Source: an uncultured Acidobacteriota bacterium (GTDB taxonomy: Bacteria > Acidobacteriota > Thermoanaerobaculia > Multivoradales > JAHEKO01). From it: a stretch of DNA of 64,000 nucleotides. A model generated the notes under the pieces. The model was not told where the DNA came from. It saw only the letters and a program-made list of their open reading frames with translations, and did not search any database. Numbering within the stretch: the first letter of the stretch is position 1; each line of letters starts with the position of its first letter. Shown here piece after piece: positions 1-64,000 of this stretch. The stretch covers positions 384,001 to 448,000 of the forward strand of contig CAVQNG010000005.1 in assembly GCA_963713825.1 (NCBI GenBank), in the 5' to 3' direction. The translations under genes and the position numbers were made by a program.

Positions 1-1724
1 CCTACCTGGGTCGCCGGTTCAATGACACTGACGTCTACAAAGCGATCGAGGCCGCCAGCCTCAGCCTTATCCGGAGTCCCGATCTGGAGCTCGAGGCGCG
101 CCTGGACGAGCTGATTGCTCTCATTGCAGCGGCGCAGGAGGAGGACGGGTACCTGTTCCCGGCCCGGACAATCGACCCGGAGAATCCGGCGCCCGGTGTC
201 GGCCCCGAGCGCTGGATCTACGTGGCCGTTGGCAGCCACGAGCTCTACAACGCCGGGCATTTGATCGAGGCAGCCGTTGCCCACAATCAAGCCACAGGCA
301 AGCGAACCCTGTTGGAGGTAGCCACTCGCTTCGCCGACCGGATCGATCGAGACTTCGGACCGCAGGCTCGCCGGGACATCCCGGGCCATGAGGAGATCGA
401 GCTTGCCCTGGTCAAGCTGGCGGACCTCACCGGCGAGTCCCGCTACTTCGATCTGGCACGGTTCTTTCTGGACCAACGGGGAGGTGCCCATGACGGGGAG
501 CTCTACCCCGAGGGCACGGACTTTGCCATCTACAACGATCGTCTCTACAAACAGGACCACCGAGCTGTTGCGGAGCAATCCGAGGGCGTTGGGCACGCGG
601 TGCGGGCGGCGTACCTCTACGCCGGCATGGCCGACGTCTCGGCACGATCGGAAGCTCCAGGCTACGGGGAAGCTCTGGATCGCATTTGGCTGGATGTCGT
701 CGGAAGCAAGCTCTATTTGACAGGCGGCATCGGTTCGCGCGACACGGTGGAATCGTTCGGCGACAGCTTCGAGCTGCCCAACCGGACCGCCTACACCGAG
801 ACCTGTGCCGCGATCGGCAACGGTCTCTGGAACCATCGGATGTTCCTGTCGACTGGCGAGGCCCGCTACCTGGACGTCATGGAGAGAACTCTCTACAACG
901 GTGCGCTGTCGGGCGTTTCGGCCAGTGGCGACGCCTTCTTCTATACGAATCCGCTGGAGTCCGCAGGCGGAGTCGGTCGCAGTGAGTACTTCGATGTGGC
1001 GTGCTGTCCGGCCAATCTGGCGCGACTCGTGGCTCAGATCCCCGGGCTGATCTATGGCAATCGGGACTCCGAGATCTTCGTCAATCTCTACGTCGCAAGC
1101 ACGGCAAGCTTGGAACTGCCGGATGCGGGGGGCGTGGTGCTCGAGCAGGACACGATCTATCCATGGGATGGGACCGTACGGTTGCGCTTGAGCCTCGAGA
1201 GGCCCGCAGCGCTCGACATCCATCTGCGGATTCCAGGATGGGCCAGGGATCTGGCCTCAACGACCGATCTGTACCGGTTTGCTGGAGCGGCGGGGGCCGA
1301 GCCGTCGATTCGGGTCAATGGGGAGGTCGTCCCAGGGTCGCCGGCTCGCGGCTTCGTGATGCTGAGCCGAACCTGGAGGAGTGGAGATGAGATCGTGCTC
1401 GAGCTGCCGATGCCGCCGCGCCGGGTACTCGCCCATGCGGCCGTCGTCGAGAACGAAGGGAAGGTCGCATTGCAGCGCGGGCCTGTCGTCTACGCCGTCG
1501 AGGAGATGGACCACGAAGGGAGTGTTCTCGACCTCGAACTCCCCTTTGACGCGGCGTTGGTCGCCGAGTACGAGCCGGAGCTTCTCGGCGGCGTTGTAGT
1601 CATTCGAACGGCGGCGGTGCGGGCCGGTCGAAGAGTGCCCCTGACGGCGATCCCGTACTTTGCGTGGGCCAACCGGGGCGATGGGGAGATGGTGGTTTGG
1701 ATGCGGCAGGCCGGTCCGGGATGA
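1..1724 (+). CDS. GH127 family glycoside hydrolase (beta-L-arabinofuranosidase-like), 5'-truncated by window edge
   Basis: The frame is open from base 3 (YLGRRFNDTDVYKAIEAA...QEEDGYL). It carries GH127 motifs HELYNAGHLIEAAVAH, GHEEIELAL, GHAVRA, YTETCAAIG, ACCPAN and C-terminal AIPYFAWANRG. Confidence 0.9.
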   Translation, partial: YLGRRFNDTDVYKAIEAASLSLIRSPDLELEARLDELIALIAAAQEEDGYLFPARTIDPENPAPGVGPERWIYVAVGSHELYNAGHLIEAAVAHNQATGKRTLLEVATRFADRIDRDFGPQARRDIPGHEEIELALVKLADLTGESRYFDLARFFLDQRGGAHDGELYPEGTDFAIYNDRLYKQDHRAVAEQSEGVGHAVRAAYLYAGMADVSARSEAPGYGEALDRIWLDVVGSKLYLTGGIGSRDTVESFGDSFELPNRTAYTETCAAIGNGLWNHRMFLSTGEARYLDVMERTLYNGALSGVSASGDAFFYTNPLESAGGVGRSEYFDVACCPANLARLVAQIPGLIYGNRDSEIFVNLYVASTASLELPDAGGVVLEQDTIYPWDGTVRLRLSLERPAALDIHLRIPGWARDLASTTDLYRFAGAAGAEPSIRVNGEVVPGSPARGFVMLSRTWRSGDEIVLELPMPPRRVLAHAAVVENEGKVALQRGPVVYAVEEMDHEGSVLDLELPFDAALVAEYEPELLGGVVVIRTAAVRAGRRVPLTAIPYFAWANRGDGEMVVWMRQAGPG

Positions 1725-2872
1725 GTAGCTCCAAAGACAACCAGGCTTCCTCGTCCTCTTCCGAGGGTTGGATCAAGGCGACCTATGCGCTGAGTCTGGC
1801 GCCGGGAGAGTCTCCGGAAGCGAAGGCGAAGGCTCTCGCATTCGAGCAGACGGTGGAGCTCCCCCCGGAGTCCGTGTCCGATGAACTGGTGGCGAGCGTC
1901 GTGGGTCGGGTGGAGCGTCTCGAACGGGGCGCGGGTGATCGATGGCTGGCGACCCTCTACTTCAGGTCGAGCTTGGCGGGTGGGAGTTTCTCCCAGCTGA
2001 TGAATCTGCTGTACGGCAATATGTCCCTGCTTTCCGGGGTTCGCCTACTGGAAGTGGAGTGGCCGGACGACCTGCTGACCCGGTTTCCCGGACCGAGATT
2101 CGGGCTCGAGGGGCTACGAGACCTTTGCGGCGTGGAGGCCCGACGTCCTCTGACCTGCGCGGTGTCCAAACCTCTGGGCTTGTCGGCTTTGCAGCTGGCC
2201 GACCTGGTGAGCCAGTACGCACGGGCGGGCATCGACATCATCAAGGACGATCACTCTCTGGCCGATCAACCCGACGCTCCCTTCCGCGAACGGGTAGCCC
2301 TGTGCCAGCGGGCCGTGGAGGAGGTCAATCGGTCGGAAGGTACGACGGCCGCCTACTTTCCCAGCTTGGGAGGGGGTGGCCAGGAGCTGCTGGACAACTT
2401 CCACTTCCTGCGAGAGTCAGGCTGTCGTGGAACCGTGGTGATTCCGTTCTATCTTGGACTGGACACGGTCTCCGGACTGGCATCGGAGTCGGAGCTGGCC
2501 CTGCTGGCCCATCCTTCCGGCAGTGGCGTCTTCTTTGCCGAGGAGCACGGCGTGGCTCCCGAGGTGTACCTCGGCCAGTTGCTCCGGATGGCTGGCTGCG
2601 ATGCGGTGATCTATCCGCACGCTGGTGGTCGTTTCGGCATGGACACCCAAACAGCAGGCGCCATCAGCGCGAACCTACTGGCTGACTTGGGGAGCCTACG
2701 GCCTTCGGCACCGGCTCCGGGTGGCAGCTTCGATCCGGCCGCGCTGGCTGAATGGTTCGACGTTTACGGCCCCGACAGTCTCTTCGTGGTCGGCGGCGCT
2801 GTAGCGTGTGCCGACGATCCCCAGAAGGCTGCCGGAATGCTGGTTTCGAAGGTTCGCGAGGCCTTCGTCTAG
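1721..2872 (+). CDS. RuBisCO-like protein (form IV, KDDH type)
   Basis: Motifs EQTVE, LYGN, FPGPRFG, SKPLG, IIKDDHSLADQ, LAHP, YPHAGGRF and VVGG. The ATG at 1721 overlaps the GH127 TGA (ATGA). Confidence 0.9.
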   Translation: MSSSKDNQASSSSSEGWIKATYALSLAPGESPEAKAKALAFEQTVELPPESVSDELVASVVGRVERLERGAGDRWLATLYFRSSLAGGSFSQLMNLLYGNMSLLSGVRLLEVEWPDDLLTRFPGPRFGLEGLRDLCGVEARRPLTCAVSKPLGLSALQLADLVSQYARAGIDIIKDDHSLADQPDAPFRERVALCQRAVEEVNRSEGTTAAYFPSLGGGGQELLDNFHFLRESGCRGTVVIPFYLGLDTVSGLASESELALLAHPSGSGVFFAEEHGVAPEVYLGQLLRMAGCDAVIYPHAGGRFGMDTQTAGAISANLLADLGSLRPSAPAPGGSFDPAALAEWFDVYGPDSLFVVGGAVACADDPQKAAGMLVSKVREAFV

Positions 2873-2890
2873 AGCGATCCGCCAACGACA

Positions 2891-3310
2891 ATGTCGAGAT
2901 CTTCCCATCGGTGGTACCTCTATCTGTTGGCGCTCGCTATGGTGATCGTCTGGTTCGTGAGCAACAGGGCGGCAGAACGGTTGCCGCTGCTCGTCATCTC
3001 CGGCCCCACTGACCTCGAGACCTTCGCGATCGCCAAGGAGGATGGCGAAGTGCTCTGGTCCATCGCCGCCAGCGAGCCGAGGACGCTCAGCCGAATCGAG
3101 TATGGCTCGGTGCCTGCGGGCTTTCACCAAATGGTGCCCGCAGGCAACGAACCGCCGCGCTCGCTGATCGCCGGCGAGTGGCTCGAATGCGAGACGGTAA
3201 CCGGAGATGGGGTCTTCATCCACCAGGGTCTGGCTACCGGGCCGGAGACCTTCAACCCCGTGACCAGCACGATGTCGCTGGTCGGATCCGAAGCTAGGCC
3301 GTCGGACTGA
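2891..3310 (+). CDS. hypothetical protein with N-terminal membrane anchor
   Basis: 139-aa ORF 18 bp after the RLP stop. It has a hydrophobic N-terminal segment (WYLYLLALAMVIVWFV) and overlaps the convergent ABC-F stop by 17 bp. Confidence 0.6.
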   Translation: MSRSSHRWYLYLLALAMVIVWFVSNRAAERLPLLVISGPTDLETFAIAKEDGEVLWSIAASEPRTLSRIEYGSVPAGFHQMVPAGNEPPRSLIAGEWLECETVTGDGVFIHQGLATGPETFNPVTSTMSLVGSEARPSD

Positions 3311-5222
3311 GTGAAGCGAGCTCTTCCTCGACCTCAGCCCATTCCTGCATGAGCTCTTCGACGCGCGAGGTGAGGCGCTTCTGCTCTTGCTCGAGTTTCT
3401 TGACCTCGGCCGCTGGGGTGCGGTCGAAGTACTGGGGATCACAGAAGATCTCGTTGATGTCGTGAACTCGAGACTCCGCCTTCTCGATGGCGGCCGTCAG
3501 CTCGTCTCGTCGTCCGGCCAGCTTGCGGAGCTCCTTGGCATCGTCCGAGGTTCCGCCCTCGGCCCTGCGAGCTTTTCTCTTCCGTTTCTCTCTCTTGACC
3601 TTGAGAGCGACGGCATCGGAATCGAGATGGTCGTCGCCACACTTGGCGACGTACTCCTCGTAGGTGCCTTCGAAGGCCTGCAATCCCTGCGGCGTGATTT
3701 CGACGATGCGGTCGGCCAGCTCCGAGACGAACCAGCGATCGTGGGAAACGAAGAGCAGGGTTCCCTCGTAGGCCTTGAGCGCGACGACCAGCGCCTCGAT
3801 GGCCTCGAGGTCGAGATGGTTGGTGGGCTCGTCGAGAATCAGGACGTTGGGTTCCTGCACGGACAGGCGGGCAAAGAGCAATCGGGCGGCCTCGCCTCCG
3901 GAGAGACTACCCAAGCGCTTCTCGACTTCCTCCCTGGAGAAGAGCACCAGGGCCAGGCGAGAGCGCACGAAGCCGATCGTCTCCCCGGGACACAGCTCCC
4001 ACAAGCTCGCTTCGACGGTCTGTTTGTCGTTGGTGAGCTGCTGACGGTGGTCCTGGGCGAAGTACCCTTTGTGGGTCTCGTATCCCCACTCCGTTTCGCC
4101 GGCATCAGCCTCGACCTCGCCCATGGCGATCTTGAGCAGCGTCGATTTGCCGATGCCGTTGGGGCCGATGATGGCCACCCGCTCACCGCGCCGCACCGTA
4201 AGAGACACATTCTCCAGGACCTGGTTGTCATCGTAGGCCTTCGAGATACCGTCGATTGCCAGCACCTCTTTGCCACTCGGCCGTTGCTCGTGAAAACGGA
4301 ACTTGGGGTAGCGGCGTGAGCTCTCGGCCAGGGGCTCGAGCTCGTCCTGGCGCTTTTCGATCAAGCGGAGCTTGCTCTGCGCCTGACGCGCCTTGGTCGC
4401 TTTGGCGCGGAAGCGATCCACGAAGACCCTGTGGTGAGCGATCTCCTTCTCCCGCTTCGCGAGCTCCTTTTCCATCCGCTCCCGGTCGCCCTGCTTGGAC
4501 TGGTCGAACTGGCTATAGTTGCCGGAATACAGACGCACGGTCTCGTAGTCGACGTCCAGGATGTCGGTCGAGACATTGTCGAGGAAGCGGTGGTCGTGGG
4601 AGATGACGATGACGATGCCGGGGAATTCTTGCAGGAACTTCTCCAGCCAGCGGATGGAGAGAATGTCGAGATGGTTGGTCGGCTCGTCGAGCAAGAGAGC
4701 GTCGGGGCTGGAAGCCAGCACTTGAGCCAGCAGTACCCTGAGCTTGAAACCGCCCGACAGGGTGCCGAGCGCATCGTGATGCACCTCGGCTGGAATCCCG
4801 AGGCCCTCCAGGATCTCCGCAGCCTGTGCTTCGACGCTGTAGCCGTCGTTGCGCAGGATGATGTCCTCGAGCTCGGAGTAGCGCTCGGCGTCGAACGACT
4901 CTTCGGCCCGGCTGAGGATCTCTTCCTTCTCGGCCATAGCGCGCCAGAGAGCTTCGTTGCCCATGAGCACGACGTTGAGGATGGGCTCGGTGTCCTGAAG
5001 GAACTGGTCCTGCCGCAGAACCCCGAGCTTGAGACGCTTCGGGATCGAGATCGTGCCGTCGCTGGGGAGCTCATCGCCAGCCAGGATCTTCATCAGGGTC
5101 GACTTGCCGGAGCCGTTGGCCCCGACCAGGCCATAGCTCTGACCCGGGTTGAGCTGGAACGAGACGCCGGTGAAGAGGGTCTGCGGGCCGAAAGATTTGG
5201 CCAGATTCGACACGGAAATCAT
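3294..5222 (-). CDS. ABC-F family ATP-binding protein
   Basis: Two ABC domains (GANGSGKST/LSGG/LLLDEPTNHLD and GPNGIGKST/LSGGE/LILDEPTNHLD), an inter-ABC linker, a C-terminal coiled coil and no TM segments. Start placed at MISVSNL. Confidence 0.92.
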   Translation of the reverse strand: MISVSNLAKSFGPQTLFTGVSFQLNPGQSYGLVGANGSGKSTLMKILAGDELPSDGTISIPKRLKLGVLRQDQFLQDTEPILNVVLMGNEALWRAMAEKEEILSRAEESFDAERYSELEDIILRNDGYSVEAQAAEILEGLGIPAEVHHDALGTLSGGFKLRVLLAQVLASSPDALLLDEPTNHLDILSIRWLEKFLQEFPGIVIVISHDHRFLDNVSTDILDVDYETVRLYSGNYSQFDQSKQGDRERMEKELAKREKEIAHHRVFVDRFRAKATKARQAQSKLRLIEKRQDELEPLAESSRRYPKFRFHEQRPSGKEVLAIDGISKAYDDNQVLENVSLTVRRGERVAIIGPNGIGKSTLLKIAMGEVEADAGETEWGYETHKGYFAQDHRQQLTNDKQTVEASLWELCPGETIGFVRSRLALVLFSREEVEKRLGSLSGGEAARLLFARLSVQEPNVLILDEPTNHLDLEAIEALVVALKAYEGTLLFVSHDRWFVSELADRIVEITPQGLQAFEGTYEEYVAKCGDDHLDSDAVALKVKREKRKRKARRAEGGTSDDAKELRKLAGRRDELTAAIEKAESRVHDINEIFCDPQYFDRTPAAEVKKLEQEQKRLTSRVEELMQEWAEVEEELASLSPTA

Positions 5223-5296
5223 GGAACGCGAGAGAATACCATGTGGCAGAGTCGGATTGGCTTGGCCCGAAGGTTGCTTACTAGTAAATAGAAACC

Positions 5297-7711
5297 ATGT
5301 CTGCAAGACGATCCAAACGCCGGTCTTCGAAGCGTCGGCGACGTAAAGGCAAGAGCAGCGGCCGCTGGCGCCGCCGATTCCTCGGGCTCCTGTTGCTTCT
5401 GGCCGTGGCTGGGACAGCGTGGCTGGTCTGGCCATTCTGGCAGCTCGCGGGACAGTTCGAGAATCGGGCGGTCAAGCAGCCCTCGAGGCTCTATGCACGG
5501 TCCCACCGCTTGATGGTAGGTCGCAGCGAGGACCCGGCCAACTTGATCGGCGAGCTGGAGGACCTGGGGTATCGCCGCCAGAACGGCGGGGCCCTGGATA
5601 GCGGTGAGTTCGCCTGGGATGGCAGAACCCTCGGGGTCCATCTGCGCTCCCTACCGACGCCCTATGGATGGAACAAAGGGGGCGGCCTGGAAGCCCGATT
5701 CTCTGGCAAGCATCTCGAATCCCTGATCTGGCGGGGCAACGCGGTCCAGGAGGCCGACCTCGAGCCTCCCTTGCTCTTCTCCTTCTATGGACCCGATCGC
5801 CAGGAGAGACGGCCGGTGGCGCTCGATGTTCTGCCGGATCACTTGGTTCTAGCTGTCCTGGCCGCGGAGGACGCGGGTTTCTACGAGCATCCGGGCCTCT
5901 CTCTCACGGGCATCGCACGAGCCGCGTGGGTGAACGTTCGCGGCGGTGGCATTCGACAGGGTGGCAGCACACTGACCCAGCAGCTGGTCAAGAATCTCTT
6001 CCTGACGCAAGACCGTACCCTGGCTCGCAAGGCACGGGAAGCAGCCCTGGCGTTGCTCATCGACTGGCGATTCGACAAGCGCAAGATCCTGGACGCGTAC
6101 CTGAACGAGATCTACTGGGGCGCCAGTGCTGGAATCAATCTGATGGGGGTCGGATCGGCGGCTTGGGCCTACTTCGGCAAGGAGCCAGAGCGGCTCGATC
6201 TCTGCGAGTCGGCCGTCCTGGCCGGCATGATCTCTTCTCCAGGAGGCTACTCGCCCGTCTCGCGTCCCGAGAAATCGCTCGAGCGGAGAAACTGGGTTCT
6301 GGGGCGGATGGGAGAGTTGGAGTGGCTGGCTCCCGACCGCATGAAAGAAGCACTGGAGGAACCACTGTGCGTGGCGCCGCAATCGGTCGGCACTCGGCAC
6401 GCAGCCTACTTCAGGGATCGCGCGGAGTCGGAGGTGCGGCGTCGATTCGGCGTTGGCGAACTGGCGGACAAGGGCTACCGGGTGATGTCCACCCTCGACC
6501 TCTGGGACCAGGTAGCGGCGGAGGCGATGGTCGACTGGGGCCTCCAGTCGCTGGAAGAGGGCTGGGAAAAGGACCGCAAGTCGAAGGGGGCGCTGCAGGC
6601 GGCCCTGGTGTCGCTGGACCCCCGAACAGGAGAGATCCTGGCCTACGTCGGTGGCCGTGACTATGGCTCCAGCCAGTTCGACCGGGCAGGAAGCGCCGAG
6701 CGACAGGCGGGAAGCGCTTTCAAGCCGGTCATCTATGCAACGGCGTTCGAGGATCGGGTCGCAGTGCCGTCGACCATGTTGGAAGACGCACCACTCACTG
6801 TTGCCCTGGCGGCTGGCAAGGAGTGGGCACCGCAGAATTCCAACAGCCAATATCGTGGTTGGGTGAGCGTTCGCACCGCTCTCGAAGACAGTCTCAACGT
6901 GCCGACGGCCCGCCTTGCCCTGCAGGTCGGTCTTGCGAGGATCGTCCAAATGGCCAAGGCCATGGGCATCAGCACGCGCCTGCAGCCGGTGCCGGCCTTG
7001 GCTCTGGGCGCCTTTGAAGTGACGCCCCTCGAGTTGGCGTCGGTCTACTCGGTGGTGGCTGCGGGCGGTGTCCGACGTGAGGTGCACGGGATTCGTGGGC
7101 TGCTCGATCCGGAAGGTCAGCCGGCGGAGGGGCGACCGCTGGACCCCGCGCAACGGGTGATCTCGCCGCAGGCGACCTTCCTGCTGACCTCCGTGATGCA
7201 GGGAGTCCTCGATCGTGGGACCGCTTCCAGCGTCCGAGCCCAAGGGCTGGACGCGCGCTTGGCTGGCAAGACCGGCACGACCAACGATCGCCGGGACAGC
7301 TGGTTCGGCGGGTTCTCCTCGGACCGGGTATCCCTTGTCTGGGTCGGCTATGACGACAACTCCACGACCCGCTTGTCCGGGGCTCGCGCCGCCTTGCCGA
7401 TCTGGGCGCGGTTTTCCTGGAAGGTGGCCCCGACCGGCGGCTACTCGCTCTTCCCACAACCCGAGGGCATCACGTCGGCCGTCATCGATCCGTTGAGCGG
7501 CGAGCTGGCGACCGATGACTGCCCCGAGGTGCTGACCGAGGTCTTTCTTGCAGGGACGACTCCCACCGAAGTGTGCAGCCTGCACGGCCGCTGGCGCCGC
7601 GACCCTGCCTGGCAGACCGCTTCCGAACAGCCCGTCGAAGGCAAGAAGCGCTGGCGCTGGTTGCGCAAGGTCTTCGGCAAGGACAAGACCAAGAAGACCA
7701 AGCCCGACTAG
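5297..7711 (+). CDS. mrcB: penicillin-binding protein 1B (class A PBP)
   Basis: Basic N-terminus plus TM, a UB2H-like insert, transglycosylase motifs EDxxFxxHxG, GGSTLTQQLVKN and RKxxE, and transpeptidase motifs SAFK, SLN and KTG. Confidence 0.9.
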   Translation: MSARRSKRRSSKRRRRKGKSSGRWRRRFLGLLLLLAVAGTAWLVWPFWQLAGQFENRAVKQPSRLYARSHRLMVGRSEDPANLIGELEDLGYRRQNGGALDSGEFAWDGRTLGVHLRSLPTPYGWNKGGGLEARFSGKHLESLIWRGNAVQEADLEPPLLFSFYGPDRQERRPVALDVLPDHLVLAVLAAEDAGFYEHPGLSLTGIARAAWVNVRGGGIRQGGSTLTQQLVKNLFLTQDRTLARKAREAALALLIDWRFDKRKILDAYLNEIYWGASAGINLMGVGSAAWAYFGKEPERLDLCESAVLAGMISSPGGYSPVSRPEKSLERRNWVLGRMGELEWLAPDRMKEALEEPLCVAPQSVGTRHAAYFRDRAESEVRRRFGVGELADKGYRVMSTLDLWDQVAAEAMVDWGLQSLEEGWEKDRKSKGALQAALVSLDPRTGEILAYVGGRDYGSSQFDRAGSAERQAGSAFKPVIYATAFEDRVAVPSTMLEDAPLTVALAAGKEWAPQNSNSQYRGWVSVRTALEDSLNVPTARLALQVGLARIVQMAKAMGISTRLQPVPALALGAFEVTPLELASVYSVVAAGGVRREVHGIRGLLDPEGQPAEGRPLDPAQRVISPQATFLLTSVMQGVLDRGTASSVRAQGLDARLAGKTGTTNDRRDSWFGGFSSDRVSLVWVGYDDNSTTRLSGARAALPIWARFSWKVAPTGGYSLFPQPEGITSAVIDPLSGELATDDCPEVLTEVFLAGTTPTEVCSLHGRWRRDPAWQTASEQPVEGKKRWRWLRKVFGKDKTKKTKPD

Positions 7712-7712
7712 A

Positions 7713-8333
7713 GGGTTGAGGCGCCCGGCTCACCGCCGGGCGTTCTTTGAGGGCTTGGGGTTGAGGCGGCTGTCGCTAGCTCCAGCCGATCCTTGGGGCT
7801 TGGGTCCTGGGTTCTGTTCAGATGACTACGATCTCGTTGAGGTCCTTCCAGTTGGTCTGTAGGCGCTGACACCTGTTCGTTGTGGAGAGGGTCCGACGTG
7901 GGGCCCCCAGGGGGCTATCCTCCCTTCCACAGCATACAACCCCCTGGAGGTCCCACGCCGAACCCTCCTCGACTGGAGAGACCTCGCACATGGCCTTGCA
8001 CCGTTCTTAGACGAGGATCCACCAAGGGGTCTCCTGAGTCTGCGGCCTGCCCGTCGCAGACTGAGTAGCCGGCGCCGTCCTCCTGCGAACCACCCGGGCG
8101 GAACTCCACAGGAAAGTGACTACCTGCCAAGTCTCCCAAGCCCCCCAAGCCCCCAAGGATCGGTCGGCGAAGTCCCCGAGCGCCTCACCCCCAAGCCCTC
8201 AAGGAACAGCCGGAAGGAACGCCCGGCCGCTTTCACCCCCCACTGCCCCAAAGATCCGCTGGCAGAGAGCCAGCGGCCTCAACCCCAAGCCCCTAAGGAT
8301 CGGCTGGGAGGTACGACCGGACGCCTCAACCCC
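7713..8333. repeat. mosaic intergenic repeat, copy A (2 forward + 4 reverse REP-like units, long internal hairpin, inverted module P)
   Basis: Starts GGGTTGAGGCG at 7713 and ends CGCCTCAACCCC at 8333. Units are shared with 13235, 19438, 53485, 56057, 60741 and 63784. A 28-bp imperfect inverted repeat lies at 7887-7914/7940-7967. Confidence 0.9.
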
Positions 8334-8339
8334 ACTGCA

Positions 8340-8364
8340 GCGCTGTGTCGCAAAGACACAGCGC
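8340..8364. terminator. perfect 10-bp hairpin (terminator-like, no U-tract)
   Basis: GCGCTGTGTC-GCAAA-GACACAGCGC, lying between repeat A and uvrA. Confidence 0.4.
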
Positions 8365-8417
8365 GATAAGCTAGAGGGCTTGCCGGAAGACGGCAGGACC
8401 ACGGAAAGACACTATTG

Positions 8418-11276
8418 ATGCGCCGCAAGACAGCGATCGAGGTCCAGGGGGCGAGGACCCACAACCTCAAGAGCATCGACTGCCGGATTCCACACGGCAA
8501 GGTGACCGTTGTGACGGGACCTTCCGGCGCCGGCAAATCGTCGCTGGCGTTCGACACGGTCTTTGCCGAGGGGCAGCGGCGCTTCGTGGAGTCGATGTCC
8601 ACCTACGCTCGACAGTTCCTGGATCTGATGGAACGGCCGCCGGTGGAAGAGATCCGCAACATCCTCCCGGCCGTGGCGATGGAGTCCTGCAACGCGGTGC
8701 GCAATGCCAGATCGACGGTCGGCACGATCACCGAGGTCTACGACGTATTGCGCCTCCTCTACACCCACCTCGGTGAGGTCTTCTGTCAGCACTGCGAGGA
8801 GCCGGCTCGGACATTCACGGCCGCGGAAGCGGCGGCAGAGATGGCGGAAGGTGCCGTAGGCGAGAGGTTTCTCCTCGTAGTCCGCCTACCGAGGCCGTCG
8901 GGTGAAGCGGATCTGGCGCTTCGGGAGCTGATACGACAGGGCTTCGGGCGACGTCTGGAAGGCGATGAAGTGATTCGCATGGAGTCCACTGCAAGCTGGC
9001 CCAAGTCGTTGGATCCCCTGCCGCTTGTGCTCGGCAGGTTCCAGGCCAAGGAAGAGGCCACTGCGCAGGTGGCGGCGGCTGTCGAAGAGGGCTACCGCCT
9101 CAACCGGGAGCGCGTGGAAGCTCGCGGCGAAGCCGGATTCAGGTACGTGAAGTACTACGGCCCCAGCCTGATGTGCTCCACGTGCGGCGAGCTGATTCGC
9201 AAGCCGGAGCCGGCGTTGTTCTCGTTCAATTCGCCGCTCGGGGCCTGCCCCAGCTGTCAGGGCTTCGGGCGGGTCATCGGCATCGACCGCCAGAGGGTCA
9301 TTCCGGATCCGGTTTGGACCCTGGAGGAGCGACCCATCGCGCCCTGGAATACTCCGGCCTACGAGGAGCTTTACAAAGAGCTCTTCGCTGCCTGCGCTCA
9401 GGAAGGCATTCCCCTCGATGTCTCTTGGTGCGATCTTCCCGAGGAGGCGCGTGCTTTCGTCTGGTCCGGAAAGGGAGATTTCGTCAGTCTGGAGGCCTTC
9501 TTCGCCTGGTTGGAGCGCCGCTCCTACAAGGTTCATGTGAGGGTCTTGCTGGCGCGCTACCGTGCCTATGATCCTTGTCCGGACTGTGGCGGGACCCGTC
9601 TGCAGCCCGCGGCGCTCCGGGTCCGCCTCGAAAGCCAGACCCTGCCGCAGCTGGCGCAGCGCAGCATCGAGGATTTGAGGAGCTGGCTGGCGGCTCGAGA
9701 GTGGACCGATCGCCAAAGGGAGGTGGCTGGGCACCTTCTGGAGGAGCTCGACGACAGGGTCGAGTTTCTGCATCGAGTGGGATTGGACTACCTCTCCCTG
9801 GACCGCCAGGCCCGCACCCTTTCTGGTGGTGAGGCCCAGCGTATCCATCTGTCGGCGGCTCTCGGCTCGGGCTTGACGAGCACGCTGTATGTGCTGGACG
9901 AGCCGACGGTGGGGCTTCATCCGCAGGACAGCAGTCGCCTGGTCGATCTCCTGGTCGCTCTCTCCAATCGTGGCAACACCGTTCTGGTGGTCGAGCACGA
10001 CCGGACCCTGATTCAGGGCGCCGACCATGTCATCGATCTGGGCCCGGCCGCCGGCGAGCATGGTGGGGAAGTGATCGCCGAGGGGAATCTACAGACCATC
10101 CTGGACTCCGAGGCGTCGCTGACAGGTGCCTATCTCCGCGAGCGCCCTGCAACTCCCGCCCGCCGCCATATGGCTCGCTTCCGTCGAGAGCACGGCCAGG
10201 TGTCTCTGGCCGAGGAGGTGGCCTCGAAGCCGCGTATCGAGATCCGCGGAGCGCGGGCCCACAATCTTCAGGGCGTCGACGTCGAGGTGGCTCTCGGATC
10301 GATGGTGGCCGTTACGGGTGTGTCGGGTTCAGGCAAGTCGACGCTGGTCAAGAACGTCCTCCACGACAACTATCAGCGCGGCAGGGGAGTCGTCGATGTG
10401 GACCCGGGTGAGTGTGAGGAGTTGGTCGGTCTCGACCAGGTCTCCGACGTCGTTCTGGTCGATCAGCAACCACTGGGTCGGTCGGCGCGCTCGATTCCCG
10501 TCACCTATATCAAGGCCTACGACGAGATTCGCAAAGTCTTCGCCGCGACGACGGCCAGTCGCAAGCGCGGTATCAAGGCCGGCCACTTCTCCTTCAACGT
10601 CGAGGCCGGACGGTGCCCGGTCTGCAAAGGAACCGGCGCTCAGGAAGTGGACATGCAGTTCATGGCGCCGGTGACCGTGGTTTGCGACGAGTGCCAGGGA
10701 CACCGCTTCAAACAGGAGGTGCTGGCCGTCACCTATCGGGGGCTCAACATCGCCGAGACGCTCGAGCTGTCGGTGGAAGCCGCACTGCGCCATTTTGGCG
10801 ACCGCAAACGGCTCTGCCGTCGTTTGCAGTCTCTGGCGGATGTCGGGTTGGGCTATTTGCGGTTGGGCCAGCCGACTTCGACGCTATCCGGCGGGGAGGC
10901 CCAGCGCCTCAAGTTGGCGAGCTTTCTGGACCGCCCGACTGCCGGCAAACCTCGCTTGTTCCTGTTCGACGAGCCCACCACCGGTCTCCATATGTCGGAC
11001 ATCGATCTGCTGTATCAGACGCTTCGCAAACTGGTGCGAAGAGGCGACGGCGTAGTGGTTGTAGAGCATAGTCTCGACTTGATCTCGAAGGCCGATTGGA
11101 TCATCGACCTGGGGCCGGGAGGGGGCGTGCATGGTGGCAAACTGCTGTTCTCCGGCCCTCTGGAGCCGTTCCTGGACGAAATCGAAAGCCCGACGGCTGT
11201 CGAATTGAGGGGACACTTGCAATGGCGGTCCGATCGAGACGAGAGCGAGGAGGGAGCTGACGATGCCCCCGCCTAG
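8418..11276 (+). CDS. uvrA: excinuclease ABC subunit UvrA (divergent paralog type)
   Basis: Motifs GARTHNLK, GPSGAGKSSLAFDT, EGQRRFVES, FSFNSPLGACPSC, LSGGEAQRI, GVSGSGKST, YLRLGQ, LSGGEAQRLKLA and FDEPTTGLH, plus Zn-finger Cys pairs. Confidence 0.92.
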   Translation: MRRKTAIEVQGARTHNLKSIDCRIPHGKVTVVTGPSGAGKSSLAFDTVFAEGQRRFVESMSTYARQFLDLMERPPVEEIRNILPAVAMESCNAVRNARSTVGTITEVYDVLRLLYTHLGEVFCQHCEEPARTFTAAEAAAEMAEGAVGERFLLVVRLPRPSGEADLALRELIRQGFGRRLEGDEVIRMESTASWPKSLDPLPLVLGRFQAKEEATAQVAAAVEEGYRLNRERVEARGEAGFRYVKYYGPSLMCSTCGELIRKPEPALFSFNSPLGACPSCQGFGRVIGIDRQRVIPDPVWTLEERPIAPWNTPAYEELYKELFAACAQEGIPLDVSWCDLPEEARAFVWSGKGDFVSLEAFFAWLERRSYKVHVRVLLARYRAYDPCPDCGGTRLQPAALRVRLESQTLPQLAQRSIEDLRSWLAAREWTDRQREVAGHLLEELDDRVEFLHRVGLDYLSLDRQARTLSGGEAQRIHLSAALGSGLTSTLYVLDEPTVGLHPQDSSRLVDLLVALSNRGNTVLVVEHDRTLIQGADHVIDLGPAAGEHGGEVIAEGNLQTILDSEASLTGAYLRERPATPARRHMARFRREHGQVSLAEEVASKPRIEIRGARAHNLQGVDVEVALGSMVAVTGVSGSGKSTLVKNVLHDNYQRGRGVVDVDPGECEELVGLDQVSDVVLVDQQPLGRSARSIPVTYIKAYDEIRKVFAATTASRKRGIKAGHFSFNVEAGRCPVCKGTGAQEVDMQFMAPVTVVCDECQGHRFKQEVLAVTYRGLNIAETLELSVEAALRHFGDRKRLCRRLQSLADVGLGYLRLGQPTSTLSGGEAQRLKLASFLDRPTAGKPRLFLFDEPTTGLHMSDIDLLYQTLRKLVRRGDGVVVVEHSLDLISKADWIIDLGPGGGVHGGKLLFSGPLEPFLDEIESPTAVELRGHLQWRSDRDESEEGADDAPA

Positions 11277-11343
11277 CTGCCGCCGGCTGGCGGCACGAGC
11301 CTTGCACGATGATCCGAACAGGTCTTAGGATGCGAGAGTAACG

Positions 11344-12303
11344 ATGCCGATTGAGCCGATCGACTACCGTCCTACCCCTACGTGGGTGCGAGTTCTTGGA
11401 GTTGCAGCGGCAGTCTTTCTGGGATTGGTGTTTCTCGTCGCCGCCTGGGGCAAGGCTCTGGATCCGGTCGCGTTCGTCGAGCAGATCCGGACCGAAGGGC
11501 TCGACTTTTTCGGCCTGGCCCAAGCGATGGCCTTCTTCGCCCTGGGGCTCGAGATCGCACTGGGCCTGGCCCTGGTGACGGGCCTGCGGCGCTGGTGGGT
11601 TCTGGTGCCGACCGCGGTGCTGGTGGCTTTCTTCCTGTTTCTGACTGGCCGAGCCTACTGGCGCTTCGAGAATGGCTTGATCGATGAGACCGAGGCCTGC
11701 GGCTGCTTTGGCAACTTGCTGAACCGGACCCCAAAAGAGGCCTTTTGGCAGGACCTGGGGCTGCTGGTGGTACCCCTGGGCCTGAGCCTGGTCGGTCGTC
11801 CCAAGGGTGGCCCCTTCCCGAAAGGGCGTCTGGCGCTGATCGCCGCCTTGACGGCGGCGGTCCTCGTCCTAGCGTGGAAGGCCCCGGATCTTCCGCTCGA
11901 CAATCTGGCCACCCGTTTGAAGCCGGGAGTCGAGGTCAGCGAGATCTGCGCGGGGAGCGACGAGAATCCCGAGCAGCTTTGTTTGGATGCCCTGGTCAGC
12001 GATCTGACCCTGGGGAGGCACTGGGTGGTCCTCTCGGACCTTCAGGAGCCGGCCTTCCTGGAGGCGATACCACGACTCAATGAAGGGAGCACCTCGCAGC
12101 CGGAGGCTGGAGTTTGGGTTCTGACGGCTGCCTCGACGGAGACAGTGAGTACTTTTCAGTGGACTCAGGCCCCGGCCTTTGTCGTCCAGGAGGTGCCGTA
12201 TGCCATGCTGAGACCGCTCTTTCGGAGGCTTCCCCGGTCCTTTCTGGTGGAGGATGGTGAAGTCATCGAAACGGTCTCCGATTTGCCTCCCGAGGCGTTT
12301 TAG
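11344..12303 (+). CDS. MauE/DoxX-family membrane protein with C-terminal soluble domain
   Basis: Motifs FLVAAWGK..DP..F and E...G.AL, conserved CGCFG, five hydrophobic segments, then a C-terminal domain with a thioredoxin-like pattern but no CxxC. Confidence 0.75.
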   Translation: MPIEPIDYRPTPTWVRVLGVAAAVFLGLVFLVAAWGKALDPVAFVEQIRTEGLDFFGLAQAMAFFALGLEIALGLALVTGLRRWWVLVPTAVLVAFFLFLTGRAYWRFENGLIDETEACGCFGNLLNRTPKEAFWQDLGLLVVPLGLSLVGRPKGGPFPKGRLALIAALTAAVLVLAWKAPDLPLDNLATRLKPGVEVSEICAGSDENPEQLCLDALVSDLTLGRHWVVLSDLQEPAFLEAIPRLNEGSTSQPEAGVWVLTAASTETVSTFQWTQAPAFVVQEVPYAMLRPLFRRLPRSFLVEDGEVIETVSDLPPEAF

Positions 12304-12334
12304 GGCAGGCTATGGCGCATTCTGAAACGAGGGA

Positions 12335-13216
12335 ATGAAGATGAGAAGAGTTTTCGAGTCCAGAAAGAGACTTTCAATCAGCATCTCAGAGGCTTCGCGT
12401 GAGCCTCTAGGAGCGGTGGTTTCAACGGTTCTGGTCATGGCTGTGCTGATGACTTTGGCAGCCGGCCCGATTCTGGCGGCGGGACCGCCGATCTTCGGCT
12501 TCGAGCCGGTGGGCTTTCAAGTGACGCTGAACGGCAAAGAACTGCAGGGCATCGAGGTCTACCAGGCCCAGTCGGCTGGCGCGTTCTTGATCCTCTCCGA
12601 GGAGTTGGGCGCCCCCGTCCTCCTTCGTATGCGCGACGGACAAGTGGAGACGTTGGACCTGATGAAGGTGAATCACAATGCCAACGGCACGGTGGACGTG
12701 CTGGCCGGAGCCACCCTGGCAGCTCAAGGTGGATTCCAGGTCAACGCCGATCGCACCGGAGTCATGTTCATGGTCGGAGGGCAGACCGCCGAGCTGAAGG
12801 AGAAGCCCCCCCTTCTGGGCTCCCAGCAGGCTGCTGGCCTCAAAGCCTACGATCCCCACTACGAACGGACGGCCGAAGCCTATTCGCCGTCAGACCCGAT
12901 TGTCGAGAAGTTGCGACAGCAGGACCAAGACGTCAAGGTGTCGGTTTTCTTTGGCACCTGGTGCGGCGCCTGCAAGCAGATGGTGCCACGCATCATCGCC
13001 GTGGCCGACCGCCTCGAAGGGTCGAAGATCACCTTCGACTTCTACGGCCTGCCGCCTGGCATCGCCGGTGACAAAGAGGCAGGACGGATGGGCATCGAGG
13101 CCGTGCCGACCGGTGTCGTCTTCGTCGACGGCAAGGAAGCCGGACGCATCTCCGGCAACGGCTGGCGGGTCCCCGAGCTGGCGATCAACAATCTATTAGT
13201 CAACGGGCAGAGCTGA
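12335..13216 (+). CDS. exported thioredoxin-family protein
   Basis: Signal-like hydrophobic stretch, FFGTWCGACKQMVP, cis-Pro motif AVPT, GKEAGRI. Start codon uncertain. Confidence 0.8.
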   Translation: MKMRRVFESRKRLSISISEASREPLGAVVSTVLVMAVLMTLAAGPILAAGPPIFGFEPVGFQVTLNGKELQGIEVYQAQSAGAFLILSEELGAPVLLRMRDGQVETLDLMKVNHNANGTVDVLAGATLAAQGGFQVNADRTGVMFMVGGQTAELKEKPPLLGSQQAAGLKAYDPHYERTAEAYSPSDPIVEKLRQQDQDVKVSVFFGTWCGACKQMVPRIIAVADRLEGSKITFDFYGLPPGIAGDKEAGRMGIEAVPTGVVFVDGKEAGRISGNGWRVPELAINNLLVNGQS

Positions 13217-13234
13217 TCCCCACCCACCCTCCCA

Positions 13235-13745
13235 GGGGTTGAGGCGCCCGGCTCACCACCGGCCGTTCTTTGTGGGCTTGGGGTTGAGGCGGCTGTCGCT
13301 TGCTCCAGCCGGTCTCTGGGGCTTGGGCCTTGGGTCCTGAACAGACGATGATCTTCGTGTGGAGGCCCGTCCGGGTGGTCCGCAGGCGGACGGTGGCGGT
13401 TACACAGACTTTGACGGGGGACCGCCACCTCGTCTCGTCATCGCGCCCCGTCTCCTGTGCCCTATGAAGGATCCTGCGCCGCGCTCGACTCGGCGCCCCC
13501 TGTCGAACCACCCGAACGAACCTCTGGCACCGATGAACGCAGTAGGGGCTCAGGGGCGTAGGGGGTGGCGAGTCAGCCGATTCAATCTTGATGTGTGTCG
13601 AAGGTGGTAGATCGGGCCATGGGTCTCCCTCGTCGGAGGGGCATGGTCGGGTGAGGCCGCAGACGAGGGAGATCCCTGGTCCGATCGGCCGTCTCAACCC
13701 CATGCTCCAGGACGGATGAGTGGGCAGGGACGGCCACCGCAACCC
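13235..13745 (+). repeat. mosaic intergenic repeat, copy B (most complete: REP-like units - P - Q - octamer array - S hairpin - inverted unit)
   Basis: Colinear with 60741-61170 and with the reverse complement of about 53583-53950. It fills the gap between convergent genes. Confidence 0.92.
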
Positions 13746-15032
13746 TCAAGGCGAGCCGAGGGGGCGCCCGGTCAGTGCCTCGAAGGGGTGGATGCCGCCG
13801 TTGTGCCAGGTGGCGTCGGCGGCTTGGAGGTCGCCTGGGGTGGCGCATCGACTGATGCCGAGGGACTCGAGCGCGGGTCGCAGACGCCAGGCGGCGTCAC
13901 CGGCGAGCGCCGCACCCTGCAGGCGGCCGGCCCACGGCGCCAGAATTTCGGGCAGCTCTCCCAGGTTCTCGATCGGGTGGATTCTGATGGTTCTCATACC
14001 TGGTGATGGCTGAAACTCCATTTGAGGCTCGACCACGACGCTGCCAACCTCGATGGGCAGAGCCGCCGTGTGCAGGCCCCGCAGAGCAGCCTCCATACGA
14101 ATCTGCTGGACCCCGGCTGCGACCACGGGATCGGGTGGCCCAGGGGGCATCTCTCTGGCAGCGGTTGCCAGTTTGTCAGCAAGAGCTTGTGCCAGGCCGA
14201 CGGCGTCAGCAGCCGTGTAGATGGCTTGGATCGAGAGACACCCCCGCTGGTCGAACAAGACGATGTCTCGGGCCAGACCTTGGGCAACAGAGCTCGCTCC
14301 GACGTCGGAGCCGAGCACGGCAAGACTGGTCTTCGGACCGTAGGCGTAGACCTTGTCGGGGGCGCGCCGTTCGAGTGACTCGATGGCTGCGGTCTCTCCA
14401 TAGACGAGGAGCCGGCCTGCGGCCTCGAGCACAGGGGCTTCTAGAGCCGGGTCTCCACCTGGCCAGGTGATGGCGCCGATCGCCTCGCCCAGCAGCGACT
14501 TCCTTTGCGTCAAGGCTCGGACGAAGGCCGGCGTGAAGAGTGGCTCGGAGCTGGGCGACTTGAGGAGCATAGGCCTGCGCAGCAGGAGGGCCGGAAGTAG
14601 AGACTGAACCGCGAGGCCTGGGAGGTTCGAGGACAGGATCGCCACGAGGGGTGACGGGCCCCGTTCTGCTGTCCTGGCCTGTGCGACCAGCTCGAGGACG
14701 GCTGGTCCTCTAACGCCCCCGAGGACGACTTCCAATGCTGCTTGTAACCCAGCCGGTGACAGGCCAGAAAGTCTGGTCATGGCCGGGTCCAGCGCTCGGC
14801 GCTCGTCAGACTCGGGGTCGAGAAAGACAGCCACCGTCTCCTCCCAGGCGGCAATGATCTCGACATCCTGTAGCTCGTTCAAGGCTTCGACGCCGAGCGT
14901 TGACAGATGCCCCATCAGTCGTTCGAGCTCGGCTGGGCTCCAACGAGCCGAAGTGAAGCCGATCCCCTGCGCCTCGATCGCCGTCACCGACGATGGGCTG
15001 ATGGAGGGAGGCACAGCAGCGTCATGAATCAT
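13746..15032 (-). CDS. LuxC-like acyl-CoA/acyl-protein reductase
   Basis: ALDH-like motifs SSNLPG, LLKSPSSEP, ITWPGG, VYGE, YGPKTS, catalytic FDQRGCLS and C-terminal WHNGG. Confidence 0.85.
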   Translation of the reverse strand: MIHDAAVPPSISPSSVTAIEAQGIGFTSARWSPAELERLMGHLSTLGVEALNELQDVEIIAAWEETVAVFLDPESDERRALDPAMTRLSGLSPAGLQAALEVVLGGVRGPAVLELVAQARTAERGPSPLVAILSSNLPGLAVQSLLPALLLRRPMLLKSPSSEPLFTPAFVRALTQRKSLLGEAIGAITWPGGDPALEAPVLEAAGRLLVYGETAAIESLERRAPDKVYAYGPKTSLAVLGSDVGASSVAQGLARDIVLFDQRGCLSIQAIYTAADAVGLAQALADKLATAAREMPPGPPDPVVAAGVQQIRMEAALRGLHTAALPIEVGSVVVEPQMEFQPSPGMRTIRIHPIENLGELPEILAPWAGRLQGAALAGDAAWRLRPALESLGISRCATPGDLQAADATWHNGGIHPFEALTGRPLGSP

Positions 15033-15062
15033 GGTTCGTCCCAGTCCCTCAAACTCGAACAG

Positions 15063-15107
15063 GTCCCTAAGCCCCTAGGCCCCTAAGCCCTCGAGCCCCT
15101 TGCCCCA
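15063..15107 (-). repeat. degenerate 8-bp tandem array (TAGGGGCN)n, stand-alone
   Basis: gtccctaa gcccctag gcccctaa gccctcga gcccctt gcccca in the luxE-luxC spacer. Confidence 0.8.
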
Positions 15108-15116
15108 GCAAGGGTC

Positions 15117-16160
15117 TCAGACTTCAGTCAGCTCTTCCACCGTCAGCGAGCAACCCCGCAGCTCGGCTCCCGCTGCCCGTCCAGTCAGTCGGACGCCGCC
15201 GTCCTCGGCCATCCCGAGATCTTCGGTCAGCAGATGCACGGCCGAGCTGAGATTCGCCAGGTCGAAGAGGGCGATCAGGCCCTCCTTGCCCGGGGTCTGC
15301 TCGGCGAGTGTTGTCGGCTCGAGAATGCGGCATCTCACCCAGTGGGGTGGAACGAACAAGTCGGTGTCTCGGCCGACCAGGGCCTGGGTGTAGAGCTGAC
15401 TCGTGAGCTCCGTCATGCCGTATTCACGGACCACGGAGGAGGTTGCGATGCCGAGCCTCTCCGACAGGCGAGCGAGAAGATCGACTCGAGATACCTCCCG
15501 GGTACGGCCTTTGTAGCCCCCGGTCTCGAAGACGACGCTGCCGGCAGGCAATCGAAACCGTAGGTCGAGTCTCTCGAGGGCCTCGAGCAGAGTAGCCAAG
15601 GCAAAGGCCGTCGTCAGGAGGAGTGTCGCTCTGCCATCGCGCTGACGGGCCGCCAGGAACGATCGGGCCTTGGTGGCGTCCAAGCCCCGATTGCCGAACG
15701 CGGTCGAGCTCTCGGGCGCGCCGTGCTGGGCGAGCACGTGGTCGATCATGAACGAGAGGCTGGAATCGGGAGCCTGAGACCGAGTCGGAATCAGGGAGAG
15801 CATCGGGGGCCGGGTCATGGTCCCGAGGCAGGCCGGGGCGAAACTCGCATCGATGGTGGCGCGATACAGATCCGGGAAGCCATGCCTGTGCACACTTCGC
15901 GGCCCACCCGAGGTGCCGCTGCTGCGGAAAGTCTCCTGGGCCGGCGCCGCAGCGAGATCCATTGTCTTGAAAGCCAGCGTGGGCACCATCGGCACGTCGG
16001 ACCAATGAGCGACCTTGCCGGGGATCGCGTCGTGCTTTTCACAGAGGCGCCGCAGAGGTTCGATGTGCTCGAACTGATAGGCGAAGGCCTCCAAAGCCAG
16101 TTCCTCGAAGTTCGCGGTGGCCGATTCGGCGAGGTACTGGGTGATCTTTGAAGCCAACAT
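15117..16160 (-). CDS. LuxE-like acyl-protein synthetase
   Basis: Motifs FAYQF, FRSSGTSG (AMP-binding loop), SSLSFM, ETGGYKGR, EYGMTELTSQLY, TEDLG and C-terminal RGCSL (acylated Cys). Start at MLASKITQ. Confidence 0.88.
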   Translation of the reverse strand: MLASKITQYLAESATANFEELALEAFAYQFEHIEPLRRLCEKHDAIPGKVAHWSDVPMVPTLAFKTMDLAAAPAQETFRSSGTSGGPRSVHRHGFPDLYRATIDASFAPACLGTMTRPPMLSLIPTRSQAPDSSLSFMIDHVLAQHGAPESSTAFGNRGLDATKARSFLAARQRDGRATLLLTTAFALATLLEALERLDLRFRLPAGSVVFETGGYKGRTREVSRVDLLARLSERLGIATSSVVREYGMTELTSQLYTQALVGRDTDLFVPPHWVRCRILEPTTLAEQTPGKEGLIALFDLANLSSAVHLLTEDLGMAEDGGVRLTGRAAGAELRGCSLTVEELTEV

Positions 16161-16316
16161 CCCGCCGATTCTGCCATGAGGAGCGGCCAACAGGACGTCC
16201 GAGCCGTCTGGCCGGGTCCTGCGTGGAGCCGGAACAGGGAGGCGTGCCTTCTGGTAGAGTGCGGCAACTCGAGCCCAGAGCTCACAATAGAGAAGCACTT
16301 CAGGAGTCGGCAGAGA

Positions 16317-16685
16317 ATGGCTGAGACGTTTCCCTACCCCTACAAGGTCGAGGTCGACAAGGCACCTCGAGCCCGCGCTCCGAAGCAGGTTGCCGTCATC
16401 GACCAGACCGGTTGCACGGGCTGTGAGGCCTGCCTCGCCTTTTGCCCCGTCGACTGCATCGAGATCGTTGCCGGTCCGGAGCATCCCGATTTCATGAAGC
16501 TGGTCGAAGTGGATCTCGAGCGCTGTATCGGGTGTCAGCTCTGTGCCCGCTATTGCCCCTGGGAGACCATCGACATGTGGTCCTACGACGAAGGGGTCGA
16601 AGCCGCTCCAACCTTGACCATCCGTTCCTTGCTCTACAACTACGATCCGGAGCAGATGCACGAATCTGCGGAGAGCCGTGGCTGA
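16317..16685 (+). CDS. 2[4Fe-4S] dicluster ferredoxin (RnfB C-terminal-like)
   Basis: CTGCEACLAFCP and CIGCQLCARYCP. Divergent from luxE. Confidence 0.88.
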   Translation: MAETFPYPYKVEVDKAPRARAPKQVAVIDQTGCTGCEACLAFCPVDCIEIVAGPEHPDFMKLVEVDLERCIGCQLCARYCPWETIDMWSYDEGVEAAPTLTIRSLLYNYDPEQMHESAESRG

Positions 16686-16896
16686 AAAGGCAGGGCCAGA
16701 CCCGTCCCCCGGATTCGATCCCGAGCTGGACGCCGCGCTCAAGAAGGTGCTGCAGGTGATCTATAGGGAGCATCCCTTGAGCCCCAACCAGATCCTGGTC
16801 CTGAGCTCGGAGCTGCAGCGCATCGGGGTCCATCGGCTCGTCGAAGGACATCTGGACAAGTACCGCCAGCGCCACCTCGACGCCGAACCGGACTAG
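16678..16896 (+). CDS. small hypothetical protein
   Basis: 72-aa ORF with a GTG start overlapping the ferredoxin end, GGAG upstream and host-like codon usage. Confidence 0.55.
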   Translation: MAEKAGPDPSPGFDPELDAALKKVLQVIYREHPLSPNQILVLSSELQRIGVHRLVEGHLDKYRQRHLDAEPD

Positions 16897-16998
16897 CCAC
16901 CCCCATCTCGAGAGCTCGAAAGCTGGAGATTCAGGATAGCGTTGGAGCCACGTCGCAGCGCAGGGTTGGGCCGCGCCGTGGGTTCCAGGAATGTGGTG

Positions 16999-17601
16999 AT
17001 GCCGAACGTTCTCTTGGACGACACCAGCGAATCGGACTGGCAGCTGCTGTCCAGGACGGCTGAAGGTGAGGAAGATGCCTTCAGACAGTTGGTCGAGCGC
17101 CACCAGGATCGTCTGGTCGGGCTCTGTCAGCGGTTGCTCGGGGATCGCGAGGAAGCCCTGGATGCCGCTCAGGAGGTTTTCCTCAAGACCTACGGGAAGG
17201 CTGGCTCGCTGCAGCCGAAGGGTGAGCTCTTCACCTGGATGTATCGAGTGGCCACCAACCACTGCCTGAACCGAATCCGGCGTCGCAAGCTGGCTCAGTT
17301 CCTGTCTCTGACCCCCGATCCAGGCGCCGAGGCCGCGAGCCTGGAGCCGGTCGATAACGCGCCGGACGCCCTCGCCACCCTGGAGAGTAGGCGTCGCTGG
17401 CGGCAGACACTCGAAGCGATCGGGGCATTGCCGGAGAGCCAGAGAGTCGTGCTCATCCTGGCTCGATTCGAGGGTCTTCCCTATCGGCAGATCGGCGAGA
17501 TTCTGGGCATCTCGGAAGGAGCGGTCGAAAGTCGGCTCTTCCGGGCCATGCGACACCTCAAGGGGGCACAGGAATCTGCCTCTCTGGGGGTTTCAAGATA
17601 A
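16999..17601 (+). CDS. ECF RNA polymerase sigma factor
   Basis: Motifs AFRQLVERH, DAAQEVFLK, TWMYRVATNHCLN, LPESQRVVLIL and YRQIGEILGISEGAVESRLFRA. Confidence 0.92.
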   Translation: MPNVLLDDTSESDWQLLSRTAEGEEDAFRQLVERHQDRLVGLCQRLLGDREEALDAAQEVFLKTYGKAGSLQPKGELFTWMYRVATNHCLNRIRRRKLAQFLSLTPDPGAEAASLEPVDNAPDALATLESRRRWRQTLEAIGALPESQRVVLILARFEGLPYRQIGEILGISEGAVESRLFRAMRHLKGAQESASLGVSR

Positions 17602-17612
17602 GGGCAACGACG

Positions 17613-18053
17613 ATGGATCGAAAGACAGAACAACAACTGCTCCGACTACTGGTGGGCGAGCTTTCCGACGAAGCAGCCCAGAACCTGAGGCTGCGCCTGG
17701 AAAATGAGAGCGAGCTGCAGCACGCCTTCACCGTGTTGCAGGAGCGCTGGCAGACCCTCGAGCTCCCACCTCTCGAGACGGTGCATCCGAGCTTCACGAG
17801 TCGCGTCGTCCGCCAGGCCGTGACAGGACCTTCGTTCGAAGCTGCAGGCCTGGGTCGTTCTTCCCCCCTCTGGGCTCGGGCGACTGCCGCTGTAGCCCTG
17901 GCGGGCGGCATCCTCGTGGGCGTATTGCTGGCGAGTCCATCGGACACAGACGAATGGGCTGGCTGGAGTGCCATCGAGCAGACACAAGCCGAGGTTTACT
18001 GGGAGACGCTGAGTGCATCTTCGGACAATCTCGTGCGGGAGGACCTGCGATGA
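17613..18053 (+). CDS. putative anti-sigma factor (single TM)
   Basis: Directly after the ECF gene. N-terminal L..GEL anti-sigma-like helices without Zn ligands, and one TM (AAVALAGGILVGVLL). Confidence 0.7.
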   Translation: MDRKTEQQLLRLLVGELSDEAAQNLRLRLENESELQHAFTVLQERWQTLELPPLETVHPSFTSRVVRQAVTGPSFEAAGLGRSSPLWARATAAVALAGGILVGVLLASPSDTDEWAGWSAIEQTQAEVYWETLSASSDNLVREDLR

Positions 18054-18559
18054 AGCCGATCTGGCTGTGGATTGCCCTGTTGCTGTCGGTCGGCGTCAAT
18101 CTCGGCGTCTTGGCCACCGTCGGCACAACGCACTTGCGCGAGCCTGCCCGGTGGGAACGCGGCGCAAGAGAGGAGCGACCGCCGGTTGCGCGAGTCGCCG
18201 ATCGCCTCGGGCTCGAAGGTGAGAGCCGCGACGCGTTCATCCTGATCCAGAACGAGTTCTTTGAGGGCATGCAAGAGAGTCGTGAGGAGCTGGAGGACCT
18301 ACGGCATCAGCTCCGGCAGGAGTCGATGGCCGACAGTCCCGACCAGGCTGAAGTGGACAGGCTGATCGCGGAGATGGGGTTGGCCTACGCTCGGTTGGAT
18401 CGGGTGTTTGTGGACAACGTCCTGAAGAGCCGCGAGGTTCTGGATCCCGCCCAGGAACGAGACTATCTGAAGTTCTTGGAGAGGCTACAGCAACGGGGTC
18501 GTTCCGGCCACAGGAGACCGGAAGGTCCTCCCAGATCGCCAGTTGAGCGGCGACCATGA
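18050..18559 (+). CDS. periplasmic heavy-metal sensor / Spy-CpxP-CnrX-like protein
   Basis: ATGA overlap with the anti-sigma gene. Motifs LLLSVGVN anchor, LGLEGE, PDQAEVD and VLDPAQ (LTxxQ-like). Confidence 0.8.
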   Translation: MKPIWLWIALLLSVGVNLGVLATVGTTHLREPARWERGAREERPPVARVADRLGLEGESRDAFILIQNEFFEGMQESREELEDLRHQLRQESMADSPDQAEVDRLIAEMGLAYARLDRVFVDNVLKSREVLDPAQERDYLKFLERLQQRGRSGHRRPEGPPRSPVERRP

Positions 18560-18607
18560 AAAGGGCCTAGGGGTTTAAGGGCGTGGGGGTGTAGGGGTCT
18601 AGAGGCC
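18560..18607 (+). repeat. degenerate 8-bp tandem array (TAGGGGCN)n, stand-alone
   Basis: aaagggcc taggggtt taagggcg tgggggtg taggggtc tagaggcc, starting right after the stop codon. Confidence 0.8.
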
Positions 18608-18713
18608 TGGTCGTCGGCTCGAAATTTGCAAATGCACAGATGCAAGAAGCGCAGCGGCTTGATAGTCTGCGCGAACTTTGCGATTAAGGAAGGGATAATA
18701 AAAGGAGAATTCG

Positions 18714-19403
18714 ATGGATCAATTCAGGAAAATGAAGGTTGCAATGGCACTCGGGCTGGTCTTGATGGCGCTGCAGCTGGCGGGCGTCGCCACAGCCTGG
18801 GGGCAGGACGAGTACGACAACTGGATCGCTCGGGGCCACTACGTGCATGTCTGGCCGAGCTCGGACACGCTACGGGTAGAGAATCCCCCCGGCCAGAATC
18901 CCCCCGTTTTCACCGAGTTCTGGGCTGATGGCGGCAACGGTTTCAATGGCGAGCTCGAGTACCTGGTGCGGCCGAACATCGGAGTGTGGGCTGGCTTGAC
19001 CTTCGACAACATGAAGACCAATCTGAAATTGGAGCAGGGTGACATCACCGCGTATGCCAATGACAGAGTCGACCTGAGGCAGATCAACATTGGCGGCAAC
19101 TACCACTTCATGCCGAGCGGTCGATTCGACTTCTACGCTGGAGTGCTGCTTTCCTGGGTGGGCTACAGCTCATCGACCTTCAATTTCAGTGAAGTGGATT
19201 ATGACTATCAGGTGAAGTACGACGACGAGCTGTCCTGGGGTCTGAGCGCAGGCGTCGATATTCCCTTTGGGCAGAACACCTCGTGGTTCGGGTCGGCCCA
19301 GGTCAGGTACATGTTCCTGGCGTTGGAGGGAGACAACAACATCTACGCCCTCACCGTAGATCCGGTACAGGGGTTCTTCGGCATCGGCTACAGCTGGTGG
19401 TAG
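18714..19403 (+). CDS. OmpW-like outer membrane beta-barrel protein
   Basis: AAGGAG RBS, signal peptide ending ATAWG, alternating beta strands (ELEYLVRPNIGV, NYHF, FDFYAG, GVDIPF) and aromatic C-terminus GIGYSWW. Confidence 0.8.
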   Translation: MDQFRKMKVAMALGLVLMALQLAGVATAWGQDEYDNWIARGHYVHVWPSSDTLRVENPPGQNPPVFTEFWADGGNGFNGELEYLVRPNIGVWAGLTFDNMKTNLKLEQGDITAYANDRVDLRQINIGGNYHFMPSGRFDFYAGVLLSWVGYSSSTFNFSEVDYDYQVKYDDELSWGLSAGVDIPFGQNTSWFGSAQVRYMFLALEGDNNIYALTVDPVQGFFGIGYSWW

Positions 19404-19437
19404 AAGCGGCCGGTGTCCCTGCGGGACAGGCCGCGAC

Positions 19438-19762
19438 GGATGAGGCGGTCGTCGTACCTCCGACCGACCCTTGAGGGCTTGAGGTTGAGGCGACCTGCGC
19501 TTCGCGCGGTCGATCCTTGAGGCATTGGGCCACTGGGGCACTGAGGCAGTGAGGGCAAGTCCAAGGGCTTAGAGGCGTAAGGGCTTAGGGGGGTGACGTG
19601 GCGGGGCTCTCGATGCACCCTGTTCATCTGAGTCCAGATAACGGTTCAAGGTCGGGGCCCCTGGACCCTCAAGCCCTCAAAGGCCAGCCGAAGGAACGAC
19701 GGCTGGTTCAACCCCCAAGCCCTCAGAGACCAGCCGGGAGGTACGACCGGACGCCTCAACCC
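19438..19762. repeat. mosaic intergenic repeat, copy E (2 forward units, octamer arrays, 2 reverse units)
   Basis: Forward units GGATGAGGCG../GGTTGAGGCG.., octamers at 19517-19593, reverse units ending CGCCTCAACCC at 19762. Preceded by a hairpin at 19406-19434. Confidence 0.88.
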
Positions 19763-19798
19763 TTGAGGACCAAGCCCTGGGCTTGGGGCCGAAAAGGT

Positions 19799-19822
19799 GT
19801 GGCCCCACAGAAGTGGGGCCAC
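19799..19822. terminator. perfect 10-bp hairpin between convergent genes
   Basis: GTGGCCCCAC-AGAA-GTGGGGCCAC, with no clear U-tract. Confidence 0.45.
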
Positions 19823-19890
19823 GGTGGAGGGATGAGGGAGAAGGGGGAACAACCCTCCTGATCGTTTGGTCTGGTCGGGGGGGCGGAACG

Positions 19891-22359
19891 TTACAGGTTG
19901 CGAGCTCGGGCTGAAGGCTCCGGGGCAGAGGCTGGCGCTCCACCAGCCGTTGCCGAGAAGAACTCCTTCGCCGCTTCCCCGGGCAACCCGGTCAAGCCCT
20001 CGGGACCCTCTGATGGGAGCCAATCCTCGGGCAGGTGATCCCGATAGGGTGAGACCAGAAACCGCTCGTCCAATAGAGCGATCACCCCGGTATCTCCGGC
20101 GGATCGAATCAGGCGACCGGCGGCCTGGACCACCCGGGTCATGCCTGGTACCACGAAGGCGTACTCGAAGCCCCGTTCGAAGCGCTCATCGTAGTAGCGC
20201 TTCAGGAGCTCCTGCTCGAGGCTGACCGCAGGTAGGCAGGGGCCGACGATAGCCACGGCCTTGAGCATCTCTCCTGGATAGTCCACCCCTTCCGCGAAGA
20301 CCCCTCCTGCCACGGCCAGGAGCAGAACGTCGCCGGCCAGGGCTGAACGGAGACCCTCGAGGATCTCATCGCGCTCGCGATCGGTACCCGCGGACCGTTG
20401 AATGATTACCCTCTTGCTCTTCAGCCTGAGCCGTTCTGAGACCTCGTTCAGGAACTGATAGCTCGGAAACAGGGCGAGACAGTTGCCAGGCACTTCTTCT
20501 GCGAAGGCCGCCAGGTTGTCGGCGATGCGGGGGTAGTTCTCCGGCCGCTTGCGCCAGAGCGTGGCCACGCTGTCGTCGATCACGAGTCGCCGGTTCTCGG
20601 GTGGAAAGGGGCTCGGCACCGACAGGCTGGCGGTTCGTTCCGGGTCGAAACCGAGCAGGTCTCGATAGAACTCAGTGGGAGACAGTGTCGCCGACAGCCC
20701 GATGGCGGAGTGGGTTCGATTCAGGACCTGACCGAGGAAGGCGCTCGGATCTTTGCAGAGCACCTTGAGGGTGCCGCCTTCGGATGCGGTTTCGACACAG
20801 TGGCTGAAGGCCTCGCCTGTTGATAGCACGAGGCCATCGAGGAACCGCAGCTGGCAGAAGTAGAGATCCACGAAAGGATCGTCCGGTCGGAAGCTCGAGG
20901 TCTCCTTCCGGTGCTCGAGATAGTCGATGAAGGTCTCGTCGAAGGCCGGGCGCAAGGCCCAGAGCTCGGCCTCGGGCAGCTGGGCTTCGGTGGCCCGCGC
21001 CGACCCGGTGACCTCTTCCATGGCCATGTCGACGGTGCGATCGATCAGGTCGCCGAGGTCGCGGCAGAGCTTGCTGGCCGCACGGTGGACGTCGCTGGAA
21101 CCTCTCTGCATGAATTCGAGCGCCGCTCTGGCCTGCCGGGAGGACAGGGAGGGGCTGTAGTAGTCGCGCCCGCGTCCGACGAGGTTGTGGATCTCGTCGA
21201 TGATCAGGATGACATTGCTCAGGTCGTTCTCGGCGTGGAACTGGCTCAAGCCTACATAAGGATCGAAGGCATAGTTGTAGTCGCAGACCACGACCTGGAC
21301 TTTCGAGGTCAGCTCGAGGCTCACTTCGAAGGGGCAGACTTCCGCTTGCCCTGCACTCTCGAAGATCCTGTCGGGAAGTAGAAGGCCGCTCTCGGCCATC
21401 AGCTCGGGCACCAGCCCCGATCCGTGAAGCTTGGAGTAGTACTCCTTGGCGAAGCGGCAATACTCCTCGTGGCACAGCAGCTGATCGTTGGCGCACATCT
21501 TGGCCTTGGCACGGAGTCGCAAGGAGTGGAAAGCGTTGTCGCCTCCTGTGAGGAGCTCGAGGACCTGAGTGGCCATCTCCTGCTGCAGGGTCTTGGCCGT
21601 CAGCACAAAGATCTTCTTGTCGCTGGCCAGCGCATATCGCAGGGCGGGTAGCAGCGCCGCTACGGTCTTACCGATGCCGGTTGGGGCCTCGACCAGGAGG
21701 TGGTCGCCCTGCAGCAGTGCCTGCTCCACGGAGTCGAGGATGATCTCCTGTCCTGGTCGTTCTGCCTCGTAGGGGAAGACCAGCTTCTCGGCCGCTACGC
21801 GCCTTCGTGCCAGGGAGGCCTTTTGGGAATCGAACTCCCTGAGCAGCCCGTTGATCCGCTTGCGAACGGCCCCATCCATCGCCGCGAAGCTGAAATCGAG
21901 GGCTTCATGGTCGACGTTCTCGGTGCCGATCTCGATCCACACCAGCTCCGCTCCGACCTTTCGTTCACCACCGCGCTGCAGGATCCAGGCATAGAGCAGG
22001 GCCTGTTTGGAGTAGATCTCTCGGAGCGCGTTGGAGGGCCGAGAGCCCCGCCGCAGAGATTTGATCTCCTCGACGATCACCGTTTGGTCGGGATCTCGCC
22101 TCAGCCCGTCGATGCGGCCATGAACGGTGATCTCCCAGCCGCGATGCGAGAAGGTCGAGGAGATGGAAACCTCCCGCTGGTAGGCGGGATCGGCAGCCAA
22201 GGCCGCTTCCTGATAACGGCTGTGGATCGCCTGTCCCAACCAGAGACGCTCGTGGCCGCCTCGATTGGCAAATCCCAGGTGCCGAGCCAGGGAGGCGTCA
22301 ACGAGGTCTCCGACCGAGAGCTCCAACGTCAGGTTCGAAGAGTCGAAGCGCGGCGGCAT
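19891..22359 (-). CDS. DinG/XPD-family Fe-S helicase with N-terminal PD-(D/E)XK nuclease-like domain
   Basis: N-terminal GQAIH..., GRIDG, EEIKS and QALLY. Helicase motifs RPGQ, EAPTGIGKT, Fe-S Cys (C...C...C...CPFE), DEIHN, LSATL, FPSY, FAEGVD and QAAGRLIR. Confidence 0.9.
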   Translation of the reverse strand: MPPRFDSSNLTLELSVGDLVDASLARHLGFANRGGHERLWLGQAIHSRYQEAALAADPAYQREVSISSTFSHRGWEITVHGRIDGLRRDPDQTVIVEEIKSLRRGSRPSNALREIYSKQALLYAWILQRGGERKVGAELVWIEIGTENVDHEALDFSFAAMDGAVRKRINGLLREFDSQKASLARRRVAAEKLVFPYEAERPGQEIILDSVEQALLQGDHLLVEAPTGIGKTVAALLPALRYALASDKKIFVLTAKTLQQEMATQVLELLTGGDNAFHSLRLRAKAKMCANDQLLCHEEYCRFAKEYYSKLHGSGLVPELMAESGLLLPDRIFESAGQAEVCPFEVSLELTSKVQVVVCDYNYAFDPYVGLSQFHAENDLSNVILIIDEIHNLVGRGRDYYSPSLSSRQARAALEFMQRGSSDVHRAASKLCRDLGDLIDRTVDMAMEEVTGSARATEAQLPEAELWALRPAFDETFIDYLEHRKETSSFRPDDPFVDLYFCQLRFLDGLVLSTGEAFSHCVETASEGGTLKVLCKDPSAFLGQVLNRTHSAIGLSATLSPTEFYRDLLGFDPERTASLSVPSPFPPENRRLVIDDSVATLWRKRPENYPRIADNLAAFAEEVPGNCLALFPSYQFLNEVSERLRLKSKRVIIQRSAGTDRERDEILEGLRSALAGDVLLLAVAGGVFAEGVDYPGEMLKAVAIVGPCLPAVSLEQELLKRYYDERFERGFEYAFVVPGMTRVVQAAGRLIRSAGDTGVIALLDERFLVSPYRDHLPEDWLPSEGPEGLTGLPGEAAKEFFSATAGGAPASAPEPSARARNL

Positions 22360-22365
22360 GGGCGG

Positions 22366-22371
22366 AGTATA
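22366..22371 (-). promoter_or_regulatory. -10 element (TATACT) 6 nt before the start codon, probable leaderless promoter
   Basis: Minus strand reads TATACT-CCGCCC-ATG with no Shine-Dalgarno. Confidence 0.55.
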
Positions 22372-22423
22372 AGGGCTCTATCGCTGTTGCAACCGTCAGA
22401 GTCCTGGGTTACGCTGATCTGTC

Positions 22424-23437
22424 ATGCCTACTAACGAAGGACCAGGAAAAACCGTCGTCGAATTCCCCAAAGTGCCGAAGCTGCCAAAGCTGCCGGCGGG
22501 GGGAGTCCAAATCGTTGTCATAGCGATCATCGTCCTGATTGTGATCTCGTCGAGTGTTTATACGATCGAGCCGGAGGAAGTCGGCGTCGTCGTTCGGCTC
22601 GGCAGATACAACGGCACCACAGATCCCGGCCTGCACTTCAAGCTGCCTCTTGGTGTCGACAAGATCTTCAAGGTTGCAGTGCAGCGCCAGCTCAAGCAGG
22701 AGTTCGGCTTCCGGACCCTCGAGCCTGGGGTGCGCAGCCAGTTCACCACGGCCGGGCTGCAGGACGAGTCCAACATGCTGACCGGAGATCTCAACGCGGT
22801 CGTGGTCGAGTGGGTGGTGCAGTATCGGGTCGTCGATCCGTACAAGTACCTCTTCAGGGTGCGAGAGGTGGAGGAGACCTTCCGCGACCTCAGTGAAGCG
22901 GTAATGCGCAAGGTCGTGGGCGATCGGACCGTCAACGAGGTCCTGACGGTTGGTCGCCAGGAGATCGAGGATCTGGTCAATCTGCAGCTGCAGGAGCTTT
23001 GCGATCAGTATGAGACCGGCATCAGGGTAGAGCAGGTCGTCCTCCAGGACGTCAATCCACCAGACCCGGTCAAGCCTTCCTTCAACGAAGTGAACCAGTC
23101 CGAGCAGGAGCGCGAACGGATGATCAACGAAGCGCAGTCGGAATACAACAAGATCATTCCGCGGGCCGAAGGCGAAGCCCGCCAGACGGTGCAGCAGGCC
23201 GAAGGGTACGCGATGGATCGTGTGAATCGAGCCCAGGGTGACGCGGCGCGATTCAATTCGATGTACACGGAATACCGCAAGGCACCAGGAGTCACTCGCA
23301 CGAGGATCTACCTCGAAACAATGGAGAAGATCCTGCCTCTGGCGGGGCGTAAGGTGATCCTGGACGAGGAGCTCGAGGGGGTGCTCCCATTGATGAACCT
23401 CGATGGCACGACCCGACAGCAGGGAGGTGGCCAGTGA
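22424..23437 (+). CDS. hflK: FtsH protease modulator HflK
   Basis: SPFH domain: GVVVRLG, PGLHFKLP, MLTGD, LQDVNPPDPVKPSFNEV, EAQSEYNKIIPRAEG, TRTRIYLETME. Confidence 0.93.
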   Translation: MPTNEGPGKTVVEFPKVPKLPKLPAGGVQIVVIAIIVLIVISSSVYTIEPEEVGVVVRLGRYNGTTDPGLHFKLPLGVDKIFKVAVQRQLKQEFGFRTLEPGVRSQFTTAGLQDESNMLTGDLNAVVVEWVVQYRVVDPYKYLFRVREVEETFRDLSEAVMRKVVGDRTVNEVLTVGRQEIEDLVNLQLQELCDQYETGIRVEQVVLQDVNPPDPVKPSFNEVNQSEQERERMINEAQSEYNKIIPRAEGEARQTVQQAEGYAMDRVNRAQGDAARFNSMYTEYRKAPGVTRTRIYLETMEKILPLAGRKVILDEELEGVLPLMNLDGTTRQQGGGQ

Positions 23438-24366
23438 CGCGCATCGTCCCCGTCGTCCTCCTGGTGCTACTCGTCGTGGTGTTCGCCAACGCCGCCTTCA
23501 TCGTCAACGAGTGGGAGCAAGTGATCATCACCCAGTTCGGTCAGCCGGTGCGAGATCCCATCGTTACGCCGGGTCTGAAATTCAAGATCCCTTTCATCCA
23601 GAAGCTGCATCGATTCGACAGGCGATTCCTGGAATGGGAAGGGTCCGTCGCCGAGCTACCCACGAAGGACAAGGTCTTCATCCTGGTGGACGGCTACGCC
23701 CGCTGGAGGATCAGCGATCCCCTTCTTTTCTTTCAACGCCTGAGAAACGAGATGGGTGCGCAGTCCCGACTCGACGACATTCTGGATGGTGAGACCCGCA
23801 ACGCCATCGCCAAGCACGAGCTGCTGCAGGTGATTCGCTCGACGAATCGGGTGCCAGAGGTCGACGAAGCCATGCCCGAGCTGGAGGGGCATCTGGAAGA
23901 AATCAGCGAGGGCCGTGGGGACATCAGACTGCAGGTTCTCAAAGCGGGCCAGGAGAGAACCGCCGATCTCGGGATCGAGGTGCTCGATGTGCAGTTCAAG
24001 CGCATCAACTACGGCGAGCAGGTTCTACAAGATGTCTATCAGCGGATGACCTCCGAGCGCAGTCGAATCGCCGAGCGTTTCCGTTCTGAAGGTCAGGGCG
24101 AGAAGGCCGGGATTCTGGGTGACATGGACCGCGAGCTCAAGCGAATCCAGTCGGAGGCCTATCGGGAGGCCGAGGGCATCCGCGGCAAGGCCGATGCCGA
24201 GGCAACCGACGTCTATGCCCAGGCCTACAATCAGTCGGACGATTCCCGTCGGTTCTACGAATTTCTCAAGACCATGGAGACTTTCGAAGCGACGGTCGAT
24301 GCTGAAACGCTGTTGATGCTGTCGACGGATGGCGACTTCTACCGATATCTCAAGGGAAGCCAGTAG
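23434..24366 (+). CDS. hflC: FtsH protease modulator HflC
   Basis: GTGA overlap with hflK. Motifs IITQFG, PGLKFKIPFIQ, WRISDP, RMTSER..AERFRSEG and FYEFLKTME. Confidence 0.93.
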   Translation: MTRIVPVVLLVLLVVVFANAAFIVNEWEQVIITQFGQPVRDPIVTPGLKFKIPFIQKLHRFDRRFLEWEGSVAELPTKDKVFILVDGYARWRISDPLLFFQRLRNEMGAQSRLDDILDGETRNAIAKHELLQVIRSTNRVPEVDEAMPELEGHLEEISEGRGDIRLQVLKAGQERTADLGIEVLDVQFKRINYGEQVLQDVYQRMTSERSRIAERFRSEGQGEKAGILGDMDRELKRIQSEAYREAEGIRGKADAEATDVYAQAYNQSDDSRRFYEFLKTMETFEATVDAETLLMLSTDGDFYRYLKGSQ

Positions 24367-24472
24367 CAGCTGCGACAACCGCCTTTCTGAGTCGACCCTT
24401 CCATAGCGGAGTAGATTTCCCAGAGGGTATCCTCTTGGCTGCACGAGTCGGTCTGCGGACTGGCAAGAAGAC

Positions 24473-25945
24473 ATGTACACAGCGCTCAACAGGTTTCCAG
24501 GAGCTCGCCGGGCCTTCTGGTGGTCTCTCTGTCTGTTGCCCTTGCACCTGGGGTTGGCGACAGGGTCGAGAGCCGAGCTTCGGACGGACCTCAATGAGTC
24601 GGTGAAAGCTGCCAGGCAGGTTTCCAGGGCCATGAGCGTGCAGGTCGTCGAGCTCGGCTCGGGCGAGGAGATCTACTCCTACAATGCCGATGAGCTGCGC
24701 ATCATCGCCTCGAATACGAAGCTGTTGACGACGGCGGCCGCCTTCGACACTGTCGGTCCGGGGTTCTTCTTCGAGACCAACGTCTTGTGGCGAGGCGACC
24801 GAAGTGATGGTGGGCTACAGGGTGATGTCGCCGTGCTGGGTGGAGGCGATCCCAACATCTCGGGCCGTCACTACGGCGGGGATCCCCTGGTCGTCTTTCG
24901 GCAATGGGCCCAGGAGTTCAAGCGCTTGGGGGTTCATAGGATCGAGGGGGATCTCTTTCTCGTCACCGGGTTGTTCGAGCCGCCGCTCGTCCATCCGGAC
25001 TGGCCGCGGGACCAGTTGCACCGGTGGTACGAGGCGCCGGTTGCCGCCCTTTCCTTCAGTGACAACTGTGTCCTCGTGCGGATCTGGCCCGGCCAGGCGC
25101 CGGGGGAGCCGGCGCGGGTCGAGATGATTCCGGATCTCGGCGTCCTGCGTGTCGAGAACACGGCCAGAACCACCGATTCTTCGAAGCGGCACAAGGTCGT
25201 AGTCGATCGACGCAACGGCAGCGACTTGCTCCAGGTCTCGGGCTCGATCTATCGCCGCGCGGCGCCAGTCGAGAGCTGGATCACCGTGCCGGATCCGGTG
25301 AGCTACTTCGGAGTGGCCCTCAAGGCGGCCTTCGAGGAGGAGGGTGTCGAGCTCTTGGGCGGCCTGCGACCCACCATGCGACTGCCCTCCGGTCAATGGC
25401 GCTGGGTTACCGGCCATCGGTCCGACCTGATGACCACCAGCGAGGTGATCAACAAGCGGAGTCAGAACTTCTTCGCCGAGAGCCTGTTGAAGGTCATGGG
25501 AGCGCGGTTGTGCGGCAGCGGCAGTTGGCAGGCCGGGCGCCAGGTGGTCGAGGAGTTTCTGTCGAGGGTTGGGATTCAACCGGGTGAGTATCGACTCGCC
25601 GACGGTTCGGGGATGAGCCGTGGCAACCAGTTCTCCGCCCGTCAGATGACGACGGTGCTGCGGTACATGTTCGATCATGAGAAGGGCAAGGAGTTCCTGC
25701 TCACCTTGCCGTACAGCGGTGAAGAGGGTCTGCGCTGGGAGGGCCGCTTGGCGGCAGAGCCTTACCGTGGCAACATCTTCGCAAAGACCGGCTCGCTGCT
25801 GGGAGTCTCGACGTTGTCCGGGTACGCCAAAGCGCGGTCGGGAAAGATCTATGCCTTCTCCATACTCTGCAATCGGACCACCGGCAACTGGGGGGCGGGG
25901 AAGGCGCAGGATCGGATCTTGCGAGTGCTGGTGGATCAGGGGTGA
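24473..25945 (+). CDS. dacB: D-alanyl-D-alanine carboxypeptidase/endopeptidase (PBP4, peptidase S13)
   Basis: Motifs ASNTKL (SxxK), GGGDP, SQNFFAE (SxN), DGSGMSR and AKTGSL. Confidence 0.92.
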   Translation: MYTALNRFPGARRAFWWSLCLLPLHLGLATGSRAELRTDLNESVKAARQVSRAMSVQVVELGSGEEIYSYNADELRIIASNTKLLTTAAAFDTVGPGFFFETNVLWRGDRSDGGLQGDVAVLGGGDPNISGRHYGGDPLVVFRQWAQEFKRLGVHRIEGDLFLVTGLFEPPLVHPDWPRDQLHRWYEAPVAALSFSDNCVLVRIWPGQAPGEPARVEMIPDLGVLRVENTARTTDSSKRHKVVVDRRNGSDLLQVSGSIYRRAAPVESWITVPDPVSYFGVALKAAFEEEGVELLGGLRPTMRLPSGQWRWVTGHRSDLMTTSEVINKRSQNFFAESLLKVMGARLCGSGSWQAGRQVVEEFLSRVGIQPGEYRLADGSGMSRGNQFSARQMTTVLRYMFDHEKGKEFLLTLPYSGEEGLRWEGRLAAEPYRGNIFAKTGSLLGVSTLSGYAKARSGKIYAFSILCNRTTGNWGAGKAQDRILRVLVDQG

Positions 25946-25973
25946 GAGCCAGAGCGCTCAGGAGTGACAAGCC

Positions 25974-27215
25974 GTGACATCGAATGACCCGAGAGTCGTC
26001 GACTACAACCGCCTGATCAAGAACGTCGAGCACCTCGTCGAGGCGATCGAAGATGCCGACGACGTCGCGGCGACCATTCACATGGTCGCGGAGGCCGTGA
26101 TTGCACAGTTCAAGGATCAATTGGGTCTTTTCGGGGGCAGAATCTATCGACGGGAGGGTGACGAGTTCGTTCTCCAGGGTACCTTCGGTGAGGCCAAAGA
26201 GGTGCCGGAGGGTCTTCGAGTCTCGGCGACCTACGGACCGATTCGGGAGTTGATTAAGAAGCGGACCCTCTACATGAAAGAGGATGACCCGCTGCTGGAT
26301 CCAGACCTGGAAGCCGATCTCGGAGTCGAGCAATTCGTCGCCATCGAAGTCGGGGATCAGGAGTACATCCTCTCCTTCAATGTGACTCCGGGCTACGACA
26401 AGAGCAGCATCCTGTTTTCTCTGGGAATTCTGCGCCACAGCATCAACCAGAAGATCCGTCAGGAGAAGATGGCGGATGTTCTACGGGAAGCGCGTCGTAT
26501 CCAGGCTTCGATCCTGCCTCGCGGCAAGCCCGATTTCGCGGGTTTCGACATCTGTGGTCGAACCGAACCCATGGAGACGGTCGGTGGCGATCACTTCGAC
26601 TTCATCTCCATCACGGACAAGGTCATGGGGCTGGCGATCGCCGATGTTTCAGGGCACGGTCTGCCGGCAGCACTCCAGGTGCGAGACATCTACATGGGGC
26701 TGCGCATGGGCCTGTCCCGTGACTTCAAGATCGTTCGCACAGTGGAGCGCCTGAACGAGATCATCAATCTGAGCACACTGACGAGTCGGTTCGTCTCCAT
26801 GGTATACGGCGAGCTCGAAGTCAGCGGCAACTTCGTCTATGTCAATTGCGGGCACCCGCCGCCATTCCGTCTCGCCGCCAACGGCGAGCAGAAACTCTTG
26901 GAACGAGGTGGGATCGTTCTCGGTCCGATTTCGGACGCCACCTACGAGCGCGGCTTCGTCAAGGTCAGGGCGGGGGATCTGCTGGTCTTCTATACCGACG
27001 GCATCGTCGAAGCTACGTGCAGTGAGGCCGGAGGCGAGCCCGAGGAGTTCGGTCTCGAGCGACTGATCGAAGTCGCCAGGGACCATCAGAGCGACTCGGC
27101 CGGCCAGGTCGTACAGGCGATCTTCGATCGACTCGAGGCGTTCTGTGACGGGGCGCCGGCGGAGGACGATCGGACGGTGGTTGTGGTCAAGAGGCCGCCC
27201 GAAGGTCAGCCATAG
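25974..27215 (+). CDS. PP2C/SpoIIE-family Ser/Thr phosphatase with N-terminal GAF-like domain
   Basis: Motifs ARRIQ, VGGDHFD, IADVSGHG, NCGHPPP, YTDGIVE and DDRT. Confidence 0.9.
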   Translation: MTSNDPRVVDYNRLIKNVEHLVEAIEDADDVAATIHMVAEAVIAQFKDQLGLFGGRIYRREGDEFVLQGTFGEAKEVPEGLRVSATYGPIRELIKKRTLYMKEDDPLLDPDLEADLGVEQFVAIEVGDQEYILSFNVTPGYDKSSILFSLGILRHSINQKIRQEKMADVLREARRIQASILPRGKPDFAGFDICGRTEPMETVGGDHFDFISITDKVMGLAIADVSGHGLPAALQVRDIYMGLRMGLSRDFKIVRTVERLNEIINLSTLTSRFVSMVYGELEVSGNFVYVNCGHPPPFRLAANGEQKLLERGGIVLGPISDATYERGFVKVRAGDLLVFYTDGIVEATCSEAGGEPEEFGLERLIEVARDHQSDSAGQVVQAIFDRLEAFCDGAPAEDDRTVVVVKRPPEGQP

Positions 27216-27255
27216 GCCTGTCAACCTCCGACGACTCTGCTGACAGCGATCGACG

Positions 27256-27948
27256 TCAATCGGTGCGCAGCTCCACGATCTCGAGCTCTTGCCGGAGCTT
27301 GACGAGACAGCGGGCTGGGTAGACTCCCGAGCGGAGCTGGACCCCGGGATAGATCTGGCTGCCACGGCCGACAATGACCCCTGGGAACAGCACGCAGTTG
27401 CATCCCGTCAGGACTCCATCGCCGAGCACAGCGCCGAGCTTGCGCCGTCCCGTGTCCAGTAGGGCATCGCCATAGGGGATCACGACTGAGCGTCCATCAT
27501 GGCGCAGGTTCGAAAGCACGCTACCGGCACCGAGATTGACGCCGCTGCCAAGAATCGAGTCGCCCACGTAGCTCAGGTGAGGCGCTTTGGCCCCAGCCAG
27601 AAAGATGGACCGTTTGACTTCCGTGTTGGCGCCTACGACGCAGTTGTCTCCGATCCAATTCCCGCCTCGTAGGTAGGCACCGGTGCGAATCACCACGTCG
27701 CGCCCAATGTAGATCGGTCCTTCGATCAGCGCGCCCGGCTGAATGCGCGCGCCGGGCCCGATGACGATTCGATCTCCCAAGAGGTGCACCTCGGGTGACA
27801 GTGGGCTGTCGATGGCACTGGAGGGTAGCCCTTCGAGGGCCTGGTCGAGGCCCGTCCCGAGCAGATCCCAGGGGGCGTCGGGATTGTAGGTCTCCTGAAA
27901 GCTCGGCGGCAGATCGGTGAAGAGCGGCGGCAGCGGGGAAGAATTCAT
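27256..27948 (-). CDS. GlmU-related hexapeptide-repeat acetyltransferase (stand-alone left-handed beta-helix)
   Basis: Motifs IEGPIYIG, GAYLRG, EVKRSI, HLSYVGDSILG, NLGAG and TGRRKLGAVLGD. No nucleotidyltransferase domain. Confidence 0.85.
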   Translation of the reverse strand: MNSSPLPPLFTDLPPSFQETYNPDAPWDLLGTGLDQALEGLPSSAIDSPLSPEVHLLGDRIVIGPGARIQPGALIEGPIYIGRDVVIRTGAYLRGGNWIGDNCVVGANTEVKRSIFLAGAKAPHLSYVGDSILGSGVNLGAGSVLSNLRHDGRSVVIPYGDALLDTGRRKLGAVLGDGVLTGCNCVLFPGVIVGRGSQIYPGVQLRSGVYPARCLVKLRQELEIVELRTD

Positions 27949-27954
27949 CCAACG

Positions 27955-27960
27955 ATTATA
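27955..27960 (-). promoter_or_regulatory. consensus -10 (TATAAT) 6 nt before the start codon, probable leaderless promoter
   Basis: Minus strand reads TATAAT-CGTTGG-ATG. Confidence 0.6.
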
Positions 27961-27992
27961 GGGCCGACCTGGGCTGTAGACTTGGCCGTGTC

Positions 27993-28616
27993 ATGGGGCG
28001 ATACCGAACCCTTCCCAGGAAGTTCTTCCGACGCCCGGCCGAGGAGGTGGCGCCCGATCTGCTGGGTCGTTTCGTTGTCCGCGATTTCGAGGGCGAGCAG
28101 CTGGCGTTGCGAATCGTCGAGGTGGAGGCCTACCTGGGGGCCCGTGACCGGGCGAGTCATGCCTGGCGTGATCGTCGGACCGAGCGCAACGAGAGCCTCT
28201 TCGAAGCCGGGGGAGTGGCCTATGTCTATTTCATCTACGGCATGCACTTCTGCTTGAACGCGGTGACGGGCCCAAGAGGTCACGGCGCTGCCGTGTTGCT
28301 GCGCGCCGGCGAGCCTGTGCGCGGGGCCGCGGTCATGATCGAGAATCGGCAGTGGAAACGGACCCCTCGTCCCGGTGATCTCGCCGGCGGCCCTGGCAAA
28401 CTGTGCCAGGCCCTGAAGGTCGATCGCGCCTTCGATGGGTCCCCGCTGTGGCGCGGCGATCTGAGAGTCACCGCGGGCGAGCCGCCGACTGCGGGCGAAG
28501 TCGTCACCGGCCAACGGATCGGTATCGACTACGCCGGAGAGGCAGCGAAGTGGCCGCTACGCTTTGCGATGCGTGGTAATCGGCACGTTTCCCGGCCGCT
28601 GCCCTGGTCGAGGTAG
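27993..28616 (+). CDS. 3-methyladenine DNA glycosylase (AAG/MPG family)
   Basis: Motifs RIVEVEAY, DRASH, YVYFIYGMHFCLN, AVLLRA, GPGKLCQAL, RIGI and PLRF. Confidence 0.93.
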   Translation: MGRYRTLPRKFFRRPAEEVAPDLLGRFVVRDFEGEQLALRIVEVEAYLGARDRASHAWRDRRTERNESLFEAGGVAYVYFIYGMHFCLNAVTGPRGHGAAVLLRAGEPVRGAAVMIENRQWKRTPRPGDLAGGPGKLCQALKVDRAFDGSPLWRGDLRVTAGEPPTAGEVVTGQRIGIDYAGEAAKWPLRFAMRGNRHVSRPLPWSR

Positions 28617-28633
28617 CGAGACACTCGAGGGGA

Positions 28634-29779
28634 TCAGCTCTTTGGTGGATCCAGAGAAATGTGGCCAGCCTGGGACAGCTTCCAGAAAAGCACCTGCGCT
28701 TCGAGCGGCGGCACCGGCGTGATCTTCAGGATGGTCTGAATATCGTAGGTCCCGTTGACTCGCGTCAGGATGAAGCCCTGTTGGGGTGAGATGTCCAGGC
28801 TGTCGAGGGCGGTCGGGTCACAGTCGAGCGCCGGCACGGCCTTCATTTCGATGCCATCCTGTCGGATGGCGATGACGATTCTCTTCTCTGCCGCTTCGAC
28901 GGTCTTCTTGATGCGGTTGCTGTCGGGCTCGAGGTTCTGTGCCGCTCTCATGTGTCGGAGGGCGCGGCTGAACTCGCGATTCTCGATGTGCTGATCCGCG
29001 ATGCGCAGCAAGGCATCGGCATCGACAGTGTCATCGTGGTTGTTGGCCTGCGGCGCCTGTGGGGCTTCGACCGTCATCTGGCGTGGTCGGACAATCTTGA
29101 GAGTGCCCGCCCGGATCTGCTCGTACAGGACCCTGCAAACGTGAAACTCGCCGGAGTGCGTCTGCAGACCAATCTCCTGGATGGTGCGGTCGTCATCGAC
29201 CAGGGCGAGGATTTTCTCTACGCCGGGATCCCGTTCGGCGCTTCGCAACTCGCGGATGGCGACAGGAATAGCACTATTGTTCGGAATCCTGGCGCGAATC
29301 TGCTTCCATTCGTCGACTCTCTGATGGCCTTCCAGAACGACCGCGGTGACGCTCAGGGCCAGAGGCCACATGTGGTAGTCAGGCAGGTCGCCATCAGCGA
29401 AGCGGAACTCCCCCTCTGGCCAAGTGAAGATCTCGTAGATGCTCTCCTCGGCTTTGAGGCGCAGCATGCGGTCGAGGTCGGTCTCCGAGATGGCGCCGAT
29501 CGTCAGCAGGATCTTGCCGAGGAGCATCTTGTTTTCTTCCTGCATCTCCATGGCCTTGGCGAGGGTGAGCTCGTCGATGAACCCATGGCTGACCAGGAAG
29601 TGCCCGAGGTACTCTTTCGGGTCGCTGGCGGCGGAAGAGACGATCGTCCCCTCCTCGAAGAAGATCTGCTTTTCGACTTTGCCGTTGTTGATGTGCAGAG
29701 TCCCGCTCTTGCGGCCCTGAGAGAGCCACTGCAGAAGCTCGGCGAGCTCCATCGTCTTTAAATTACCAGTGATGCTCAT
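28634..29779 (-). CDS. DUF4388 domain protein with TPR-like segment
   Basis: N-terminal GNLKTMELAELLQWLSQGRKSGTL, LGHFLV and FTWPEGEFRF, followed by a TPR-like helix pair and a wHTH-like tail. Confidence 0.8.
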   Translation of the reverse strand: MSITGNLKTMELAELLQWLSQGRKSGTLHINNGKVEKQIFFEEGTIVSSAASDPKEYLGHFLVSHGFIDELTLAKAMEMQEENKMLLGKILLTIGAISETDLDRMLRLKAEESIYEIFTWPEGEFRFADGDLPDYHMWPLALSVTAVVLEGHQRVDEWKQIRARIPNNSAIPVAIRELRSAERDPGVEKILALVDDDRTIQEIGLQTHSGEFHVCRVLYEQIRAGTLKIVRPRQMTVEAPQAPQANNHDDTVDADALLRIADQHIENREFSRALRHMRAAQNLEPDSNRIKKTVEAAEKRIVIAIRQDGIEMKAVPALDCDPTALDSLDISPQQGFILTRVNGTYDIQTILKITPVPPLEAQVLFWKLSQAGHISLDPPKS

Positions 29780-29881
29780 GGCGACTGCGCCCGCTCGATT
29801 ATAGGCACGGTTCGCTACGCTACTCAGTGGAAGCAGTCACCCTCTGGTGGAGCCCGCAACAGGCCGTTTTCGGGCTCGGTC

Positions 29882-30865
29882 CTATTGGAAGTGGACCGGG
29901 GTGTGAACGTCCTCCCGATGGATCGTGTCGACGAACCGGATGAGGCCTCTCGACAGCGACATGTAGAGGCTGTGGGTTCGAAAGCCCTTGCCGAAAAAGC
30001 GCACGCCACGCAGAAGCTGCCCGTCCGTGACCCCACTGCAGCAAAAAAGGAGGTCTTTGCCAGGTGCCAGCTCCTCGGTACTGTAGATCTTATCGAGGTC
30101 GGTGATGCCCAGCTTGTCCGCGCGGGCTTGCTGCTTATCGTCCAGGGGCGTCAGTCGAGCCTGGATCTCTCCTCCCAGGCAGCGCATGGCGGCCGCGGTG
30201 ATAACGCCTTCGGGCGCTCCGCCGATCCCCATCACCGCATGGACTCCGGTGCCTCTGACAGCTGCCGTGATGCCAGCGGACAGGTCGCCATCGCCAATCA
30301 GATTGATGCGAGCCCCTGCCTCGCGGATATCGCTGATCAGCTGACGATGGCGTTCCCGCTCCAGGACGACAACCGTGAGGTCTTCGATGTCTCTTTCGAA
30401 GGAGTCGGCAATCTGCCTGAGGTTCTCGGCCACGGGTGCATCGAGATGCACCTTGCCCCGGGCTGTCGGCCCGACGACGATCTTGTCCATATAGATGTCC
30501 GGTGCATGCAGCAGGCCGCCCCGCTCCGAGGCCGCCATGACGGCAATCGCACCGGCGGTGCCGAAAGCGCAGAGGTTCGTACCCTCCAGGGGATCGACGG
30601 CGAAGTCGACGCCTACCGCATCCTCCTGACCCTTACAGGCTCCGACCTCTTCGCCGACGAAGAGCATGGGCGCTTCGTCTCTCTCACCTTCTCCGATGAC
30701 GACTCGTCCGGCGATCTCGAGCTCGTCGAGGGTCCTGCGCATTGCCTCGACCGCGACTCGGTCGGATTCGTTGCGGTCTCCCCAGCCCATGGTTTGGGCG
30801 GCGGCGACGGCGGCCTCTTCAGTGACCTTGATAAACGCCAGTTCGAAATCGGTGTCTACGGACAT
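29882..30865 (-). CDS. glpX: fructose-1,6-bisphosphatase class II
   Basis: Motifs [43 protein letters not shown] and GVTDG. AGGAG RBS before the ATG at 30865. Confidence 0.94.
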
Positions 30866-30897
30866 GGGGAGTCTCCTGGGTTTGAAGTCGTTCGCGC

Positions 30898-32085
30898 TCA
30901 AGGGTTCTCGATAGGTGGATTGTAGGACGGGATGCCAGTGATTGTCTCGCCGATCACCAGGCCATGGATGTCGTGCGTTCCCTCGTAGGTGTAGACCGAT
31001 TCGAGGTTCAGCATGTGGCGGATGACGGGATAGTCATCGACGATGCCGTTGGCGCCGAGAAGCTCTCGGGCCAGGCGTGCACACTCGCGCGCCACCCAGA
31101 CGTTGTTGCGCTTCGCCAGCGACACATGGAAGTGTTTGAGCCTACCCCTGTCCTTGAGTTGGGCCGCCTGGTAGGCGATGAACTGACCCTTGGTGATCTC
31201 GCTCACCATCCAGACGAGCTTTTCCTGCACGAGTTGATGGGATGCCAACGGCCGACCGCCGAACTGGACCCGGTTCTTGGTGTACTCGAGGGCGGTGTAG
31301 TAGCACTCCATAGCGGCTCCGAGGGCTCCCCAGGCGATGCCGTATCGGGCCTCGTTGAGGCACATCAGGGCATTCCTGACTCCTTCGGTCTTCGGGAGGA
31401 GATTCTCGGCCGGGATGCGGCAGTCGAGAAAGCCCAGCTCGGAGGTCACAGATGCCCGAAGAGAGAACTTGCCGTGCTGGTCACGAGCCGTGAACCCCGG
31501 AGTTCCTTTTTCCACCAGGAAACCCCGGATGCCTTCCTCCGTTCGCGCCCAGACCACTGCCACATCGGCCAGAGAGCCGTTGGTGATCCACTGCTTGGCA
31601 CCGTTGAGGACCCAGGAGTCCCCATCCCGTTGGGCGGTGGTTCGCATACCACTCGGATTGGAGCCGTAGTCGGGTTCGGTCAATCCGAAGCAGCCGATGG
31701 CTTCGCCCGAGGCCAGGGCCGGAATCCAGCGATGCCGTTGCGCCTGGGAGCCGAAAGTGTAGATCGGGTACATCACCAGGCCGCTTTGCACGGAAGCGCA
31801 GCTTCGCAGCCCGGAGTCGCCCCGCTCCAACTCCTGCATGACGAGCCCGTAGGCAACGCCTTTGAGTCCTGGGAGCCCGTACTCGTCGAGGCTGGCGCCG
31901 AAGAGTTGCAGGTCGCCGATCGCGGGGATCAGCTCGATGGGGAATCGAGCCTCGCGATGGCACTCTTCGATGATCGGTTTGACTCGAGCCTCGACAAACG
32001 CCCTGACCGTCTCTCTCGTCAGGCGCTCGTCGTCGCTGAGAAGAGAATCGAAGTCCAGAAAATCAACACCCGGGAACCGGCTCAA
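30898..32085 (-). CDS. glutaryl-CoA dehydrogenase-like acyl-CoA dehydrogenase
   Basis: Motifs [59 protein letters not shown] and TYEGTHDIH. Confidence 0.88.
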
Positions 32086-32206
32086 ATGAGTTCTCCATCA
32101 GCTGAGATTTGATCCAACGACGCTCTCGGGCTCGACCGAAGTTGTCGACACCCGGGGTGGCAGCGATGTTAGCACGCTGCTTCGGCGGGCCGCGGCTTGC
32201 AGTAAG

Positions 32207-33157
32207 ATGCCGAGCTATGCTTCTCGAAGCCCGCTGGAGGGGCCGATCTTGTCGGTCCTGAGGTTCGCGATCCCACCGGTTCTAGCCCTGCTCACGGCGT
32301 TCTACTTCGACCAGGAGTGTTGGCGCAGAGGCCTCTTGCCGCCTGGGTTCGGAGGTGCGTCAGACGTCGAAGGCCGGGTCTGGAATCCAGGCATCGTGCG
32401 TCGTAGCCTGGCGCTCACTTGTTTGTGGGGTGTCTTTTGGATCGGGGTCTTTTCACCCCTGGCCACACTGGGGCAGGCCACCGAGTTGGATCTGTCGGCC
32501 GTCAGCACTCCGCAGCTGTTCCTCCTGCATCTCCTCTTTGTCCTGGTCATGATGGTCTGGTACGTCCTGGGATTCGCCGGCCAACCGGGCTTCGGTATCG
32601 CCGGCAAGAATGGTTGGGTTGCCCAGTTCGGTCTCAGAGCCACATCGGTGTGGCGTGAGATCGGTCTCGGGCTGGTCGTCGGAGTCGGGGCCTGGTTTGT
32701 GGTGCTGGTCGCGATGACGCTCCTGGCGCTGATGTTGTGGTGGTTGGGAGGGGCCGAGCTCCTGCCGACCGAGCCCCCATCCGTGGTGCCTTGGATCGCG
32801 GCCCTTCCCATTGCGGTCCGCTTGCTGGTCAGCCTTTCGGCGGGGGTAGTGGAGGAGTCCTTCTTTCGTGGCCTTCTCCAGCCACGGTTTGGGATCCTGA
32901 TGTCCACAGCTCTCTTTGTTCTGGCCCACGCCAGCTATGAGCAGCCCTTGATGCTCGTCGGTATTACACTTCTATCCCTGATCTACGGCTTTCTCGTGGT
33001 GTGGCGGCAGTCGATCTGGGCGGCCATGGCGGCGCACACACTCTTCGATGCCATGCAGCTTCTCGTGATCATCCCGTGGGCCTTGCAGATGCTCGAGGAA
33101 GGCGGTCCGGGTATCCCCATACCGGTTGCGGCGGCCCTTGCTGCGCTGGGATCCTGA
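32207..33157 (+). CDS. CPBP (Abi/CAAX) family intramembrane metalloprotease
   Basis: Multiple TMs with motifs EESFFRG, FVLAH and AHTLFD. Start uncertain. Confidence 0.85.
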   Translation: MPSYASRSPLEGPILSVLRFAIPPVLALLTAFYFDQECWRRGLLPPGFGGASDVEGRVWNPGIVRRSLALTCLWGVFWIGVFSPLATLGQATELDLSAVSTPQLFLLHLLFVLVMMVWYVLGFAGQPGFGIAGKNGWVAQFGLRATSVWREIGLGLVVGVGAWFVVLVAMTLLALMLWWLGGAELLPTEPPSVVPWIAALPIAVRLLVSLSAGVVEESFFRGLLQPRFGILMSTALFVLAHASYEQPLMLVGITLLSLIYGFLVVWRQSIWAAMAAHTLFDAMQLLVIIPWALQMLEEGGPGIPIPVAAALAALGS

Positions 33158-33198
33158 AGCCGGGCCCCATCTGCTAGACTGCGCCGCGGATCAAAATC

Positions 33199-33666
33199 AT
33201 GATGAAGTCGGAACCCAAGGTTCACGTCGAGGTCGAGAGCCGTCTGGAGAACGTCGAGTTGGTCCAGATTGCGATCGAGTCCTCGCTGGCACAGCTCGAC
33301 CTGAGCGAGGACGATGCTCACCAGATTGGCACTTCGATTCGGGAGGCCGTGGCCAACGCCATCAAGCACGGCAACCGCGGCGACGTCAGCAAGCTGGTCA
33401 AAGTGGAACTGGGTATCGACAACGGAGATCTGCTGATCCGCGTCCACGATCAGGGTGTCGGATTCGACGAGGACGGAGTGCCGAATCCTCTCGAGCCCGA
33501 AAACCTGCTGCGGCGCAATGGCCGAGGCATACTCCTGATGAAGCAGTACATGGATCAAATCGAGTACACTTTTCAGCCAGAGAACGGCACCGTCTTGGAG
33601 ATGCGCAAGGAGTTGGCGGTGCTGCGATCGAATTCCGCAAAGCAACAAGAGGAGGAGAAGCAATGA
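33199..33666 (+). CDS. RsbW-like anti-sigma factor / Ser kinase (HATPase_c)
   Basis: Motifs EAVANAIKHGN, DQGVGF and GRGILLM. Extended -10-like TGCTAGACT at 33172-33180. Confidence 0.9.
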   Translation: MMKSEPKVHVEVESRLENVELVQIAIESSLAQLDLSEDDAHQIGTSIREAVANAIKHGNRGDVSKLVKVELGIDNGDLLIRVHDQGVGFDEDGVPNPLEPENLLRRNGRGILLMKQYMDQIEYTFQPENGTVLEMRKELAVLRSNSAKQQEEEKQ

Positions 33667-34004
33667 AGATTCCGGCCCGACATCGACAAGGCATCACAAT
33701 TCTCGAGCCGAAGGGCAAGATCACGATCGGCGTAGGAGATGTGGCGCTTCGCGAAGCGGTGCATGAAGCCCTCGAGGCGGGGTCCACCAAGATCCTCATC
33801 AATCTGAAAGATGTGAGCACCATCGATTCTTCGGGCATCGGAGAGTTGGTCTCGGCCTACACTTCGGTGACCAACCGTGGCGGCGCCCTGCGACTACTGC
33901 ACCTGCCGCCCAAGGTCCAGGACATCCTGCAGATCACCCAGCTGGTAACGGTCTTCGAGGTGCTGGACGACGAAGAGGAAGCGGTCGCGAGCTTCGCTGA
34001 CTGA
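33663..34004 (+). CDS. RsbV/SpoIIAA-like STAS anti-anti-sigma factor
   Basis: ATGA overlap, GGAGAAG RBS, and IDSSGIGELV phospho-Ser motif. Confidence 0.9.
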   Translation: MKIPARHRQGITILEPKGKITIGVGDVALREAVHEALEAGSTKILINLKDVSTIDSSGIGELVSAYTSVTNRGGALRLLHLPPKVQDILQITQLVTVFEVLDDEEEAVASFAD

Positions 34005-34062
34005 GAGGTCGCTGGTTCCGAGCCGGCGGACTCTTCCCAGGCTGTGGAGCTCATCGCTCGAC

Positions 34063-35247
34063 ATGCCTTTTTGTAGCTTCGACAGGCCCCACGACAGGCG
34101 GTGCTCACCTGCTTTCGGCAGGTGGCCATTCAGGCGGTGGTGCACCTGCCTGATCGTGGTGTCGTTCTGCCTCGCGTCGGCTACCCTGCTGGGTGCACAG
34201 GTACCTGACAGGGAAGCCGAGCTGGAGGCCATTCGGGACCAGATCATGGTCCTGCAATCGAGGCTCAATCGAGTCAGCCAGGAGGAACAGGGTCTGCGCG
34301 GCGAGGTGGAGCGAACAGTAGTAGCCCTGGCGCTCCAGGAGAAGCGAGTCGAAGAGGCGCGAACGGCTCGCTTGTTGGCCGCAGACTCTCTCGCAGCAGT
34401 TGGGGAAGAAGTCGCGACCCTGGAAGCCTCGCTCGAGAAGCTCCGGGCGGAGCTGAAGCAGAGCCTGGCCGATCTTTATCGGCTGGGTCAGCAAGGTTAC
34501 GTAAGGCTCTTCCTGTCAATTCGTTCGACGGACGATCTGCTACCTGGGATACGACATATGCGCTTTTTTGTGCGGCGGGACAGTGAGTTGCTGAACGCCT
34601 ATCTCGAGACCCATACCGAACTGGCATTCCAGCAGGAGCAGGCGTCGGAGCACCGAGCCGAGGTCGAAGACTGGTTGGGCCGTGAGTCGACGCGACTCGA
34701 TGAGCTCGGCCGGCTCCAGAAGCGGCAGAAGATCCTTCTCGCCCGCCTCGAGACGGAGCGGCAGAGCCTTACAGTCCAGACCGCAGAGCTGAGCGACAAG
34801 GAACGAAAGCTGTCGAACTTTCTGGATTTCTTGTACGGCCGCACGCCAACGCCGTTGAGCGGAGCGCCAGTGCAGAACTTCAAGGGTGTGCTGGACTGGC
34901 CGATCAAGGCCAGGGTCGAGCGTGGTTTCGGGCCGCGGCTGGACCCGATGTACGGTACTCGGGTACCCCACAACGGCCTCGACCTGGCGACCGCTATGGG
35001 CGCCGAGGTGAGGGTGGTCTACCCCGGCAAGGTGTTGTTCGCGGCTCCCTTTCAGGGCTATGGCCTGACGGCCGTCGTCCACCATCCAGGGCGTGTTTTT
35101 TCGCTCTATGCCGGCCTCGAGGCGCTCAAGGTCGGCACCGGCGATGTGCTATCGTTGGGCCAGGTCATCGGCATCGCCACAGATTCTCTCTACTTCGAGA
35201 TCCGCGAAGAAAACCGGCCGGTCGACCCAGCGCAATGGCTGCGCTGA
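34063..35247 (+). CDS. EnvC-like coiled-coil / M23 (LytM) domain murein hydrolase activator
   Basis: Signal-like segment, long coiled coil, LDWP, HNGLD, GKVLFA, GYG and LYFEIR..PVDP. The second Zn-His is replaced (SLYAGL). Start uncertain. Confidence 0.85.
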   Translation: MPFCSFDRPHDRRCSPAFGRWPFRRWCTCLIVVSFCLASATLLGAQVPDREAELEAIRDQIMVLQSRLNRVSQEEQGLRGEVERTVVALALQEKRVEEARTARLLAADSLAAVGEEVATLEASLEKLRAELKQSLADLYRLGQQGYVRLFLSIRSTDDLLPGIRHMRFFVRRDSELLNAYLETHTELAFQQEQASEHRAEVEDWLGRESTRLDELGRLQKRQKILLARLETERQSLTVQTAELSDKERKLSNFLDFLYGRTPTPLSGAPVQNFKGVLDWPIKARVERGFGPRLDPMYGTRVPHNGLDLATAMGAEVRVVYPGKVLFAAPFQGYGLTAVVHHPGRVFSLYAGLEALKVGTGDVLSLGQVIGIATDSLYFEIREENRPVDPAQWLR

Positions 35248-35270
35248 CCGGTATCGGGTGAGGATTTCCC

Positions 35271-36449
35271 ATGAATCGAAGTCGCATTCTCTTCTTTCTC
35301 TTCTCGCTGGCAGTGCTGCTGCCGATCATCTCTGGGACTCTGTCCCGGGCTGCAACCGACCAGCCGGCGGACGACGACGCGCTGTCGAAGCACCTCTCGG
35401 TGTTCTCCGAGGTGATGTCTCTCATTCGCCGGGCCTATGTCGAAGAGACCTCGATCGACGAGCTGCTGGCAGGGGCTCTGGAAGGCGCCACCGACGCGCT
35501 GGATCCGCTCTCCACCTTTGTGCCGGCGGACTCCCTCGGAGCGTACAGGGAAGTCCGCGAGATCGGGCGCGACCACAGCGGCTTGACGGTCGGCAAGGAG
35601 AGGGGAATCGCTTTCGTGATCGCTGTCGAGTCGGGCAGTCCTGGGGCAGCAGCGGGTCTGGAAGTAGGCGACATCCTGGCCGAGATCGATGGCCGGTCGA
35701 CGCGTGGCATCCCCCTGTGGGAGCTGCAGTCGGTCCTGGCGCAAGACCCGGGCTCCGAGTTGAATCTGGAGATTCTGCGGCGAGGACAATCCCGAGAGTT
35801 GACCCTGAACCTCGAGACCTATGAACCGTCAGAGCCGACCCTCGAAGACCTCGAGGGTGTGGCCGTGTTGCGGCTGAGTCGAATCGAGCCGGAAACAGTC
35901 GAAACCTTACGGGAAGTTCTTCAAGACCTCACTCAGTCGGGCCAGAGCAAACTACTGATCGATTTGCGCGGGCTGGCCGGGGGCAGCAGTGAAGCCGCCT
36001 ATGCCATCGCCGGTCTGTTCGCCAGCGGCGAGCTGGGCCATCTGCAGGGTGGCGAAGGCGCGGAGGTGCGTTTCGAAGGCCTCGAGACCTCTGCCTGGGC
36101 TGGCGACACCGTGGTGCTGGTCAATGCGGGGACTCAGGGTCCGGCGGAGATTCTGGCCGCTGTCCTGCGGCAGCGGTCCGAAGCCCAATTGGTTGGGCAG
36201 CGCAGCTTCGGCCTGGCTGGGCATCAGAGGCTCGTACCTCTGTCCGATGGTTCGGGTGTCCTCCTCACGGATGCCTACTACACCGGACCGGACGGCGAGC
36301 CGATCTCGACGAGCCTGGTCCCGGACGTTGTGGTCACCGACCTGTTCCGAGCCGCCTCCGAGGATGACGAGGAAGCCGAGGACAAAACGCTGCAGCGCGG
36401 ACTCGAGGTGCTGGGCGAGGAAGAAATCGCGACCGAAGAAGTGGCCTGA
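35271..36449 (+). CDS. S41 (CtpA-like) PDZ protein lacking catalytic Ser/Lys
   Basis: Motifs LDPLS, PDZ (SPGAAAGLEVGD), IDLRGLAGG, VLVNAGTQGPAEIL, SFGLAGHQ, YYTGPDG and LVPD. Confidence 0.85.
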   Translation: MNRSRILFFLFSLAVLLPIISGTLSRAATDQPADDDALSKHLSVFSEVMSLIRRAYVEETSIDELLAGALEGATDALDPLSTFVPADSLGAYREVREIGRDHSGLTVGKERGIAFVIAVESGSPGAAAGLEVGDILAEIDGRSTRGIPLWELQSVLAQDPGSELNLEILRRGQSRELTLNLETYEPSEPTLEDLEGVAVLRLSRIEPETVETLREVLQDLTQSGQSKLLIDLRGLAGGSSEAAYAIAGLFASGELGHLQGGEGAEVRFEGLETSAWAGDTVVLVNAGTQGPAEILAAVLRQRSEAQLVGQRSFGLAGHQRLVPLSDGSGVLLTDAYYTGPDGEPISTSLVPDVVVTDLFRAASEDDEEAEDKTLQRGLEVLGEEEIATEEVA

Positions 36450-36476
36450 AGATCTCTCAGTGGGTCGGCAACCTGT

Positions 36477-39014
36477 TCAGTCCGCCCGCAGGACTGCAAG
36501 AGGTCGGCGCTGCAGGGCTCCCCAGCTGGCCACGATCCCTGTCAGCGCGGTCAAGATGACACTCAAAGCAAGCGATGTCAGGATGAGCCGTGGGTAGGGC
36601 TGCCAGGAGAGCTCCATGCTGCGGGTCAGGACGAACCAGGACAGCAGAACCCCTCCCGCCGTGCCGATGATGCCGGCGACCACGCCGATGAGCGCGTACT
36701 CGGTAGCCATCATGGCGGCGACTTCCTGTCGCGTCATGCCGAGAGTCTTCAGCAGAGCTACGCGCTGACCTCTTTGCACCGAGCCGGCGCTGATGCCCCC
36801 AGCCAGGATCAAGATGCCGGCCAGAATGGAGAAGCTGCCCAGAAAGCGGATGCCGCTCGTCATCCGCTCCAGGCCGCGCGCGATCTTGTCGAGCAGGTCG
36901 CGGATCTTCAGCAGCGTGACGTTGGGAAACTCGGCGGCCAATACGTCCTGGGTCGATTGCTCCCCTTGCTCTGGGAACCGGGCTGTAGCGATGCGCACCT
37001 GGGGAGCGTCTTCGAGAATCCCCGGCTCGACCACCAGAAAGAAATTGATTCCGAAAGTCCGCCAATCGACCGTGCGTATGGTCGATACGGTGAGATCGAG
37101 AGGTATTCCCTGGATGTCGAAGCCGAGGCGTGAACCGAGCTCGACGCCCAATTCGGTGGCGAAGTCCTCTTCGACGCTGACTTCCCAGGCTTCGGGGTCG
37201 CTCCAGAGCTCGCCCTCGATGATCGAGTTATCGGCTGGGAGCTCGTCGAGGTAGGTCAGGCGCTGCTCCCGTGTCAGCGCCCATCGTCGGTCTTCGTCGT
37301 CGGGGCTGTCTTTAGCCAACTCACTGACCGTCTTCCCATCGACCGTCCGCAGCCTCGCCGTCACCACGGCAACGGAGTCGATGTGCGAGGAGCCCTGCTC
37401 GACAAGGAGTCTCTCGACCGCGGGCCACTGATCGGGCTGGATGTCGATCAGGAACGCGGTGGGCGCCCCGGTAGGCAGCTCGCCACGAAGCTCGTCCGAT
37501 AAGCCTTTCTCGACGAAAGCCAGTGCGGTGACGAGAATGACGCCGAGTCCGACCGCCACCACGCTGCCCAGCGTCGCCGCCCCGGGCTGGGCTAGAGATG
37601 CGACGCCATGGCGCGCCCAGACGGGGCCGAGGTGGCGGCCGAGTGGGGTCAATGATCGCATCAGGACAAATGCCGCCAGAGACAGAAGGCCGGCTGCGAT
37701 TACGATGCCGACAGTGAACTGAGAACCCAGCTTGGCATCTTGGGCCTGTAGCGCCGCCGCCGACCAGATGCCCAGCAGAAGGACGCCGTAAAGCAACAGC
37801 AAGACTCCACGCCCCTGCGGGACGGGCTCGACATCCTTGCGGAGCACACGCAGAGGCGAGACTCTGCGGGTGGCGAGCAAGGGCGCAAGGGTGAACAAGA
37901 GCGCCAGGCCGATGCCGAGACCCATCCCCTTGGCCACCGCGCCAGGACTCCACCAGGCCAGGTCGGAGACTGGGAGCAGGTCGCCGATCAATATCGGCAC
38001 GAAGCGTTGGATCAGACTGCCGGCGGCCGCCCCGAGTATGCCGCCTGTCAGTCCCAGGAGGACGGCGTGTCCGAGGTAGAGCTTCGTAACGTCGTTGGGT
38101 CGCAATCCAAGGCAGCGATAGATTGCGATGGCGTCGATTCGACTGGCCAGCCAGGCACGAGTCGTCTGGGCCACTCCGAGACCTCCCAGGAGGAGGGACA
38201 GGAGCGCTACGAGGCCGAGGAACTTCTCGACACGGTGAATAGCCTGCTGGAGAGTTTCCTGGGCGTCTTTGTAGGTGCGAACCCGGATTCCTTCGAACTC
38301 GCCGACCCGCTCTCGCACCTCGGTAGCGAGTCGTTCAACACTCTCTCCTGCCGTGCCGGCCGGTAGCTTGACCAGCAGACGATGCATGACCCGGCTGCCA
38401 CGCTGGTCGAGATCGGCACGACGAAACCCGTCGCCGTTCAGTAGCACTCTTGGCCCGAGTCGGAAGGGACCCGCCCCTTGATCGGGTTCCGAGTGGACCA
38501 CGCCAGCGATGCGGAAGGCTTGGCCCCCGAGAAGGATGTCGCTGCCGACCTCGAGCTCGAGGCGGGTGAGCAGATCGGGGGCAACCACGACCGCCTCCGA
38601 CGACAACTTGGGCCCCAAGGGTCCTGGCGGGTCGACTTCCAGAATGCCGTAGAAGGGGTACACGCCATCCACCACCTTGAGCTCGACGATCTGGCTGGTG
38701 CCAGGGCTGCCCGTAGGGTGTGCCACCGCCGCCATGGTCACCAGCTCCTTGATCTCGGTCAGCTGCAGCTCGGGCCGCTCGGTGAGGAGCTCGTGAAGAT
38801 CGGGGGGAAGCGGTTGCAGGGAAGAGATCGTAAGGTCGGCTGCCAGCAGCTGTCGGGCCTCTCTTCGAACGCCTTCCGACAAGGCCGCCGAAAGCCCGGC
38901 AACGCTGACGACAGCGGCGACACCGACCGCCAGGCAAGCGACAAAGAACGCGAACCGCTTCAGCGAGCCACGGGACTCTCGGGCCAGCAAACGGAAGTAC
39001 AGGGCGACGTTCAT
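36477..39014 (-). CDS. YbbP-like ABC transporter permease (duplicated FtsX/MacB domains)
   Basis: Motifs LAVGVAAV, LLAADL, ELKVVDGVYPFYG, PTAFLIDIQPDQ, LTREQRLTY, VDWRTFGINF and ALLKTLG. Confidence 0.88.
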   Translation of the reverse strand: MNVALYFRLLARESRGSLKRFAFFVACLAVGVAAVVSVAGLSAALSEGVRREARQLLAADLTISSLQPLPPDLHELLTERPELQLTEIKELVTMAAVAHPTGSPGTSQIVELKVVDGVYPFYGILEVDPPGPLGPKLSSEAVVVAPDLLTRLELEVGSDILLGGQAFRIAGVVHSEPDQGAGPFRLGPRVLLNGDGFRRADLDQRGSRVMHRLLVKLPAGTAGESVERLATEVRERVGEFEGIRVRTYKDAQETLQQAIHRVEKFLGLVALLSLLLGGLGVAQTTRAWLASRIDAIAIYRCLGLRPNDVTKLYLGHAVLLGLTGGILGAAAGSLIQRFVPILIGDLLPVSDLAWWSPGAVAKGMGLGIGLALLFTLAPLLATRRVSPLRVLRKDVEPVPQGRGVLLLLYGVLLLGIWSAAALQAQDAKLGSQFTVGIVIAAGLLSLAAFVLMRSLTPLGRHLGPVWARHGVASLAQPGAATLGSVVAVGLGVILVTALAFVEKGLSDELRGELPTGAPTAFLIDIQPDQWPAVERLLVEQGSSHIDSVAVVTARLRTVDGKTVSELAKDSPDDEDRRWALTREQRLTYLDELPADNSIIEGELWSDPEAWEVSVEEDFATELGVELGSRLGFDIQGIPLDLTVSTIRTVDWRTFGINFFLVVEPGILEDAPQVRIATARFPEQGEQSTQDVLAAEFPNVTLLKIRDLLDKIARGLERMTSGIRFLGSFSILAGILILAGGISAGSVQRGQRVALLKTLGMTRQEVAAMMATEYALIGVVAGIIGTAGGVLLSWFVLTRSMELSWQPYPRLILTSLALSVILTALTGIVASWGALQRRPLAVLRAD

Positions 39015-39724
39015 CCGGAAGGGGCCAGAAGCCCGTCGGTGTCGCTCGTGGCCGGTACCAGCTGGCCGTCTTCCAGGGCCAGTCGACGGTCGGCCAGCTG
39101 TGCGGCGGCACTGTCATGGGTCACCAGAACGAGCGTCGTACCGAATCTCCGGCGCAGCGAGGCGATCAGGTCGAGGACTGTTCGGCCCGTCCGTCGGTCG
39201 AGGTTTCCGGTTGGCTCGTCGGCCAGGAGGATTGCCGGACTGGGTGCGAAGGCTCGAGCCAGCGCCACCCGCTGCTGCTCTCCTCCTGACAGTTGGGTGG
39301 GGTAGTGGTGGGCGCGGTCGGTCAGGCCCACCAGATCCAGGAGCTCCGAGGCCCGGTCCTGAGCCCGCGAGTCGCTCAGGAGCTCGAGGGGCAGCTGGAC
39401 ATTCTCCAAAGCGGTCATATTCGGCAACAGCTGGAAGGACTGAAAGACGAAGCCGATCTTGTGACGGCGAAGCAGCGCCAGCTCACTCTCGGAGAGCGTT
39501 TGAATCGATTGGCCGTCGATGAGAATCTCGCCCGAGGTCGGTCTGTCCAACCCCGCAACGAGGGCCAGGAGCGTCGATTTGCCGGAACCGGACGGGCCCA
39601 GGATGGCGACAGACTCCTCGGCAGAGATCTCGAGGTCGACTTCGTTCAGGACCGAAAGGTCGGCACTTCCCGAGTGGAAAACCTTGGTGAGCTTCCGAAG
39701 CTCGATGCGGGGCGATGCGCTCAT
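39011..39724 (-). CDS. YbbA/LolD-like ABC transporter ATP-binding protein
   Basis: Motifs GPSGSGKSTLL, IGFVFQSFQL, QLSGGEQQRVA, ADEPTGNLD and VTHD. ATGA overlap with the permease. Confidence 0.92.
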   Translation of the reverse strand: MSASPRIELRKLTKVFHSGSADLSVLNEVDLEISAEESVAILGPSGSGKSTLLALVAGLDRPTSGEILIDGQSIQTLSESELALLRRHKIGFVFQSFQLLPNMTALENVQLPLELLSDSRAQDRASELLDLVGLTDRAHHYPTQLSGGEQQRVALARAFAPSPAILLADEPTGNLDRRTGRTVLDLIASLRRRFGTTLVLVTHDSAAAQLADRRLALEDGQLVPATSDTDGLLAPSG

Positions 39725-39818
39725 GGATCAGTGATACGGCGGAAAGTGGAAAGAGTTCCTCGGCGTGGCGGCCGGCTGGCAGCCTATCACCGCCTTTGCG
39801 GCCGCTTCCGGCGCTTTT

Positions 39819-41378
39819 CTAGTTCAAGTACCCGAGCGCGCGAAGCTCCTCGAGGAGCTCTTCGTCAGACTGCGACTGCGGTGCTTCGCGGGCTTCCATC
39901 TGGCCCCAGCTCGGGATCGTTCGGAGTGGGAACCGTTCGCGGAACTGCGCTTGGAAAAGCTCGGTTCTGGCATGGCCGTCGAAGTCGTCGGCCACAGGCA
40001 GCCCCAGGGCATAGAGCAGGGTCGGGGTGATATCGAGGCTGTGGATCTTGTCGAGCTCGAAGCTCGAGTCGATGTCGGGTCCAGCGGCGATGAAGATTCC
40101 TTCGGTGCTCTTGGAGTGCGTGCCAGAAATTTTCTCGATCTGCCCGATGGCGCCTGGGATCGGCTGGCCGTCGAGGTAGAGCTTTGGCGACACTCCCTGG
40201 TAGCGCACGATCACTAACATGTCGCCGCCCCGGGATCGCTCGCTTGCCTTGAGATCGCGGAACCGAAATGCCGGTGAGCCGTCCTCGTAGGTGACTTTCT
40301 CGAGAGCGGCTTGCAGGCTGCGCCGAGTTCCGTCCGGATCGTCTGGCCACTCCTCGTTTCCGGGTCGCTCGAATGGGTGGAAGCGAATCAGCTTCGTGCG
40401 GGTGAAAGGAGGCGAGTTCCAGGTTCGTGCCAGGCTCCTGTCGGGATTGATCTGCTCCTGATCTCGCACCAGGATTCCGAGATGCTCGAGGACCCGATCC
40501 AAGTGCAGTTGGATTCTGTACCGCTCCCCTTTGGCGGCTTGGAAGCCATGGTCGGAAACCACGAAGAAGTTGGTGTCAGAGGAGGCGTTGGCCAGCAGAG
40601 CTCCGAGAGTTGCGTCCACCTGGGCGTAGGCGTCGGGAATGCGGTTGCCGAACCGCTGCAGGCTTTGCTCATCGACTTCCGACTCGAATCCCTGAGATCT
40701 GAAGTACTTCCAGTGATGGTGACTCTCGATATCGACGGACCGCAGGTAAAGCATGATCAGGTCGAAGTCCTGGCTCGCCAAGCGCTGGCCGATCGAAGCC
40801 AGCAAGCGGTCCCCCCGGGTAACGACATCCTCCACCGTCACCGCACCTTCATCGGGAGGCGAGCTTTCGGTCAGGAGTCTTGGGTCGAGGTCGGGTGGGT
40901 AGAAGCGGTCCTTGCTTTCCCTGAAGAATCGATCAGAGACGACGATGCCATTGACGGCCTCGGCCGGCCAGGAGGCCCACCATCCCAGCAAAGCGACCCG
41001 AAGCTGCGAGGAGGAAACCATGTTCCAGAGGGCGGGCACGCGTCGGTCCACCGAGGAGACAGGTGCCTCGCCGTAGTCGGTTCGCACCGTGAAACCTCGA
41101 ATGCCATGTCTCGATGGCTCGACGCCGGTGGCGATCGAGGTCCAGATCACGGGTGAGGCGTGGGCGATCGGTTGCAGCTGTGCTGAGACACCACGCTCGG
41201 CCAGATCCTTCAGATGGGGCAGCTGACCGCGGCTCCAGAGCTCCCGAATGACGTTCCAGGAGCCACCATCCACCCCCAGGAGGACGACAGGGGGTGGAGG
41301 TGTAGAGCTGGGTTCACCGCAGCCCGCCAGCAATGCAAGGCAGCCGACCACGAGCCATCGATGAGCGACGGGGATCAT
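39819..41378 (-). CDS. alkaline phosphatase superfamily lipoprotein (type I phosphodiesterase / nucleotide pyrophosphatase-like)
   Basis: Lipobox LAGC, motifs LLGVDG, SPVIWTSIATG, SDHGF, GTH, DITPTLLYALG and C-terminal LRALGYL. Confidence 0.85.
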   Translation of the reverse strand: MIPVAHRWLVVGCLALLAGCGEPSSTPPPPVVLLGVDGGSWNVIRELWSRGQLPHLKDLAERGVSAQLQPIAHASPVIWTSIATGVEPSRHGIRGFTVRTDYGEAPVSSVDRRVPALWNMVSSSQLRVALLGWWASWPAEAVNGIVVSDRFFRESKDRFYPPDLDPRLLTESSPPDEGAVTVEDVVTRGDRLLASIGQRLASQDFDLIMLYLRSVDIESHHHWKYFRSQGFESEVDEQSLQRFGNRIPDAYAQVDATLGALLANASSDTNFFVVSDHGFQAAKGERYRIQLHLDRVLEHLGILVRDQEQINPDRSLARTWNSPPFTRTKLIRFHPFERPGNEEWPDDPDGTRRSLQAALEKVTYEDGSPAFRFRDLKASERSRGGDMLVIVRYQGVSPKLYLDGQPIPGAIGQIEKISGTHSKSTEGIFIAAGPDIDSSFELDKIHSLDITPTLLYALGLPVADDFDGHARTELFQAQFRERFPLRTIPSWGQMEAREAPQSQSDEELLEELRALGYLN

Positions 41379-41434
41379 GCCTTGAACTCTATCAACGGTC
41401 GATCACGGCCTGCGAAGCCATACAATGCCACGGT

Positions 41435-42178
41435 ATGAGAGTGCAATGGCATGGGTCGAAGCTGCTGGCCATGACCCTTCTTTTGGCCTGCAATGGGCCG
41501 GCAGGTGATCCGCCAGGTGATCCGCCAGGCGCGAACGGTACGAGGCAGTCCGAGAAGAGGTCGGTGGTAAGTGAGAGCCCTGCCGACGACGCTGAAGAGT
41601 CGATTCGCATCGTGTTTCTGGGAGATAGCCTCAGCGCCGGCATGGGCGTCAATGAAGACGAGGCCTTCCCGGCGGTGGTCGAGGGCCACTTGCGCCACCG
41701 CGGATGGGACGTCCAGGTCTTCAACGCCGGTATCAGTGGGGACACGACCGCTGGTGGCGTCAGTCGCCTCGATTGGATCCTGTCGCAGAATCCGCAGATC
41801 GTCGTGGTCGAGCTGGGGGCGAATGACGGCCTTCGAGGCATGTCGGTCCAGATGACAGAGGCGAATCTCAGAGCGATGATATCCAAGACGCAGCAGGCGG
41901 GTATTCGCGTCCTGTTGGCGGGGATGATGGTGCCTCCCAACTACGGAGCCGACTACTCAGAGCGTTTCAACGACGTCTTCCCGGGGCTGGCCGAGGAGCT
42001 CGACGTGCCCCTTGTCCCCTTCCTGCTGGAGGGAGTTGCCGCAGAGCCCGATCTCAATCTGATCGATGGCATCCACCCCAACCCAGCGGGCCACCAACGG
42101 GTCGCCGAAACCGTATTGCCCTTTCTAGAGACGATCTTGAAGGAATTAGAAGCTAGCGATTCTTCTCCCGACGCTTGA
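41435..42178 (+). CDS. TesA-like GDSL/SGNH arylesterase (lipoprotein)
   Basis: Lipobox LLAC, motifs GDSLSAG, NAGISGDTT, ELGANDGLRG and DGIHPN. Confidence 0.9.
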   Translation: MRVQWHGSKLLAMTLLLACNGPAGDPPGDPPGANGTRQSEKRSVVSESPADDAEESIRIVFLGDSLSAGMGVNEDEAFPAVVEGHLRHRGWDVQVFNAGISGDTTAGGVSRLDWILSQNPQIVVVELGANDGLRGMSVQMTEANLRAMISKTQQAGIRVLLAGMMVPPNYGADYSERFNDVFPGLAEELDVPLVPFLLEGVAAEPDLNLIDGIHPNPAGHQRVAETVLPFLETILKELEASDSSPDA

Positions 42179-42959
42179 CCTCCTGCCACGCCGCTTCCAT
42201 TTCCTCGAGCGTCGCGTCAGCCAACCCTGACGGGTCCTTGTCGAGCTCTTCCTCCAAAGCATGAAATCGTCGCCGGAACTTTCGGTTGGCGCTGGCCAGG
42301 GCCGCCTCGGGATCGACGTCGAGTCGCCGCGCCAGATTCGCGATCGTCAACAGCAGGTCGCCGACCTCCTCGAAGACGGCCTCTTTTCGACCTTCTCGCG
42401 CCTCGCCTTCGTCGAGCTCCTGGCGCAGCTCTTTCAGCTCTTCGTCGACCTTGTCGAGAACGGCGGTCGCGTCGGGCCAATCGAATCCAACTCCAGCGAC
42501 CTTCTGAGTCATACGGTAGGCGGTCAGCAGGCTCGGGAGAGATGTGGGGAGGCCGTCCAAAACGGAAGACCTGGCTTCCTTGATCTCGGAGAGCTTGCGC
42601 TTTTCCCAGGCGCGGTGAACCTCGGCCACGCTCGACAACCGCTCGGAGCCAAAGACGTGGGGGTGACGAGCCACCATCTTGGCCTCGATGTCGCGGCTCA
42701 CCTGCCCGAGGTCGAAGGCCGAGGCCTCATCGGCCAGGGTAGCGATGAACACGATCTGGAAGAGCAGGTCGCCCAGTTCGGCCTGCAGCTCGGTCCAGTC
42801 GCCAGCGTCGATGGCGGCAGCGACTTCGTGCGCTTCTTCCAGGAGGTAGGCCCGCAAGTCCACGAGTCGCTGTTCACGGTCCCACGGGCAGCCGTCAGGA
42901 CTCCGGAGCTTTCGAACCAGAGCTGACAGGTCGGCGATCGAGTTGTGGAATTCGTTCAT
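42153..42959 (-). CDS. mazG: nucleoside triphosphate pyrophosphohydrolase MazG
   Basis: Motifs LRSPDGCPWDREQ, EEAHE, ELGDLLFQ, RHPHVF, GFDW, EVGDLL and KFRRRF. Confidence 0.94.
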   Translation of the reverse strand: MNEFHNSIADLSALVRKLRSPDGCPWDREQRLVDLRAYLLEEAHEVAAAIDAGDWTELQAELGDLLFQIVFIATLADEASAFDLGQVSRDIEAKMVARHPHVFGSERLSSVAEVHRAWEKRKLSEIKEARSSVLDGLPTSLPSLLTAYRMTQKVAGVGFDWPDATAVLDKVDEELKELRQELDEGEAREGRKEAVFEEVGDLLLTIANLARRLDVDPEAALASANRKFRRRFHALEEELDKDPSGLADATLEEMEAAWQEVKRREKNR

Positions 42960-43145
42960 CGGTAAGCCTCGGTTGGTCGATTCTTCGGATCATTCTTCGA
43001 GCGTGACGTGTTTAATTTCCGGATTGGCCCACGATGCATAAGATAGCGTGTGGCGGGCGTTTCCCGAGTCGAGGGGGTCCTTGCTACGATACCGGCTGGT
43101 TCGATCCGAGTCAGTGGGGTTTATTGTCCAAGGGAGTGTGTAGTT

Positions 43146-43655
43146 GTGACAGACGAAGAGATGAAGGTTACCGATAAGAGGATGTTCACGCCGGATGGTG
43201 AGCTGAAGGAAGAGTTTCAGCACCTCGATGAGGCTAAGGCCGAGGCCCCGGCCGCGCCAGAGCCCGTGGCCGAAGAGGAGCCTGGCGCCAGTCGACAGGA
43301 ACCGGCGCCACCTGTCGAGCCCGAGGTTACACCGGTCGCGTCTGAGGTCCCGCCGGTCGCCGAGCCGGAGGAAGGTCGAGGGCGGGTCGAGATTCCTCTA
43401 GGCGACGAGGGGCTCGGCGAGTTGAGTTTTCTCGACCTGGTGGGTCTGGTGGCTCAGCCGGTCGCCATCTACCTCGGCGATGCCAAGCTGCCAGGAGACG
43501 AATCGGCCGAGAACCTCGATATGGCGCGGCTGCATATCGACCTCCTGGAGGTCTTGAAAAGCAAGACCGCCGGCAATCTGACAGCCCAGGAGCACACGTT
43601 CTTGGAAGATCTGTTGTACCAACTGAGGCTGCGCTACGTTCAGAAGCGCGGCTAG
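43146..43655 (+). CDS. DUF1844 domain protein
   Basis: KVTDKR N-terminus, Pro/Glu-rich linker, F..LV..., ARLHIDLLEVLKSKTAGNLT.QE..FLEDLLYQLRLRY. GTG start after GGGAG. Confidence 0.85.
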   Translation: MTDEEMKVTDKRMFTPDGELKEEFQHLDEAKAEAPAAPEPVAEEEPGASRQEPAPPVEPEVTPVASEVPPVAEPEEGRGRVEIPLGDEGLGELSFLDLVGLVAQPVAIYLGDAKLPGDESAENLDMARLHIDLLEVLKSKTAGNLTAQEHTFLEDLLYQLRLRYVQKRG

Positions 43656-43704
43656 GGCGATCGAACGACGGACCATGGATCATGGGAGATCGGGAGCAGA
43701 CTTC

Positions 43705-45471
43705 ATGAGCGCGACGCGGCCAACAGTGGTCCAGAGAGCGCAGTGGGGTCGTGGGTCGCTCCTGTTCGTGCTTCTTTGGGTAGCGATTGTCTCTGCCGCA
43801 CCGACCGGCGCCGTCGAGCAATCGGTTGCCGATGACTTGAAGCTGAGTCTCGAATCGAGAAACACCTTTGCCAGGCTGCAGGACCAGTGGCTGGAGTGGC
43901 TGGCCGCCTCCTACCAGGCTGATGCGGAGCGCGCCGAGGCGGCTCTGGGTGCGCTGCTGTCGGATGCCGACCAGCTGGACATGAGGCGGCTTCCCGACCT
44001 CAGCCTCGGAGCCGCTGGGCGGGCTGTCGAGTTCGCCGCGCGAGGCGACTTCGAGGTGGCGGCCTGGTGCCTGAGCGCTGCCGAAAGGCTCGATCCGGAC
44101 CGTCCCGAGGTCGCATTCGCCGCCGCTCGTGTGGCGCGCATGGAAGGCGAGTACTTCGAGATGGTGCGGCGGACAGCCAGCGCCTTCTCGAGGCTGCTCG
44201 AGGTGCCGCTCTACCGATCCCTCTGGTTGAGCAACTTGTCGCTGTGGGGTCTGGTGGTGTTGCTGGCCACCGGGGCGCTCTTTGTCGGTCTCTTGATGGC
44301 GACGCGCGGCGCCGAGCTGCTGCATGATGTGCTGGGATTCAATGAGCGTTTCCTACCTGGCCCCGTGGCCATGGTGCTGACCGCCGCGTTTCTCTTGTGG
44401 CCTGTGCTGCTGCCGGCTGGCCTCCTCTGGCTGGTGGTCTACTGGTCCATCCTGCTCTGGAGCTATGGCTCTGTTGCCGAGAGGGCCGTGCTGATCGGTC
44501 TCTGGGTCGTTCTTGGCGTCACACCGCTGTTGTTGAATGAGCAGCGACAGAGAGTGCGGATCGAGCTGGCTCCGGCGACGATCTCGATGGAAAACCTCGA
44601 GGAGGGCCGGCTCAAGGGCACCTTGCTTCGAGATCTCACGTCGCTTCAGGCCGCGTTGCCTGACAACAATGCCGTGACGCACCTTTTGGCCGATCTCTAC
44701 TGCAGGCTCGGCGAATGGGACCTGGCGCGAGGGCTCTATCTCGATGTCCTGGAGGAAGAGCCCAGGAACACCACGGCCCTGAACAACACGGGAGTCTGTT
44801 TCTTTCACGACGGTGACCACATTCAAGCGGTGGAGTACTTTCAACAGGCCACTGCGACGGATGGACCCTCGGCCGCCGCCCATTTCAATCTCAGCCAGAT
44901 CTACTCCGACCACTATCGCTTCCGCCAGGCTGGTCGTGAGCTGCAGACAGCCCGAACCTTGAACAGTGCCATGGTGGGGGAGTGGTTGAGTCGAGCCGCC
45001 ACGGAGAAGGTCATCGTCCAGAGCGGCGGTATCAGCCGTTCGGACGAGGTGCGCGCCGAGCTGCGCTCTGTGTGGCGTAGCGGTGAGGCCGATTCCCGGT
45101 GGTCCGCCTTGTGGCCCAGTACACTGCCTTTACCGTTGGCGCTGGCCTTCCTGGCGATCGCGGCCGGTCTGTATCTGATCGTGCGGCGGGGGCGAAAGAA
45201 CAAGCCGGATTTACAGTTCGTGGATCGGGACCGAAGCGGTCGCTGGCTCACCATGTTGCTACCGGGGTACGCCGAAGCCGAGGCCGGTCAATCTCTGCGC
45301 GCTTTCCTGGCGGTGCTGGTGCCCGTCGCATTGGTGACGCTTCCTCTGATCGACAAGCTGGGCTACCGCCAGCCGATTCTCTTTGCGCCGGGTGGCACGC
45401 TGCTCCTCGCAGTTTCAGTTGTCTTGCTGGCGATCTATTTCGGAGCCCGACTGTGGCGGCTGAGAGTCTAG
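43705..45471 (+). CDS. TPR-containing multi-pass membrane protein
   Basis: Signal peptide, TPR-like helices, a TM bundle, further TPRs (LADLY..LG, ALNNTGV, AHFNLSQIY) and C-terminal TMs. Confidence 0.75.
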   Translation: MSATRPTVVQRAQWGRGSLLFVLLWVAIVSAAPTGAVEQSVADDLKLSLESRNTFARLQDQWLEWLAASYQADAERAEAALGALLSDADQLDMRRLPDLSLGAAGRAVEFAARGDFEVAAWCLSAAERLDPDRPEVAFAAARVARMEGEYFEMVRRTASAFSRLLEVPLYRSLWLSNLSLWGLVVLLATGALFVGLLMATRGAELLHDVLGFNERFLPGPVAMVLTAAFLLWPVLLPAGLLWLVVYWSILLWSYGSVAERAVLIGLWVVLGVTPLLLNEQRQRVRIELAPATISMENLEEGRLKGTLLRDLTSLQAALPDNNAVTHLLADLYCRLGEWDLARGLYLDVLEEEPRNTTALNNTGVCFFHDGDHIQAVEYFQQATATDGPSAAAHFNLSQIYSDHYRFRQAGRELQTARTLNSAMVGEWLSRAATEKVIVQSGGISRSDEVRAELRSVWRSGEADSRWSALWPSTLPLPLALAFLAIAAGLYLIVRRGRKNKPDLQFVDRDRSGRWLTMLLPGYAEAEAGQSLRAFLAVLVPVALVTLPLIDKLGYRQPILFAPGGTLLLAVSVVLLAIYFGARLWRLRV

Positions 45472-45478
45472 GACCTGA

Positions 45479-46819
45479 ATGATGAGCGCTAAAGATCCAG
45501 TGCAGGTGCGAGGCTTGGTGGATGTCCTGCTGACGATCGGTCGGCAGCACGGGACCGGCATTCTCACCGTCCAGAACGAGGACGGTACGGTCGGCATCAC
45601 CTTCAAGGCCGGGGAGATCGTGTCGGCCGACTCCATGAACCAGAGCGAGGCCGAGGGCCTGGGCCAGATCCTCACCGAGAAAGGCCTGGTGCTGCAGGCA
45701 GAGCTGGCGGAGATGAAAGCCGAGCACGAGCGAGGTGGGCGGCGCATCATCGATTTGCTGGTGGACCGACATCTCCTGGAGCGCGATCAGCTGCTGGAGA
45801 TTCTCCGACTTCGTTTCTTCGATCTCAGTCGGCAGGTGCTGACCTGGTCGAGTGGTGAGTTCCGGTTCTACCGGGTCGAGGAGGTCGCCTTCGAGAAAGG
45901 AATCCGCCCCCTGTCGGTAGAAGAGCTGCTGGTGCGAGCGGCGGAGGAGCTGGGCCCTGCAGGGCCGCTTCCAGGCAGGGTGCCCACGCCCCAGGCGGTC
46001 TATGCGAAGGTGGAGGAATCCGAGACGGGGCAGGTCACTCCCCAGGCCTCGCCGTTCGAGTTGGACCTCGAGGAGGGGAGCGAAGTTCTCGATCTGCTGC
46101 ATTGGCTCAATGGCGAGCGTTCCGCCGCCGACGTGTCCATCGAAAGCGGCATACCGCAGTACAAGATTCTTTTTGACATCTATGCTCTCCAGCAGGGCGG
46201 CCGAGCCCTGGCGGTCGACCACGACACGGCGGAGCCGTTGACGACAGGCAGCCCGTGGTTGGCTGATCTGGAGGGTGGCGCAGGCCAGGGCTCGAAGATC
46301 TCCAACGTCACTGCCAAAGCGACCGAGTGGTGGCAATCCCGCCTGGATCGGCTGCCGGATTCCGAGGAGCGGTGGCGTACCTGGCCCCACAAAGCTTTCG
46401 GTGTCGGGTTGATTGTGGCGCTGGTCGCCGCGCTCTTGGTGGATCCGGGCCGATTCCTCCTACCATTTCCCTGGCAAGGGGGGCTGCGACAAGCCCTGTT
46501 GGATGAGCAGACCTCGGCGGCGTATCTCAAGGTCGACCGCGCCGCCAAGACCTGGTTCCTGTTGGAAGGTCAGTTCCCCGAGGAGTTCTCGGAGCTCGCT
46601 TCCTACGGCTCCCTGATTGGGGCCGACATGGTCGATCCTGCGGGTCGTCCTTTGGGTTATGCGGCCCAGATCGCCAGCTATCTGGTCTATCCCCTGGGAG
46701 AAGGGGATCCTGCTCCAGGTAGCTCCAGGACAGAGCCGATTACGGGTGATTTCCTGCTGGATCCGGAGTTCATCACTCCCCCTACCGAGCCGATAACACC
46801 CCTGATACTGCTGGAATAG
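45479..46819 (+). CDS. DUF4388 domain membrane protein with pilin/GspG-like C-terminal region
   Basis: DVLLTIGRQHGTGIL, LGQIL, TWSSGEFRF, one TM, then GQFPEEFSEL...DPAGRPLGY. Confidence 0.7.
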   Translation: MMSAKDPVQVRGLVDVLLTIGRQHGTGILTVQNEDGTVGITFKAGEIVSADSMNQSEAEGLGQILTEKGLVLQAELAEMKAEHERGGRRIIDLLVDRHLLERDQLLEILRLRFFDLSRQVLTWSSGEFRFYRVEEVAFEKGIRPLSVEELLVRAAEELGPAGPLPGRVPTPQAVYAKVEESETGQVTPQASPFELDLEEGSEVLDLLHWLNGERSAADVSIESGIPQYKILFDIYALQQGGRALAVDHDTAEPLTTGSPWLADLEGGAGQGSKISNVTAKATEWWQSRLDRLPDSEERWRTWPHKAFGVGLIVALVAALLVDPGRFLLPFPWQGGLRQALLDEQTSAAYLKVDRAAKTWFLLEGQFPEEFSELASYGSLIGADMVDPAGRPLGYAAQIASYLVYPLGEGDPAPGSSRTEPITGDFLLDPEFITPPTEPITPLILLE

Positions 46820-46866
46820 GCCCAGTTGCAGGGTCTTGTCGTCCGGATACCTGTGTCCGGGAATAA

Positions 46867-46927
46867 ATCTTAGTGAAAAATTGTAAGATATAGTGAGTGA
46901 GCAAGTTGACAAGGCTCCGCTAAACTT
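46867..46927 (+). promoter_or_regulatory. AT-rich dnaK promoter region with HAIR-like inverted repeats (putative HspR operators)
   Basis: AAGTTGACA-AGGCTCC-GCTAAACTT (46903-46927) resembles the HAIR consensus CTTGAGT-N7-ACTCAAG. A second IR, ATCTTA-N11-TAAGAT, lies at 46867-46889. hspR is in the same gene run. Confidence 0.5.
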
Positions 46928-47009
46928 TGAGAACAGTTTTTGGCCGCCGCCGGCAGAACCACCGGCACAAAGCCACTGAAATTGCAGGAAAAACTCAGGA
47001 GGAAAAAGG

Positions 47010-48908
47010 ATGAGCAAGATTATCGGAATCGATCTGGGTACCACCAATAGTGTGGTGGCCCTGATGGAAGGAACCGAGCCCAAGGTGGTCGCCAATGCCG
47101 AAGGGAACAGAACGACGCCGTCCGTGGTGGCTTTCACCAAGAGCGGTGAGCGTCTGGTCGGTCAGGTCGCGAAGCGGCAGAGTGTGACCAATCCCGAGAA
47201 CACCATCTACTCCATCAAGCGATTCATGGGTCGTCGCTACGACGAGGTGAGCGAAGAGATGAAGATGGTGCCCTTCAAGGTCACTGACGGAGACGGTGGC
47301 GTCCGAATCGTCGTCGAGGGGAAAGAGTACACCCCGGAGGAGATATCGGCGATGGTCCTGCAGAAGCTCAAGCAGGCGGCCGAGGACTATCTGGGCGAAG
47401 AGGTGACGAAAGCCGTCATCACCGTGCCGGCCTACTTCAACGATGCGCAGAGGCAGGCCACCAAGGATGCGGGCCGGATCGCCGGCCTGGAGGTCGAACG
47501 TCTGGTCAATGAGCCGACTGCGGCAGCCCTGGCCTACGGCCTCGACAAGAAGAAGGATCAGTTGATCGCCGTTTACGACTTCGGTGGAGGCACGTTCGAC
47601 ATCTCCATTCTCGAGGTTGGAGAGGGAGTCGTCGAAGTCAAGGCGACCAATGGTGACACGCACCTGGGAGGCGACAACATCGACCAGCGGATCATCGACT
47701 GGTTGCTGGAGGAGTTCAAGAAGGACCAGGGTATCGACCTGGCCAAGGATCCGATGGCGGTCCAGCGTCTCAGAGAGGCGGCGGAGAAGGCCAAGATCGA
47801 GCTCTCGAGCGCCCAGGAGACCGAGATCAATCTACCCTTCATCACGGCCGATGCCTCGGGCCCGAAGCATCTCAACATCAAGCTGACTCGCAGCAAGCTC
47901 GAGCAGCTGGTCGAGGATCTGATTCAGCGTTCCGTCGAGCCCTGTAAGCAGGCGTTGAAGGACGCAGGTGTCGACAAGGACGCTATCGACGAAGTGGTGC
48001 TGGTCGGTGGTCAGACCCGCATGCCGGCAGTCCAGAAGGTCGTCCAGGAAGTCTTCGGTCGCGAGCCGCACAAGGGTGTGAACCCCGACGAGGTGGTGTC
48101 GATCGGCGCAGCGGTTCAGGGCGGCGTCCTGCGAGGCGATGTGACAGACGTTCTGCTCCTGGATGTCACCCCCCTGTCCCTGGGCATCGAAACCCTGGGA
48201 GGGGTGTTCACCAAGCTGATCGACCGCAACACGACCATCCCGACGCGCAAGAACGAGGTTTTCTCGACCGCGGCGGACAGTCAGACCTCGGTCGAGGTGC
48301 ATGTGCTGCAAGGTGAGCGCGAAATGGCGAAGGACAATCGAACGCTGGGACGATTCCACCTGGTGGGAATCCCGTCGGCGCCACGAGGCGTGCCTCAGAT
48401 CGACGTCATCTTCGACATCGACGCCAACGGCATTCTCAACGTATCGGCCAAGGACCTGGGTACCGGCAAGGAGCAGAAGATCACTATCAGCGGCTCCGGT
48501 GGCCTGGGCGAAGACGAGATCCAGCGCATGGTGAAGGACTCCGAGTCCAATGCCGAAGAGGACAAAGACCGACGGCAACGGGTGGAGGCGCGAAATCGTC
48601 TCGATCAGCTGATCTACTCGACAGAGAAGACTCTCGAGGAGCACAAGGACAAGTTGGGCTCCGACGATCAGGCCAACCTCGGTCGTTCCCTGGAGGAAGC
48701 GAAGCAAGCCCTCGAGTCCGACGACCTGGCGAAGCTCGAGAAGGCCGTCGCCGACCTGACCGAGGCCTCGCACAAGCTGGCCGAGGCCATGTACAAGGAC
48801 ACTCAGGCTGGAGCTCCGGGAGCCGCACCAGAGAGTGCGCCGAGTCCCGAAGCGGATGACTCCGAAGTGATCGACGCCGAGTTCGTCGACGTCGACGAGG
48901 CCAACTAA
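47010..48908 (+). CDS. dnaK: molecular chaperone DnaK
   Basis: Motifs [42 protein letters not shown] and [20 protein letters not shown]. Confidence 0.98.
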
Positions 48909-48931
48909 GCACTGAGTAGCGATTGAATCCG

Positions 48932-48977
48932 CGCCCCATCGCTGGCCCTGGCCAAACCGGGTGACAGCGATGGGGCG
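48932..48977 (+). terminator. strong hairpin between dnaK and hspR (terminator/mRNA stabiliser)
   Basis: Perfect 13-bp stem CGCCCCATCGCTG / CAGCGATGGGGCG with no U-tract. Confidence 0.55.
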
Positions 48978-49004
48978 AGGCTACACCCCTCGGGAGATCG
49001 AACC

Positions 49005-49469
49005 ATGCCGCGAAAACAGAAGCAGCGAAAGTACCTGATGATCAGCGCTGTGGCGGAGCGTTTCGAGATCCATCCCCAGACGCTGCGCCTTTATGAGCGG
49101 GAGGGCCTCATTGCCCCGCAACGAAGCCAAGGCAACACCCGCCTCTACGATGAAGAGACCCTGCAGCGTCTCGAGACGATTCTCACCCTGACAAGGGACC
49201 TGGGAGTCAACCTCGCCGGGGTCGAAGTCATCCTCAACATGCGCCAGCAGATGGAGAGCATGCAGATCGAGGTCGATCGTCTGTTGGCCTTCGTCAAGCA
49301 GGAAATCCTGGATCGTCGAACCGGTGTGGACCGCCGGTACGCATTGGTCAGGGTGGGAAGAGGGCCCTTGACGCGATCGACTCTCGCCGAACAGGAAGCC
49401 ACGGATCGCGAACCCCAGCGACGTCGCGGCTCCCGGTCATCCACCAAGCCCAAATCCCGCCGCCGCTGA
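49005..49469 (+). CDS. hspR: MerR-family heat-shock repressor HspR
   Basis: MISAVAERFEIHPQTLRLYEREGL, PQRSQGNTRLY, LTRDLGVNLAGVEVIL. Lies downstream of dnaK. Confidence 0.88.
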   Translation: MPRKQKQRKYLMISAVAERFEIHPQTLRLYEREGLIAPQRSQGNTRLYDEETLQRLETILTLTRDLGVNLAGVEVILNMRQQMESMQIEVDRLLAFVKQEILDRRTGVDRRYALVRVGRGPLTRSTLAEQEATDREPQRRRGSRSSTKPKSRRR

Positions 49470-49508
49470 GAGACTGCTGTCGCCCTGCCCCCATGCTACG
49501 ATTCGTGG

Positions 49509-50312
49509 ATGCCATTGGAGGCTGGACAAGAGGACATCTGCCCGGAGTGTGAAGGCCGGGGATGGGTCATCGAGCAGGACAACGGTGCCGGTACGGCCCG
49601 CCGCTGTGACTGCCGGTTCCAGAATCTGGCACCGCGCCTCCTCGAAGCAGCCGGGATTCCATCCCGCTATCGCAACTGCTCGTTCAAGAACTTCGACATC
49701 AACGCACCCAGCCCAGCAGACAAAGACCAGCTGCTGCAGGCCAAGACCGTCAGCGACCACTACGTCGAGGGCTTCCTGAAGCCCGAAGGCGGTTTCACGG
49801 AGTCTGGCCTCCTCTATATCGGCTCACCAGGTGTGGGCAAGACCCACCTGGCCGTGGCGGTACTGAAATCCTTGATCGAGCGCTACCGGGTCCGTGGCCT
49901 ATTCGTGGACTTCACGGCGCTCATTCATCAGATTCAATCGACGTTCGATCCCGGTTCGCCGGAGTCGAAACGAGATGTCCTCGACCCGGTCGTCAAGGCC
50001 GAAGTCCTGGTACTCGACGAATTGGGCGCGCAAAAGCCCACACCCTGGGTGAACGAGATCCTCTACCTGATCATGAACAGTCGCTACACGCAGCGGCTAC
50101 CGACCCTGTTTACGACCAACTTCCGACTCGAGTCGGACTCTGTGGCGGCCCACGACAATCTCGATCGAACTCCTTCGAGCCCGAGCTTCCAGCTGCTGTC
50201 TTCCCGCATCTCTGCCAACCTTTTGAGCAGGCTGTACGAGATGGCGCGCCCAGTGGCCATCGAGGCGGAGGATTTTCGGCGGGAAGTCCAGATGCAGAAG
50301 CATCGATTCTAG
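49509..50312 (+). CDS. DnaC/IstB-like AAA+ ATPase with N-terminal Zn finger (putative helicase loader)
   Basis: CPECEGRGW..CDC, AGIPSRY, GSPGVGKTHLA, LVLDELG, FTTN and SRLYEM. Extended -10 TGCTACGAT lies 6 nt before the ATG. Confidence 0.85.
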   Translation: MPLEAGQEDICPECEGRGWVIEQDNGAGTARRCDCRFQNLAPRLLEAAGIPSRYRNCSFKNFDINAPSPADKDQLLQAKTVSDHYVEGFLKPEGGFTESGLLYIGSPGVGKTHLAVAVLKSLIERYRVRGLFVDFTALIHQIQSTFDPGSPESKRDVLDPVVKAEVLVLDELGAQKPTPWVNEILYLIMNSRYTQRLPTLFTTNFRLESDSVAAHDNLDRTPSSPSFQLLSSRISANLLSRLYEMARPVAIEAEDFRREVQMQKHRF

Positions 50313-50332
50313 AGCTCGCCCCGACCTCGGCA

Positions 50333-51295
50333 ATGGCACTCTCGGCGGTCAGCTGCATTCAACGCGGTGTCACCAACCTGCGAGCCAATTGGGAGTTGGT
50401 CTTCATCTCCTGGTTGCAGGGCTTCCTATCGGCCTCTTTGGTCGTCGTGGGTTTCGCTCCGCCCCTTGCGGTCCTGGGGTTCGCATCGCTCGACTGGATG
50501 AACACGACCCCGGTGGAGTGGGCCGAGTTCCTGGCCCAAATGGGTCAGTTGATGAATCGAGGCTCGGAAGCCTGGTTGCTGCTGGGAACCTCGCTTCTAG
50601 TGTCGTGTGCCATATGGCTAGCGGCATTTCTGGTTTACTGTTTCTTTCAAGGTGGAATTTTCGGCATCCTCATGACTGGCGACCGGCAGGCACCCCAAGG
50701 ACGACTCCATGGCTGGGAGTGGTTCCGGACCTACAGCGGGCGAGACCTGCGGGGCTGGGGTGGACGGTATCTGTGGAGGTACTTCTGGTTGCTCAACCTG
50801 ATTGCCTCGCTCGCCCTGCTCTGGGTGCTGATCTTCGCAGTCGTGATCGGTCTGACCGCACTGGGTGGCGAGCAATGGGGAGCGACGGCGGCATTCGGCA
50901 TCGGCTGCGGGGCCTCGATTCCACTCTTCTTCGGTTTGCTGCTGCTGGCTCTCTGGGCGAACGTGGCGCAGGTCGACCTGGCTCGAGAGGATTCGAGTGT
51001 CGGTACGGCGCTGCGTCGATCGCTGGGATTGGTAGGGCGGCGGTTGGGTGCGGTCACGATCCTCTTCCTCGTCGCACTGGTCCTGGCCATCGTGATCGGT
51101 GTCGGGTTCTCGATCCTGTCGTTCGCCTCGGGTCTCTTCCTGCCCGAGACCGGTTCCGGCCAATGGGCGGGTATGTTGGTCCAACTCGTTCTCAGTGGCA
51201 TCGAGATGATCCTGGGTAGCATGGTTGCCATTGGTCTCTCCGCTTCTCTCGTCAGCCTGGTGCGAAGTGAAGTGGCACTGGAGCACCAGGGTTGA
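50333..51295 (+). CDS. hypothetical integral membrane protein
   Basis: 320 aa with about six hydrophobic segments. Its stop overlaps the next start (TTGA). Confidence 0.7.
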   Translation: MALSAVSCIQRGVTNLRANWELVFISWLQGFLSASLVVVGFAPPLAVLGFASLDWMNTTPVEWAEFLAQMGQLMNRGSEAWLLLGTSLLVSCAIWLAAFLVYCFFQGGIFGILMTGDRQAPQGRLHGWEWFRTYSGRDLRGWGGRYLWRYFWLLNLIASLALLWVLIFAVVIGLTALGGEQWGATAAFGIGCGASIPLFFGLLLLALWANVAQVDLAREDSSVGTALRRSLGLVGRRLGAVTILFLVALVLAIVIGVGFSILSFASGLFLPETGSGQWAGMLVQLVLSGIEMILGSMVAIGLSASLVSLVRSEVALEHQG

Positions 51296-53484
51296 GCATC
51301 TTTCGCCCGAATCTGCGAACAGCATTCCTGGCGCTCGTTCTCATCGGCGCGCTGTGGGCCGCTGTCAGCCCTGGTGGCCAGGATCGACTTCTGGCAGCGG
51401 ATTCCGCGGCGACTTCTAGTCGGGGAAGCCAGCCGGCTGCAGGACCGGCCAGGGCAGTCCAGGCGAGTCCGCGGCTTGCGGTTCCGAGTCGACTGCGTGT
51501 CGGGCTGGCGACCGACCTCGAGGAGTTGGTGCTGCCCTGTTGTGACGGCGACCTGATTGCCGAGGCGAATGGTCGGGTCGTGGCGCAGGTGAGCTCTTTG
51601 AAGGTCGAGCCTGGAGTCGAGATCAAGACACCAGCCGTGTACCGATTGCAGGCGGCGGCGCTCAAGGACGAATCACAGGCACAGGGACTGGCGAAACAGC
51701 TGGGCAGTCGGTTCGGCTTGCCCGCCGACGTTGTTTTCGATGCCGGGATCGATCTCTACCGGGTGCGGGTCGGACGCTTTCCAACTCGCGATGAGGCCGT
51801 TGCTGGACAGCGCAGGTTGATCGGCGCCGGGCTCAGTGGTGCGTGGATCGTCAGCGAGCAGGCCGACCTGGGAGAGGCCGAGCTGCGGATGACGCTGGGC
51901 GGGAAGACCTATCATTCGCCAGGGCGTTGGCTGACAGTGCGCAGCGGTTCGGGTAACGGGATCCGATTCAAGAACGCGCGGTACCGCGGCGATCTGCTCG
52001 TCTATCTGAACGATCGGGGCCTGCTCAACGTCATCAACGAGCTACCCGTGGAGGAGTATCTGAGAGGGGTCGTGCCGCGGGAAATGGGCCCTGGGGAGTA
52101 TGGGCAGATCGAGGCTCTCAAAGCTCAGACGGTGGCGGCCCGAACCTACACCCTGAAGAACCTCGGCGAGTTCCAGGCAGAGGGTTACGACATCTGCGCG
52201 ACGCCGCGATGTCAGGTCTATGGTGGGATGTCCGTTGAACACCCCCTGACGGATCGGGCGATCGCTGAGACTGCTGGCGAAGTACTGGTCTGGAATGAGG
52301 AGCTGGTCGAGGCCCTCTACAGCTCCACCTGTGGCGGGCACACCGAGAACGTCAGCCTCATCTTTCCCCAGAAGGACGCGCCCTATTTGAAGGGCGTCTC
52401 TTGTCTGGAAGCCGGCGTCGATCGTGTCGACTCGCGGTTGCCTCGCGGTATGGAGTTTCCTGCCGGGCTCCTGGATCAGCTGATGCCGCCCAGCGGCACG
52501 AGGCTGACGGCGGAGGTCGTCGGGGCGCGACTCGAGCACCTGGCCCTGATGGCCGGGCTGCCGATTCCCCGGGATCGTCTGGCCTCTCTGGAGCGACAGG
52601 AGGTGCAACGCTTCATCGCCTCGATCTTCGATCTGGCTTTGGATGCGCGCCTGTTTGTCTCGCCTGCGGACCTGCCCTACCTCTTGGACGAGCCACCGGC
52701 CGATTGGTCGGAGGAAGACCTGCAGCTGGCGGCCTATCTGATGAAGAGTGGTCTGTTGGCCGGTGACCTCAACGAGCCACTGACGGCGGCGGAGATCGAC
52801 GAGACGCTGTACAGGCTGGCCATCTACTTGCGGGTGGTTGAGATGATCGAGGCGCGGTACCTCGGGCTCGAAGGGGGACAGCTTCAGGTTCGACTGGCCG
52901 AGGAAGATGCCTCGTATGTCGTCGGTGATCGGCTGGCGACCTTTCGCCAGTTTGGTTCGAGCACAGTCAGCTCTTCGCTGGCGCTGCTGGCTGGCGACTG
53001 GATGGAGCTCTACCTTCACAACGACCAGCTAGTGGCCCTGGTGCACCAGGTCGAGACTGCTGGGGCGACCTATGACCGGAGCAGCAAACGCAGTTCGTGG
53101 ACTCGATTTCGCAGCGATCGGCAGCTGACGGAAATGGTCAACGATCGCTACCCGGGGCTCGGGTTTCAGGGTCTCGAGATTCTCGAGCGGGGAGTGTCGG
53201 GACGGGTAGGCAGAATGAAGGTGCTGGGCGACGGTGGGCGGTCCGAGGTCATCGAAGGACTGGCGGTGCGCTGGACGCTGGATGTGCCCGACACCCTGTT
53301 CACCGCCAAGCGTCTGACACCTCCCGACAAGTCGCCCGGCTGGCTTTTCACGGGACGAGGCTGGGGACATGGCGTCGGAATGTGCCAGATCGGGGCCTTC
53401 GGGATGGCGATCCGCGGCCACTCCTATCAGGACATTCTGCGACACTACTACACCGGAATCGACATCGTACGCACAACGCCTTGA
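51292..53484 (+). CDS. SpoIID/LytB domain lytic transglycosylase with SPOR domain
   Basis: Signal anchor, SPOR-like YRLQAAA...YRVRVGRF, YRGD, EEYLRGVVPREM, EALKAQTVAARTY, CQVYGG, YSSTCGGHTE and GRGWGHGVGMCQ. Confidence 0.9.
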   Translation: MSIFRPNLRTAFLALVLIGALWAAVSPGGQDRLLAADSAATSSRGSQPAAGPARAVQASPRLAVPSRLRVGLATDLEELVLPCCDGDLIAEANGRVVAQVSSLKVEPGVEIKTPAVYRLQAAALKDESQAQGLAKQLGSRFGLPADVVFDAGIDLYRVRVGRFPTRDEAVAGQRRLIGAGLSGAWIVSEQADLGEAELRMTLGGKTYHSPGRWLTVRSGSGNGIRFKNARYRGDLLVYLNDRGLLNVINELPVEEYLRGVVPREMGPGEYGQIEALKAQTVAARTYTLKNLGEFQAEGYDICATPRCQVYGGMSVEHPLTDRAIAETAGEVLVWNEELVEALYSSTCGGHTENVSLIFPQKDAPYLKGVSCLEAGVDRVDSRLPRGMEFPAGLLDQLMPPSGTRLTAEVVGARLEHLALMAGLPIPRDRLASLERQEVQRFIASIFDLALDARLFVSPADLPYLLDEPPADWSEEDLQLAAYLMKSGLLAGDLNEPLTAAEIDETLYRLAIYLRVVEMIEARYLGLEGGQLQVRLAEEDASYVVGDRLATFRQFGSSTVSSSLALLAGDWMELYLHNDQLVALVHQVETAGATYDRSSKRSSWTRFRSDRQLTEMVNDRYPGLGFQGLEILERGVSGRVGRMKVLGDGGRSEVIEGLAVRWTLDVPDTLFTAKRLTPPDKSPGWLFTGRGWGHGVGMCQIGAFGMAIRGHSYQDILRHYYTGIDIVRTTP

Positions 53485-53997
53485 GGGGTTGAGGCGGCTG
53501 TCGCTTGCTCCAGCCGATCTTTGCGGGCTTGGGGATGAGGAGCCCGGTCGTACCTCCGGTCTATCTTTGGGGCAGTGGGGCCCCCGACCATGCCCCTCCG
53601 ACGATGGAGGCCTCTGACCCGATCTGCCGCCTTCGAGGCGCATCGAGATTCCGACTACTGACTCACCCCTGACGCCCCTAAGCCCCTACACCCCTAGGCC
53701 CTCAACGGTGAAAGAGGTTCGTTCGGGTGGTTCGACAGGGGGCGCCGAGTCGAGCGCGGCGCAAGGCCCTTGATAGGGCACAGGAGATGGGGCGCGATGA
53801 CGAGACGAGGTGGCGGCCACCCATTGCAGTCTGAGTAGACGACGCCGTCCCCCGGCGAGCCACCCGGACGGACCTCTACGAGAAGAGAATCCAAGCCAGG
53901 TTCCAGGCCGGTCAGGGGCCGGTTGGAGCTAGCGACAGCCGCCCCAACCTCAAGTCCTCAGAGATCGGCCGAAGGAACGACGGCCGCTTCAACCCCC
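53485..53997 (-). repeat. mosaic intergenic repeat, copy F (core inverted relative to copy B)
   Basis: 2 forward units, then the reverse complement of S (partial), octamers at 53673-53704, Q at 53707-53816, P at 53841-53876, then 2 reverse units. Confidence 0.92.
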
Positions 53998-54044
53998 AGA
54001 GCCAATTGCCCTCGCCAGGTGGGCGCGATAGCATCCGGGACGTC

Positions 54045-55235
54045 ATGACCATAGCCAGCGAGCAAACTACAAGCACGAGCGTGTGCGATTTTTCCCTGAC
54101 TTCAGACCAGAAGGTCGTTCGGGAGGCCGCCCGAGACTTTGCCAGGCAGGAAATCGATCCTCTGGTCGAAGAGCTAGACGAGAGTCAGCATTTTCCGCTC
54201 GAGCTCTTCGCCAAAGCTGGAGAGCTGGGCTTCCTTGGAGTGATCTTTCCCGAGGAGTATGGCGGCTCCGGCCTGGGATACGTGGACTACGTGCTGGTCA
54301 TCACCGAGATCTCCAAGGTCGATCCTGCCATCGGTCTGAGTGTTGCAGCCCACAATTCCCTGTGCAGCAACCACATCTACAAGTTCGGCGACGAGGAGCA
54401 ACGACAGCGTTGGCTGGTGCCTCTAGCCAGCGGCACGAAGATCGGAGCGTGGAGCCTCACCGAGCCGGACGCCGGGTCGGACGCCGCCGGCACTCGGACC
54501 CGAGCCGAGCGAGTCGAGGGTGGCTGGATCCTCAATGGCTCCAAAACCTTCATCACCCATGGTTCGGTGGGCGACATCTGCGTGGTCATGGCGGTGACGG
54601 ATCCAGAGGGTCCTCGCCATCACAATCTTTCGGCCTTCGTGCTCGAGAAGGGGATGAAGGGCTTTCGCCCTGGCAAGAAGGAGAACAAGCTGGGAAGCAG
54701 GGCCTCCGATACGTCGGAAGTCATTATGGAAGACTGCTTCGTGCCCGATGGGCACCTTCTCGGCGAGCGTGGAGAGGGCTTCATTCAGGCCGTGAAGATC
54801 CTCGATGGAGGTCGCATTTCCATTGCCGCTCTCGGCCTGGGTACGGCAATCGGTGCCTATGAAACAGCACTGGCCTACGCCAAGGAGCGTGTGCAGTTCG
54901 GCAAGCCGATCGCGGAGTTCCAGGCGATCCGCTTCCATCTGGCGGAGATGGCGACGCGCATTGCGGCTGCCGAGGCGCTGACCATGGCGGCGGCGCTGAA
55001 AATGGACCAGGGCAAAAGGGTGACGCGGCTTGCCGCCGAGGCCAAGCTCTACACCGGCGAGACCGCCGTCTTCTGCGCCGAGCGGGGGGTCCAGATTCAC
55101 GGCGGCTATGGATACATCAAAGACTACAGGGCCGAGAAGTTCTACCGGGATTGCAAGATCTGCACGATCGGCGAGGGCACGAGCGAGATCCAGAGGCTGG
55201 TCATCGCCCGCCAGCTGTTGCGTGAACGTCGGTAG
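54045..55235 (+). CDS. acyl-CoA dehydrogenase (short/branched-chain type)
   Basis: Motifs FPEEYGGSG, AAHNSL, AWSLTEPDAGSDA, LNGSKTFIT, KLGSRAS, LDGGRI, RVQFG, QIHGGYGY and IGEGTSEIQR. Confidence 0.93.
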   Translation: MTIASEQTTSTSVCDFSLTSDQKVVREAARDFARQEIDPLVEELDESQHFPLELFAKAGELGFLGVIFPEEYGGSGLGYVDYVLVITEISKVDPAIGLSVAAHNSLCSNHIYKFGDEEQRQRWLVPLASGTKIGAWSLTEPDAGSDAAGTRTRAERVEGGWILNGSKTFITHGSVGDICVVMAVTDPEGPRHHNLSAFVLEKGMKGFRPGKKENKLGSRASDTSEVIMEDCFVPDGHLLGERGEGFIQAVKILDGGRISIAALGLGTAIGAYETALAYAKERVQFGKPIAEFQAIRFHLAEMATRIAAAEALTMAAALKMDQGKRVTRLAAEAKLYTGETAVFCAERGVQIHGGYGYIKDYRAEKFYRDCKICTIGEGTSEIQRLVIARQLLRERR

Positions 55236-55263
55236 AGCCGGGACCTACCTGCCGAGTGAAACC

Positions 55264-55686
55264 ATGATCGAAGGCATCGACCACATCGGCATCGCTGTGC
55301 GGTCGATCGAGGAGGCTCGGGCCTTCTACGAGGCTCTTGGCCTGAAGGTGGAGGCCGTCGAGGAAGTGCCTCACGAAGGCGTTCGCGTCGCTCTCATCCC
55401 TTGCGGCAATGTCCGCATCGAGTTGCTGGAGTCGACTGCCGAGGAGTCACCTGTTGGAAAGTTCCTTGCGAAACGGGGCCCCGGGCTGCACCATTTGTGC
55501 TTGACCACCGACGACGTCAAGGCGGATGACGCAGCCCTTCGGCAGTCCGGCTTCCGAGTTCTGCGACCTCAGCCAACTCGAGGAGCGGGTGGCTGTTGGG
55601 TGCAGTTCGTGCACCCCGAGAGCACCGGCGGTGTGCTTCTCGAGCTCTCGCAGCAGGCCGACGACGAGACTGACGAGACTGAATAG
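55264..55686 (+). CDS. mce: methylmalonyl-CoA epimerase (VOC family)
   Basis: Motifs IDHIGIAV, IELLE, FLAKRGPGLHH and FVHPESTGGVLLEL. Confidence 0.88.
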   Translation: MIEGIDHIGIAVRSIEEARAFYEALGLKVEAVEEVPHEGVRVALIPCGNVRIELLESTAEESPVGKFLAKRGPGLHHLCLTTDDVKADDAALRQSGFRVLRPQPTRGAGGCWVQFVHPESTGGVLLELSQQADDETDETE

Positions 55687-55712
55687 AGCAGGCAACCGGG
55701 ACGGAGCATGCC

Positions 55713-56045
55713 ATGTTGCAACGAGACTCCATCGTCATCGTCCATTTGGTGAATCCGACCGAGAAGTTCTGGGGAGTCCTCCAGGACCTGGACCCGAGCG
55801 GCCTCATGCTGCGGGGCTTGAGCGTCACCAGTTTCGATGACTGGATGTTCCAGGTCGCGCGACAGGAGGATCAGGCGCTGGGTCTGTCCACCATGTTCGT
55901 GCCGTTGTTCCGGGTGGAGCGGATCTTTCTGGACGAGCAGATCGGCGAGGTCGAGAGCTATCGCCAACGCTTCCAGACCCAGGTCGGCGAACCAGTGGAG
56001 CGTTTCATCGGCATCGAGGCGCCCGAAACTGAAGTGCCCTCCTAA
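55713..56045 (+). CDS. small hypothetical protein with Sm/LSm-like pattern
   Basis: GGAG RBS. VIVHLVNPTEKFWGVLQDLD.SGLML is Sm1-like and TMFVPLFRVERIFL is Sm2-like. Confidence 0.7.
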   Translation: MLQRDSIVIVHLVNPTEKFWGVLQDLDPSGLMLRGLSVTSFDDWMFQVARQEDQALGLSTMFVPLFRVERIFLDEQIGEVESYRQRFQTQVGEPVERFIGIEAPETEVPS

Positions 56046-56056
56046 CGTCGGGCCAG

Positions 56057-56329
56057 ACCTCTGGCACCGGTGAAAGCACTAGGGGCTTAGGAGCATAGTG
56101 GCGTAAGGGCTTAGGGCAGTAGGGGGAGAGGGGCCTAAGGGTGTAACAGGCGTGTCAGTAGCCGGATTCGTCATGTGTGTTGAAGGTGGTAGATCGGGCC
56201 AGGGAGACCCATGGCTCGATCGGCGGTCTCGATCCCCAAGCCCCAAAGGCCGGCCGAGACGAAGTGCGGCCGGTTCAACCCCCAAGCCCTCAAAGAGCGT
56301 CCGGGAGGCACGACCGGACGCCTCAACCC
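56057..56329 (+). repeat. mosaic intergenic repeat, copy G (end of Q, 8 octamers, internally deleted S, 2 reverse units)
   Basis: acctctggcacc, octamers at 56080-56143, gaaggtggtagatcgggcc, and units ending CGCCTCAACCC at 56329. A hairpin follows at 56336-56359. Confidence 0.9.
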
Positions 56330-56360
56330 TCAAACCCTGACGCCCGTTCGGGCGTCGGGA

Positions 56361-57146
56361 CTAGAACTGCACGTGTTGGATGAAGAACTCGGAGGCGTCT
56401 AGCTGGTTGTCGGCCAGTGCCACCGCCACGGCTCGCGTCATGTGGAACTGCCCCGCGCGATCCCGGTCCGAGGTCGAGAGCAGTAGCTCGAAACTCTGGA
56501 TCTGATCCGGGTACCGGTTCAGCAGATGCAGCAGGGTGTCGGCCGCCGCATCGAGGCTGCGAAAGACGGCGGCTTCGGAATTGGTCGTCACTTCGAGGAA
56601 GGCCCGGGTCGGGTCGCTGCCCTGATGGATTTTGGCGCCTTCGATTCCCAGCGTGTGAAGGAAGCGGGTTGCTTCAGCCGAGATCTCCATCTCCGAATAG
56701 GGTGCTCGAGGGAACGTCGTCAAGTCGACGGCACCCGTCTCGATACGTTGGTGGGCAACGTCCGGTGTCGTAGTTGCCTGTCGACGAGCCTGCGGGCGGC
56801 TCAAGGCACTGGAATCGGGCTTCGACGCAACGTCGGTGAGTCGCTGCTCTTTCTGCTCGGTTGGTTTGATCTGAGCCTCGACGAGCTGACCATCCTCCAG
56901 AACGAGAGCCGTGCCGTAGTCGCCGATGTTTGCCTGCTTGGTGCGTGGGATGTCGATCTCGGAAGCTTCGATGAACGTCCGCGTGCCGTTCTGCAGAACG
57001 ATGATGGCTTTGCCTTCCTCGATAAGGTGCTTCTCCTTGGCGATGAGTCGCGAGCCATCCTTGAGATAGATCGTGTAGGCGTTGGCCGGAATCGCCATGA
57101 TGGCGACCATCAGTATGCTGAGCAGAATCGTTAGCTGTCGATGCAT
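56361..57146 (-). CDS. hypothetical secreted protein
   Basis: Signal peptide MHRQLTILLSILMVAIMAIPANA, then YTIYLKDGSRL, with host-like codon usage. Confidence 0.7.
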   Translation of the reverse strand: MHRQLTILLSILMVAIMAIPANAYTIYLKDGSRLIAKEKHLIEEGKAIIVLQNGTRTFIEASEIDIPRTKQANIGDYGTALVLEDGQLVEAQIKPTEQKEQRLTDVASKPDSSALSRPQARRQATTTPDVAHQRIETGAVDLTTFPRAPYSEMEISAEATRFLHTLGIEGAKIHQGSDPTRAFLEVTTNSEAAVFRSLDAAADTLLHLLNRYPDQIQSFELLLSTSDRDRAGQFHMTRAVAVALADNQLDASEFFIQHVQF

Positions 57147-57333
57147 GATCTCTTTCGCGGGCCTGGTTGTCGGCTCGCTCTCCTTGTCTCTTGTTCTATT
57201 CTCGGACACTCTGCCTGGAATCACTGGCGGAATTTGTCACCAACTCGCCTGTCTTTAGCTCTGCTATGATAGCGCGTCCCTGGCCCGGCCGCGAAACCAA
57301 CGGAGCTCGGAAACCTCTCCAGAAAGACAACTT

Positions 57334-58374
57334 ATGCTCGTAGTCATGCGCATGGATGCCTCGCCCGATGAGATCGAGGGCGTGGTGAGCCGGGTCGAGT
57401 CCCACGGTCTGAAGGCGAATGCAATCGCCGGTGCCCAGCGGACGGCCGTCGGCATTACGGGCAATATCGGCGTTGTCGAGCCGGGTTTGTTCGAGTCTCT
57501 GCCCGGCGTGCTCGAGGTCATTCAGGTCTCGCACCCTTACAAGCTCGTGTCGCGGGAATTTCGGGCCGAGAACACGATTCTCGAGGTCGGTGGTGTGGCG
57601 ATCGGTGGTCGGGATCTTCTGATCATAGCCGGTCCCTGTTCTGTGGAGAGTTTCGAGCAGACGCTCCGCATTGCCGAGATCGTCAAGAATTGCGGCGGCC
57701 ATCTCTTGCGTGGTGGGGCCTTCAAGCCGCGCACCAGCCCCTACAGCTTTCAGGGCCTGGGGCTCGAAGCTTTGAAGATACTAGCCAGAGTGCGGGATGC
57801 GACGGGGCTGCCGGTGGTAACCGAGGCTCTGGACATCGACGTGCTGGACGATGTGGCCGAGTATGCCGATATCGTCCAGATCGGAGCCCGCAACATGCAG
57901 AACTACACGCTGCTGCGGCGGGCCGGGCGTTGCGGGCGCCCCGTCCTCCTGAAGCGGGGCATGAATGCGACCGTGACAGAGTTGATGCTGGCTGCCGAGT
58001 ACATCCTCGACCAGGGCAACGAGCAGGTCATTCTGTGTGAGCGGGGCATTCGGACCTTTGCCGATCACACACGCAATACGCTGGATGTCGCCGCGATACC
58101 GGCCGTCAAGAGGCTCAGCCACCTGCCGATCATCGCCGATCCGAGCCATGCCGCCGGCCAGCGTGACAAGGTCCTTCCTCTAGCACGAGCCTCCATCGCA
58201 GTGGGAGCCGACGGCTTGATGGTCGAGGTTCACGACCAGCCGAACGAAGCTCTTTCCGACGGTAATCAGGCTCTCCTGCCCGAACAGTTCATCGAGCTCA
58301 TGGAGGAGATTCGCCTCTTGGCTCCGGTTCTGGACCGCCAAGTTCCGAGCCAGGCGAGTCGACGACCGGTTTGA
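57334..58374 (+). CDS. aroF: 3-deoxy-7-phosphoheptulonate (DAHP) synthase, type I-beta with N-terminal regulatory domain
   Basis: Motifs [46 protein letters not shown] and DPSH. Extended -10 TGCTATGAT at 57262-57270. Confidence 0.93.
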
Positions 58375-59474
58375 AGTCGTCCCCCAGCGCTCTACTCGTG
58401 CTCGAAGATGGGTCAGCCTTCGAGGGCAGGGCAGTCGGGGAGGGGACGAGTTTTGGCGAGGTGGTGTTCAACACCTCGATGACCGGGTATCAGGAGATCC
58501 TCACCGATCCCTCGTACCGGGGGCAGATCGTCGTCATGACCCTGCCTCACATCGGCAACTACGGGGTCGCGAGCTCGGTCGCCGAATCGGCACGGCCGTG
58601 GGTCGAGGGTTTCGTGGCCCGTCAGTTCACCTCCCGCCCTTCCAGTCACGGCAGTGAAGAGGGACTGATCTCCTACCTCCGTCGCCATCACCTGCCGGCG
58701 ATCGACGGGGTCGATACCAGAGCCATTGTTCGCCGAGTGCGAGAACGTGGCGCTCTGCGTGGCGTTCTGACCTCGGAGCGCTCGGACGTCAGTGCCCTGG
58801 TGGCCGAGGTGCAGGAGTATCCCCTCATGGCTGGCCGAGCGCTGGTGGACGAAGTCACTTGCGCCGAGAGCTTCGAGTTGGCTCCCGAAGACCGAGACCC
58901 CGATTTCCACCTGGCGGTGTATGACTTCGGGGTCAAGAGCAACATCCTGAGATCGTTGGTTCGACGCGGGGCGCGGGTCACCGTGTTGCCGGCTCGCACA
59001 CCCTGGCGGCACTGCATCGACCTCGGAGTCGATGGGGTGCTGCTGTCCAACGGTCCTGGCGACCCCGAGCCTCTCGCGGAGGTGATCGAGAATGTGCGCG
59101 GTCTGGTCTCCTCGGGCGTGCCGCTGTTCGGCATCTGTCTCGGCCATCAGCTTCTGGGCCTGGGGGTTGGGGGACAGACCTTCAAGCTGAAGTTCGGCCA
59201 CCATGGCGGCAATCAGCCCGTCAAGGACTTGTCGACCGGGCGCGTTCTCATCACCAGCCAGAATCACGGCTTCGCGGTGGATCCCGATTCCCTGCCGGAC
59301 AACTGCCGAGTCAGCCAGGTGAATCTGAACGACGGTACCGTCGAGGCCTTCGTGGTCGAGAATCGGCCCGTGCTTTCGGCCCAGTATCATCCCGAGGCCG
59401 CGCCTGGACCCCACGACGCAGCCGAGCTTTTCGACAGCTTCTTGCAGACGGTGGTCGAGAGAGTAGCTAAGTAG
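58371..59474 (+). CDS. carA: carbamoyl-phosphate synthase small subunit
   Basis: Motifs GEVVFNTSMTGYQEILTDPSY, DFGVK, SNGPGDP, GICLGHQ, FGHHGGN, SQNHGF and QYHPEAAPGPHD. Confidence 0.96.
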   Translation: MKSSPSALLVLEDGSAFEGRAVGEGTSFGEVVFNTSMTGYQEILTDPSYRGQIVVMTLPHIGNYGVASSVAESARPWVEGFVARQFTSRPSSHGSEEGLISYLRRHHLPAIDGVDTRAIVRRVRERGALRGVLTSERSDVSALVAEVQEYPLMAGRALVDEVTCAESFELAPEDRDPDFHLAVYDFGVKSNILRSLVRRGARVTVLPARTPWRHCIDLGVDGVLLSNGPGDPEPLAEVIENVRGLVSSGVPLFGICLGHQLLGLGVGGQTFKLKFGHHGGNQPVKDLSTGRVLITSQNHGFAVDPDSLPDNCRVSQVNLNDGTVEAFVVENRPVLSAQYHPEAAPGPHDAAELFDSFLQTVVERVAK

Positions 59475-59476
59475 CC

Positions 59477-60733
59477 GTGAGCGCTAGAGGTCGAACATCA
59501 GCCCCGCTCTTGTGGTCCATTGCCTGGCGATTCCTACGCGGTAGGGAAAGCCAACTCTTGACCGGCACGGCTCGCGCGGCCCTGATTGCCACGCTCTTGG
59601 GGGTCATGGCGATGGTGATCGCCATGGCACTGATGACCGGCTACCGGAAGGACTTGCGCCGCAAGCTGGTGCGCGGCAATGCAGCCATCATCGCCTACCC
59701 GATGCTCGGCTCCGACGCGATGGTGGAGGAGGGCGATCGGGAGGCTTTGGAGGCTCTGCCCGGCGTCAACGATGTGCGAACTGTGGTCTACGGGCAAGGA
59801 GCACTGGTCGGAGGTCAGGCGCTCGACGGCCTGGAGGTCACGCTGCGGGGTGTCGATGCATCCACCAAGCTGGCCGACCTCGGTGCCGTCGAGCTCGTGT
59901 CGGATTTCAAGGACGGGGAGAGTCTGCTTCGCGATGGCAGACTGGGCGTCGTTCTCGGTAGCGAGTTGGCCCGCAGATTGGCGGCGGAGCCCGGGGAAAC
60001 CCTGCGCCTCATGGTCCTCGGACTTCATCAGGGGCGGCCGCGCTTCCGCTACCGCAGCGTCGAGCTGGCCGGTGTCTTCACGACCGGCTTCTCGGAGTTC
60101 GATCAGGCGTGGGTGGTGACCGACCGCGACGAGCTGATTCGACTGTCTGGGGGGGAGGCCGGATCTTCGTTGGTGGAGATTGCGCTGGATGATCCAGATC
60201 AGGCGGAGGAGGTGGCTGAGCAGGTGAGGGCTGTGCTGGAGTCGGAGTTTCTGGTCACCCACTGGCGAGATTTGAATCGCGAGCTGTTCACGGCGCTGCG
60301 GGTGCAGCAGATTGCACTGTTCTTCGTTCTGGGCTTGATCGTGGTGGTCTCCACCTTCAATGTCGCTTCGAGCCTGGTTGTCCTGGTACGAGAGAAGATG
60401 CGGGACATCGGTTCGCTGGCAGCGATCGGCCTGGCTCCAGGGGACCTGCGGACGATCTTCCTGCTCTATGGCCTGGGTCTCGGAGCTGTGGGTACGCTGG
60501 CCGGGATCGGCCTCGGAGCCCTTGCTTCCTGGGTCCTGACCCATTTCGAGCTGATCCGATTCGAGCCGGAGCTGGCGGCCATCTATTTCATCAGCTCGGT
60601 ACCCTTCCGAATCGAGCTGCATGACATCCTGGCGGTGACCCTGTTCTCGCTGACAGTCACCGTTGTTGCCTGTTGGGTCCCCGCCCGCCGTGCCGCCTCG
60701 GTCCTTCCTGCCACGGCGCTACGCTACGAGTAG
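59477..60733 (+). CDS. LolC/LolE-like lipoprotein-releasing ABC permease
   Basis: Motifs IAWRFLRG, GVMAMVIAMALMTG, LGSELARRL, GVFTTG, FNVASSL...EK..DIG.L, IYFISSVP and PARRAA...ALRYE. Confidence 0.88.
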   Translation: MSARGRTSAPLLWSIAWRFLRGRESQLLTGTARAALIATLLGVMAMVIAMALMTGYRKDLRRKLVRGNAAIIAYPMLGSDAMVEEGDREALEALPGVNDVRTVVYGQGALVGGQALDGLEVTLRGVDASTKLADLGAVELVSDFKDGESLLRDGRLGVVLGSELARRLAAEPGETLRLMVLGLHQGRPRFRYRSVELAGVFTTGFSEFDQAWVVTDRDELIRLSGGEAGSSLVEIALDDPDQAEEVAEQVRAVLESEFLVTHWRDLNRELFTALRVQQIALFFVLGLIVVVSTFNVASSLVVLVREKMRDIGSLAAIGLAPGDLRTIFLLYGLGLGAVGTLAGIGLGALASWVLTHFELIRFEPELAAIYFISSVPFRIELHDILAVTLFSLTVTVVACWVPARRAASVLPATALRYE

Positions 60734-60740
60734 AGCGGCA

Positions 60741-61210
60741 GGGGTTGAGGCGTCCGGTCGTTTCTCCCGGCCGATCTCTGGGGCTTGAGTCCCGGGTCCT
60801 GAACAGACGACTGTTTTCTTGAAGAGGTCCGTCCGGGTGGTCCGCAGGCGGACGGTGGCAGCTCATCAGACTGCGACGGGCTGGCCGCCACCTCGTCTCG
60901 TCATCGCGCCTCATCTGATGTGTTCTCTCGTGGCCCTTGCGCCGCGCTCGACGAGGCGCCCCCTTTCGCACCACCCGAACGAACCTCTGGCACCATCAGG
61001 GGCATAAGGGCATAGGGCAAATAGGGCGTAGGGGGCGATTCAGGAGCCGGATTCTTGATGTGTCTCGACGGTGGGTAGATCGGGCCATGGGTCTCCCTCG
61101 TCGGAGGGGCATGGTCGGGTGAGGCCGCAGACGAGGGAGATCCCTGGTTCGATCGGCCTCCTCAACCCCCGAGAGGACGCCGTCCCCCGGCGGACTACCC
61201 GGACGGACCT
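60741..61210 (+). repeat. mosaic intergenic repeat, copy H (colinear with copy B, plus terminal inverted module P)
   Basis: Unit at 60741, P at 60824-60859, Q at 60885-60994, octamers at 60997-61036, S at 61057-61158, inverted P at 61176-61210. Confidence 0.92.
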
Positions 61211-61253
61211 TAGCTCACAGGTGGTCGAATTGGGGGAGTGTAGGATTCCTCCT

Positions 61254-62987
61254 GTGACGGAACAGCGAGACTCGGTCGAGATTCAGGGCGACGAGGGTGA
61301 CCGCGAGGCAACGTGGTTGCGCCTGCTGCCGTTGGTGGCGGTGCTGGTGGCCACGGGCCCGCTGTTGCTGTGGGGCTTCCCTGCAGGGCACGACTGGGGC
61401 TGGGAGCTCGTTCGGATCGTCGAGTACCAGGAGGCATTCTCCTCGGGGCAATGGCTGCCCTTTTGGGCTGCCGATCTCTACAGCGGCTGGGGATCCCCGC
61501 TCTTCCTCTTCTATGCGCCGTTGTTCTCGGCCCTCGCCAGTGCCGGATCGGCGACCTTCGGATCTCTCTTGACGGGTCCGACACTGACCCTCGTCGTCCT
61601 GACGATGATCTCCGCCTTTCTCGTCGTGCTCATGATGGAGGCGCTCCCCGAGACGGCAGGTGATCACAAGAAATCCGCAGCGCGAGTGGCCGCCTATGTT
61701 TACATCCTGCAGCCGTATCTGCTCGCCGATCTGTTGATCCGCAACGCCAACGCCGAGTACACGGCGCTCTGTTTGCTTCCGCTGGTCTTCTACGGCGTGT
61801 TTCGGCTACGCGACCAGCCTCTCGTGGGGGCACTGGCTCTGGCTGCGGGTCTGGGTCTCAGCATTCTGGCCCACAACTTGACGGCGCTCATCGCCATGGG
61901 CATGGCCCTGCTCTTGACGGTCGTTCTCTTCCTGCCGACTCGATCGCATCGCCAGCTCGCCTGGGCGGGTGGGGGAGTGGGTCTGGGCCTTCTGTTAGCT
62001 GCCTGGTTCTGGATCCCGGCGCTGACACTCACCGGCCTGGTTCGACCCGAGCTGCTGGTGGAGGGTCGCTACGATTTTCGCGTCAACTTCCTCGACTTCG
62101 GGACCCTATGGGGCTACGGGGAGTATTTCTCGGCCGGACTCATGATACCTGTGATTTTCGTCGCCGGAGTGGTGCTGGCGGCCTCCTCCCGGTTGCAGTT
62201 GAACCCTTGGAATCGCCGTCTCTTCTGGTGCTTCCTCGGTTGCGCCCTCCTCGCTCTGCTGTTTCAGATGGCGGTCAGTCGTCCCGTATGGGAGGTGCTT
62301 CCCTTACTGCCGCTGTTTCAGTTCCCGTGGCGATTGATGGGCCCTCTAGCACTCCTGACAGCGACCCTGGCAGGACTGCTCTTCCTCGGTCTTACGGGTG
62401 GAATGAGGCGGAGGAGCGTGGTGCTACTCGAGCTTCTGGTACTCACCCTGTGTGTTGCGAACGCGTTGCCTCAGCTGCGAGGAGTCCGGTCCTTTTCACC
62501 GCAGGGCAGGGCTTCGTTGGAGGAGAGTCTGACGGCGGAGGCCATTCGCCAAGGGAGACAGAGCGCAACCGGGGTCGACGAGTACCTGCCGGACGGCGCC
62601 GATTTCGCAGCCTGGAAAGAGACGCCCCCAGGAACGCTGCTGTTGAATCCCTCCACCGACCTGAAGGTGCTGGCGATCGAAGAGCAGGGTACCCATATTC
62701 GGCTCGATCTGGAGGCTCTGCGCGAGACGCGAGTGCGTCTGGCGCGATGGTACTTTCCTGGTTGGAGAGCGAGCCTGAATGGTGAGACCCTAGCAGTCGA
62801 ACCTGGTACTGGAGGGGAGATCTCGGTGCTGGTTCCCAAAGGGCGAGGCCATCTCGACATCCTTCTCGAGCCGCCGCGGGTTCGTCAAGTGGCCACCTGG
62901 ATCAGTGCGCTGGCCGTGGTACTGTTCGTGCTCGCTTTCGTCGGGGCGCGTATCCTGCCATGGTTCGAACCGCCTACATCCTCCTAG
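61254..62987 (+). CDS. membrane protein of the 6-pyruvoyl-tetrahydropterin synthase-related / YfhO-like (GT-C-like) family
   Basis: Motifs GHD, PFWAADLYSGWGSPLFLFYAPL, many TMs, QFPWR, EYLP and YFPGW. The GTG start is preceded by TAGGAT 7 nt upstream. The longer ORF call extends into repeat H. Confidence 0.75.
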   Translation: MTEQRDSVEIQGDEGDREATWLRLLPLVAVLVATGPLLLWGFPAGHDWGWELVRIVEYQEAFSSGQWLPFWAADLYSGWGSPLFLFYAPLFSALASAGSATFGSLLTGPTLTLVVLTMISAFLVVLMMEALPETAGDHKKSAARVAAYVYILQPYLLADLLIRNANAEYTALCLLPLVFYGVFRLRDQPLVGALALAAGLGLSILAHNLTALIAMGMALLLTVVLFLPTRSHRQLAWAGGGVGLGLLLAAWFWIPALTLTGLVRPELLVEGRYDFRVNFLDFGTLWGYGEYFSAGLMIPVIFVAGVVLAASSRLQLNPWNRRLFWCFLGCALLALLFQMAVSRPVWEVLPLLPLFQFPWRLMGPLALLTATLAGLLFLGLTGGMRRRSVVLLELLVLTLCVANALPQLRGVRSFSPQGRASLEESLTAEAIRQGRQSATGVDEYLPDGADFAAWKETPPGTLLLNPSTDLKVLAIEEQGTHIRLDLEALRETRVRLARWYFPGWRASLNGETLAVEPGTGGEISVLVPKGRGHLDILLEPPRVRQVATWISALAVVLFVLAFVGARILPWFEPPTSS

Positions 62988-63763
62988 CTCTGCTACTGGC
63001 CCTTGTCGCCACGCCGTCGATGGCGGATTGGCAACAGGCTCCAGCCTTGGAATCGCTGGTCGGTGAGCGTCTGGACTTCACGCTCAAGTGGGGAATCATC
63101 TCAGCCGCCAAGGCGCGATTGGAGATTCTCGAGAGAGAGGACGGCGCCATCATTCTGCGAGCGAGTGCCCGCACCGTTCCCTTCCTGGATGCGATCTACC
63201 CGGTGCGCGAGACGGTGGAGTCGGCGGTGACACCTCCCGACATGCGGGTCCAGCGGTACTTCAAGAGCGGCAAGGAGGGCCGGGGCCCGACTGGCGAGGA
63301 CGAGATCCTGTTCGACTGGGAGCTGAAGACCGCAGTGCACACCCGAGACGGAGAGTCTCGAGACCCGATCGAAGTTCCCGCAGGAGTCCAGGACCCGCTA
63401 TCGAGCTTCTACGCCTATCGCGCGTCCAAGGTCCAGGACTATGGACCTGTGGTCCTCGAAGTTACCGATGGCAAGAAAGTCACGGCCGGAGAGGTTAGGG
63501 TGGTGGGGCGCGAGAAGGTCAAAGTGCCTGCTGGCACGTTCGATGCGGTCATCGTCGAACCCGAGATCGAAGGCGTCGGTGGGATCTTCAAGAAGAGTCC
63601 CAAGGCCAGCATTCGGATCTGGCTGACCGACGACGAATGGCGAACGCCCCTCAAGCTCAGGAGCAAGGTCTCCGTGGGGCACTTCACCGCCGTGCTGACC
63701 AAGATGAGCCGCGACCCGGCCCAAGGCGCCTGGGAAACCAGCGTCCCCCTCGCAGACGAATAA
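62960..63763 (+). CDS. DUF3108 domain secreted protein
   Basis: Signal peptide, GERLDFTLKWG, QDPLSSFY, VKVPAGTF, IWLTDD and PLKLR. Confidence 0.8.
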   Translation: MVRTAYILLALLLALVATPSMADWQQAPALESLVGERLDFTLKWGIISAAKARLEILEREDGAIILRASARTVPFLDAIYPVRETVESAVTPPDMRVQRYFKSGKEGRGPTGEDEILFDWELKTAVHTRDGESRDPIEVPAGVQDPLSSFYAYRASKVQDYGPVVLEVTDGKKVTAGEVRVVGREKVKVPAGTFDAVIVEPEIEGVGGIFKKSPKASIRIWLTDDEWRTPLKLRSKVSVGHFTAVLTKMSRDPAQGAWETSVPLADE

Positions 63764-63783
63764 GCAGCCCCGTTGGGGCTGCT

Positions 63784-64000
63784 GGGTTGAGGCGTCCGAC
63801 CCTGCCCACTCATCCGTCCTGGAGCTTGGGTCCTGGGTCCTGAGATGAGGTCCGTCCGAGTGGTCCGCCGGACGTTCTTTGAGGGCTTGCTGTGGAGGAG
63901 GGCGATCGAACCAGGGATCTCCCTCGTCTGCGGCCTCACCCGACCATGCCCCTCCGACGAGGGAGACCCATGGCCCGATCTACCGCTGTCGAGACACATC
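63784..64000 (-). repeat. mosaic intergenic repeat, copy I (truncated by window edge; S module inverted)
   Basis: The unit at 63784 matches the reverse complement of 13699-13745. A P fragment lies at 63847-63874. 63910-63984 is the exact reverse complement of 13606-13680. Preceded by a hairpin at 63764-63782. Confidence 0.92.

Follow-up and report, generated by a model that had tools for sequence, protein, structure and literature searches.

A candidate REP/BIME-like family of fold-back mosaic repeats at gene ends in Thermoanaerobaculia

Seven intergenic spacers of the 64,000-nt Acidobacteriota DNA stretch analysed here (referred to as the window) appear to be assembled from the same parts, which raises the question of whether these parts form a repeat family and, if so, of which kind. 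Self-BLASTN of the whole window, used as a test for repeated DNA, revealed repeat coverage at 7711-7865, 8042-8338, 13233-13745, 19435-19537, 19659-19765, 53480-54003, 56057-56331, 60739-61217 and 63784-64000. These intervals agree to within a few bases with the seven copies listed in a first-pass annotation, and the stretch from about 19.9 to 53.4 kb that it described as free of copies was likewise empty (19.8-53.4 kb in self-BLASTN). Outside the seven spacers only two 27-nt matches were found, both within ABC-ATPase genes. Our own codon-usage gene caller placed all seven regions between genes and called 49 genes in the window, every one of which was housekeeping-like in Pfam. No transposase was present among these 49 genes, and reading of the sequence showed no target-site duplication at the outer ends of the repeats, both as previously claimed. 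A 17-mer typical of the repeats (P-like, with at most 3 mismatches) had 69 occurrences in the 550 kb of family DNA but a single one in 119 kb from unrelated loci, indicating that the repeats are not due to chance. Searches of Rfam, a check proposed earlier, and of the plasmid database PLSDB returned no match to the family. The seven spacers thus hold a real, lineage-specific family of hairpin repeats, located mostly just 3' of stop codons.

The outer parts of the copies are short direct arrays of a unit called R, which point inward at either end of a copy and start within a few bases past the adjacent gene's stop codon. The interior consists of a link, long hairpins with inverted P-like arms (PQ and U), an S hairpin and runs of a T octamer. 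The modules P, Q, T and S were recovered as first described, with the order R-P-Q-T-S-R' at 13235-13745 and 60741-61210 and, as inverted pairs show, its inversion at 53485-53997. Three points refine that account: P and the end of Q are the two arms of a single closing stem; the link module, lying between the R array and P, was absent from it; and 7866-8041 is not unique filler, as it contains an additional module, U (26 copies in the window and related loci). Runs of T-like octamers are not confined to the seven copies: others lie at 15059-15106 and 18562-18597. The features are as follows (CM, covariance model).

Copy 1 (7713-8333)
7713-7758 and 7758-7803, + strand: left array of two R units (CM R1, 62.1 and 42.9 bits), starting 2 nt past the TAG stop of a PBP1-like gene (Pfam; ends 7711)
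7804-7865, + strand: link, then P-like closing-stem arm (17-mer at 7839-7855; direct repeats, P motif)
7886-7967, - strand: U hairpin, its stem near perfect on this strand only (CM R2, 93.6 bits; covariation)
7968-8144, strand unassigned: U extension, a degenerate S-like hairpin at about 8020-8066, and a P arm (8090-8106) and link that are both inverted
8145-8332, - strand: right array of four inward R units (8145-8191, 8192-8238, 8240-8285, 8285-8332; CM R1), 82 nt upstream of a UvrA-like gene (starts 8415)
Copy 2 (13235-13745)
13236-13326, + strand: two R units (CM R1), 19 nt past the stop of a thioredoxin-domain gene (ends 13216)
13361-13531, - strand: PQ (the former P and Q), pairing better on this strand (alignments, folds, pair counts)
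13542-13600, + strand: T octamer run (13542-13566) and spacer before S
13601-13695, + strand: S hairpin, more stable on this strand
13699-13745, - strand: degenerate inward R (inverted pair), abutting the stop of a LuxC-like gene (13746-15032, - strand)
Copy 3 (19438-19762)
19437-19528, + strand: two R units (CM R1), 33 nt past the stop of an OMP beta-barrel gene (ends 19403)
19529-19666, + strand: T-like octamers rich in G, and a cargo segment of low copy number (19585-19666) also present in loci L021, L019 (inverted) and L081
19669-19714 and 19715-19762, - strand: two inward R units (CM R1), 128 nt from the stop of an XPD-like helicase gene (ends 19891, - strand)
Copy 4 (53485-53997)
53486-53578, + strand: two R units (CM R1), starting 2 nt past the stop of a SpoIID/SPOR gene (ends 53484)
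53583-53701, - strand: inverted half S (53583-53650) and inverted T (53673-53698)
53707-53876, + strand: PQ, inverted relative to copy 2, with + as the better-pairing strand
53902-53995, - strand: inward R units, weak (53902-53949) and strong (53950-53995) (CM R1), upstream of an acyl-CoA dehydrogenase gene (starts 54006)
Copy 5 (56057-56329), truncated
56057-56231, + strand: PQ-end fragment (12 nt past a stop at 56045), T run (about 56080-56150), spacer and S remnant
56236-56281 and 56282-56329, - strand: two R units (CM R1)
About 56336-56358: extra hairpin between these R units and the stop of a - strand gene (56361)
Copy 6 (60741-61210)
60742-60823, + strand: one R unit (60742-60788; CM R1), 8 nt past the stop of an FtsX-type permease gene (ends 60733), then link
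60824-60994, - strand: PQ, with the exact P sequence noted earlier at its + strand 5' end
60995-61163, + strand: T (61011-61036), spacer and S hairpin (61069-61163)
61172-61211, - strand: lone inverted P arm (inverted pair, P motif); in locus L023 the orthologous arm terminates a PQ that is intact and inverted
Copy 7, interrupted by the window end
63784-64000, mixed contents: degenerate R (63784-63829), link, a fusion of P arm (63847-63863) with R tail (63853-63889), and inverted S (63895-63989)

R is a 46-nt unit in which conserved G-rich flanks enclose a GC-rich hairpin of 6-7 bp, with AUCUUUG following. With filters off, CM R1 detected 18 units in the window at E<1e-4 and three weaker ones (53902-53949, 63784-63829 and 63853-63889), with scores of 31-64 bits and all within the seven regions, which fits the original estimate of about 20. 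In the 550,061 bases of the window plus 72 related loci, 165 units reached E<=1e-4. Covariation was examined in 150 aligned units (140 distinct) against 500 shuffles and slid controls. The seven pairs of the hairpin were paired in 87.8% of cells, compared with 21-50% in the slid controls, and 72 cells carried double-sided changes versus 14.6 +/- 3.0 after shuffling (0/500 shuffles reached 72). The loops are 77% pyrimidine and carry CCTCC or CCTTC in 78 of 150 units.

A neighbouring gene could be assigned to 96 of 103 R arrays. In 70 of these 96 a codirectional stop codon lay directly upstream, at a median of 19 nt and within 15 nt in 29 cases, and in six arrays the TGA within the R 5' flank is itself the stop of the gene. 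Another 23 of the 96 faced a gene start and three overlapped a called gene. By spacer type, R occupied 34/67 convergent, 20/204 tandem and 6/60 divergent spacers. R could form the 3' end of the upstream gene's transcript and serve there as a terminator or exonuclease-barrier hairpin. Its U tract is short, and a simple terminator scan flagged a single R unit among 8 sites (8.1 expected). By analogy with E. coli REPs, an R unit abutting a stop codon may also modulate translation: excerpts of published work describe REPs at most 15 nt from a stop codon as stalling ribosomes (PMC12306157) and REP ends as able to provide stop codons (PMC3733652).

The hairpins of the cargo are, like that of R, maintained by compensatory changes. 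The U model spans 83 nt with a conserved apical loop; across 24 copies its 25 pairs were paired in 96.5% of cells, 17 of them had changed on both sides, and 76 cells showed double-sided changes versus 20.8 +/- 3.7 in shuffles (0/500). PQ folds into a three-way junction with a closing stem of 21 bp, and its 47 pairs were paired in 97.0% of cells over 14 copies, with 14 double-sided cells versus 3.8 +/- 1.7 after shuffling (0/500). S combines a stem of about 25 bp with a conserved 27-nt loop, one loop being shared by three compensated stem variants. In U, PQ and S, proper pairing is confined to a single strand and relies on G-U/G-T wobbles. Specifically, the strand opposite to window + gave the better fold in 23/23 U copies (120 versus 21 G-U pairs), the PQ consensus reached -63.9 kcal/mol versus -40.4 on the opposite strand, and one strand of S was more stable in 8/8 copies. 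This one-sided pairing indicates that selection acted on the single-stranded form. In copies 2 and 6, the best-pairing strand is - for PQ and + for S, so that a single ssDNA transposition intermediate cannot explain both. Orientation relative to GC skew was unbiased (15 v 11 for U, 9 v 7 for PQ, 6 v 2 for S), unlike in IS200/IS605-type elements. In U and S the apical loops, and not the ends, are most conserved, a pattern of functional RNA and not of a REPIN.

The cargo modules U, S and PQ might alternatively be genes present in multiple copies, or else processed segments, for structured ncRNAs, with R arrays doing no more than insulating them as inward terminators. The working parts would then be the conserved 24-27-nt loops, which are purine-rich with GGAGG on the pairing strand and could pair with the pyrimidine-rich CCUCC/CCUUCC loops of R (77% pyrimidine; CCTCC or CCTTC in 78/150) or with the anti-Shine-Dalgarno sequence. 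The loop conservation, the covarying stems with 96-97% of cells paired, the strand-specific G-U pairing, the fixed arrangement of PQ and S flanking T with opposite pairing strands in three window copies, and the higher conservation, in the closest relative, of the 19.4-kb copy than of the genes beside it all speak for such RNAs. However, the copy number is repeat-like (26 U matches in 550 kb), orientation is random with respect to flanking genes, numerous copies are truncated or interrupted, and Rfam holds no match. Moreover, no conserved -35/-10 was seen by eye in the T/spacer region, and the one promoter-like site in 7000-20500 lies outside the repeat copies. We regard this explanation as unlikely.

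It is quite improbable that PQ and U are ordinary MITEs derived by deletion from a DDE-type IS, with P arms as double-stranded TIRs, which landed by chance between R arrays. Sharp module boundaries, 17-26-bp inverted P-like ends common to unrelated interiors and module sizes of 85-170 bp are what such MITEs would display, but the alignments showed no target-site duplication at module ends, interior stems covary, and no IS with P-arm ends was seen in 550 kb. Furthermore, arm mismatches are almost all G-T on one strand, which recognition of a dsDNA repeat does not predict.

Comparison with relatives revealed homologous repeats in 72 of 91 fetched loci, from six or seven Thermoanaerobaculia/Acidobacteriota MAGs, the remaining 19 being isolated chance matches that scored 20-34 bits or below. 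With nothing in Rfam or PLSDB, the proposal of a lineage-specific, modular family was thereby upheld. All four window sites with an orthologous locus (19.4, 56.1, 60.7 and 63.8 kb) had R arrays at the same gene ends in the relatives, with gene identity between species of only about 77-83%, and in all four R was kept while the cargo was different or inverted. In a close pair with flanks 95-97% identical, an 87-bp deletion had occurred between two direct P-like repeats and an R hairpin interior had been swapped. R arrays thus hold their position at gene ends across species, and the cargo is exchanged, inverted and deleted between direct P-like repeats, so that the reshuffling and inversion initially proposed are genuine. 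The further claim that the element is recently active did not hold up: PQ copies are mostly 72-92% alike (plus one 99% pair), and repeat pairs have the same median identity of 82% within one MAG and between MAGs. The R arrays at the same gene ends in 4/4 sites point the same way, an outcome designated beforehand as counting against mobility. In the closest relative (L021) the 19.4-kb copy matches that of the window at 99.2% identity, compared with 96.5% and 94.4% for the flanking genes, which hints at constraint or recent recombination, and not at neutral junk. Overall, the family has the look of an old one, reshaped by recombination without recent mobility.

The stable position of R in these four species-level comparisons, its tight codirectional placement beside stop codons and the lack of near-identical long copies per genome would also be expected of host-owned regulatory DNA or RNA (terminators, 3'-UTR elements) that was never mobile and is kept alike solely by gene conversion and local duplication. 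We find this very doubtful, since the same modules sit at many unrelated loci in either orientation, 23/96 arrays face gene starts, and PQ 13361-13531 is 99% identical to a copy in another species whose locus (L022) is not orthologous, while being only 84-86% identical to the other two window PQs. An assembly artefact is vanishingly improbable and was rejected in practice: window copies differ by 5-28%, and independent assemblies from different projects (six or seven MAGs) place the same modules at syntenic positions. Many MAG contigs end within repeats, which means only that short-read assemblies break there.

The best explanation, to which we give an even chance, is a new REP/BIME/REPIN-like intergenic family of Thermoanaerobaculia (Acidobacteriota), built as fold-back mosaics. 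Such a family may have spread initially by means of an enzyme of RAYT/TIRYT (HUH) type that recognises hairpins and acts specifically on single strands, and whose gene lies elsewhere or has disappeared. The present shuffling of modules would mostly reflect recombination, homologous or illegitimate, between the numerous copies of R and P and not new transposition. Pfam revealed no HUH/Y1 transposase among the 78 element-adjacent proteins scanned out of 355 locus proteins, nor did a crude motif search in ORFs of at least 90 aa across 550 kb. Locus L038 carries an IS110-family element inserted within the conserved flank of an R unit, i.e. REP-like behaviour as a target, as excerpts of PMC1525189 and PMC12288879 describe IS110 elements inserting into REPs.

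The analogy with BIME, REP, REPIN and BOX elements drawn earlier is apt, with differences in each case. From eukaryotic Foldback transposons, which offer an analogy only, the family differs in domain of life, lack of homology and its putative mobility, although both have long TIRs that consist of short sub-repeats in tandem and enclose a variable middle. Intrinsic terminators share the GC-rich hairpin with a U-containing tail, the place right after stops and the inward direction in convergent pairs; R, however, has only AUCUUUG as a tail, conserved G-rich flanks, family-wide sequence identity, 23/96 arrays facing gene starts and no enrichment in the simple terminator scan. BOX of Streptococcus pneumoniae, ERIC, Correia and RUP are modular MITE-like repeats. 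BOX-type elements are likewise intergenic modular mosaics whose few box types vary in number and order, with stable hairpins and no transposase, but their sequence and host phylum are unrelated, and the present family has more module types (R, link, PQ, U, S, T) and outer inverted arrays of tandem hairpin units. The REPIN/RAYT system of Pseudomonas and the TIR/TIRYT system of Acidobacteria and Stenotrophomonas resemble U and PQ in their inverted arms forming one long hairpin, in compensatory stem changes with single-strand-specific pairing, and in lacking target duplication; according to excerpts of PMC3733652, Acidobacteria hold RAYT-like "TIRYT" genes flanked by TIR repeat families. In contrast to those systems, the 550 kb examined here yielded no RAYT/TIRYT gene (78 proteins by Pfam; motif search), the loop of U and S and not the arm is most conserved, and the GGGGWSAS motif, as excerpts describe it for some TIRs, is not evident by eye in P. 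Relative to enterobacterial REP/BIME, the family is without sequence similarity and, in the alignment read by eye, without the GTAG or CGTC tag by which excerpts of PMC3733652 define the two large REP super-families; BIME units alternate singly in orientation, whereas R units are direct tandems inverted as whole arrays with long structured cargo between them. Shared with REP/BIME are short, GC-rich, imperfect palindromes clustered with conserved linker motifs, targeting by IS110-family elements, and a location in 3' untranslated and convergent spacers, often a few nt from the stop codon or supplying it (excerpts of PMC3733652, PMC12306157).

The seven repeat-bearing spacers named in the first-pass annotation were recovered exactly by self-BLASTN of the window, in which nine repeated intervals merged into those seven, and the same repeat families emerged from a separate search for direct and inverted repeats. 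The only other self-BLASTN matches were two 27-nt stretches within ABC-ATPase genes. Long inverted matches likewise bore out the earlier reading that the copies at 13.2 and 60.7 kb recur in inverted form at 53.5 kb. The window has a G+C content of ~62–64% and carries ordinary housekeeping genes (49 called, Pfam), including those for a PBP1-type transglycosylase/transpeptidase, a UvrA-like ATPase, LuxC/LuxE-like enzymes, an XPD-like helicase, DnaK, SpoIID/SPOR, CarA and DAHP synthase; no tRNA genes were present in the window. Neither a transposase, as already remarked on first inspection, nor an integrase or reverse transcriptase was found by Pfam among the 49 called genes. The repeats had initially been assigned to no known family, in agreement with which Rfam returned zero families at the gathering threshold across the whole window. 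At E ≤ 10, the intervals 7500–8500 and 13100–13900 yielded generic hairpin matches only (models of microRNA precursors; DUF3800-IV with 26 bits versus 60.7), and a sensitive blastn search of the PLSDB plasmids gave no match.

Two genes in the window merit separate mention. The 267-aa protein encoded at 49509–50312, downstream of dnaK and a MerR/HspR-like gene, has the AAA part of IstB_IS21 as its sole match (E 7e-13); because no IstA-type transposase gene adjoins it, it is probably a DnaC-like ATPase and not part of an insertion sequence. The product of 1697–2872, next to a GH127 glycosidase gene, resembles the RuBisCO large chain in a weak, partial match (E 2.5e-16) and may represent a RuBisCO-like protein and not a carboxylase.

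Relatives carrying the family were collected via an R-unit pattern search of genome contigs (R being the hairpin unit that forms the terminal arrays of each copy), yielding at least 91 stretches. At least 72 of these, i.e. 72 of the 91 among the matches listed, had further repeat homology with the window. Apart from one contig (L021), these loci come from metagenome-assembled genomes (MAGs) labelled Thermoanaerobaculia or Acidobacteriota, with the following accession prefixes and counts among the matches listed:

JBATEX, 30 loci
JAUVRX, 18 loci
CAMYLC, 10 loci
JAUWSP, 9 loci
JARFQS, 3 loci
JAUWTE, 1 locus

The other 19 of the 91 listed stretches, from unrelated phyla (Pseudomonas, Geobacter and others), were rejected as chance matches, since each consisted of a single site of ≤34 bits without arrays. 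Four listed loci other than L021 are syntenic with the window at 76–85% nucleotide identity. The contig L021 (JBATJK010000232.1, 2347 bp), 95% identical to window positions 18896–21225, was binned with a Gemmatimonadota MAG; the synteny partners of this region among the matches listed are all Thermoanaerobaculia/Acidobacteriota MAGs, and L021 is probably mis-binned. The window itself thus most likely derives from the class Thermoanaerobaculia. Many MAG contigs stop within the repeats, which hence interrupt assemblies built from short reads and can also misdirect binning.

The R unit is a short palindromic stem-loop found in many intergenic copies (165 units in the 550 kb formed by the window and 72 family loci). 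Three parts make up its consensus: the G-rich 5′ flank, a hairpin whose core stem (type GCCGG...CCGGC) encloses a pyrimidine-rich loop, and the tail ATCTTTGAGGGCTTGG. Adjacent units follow each other head-to-tail with a two-G overlap and a period of 45–48 nt. A covariance model (R1) built from 86 units and run without filters detected 18 units at E < 1e-4 and three weaker ones in the window, all within the seven spacers. Across 150 aligned units (140 distinct), 87.8% of the cells of the 7-bp stem were paired, versus 21–50% in slid controls, and double-sided changes affected all 7 pairs, with 72 such cells against 14.6 ± 3.0 after shuffling (0/500); as 5 of the 7 pairs guided the alignment, it is biased towards the structure, the margin being large nonetheless. 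The loops are 77% pyrimidine, with CCTCC or CCTTC in 78 of the 150 units.

The position of the R arrays relative to genes was determined with our own codon-usage gene caller and fuzzy-matched units, giving 103 arrays, 96 of them with a neighbouring gene. A codirectional stop codon lay directly upstream of R in 70 of these 96 arrays, with a median gap of 19 nt and with 29 arrays at ≤15 nt, distances that are approximate wherever the heuristic gene caller misjudged a gene end; 23 of the 96 face a gene start and 3 overlap a called gene. The stop codon was in fact the TGA of the R unit's own 5′ flank in 6 arrays. Spacers between convergent genes carried R in 34 of 67 cases, tandem spacers in 20 of 204 and divergent spacers in 6 of 60, values meaningful as ratios only because the loci were selected for carrying R. 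Within the window, the gaps from stop codon to R start were as follows:

7711, stop codon, R starts after 2 nt
13216, stop codon, R starts after 19 nt
19403, stop codon, R starts after 33 nt
53484, stop codon, R starts after 2 nt
60733, stop codon, R starts after 8 nt
63763, stop codon, R starts after 20 nt

With respect to intrinsic terminators, R agrees in position and orientation in 70 of the 96 arrays, and its tail has 4 U in 7. A simple consensus scan for promoters and terminators showed no enrichment, with one R unit only passing. Unique GC-rich hairpins also occur between the R array and the gene at four places:

8335–8360, unique GC-rich hairpin
19786–19823, unique GC-rich hairpin
56336–56358, unique GC-rich hairpin
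63765–63783, unique GC-rich hairpin

Those at 56336 and 63765 stand directly after stop codons and continue into an R-type flank, as if the array head could be any terminal hairpin. PMC3733652 describes REP ends as frequently supplying stop codons, and PMC12306157 reports that REPs ≤15 nt from a stop codon stall ribosomes.

The cargo between the R arrays proved to be structured as well. The modules P and the end of Q, listed separately in the first-pass annotation, are the two arms of one 21-bp stem closing a joint module (PQ), and an alignment of 14 full copies shows its boundaries to be sharp. The PQ consensus folds into a three-way junction of 47 pairs when taken from the strand opposite to window + at 13361–13531 (−63.9 kcal/mol, versus −40.4 kcal/mol for the window + strand). 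Paired cells amount to 97.0%, with 14 double-sided changes against 3.8 ± 1.7 after shuffling (0/500); one single pair reads C-G (7 copies), U-A (5) or G-C (2), and the many U-G/U-A/C-G alternations of the closing stem would be C-A mismatches if read on the other strand.

The interval 7866–8041, seemingly unique within the window, contains an extra module (U), an 83-nt hairpin with 26 motif matches in the window and loci. With U copies aligned by MAFFT in + orientation, RNAalifold missed the long hairpin because indels shift its arms out of register, and 24 copies were aligned on the strand opposite to window + with a second covariance model (R2). This alignment supports 25 pairs with 96.5% of cells paired (slid controls, 44–69%) and double-sided changes in 17 pairs, amounting to 76 cells against 20.8 ± 3.7 after shuffling (0/500). 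The strand opposite to window + was the stabler one in 23 of 23 copies (mean −62.4 versus −46.3 kcal/mol) and holds 120 G-U pairs versus 21 on the other. The 24-nt apical loop hardly varies between copies, while the basal stem occurs in several forms, each fully compensated. Similarly, the 8 full copies of the S hairpin share one conserved 27-nt loop on three compensated stem versions, and in all 8 the stabler strand is that given by window + at the 13.2-kb copy. The loops of U and S, read on the strand that pairs, carry GGAGG-type purine runs complementary to the pyrimidines of the R loops.

A P-like 17-mer serves as closing arm of both PQ and one U subfamily, and was found 69 times in family DNA versus once in 119 kb of control loci (≤3 mismatches); a link module connects the R array with P. 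The 7.7-kb copy is a complete symmetric element, in the order R R, link, P, U with an S remnant, P′, link′ and four R′ (primes denoting inversion). The remaining module, T, is a G-rich octamer run. T runs account for 5 of the window's 10 G-quadruplex motifs, and two of these 5 fall outside the seven copies:

15059–15106, T-like octamer run and G-quadruplex motif in a short spacer that separates the LuxC-like from the LuxE-like gene, its G-rich strand being the coding − strand
18562–18597, T-like octamer run and G-quadruplex motif in a short spacer upstream of the OMP gene

Both look like minimal members of the repeat family. Module orientation showed no bias with respect to GC skew or flanking gene direction, and R orientation relative to the modules was dropped as a test because the inward-facing geometry fixes its outcome trivially. 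Inspection by eye revealed no conserved −10 element in the T/spacer region, and a sigma-54 reading of the TGGCACC ending PQ and U was dropped, the −12 element standing at no fixed distance.

With regard to its history, the family is old, its anchors being stable and its interior being remodelled mainly by recombination among its own repeats. PQ copies are 72–92% alike and do not cluster by genome, and repeat pairs of 80–800 nt have the same median identity (82%) within as between MAGs; identity within MAGs reaches a maximum of ~96%, and short-read assemblies lose near-identical copies. The exception among PQ copies is that at 13361–13531, which is 99% identical to that of L022, a locus from another species with different neighbour genes. 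Four window sites have an orthologous locus among the matches listed, and in these the R arrays occupy the same gene ends across species while the cargo differs:

19.4 kb, orthologous to L021, L012 and L019, with a low-copy segment inverted in L019 and absent from L012
56.1 kb, orthologous to L035
60.7 kb, orthologous to L023 and L035, the window carrying PQ(+)-T-S where L023 carries U and PQ(−)
63.8 kb, orthologous to L023

The 60.7-kb site and L023 have the right-hand P arm and unique downstream sequence in common. In the close pair CAMYLC and JBATEX, flanks 95–97% identical enclose different elements: an R hairpin interior is swapped, extra R units are present, a link/R′ segment is missing, and 87 bp are deleted between two direct P-like repeats. 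At a second site of this pair the cargo is unrelated. The 19.4-kb spacer (19404–19890) is 99.2% identical to L021 over 487 nt, with 4 substitutions and a single T-unit indel of 17 nt, versus 96.5% and 94.4% for the flanking genes. Along the adjacent helicase gene, identity to L021 swings between 87 and 100% per 100 nt, which suggests recombination tracts.

Among the 355 proteins called in the loci, the 78 that are element-adjacent were scanned with Pfam; 75 lacked a mobile-element domain, most belonging to housekeeping families and some matching none. The other 3 belong to mobile elements:

L038, 1–1510 (JAUVRX), IS110-family element with its transposase at 410–1375, inserted in the conserved flank of an inward-facing R
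L056, 6295–7732, − strand (JAUWSP), gene for the reverse transcriptase/maturase of a group II intron, separated by ~140 nt from an R unit
L085, 1–1400 (JAUWTE), IS3-type element (rve integrase), ending ~40 nt short of the 3′ arm of a U-like hairpin

The IS110-family element, which has an identical 7-nt string at both ends, is bordered on its left by the R hairpin and the first part of the flank, and on its right by the remaining flank together with a T run and two further R units. The R unit near the group II intron follows a universal-stress-protein gene, and the 5′ exon of the intron falls outside the locus. Class C group II introns sit behind terminators. In L085, the 5′ arm of the U-like hairpin is absent, so the IS3-type element appears to have interrupted it. 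According to PMC1525189 and PMC12288879, REPs are known landing sites of IS110 elements. None of the three elements has P ends, no parent insertion sequence bearing P-arm termini was found in the 550 kb, and RAYT/HUH Y1 transposases were detected neither in the window, nor among the 78 of the 355 locus proteins scanned with Pfam, nor in the 550 kb by an HUH+Y motif search.

Taken as repeats of the REP kind, the family would have R as a hairpin at mRNA 3′ ends and would have spread in the past through single strands. A function of the cargo modules as RNA seems unlikely to us, and is kept in consideration because of the conserved loops, the pairing of PQ and S on opposite strands, and the high conservation of the 19.4-kb copy in the closest relative listed (L021). 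Even more doubtful is an undescribed system in which U, S and PQ would be RNA or single-strand components and not junk, forming multi-copy structured RNAs between inward-facing terminator arrays, with conserved, purine-rich GGAGG loops pairing either with the anti-Shine-Dalgarno sequence of the ribosome or with the CCUCC/CCUUCC loops that R hairpins would expose on hundreds of mRNAs at their 3′ ends. If true, post-transcriptional control would have a further layer, encoded by repeats and acting across the whole genome.

In Proteobacteria, repeats of the REP type have been studied extensively; for Thermoanaerobaculia, our literature search found no REP-type or miniature inverted repeats in print. 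The present family has four hairpin modules whose stems covary separately and whose loops are conserved, is strictly associated with stop codons, and provides a natural series of alleles rearranged between species. It is thereby material for asking whether such repeats are selfish, domesticated or both, how they influence mRNA 3′ ends, and how IS110-type elements choose repeats as landing sites.

With respect to known systems, the REP super-families as defined in PMC3733652 have a GTAG or CGTC tag at the stem ends, unlike R, whose flanks read ...TTGAGGCG before the stem and ATCTTTG after it, with CGTC only inside some loops. The same paper mentions RAYT-like TIRYT genes with TIR repeat families in Acidobacteria. 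Unlike in BIMEs, R units do not alternate one by one, only whole arrays being inverted, although R-based copies resemble BIMEs in having conserved linkers. PQ and U resemble MITEs in having terminal inverted repeats, the P-like arms that bound them, but not in target-site duplications: none were seen by eye beside the 14 PQ copies of the alignment or, in agreement with the first inspection, at the outer R ends of the window copies. The repeats thus have neither a GTAG/CGTC tag nor unit-by-unit alternation, and no associated transposase was found in the window and loci. We therefore file them as a new family of the REP/BIME/REPIN type, in which U and PQ, like REPINs, consist of inverted arms forming one long hairpin with compensatory changes, and in which R matches REP/BIME in its position, clustering, hairpin conservation, stop-codon supply and targeting by IS110.
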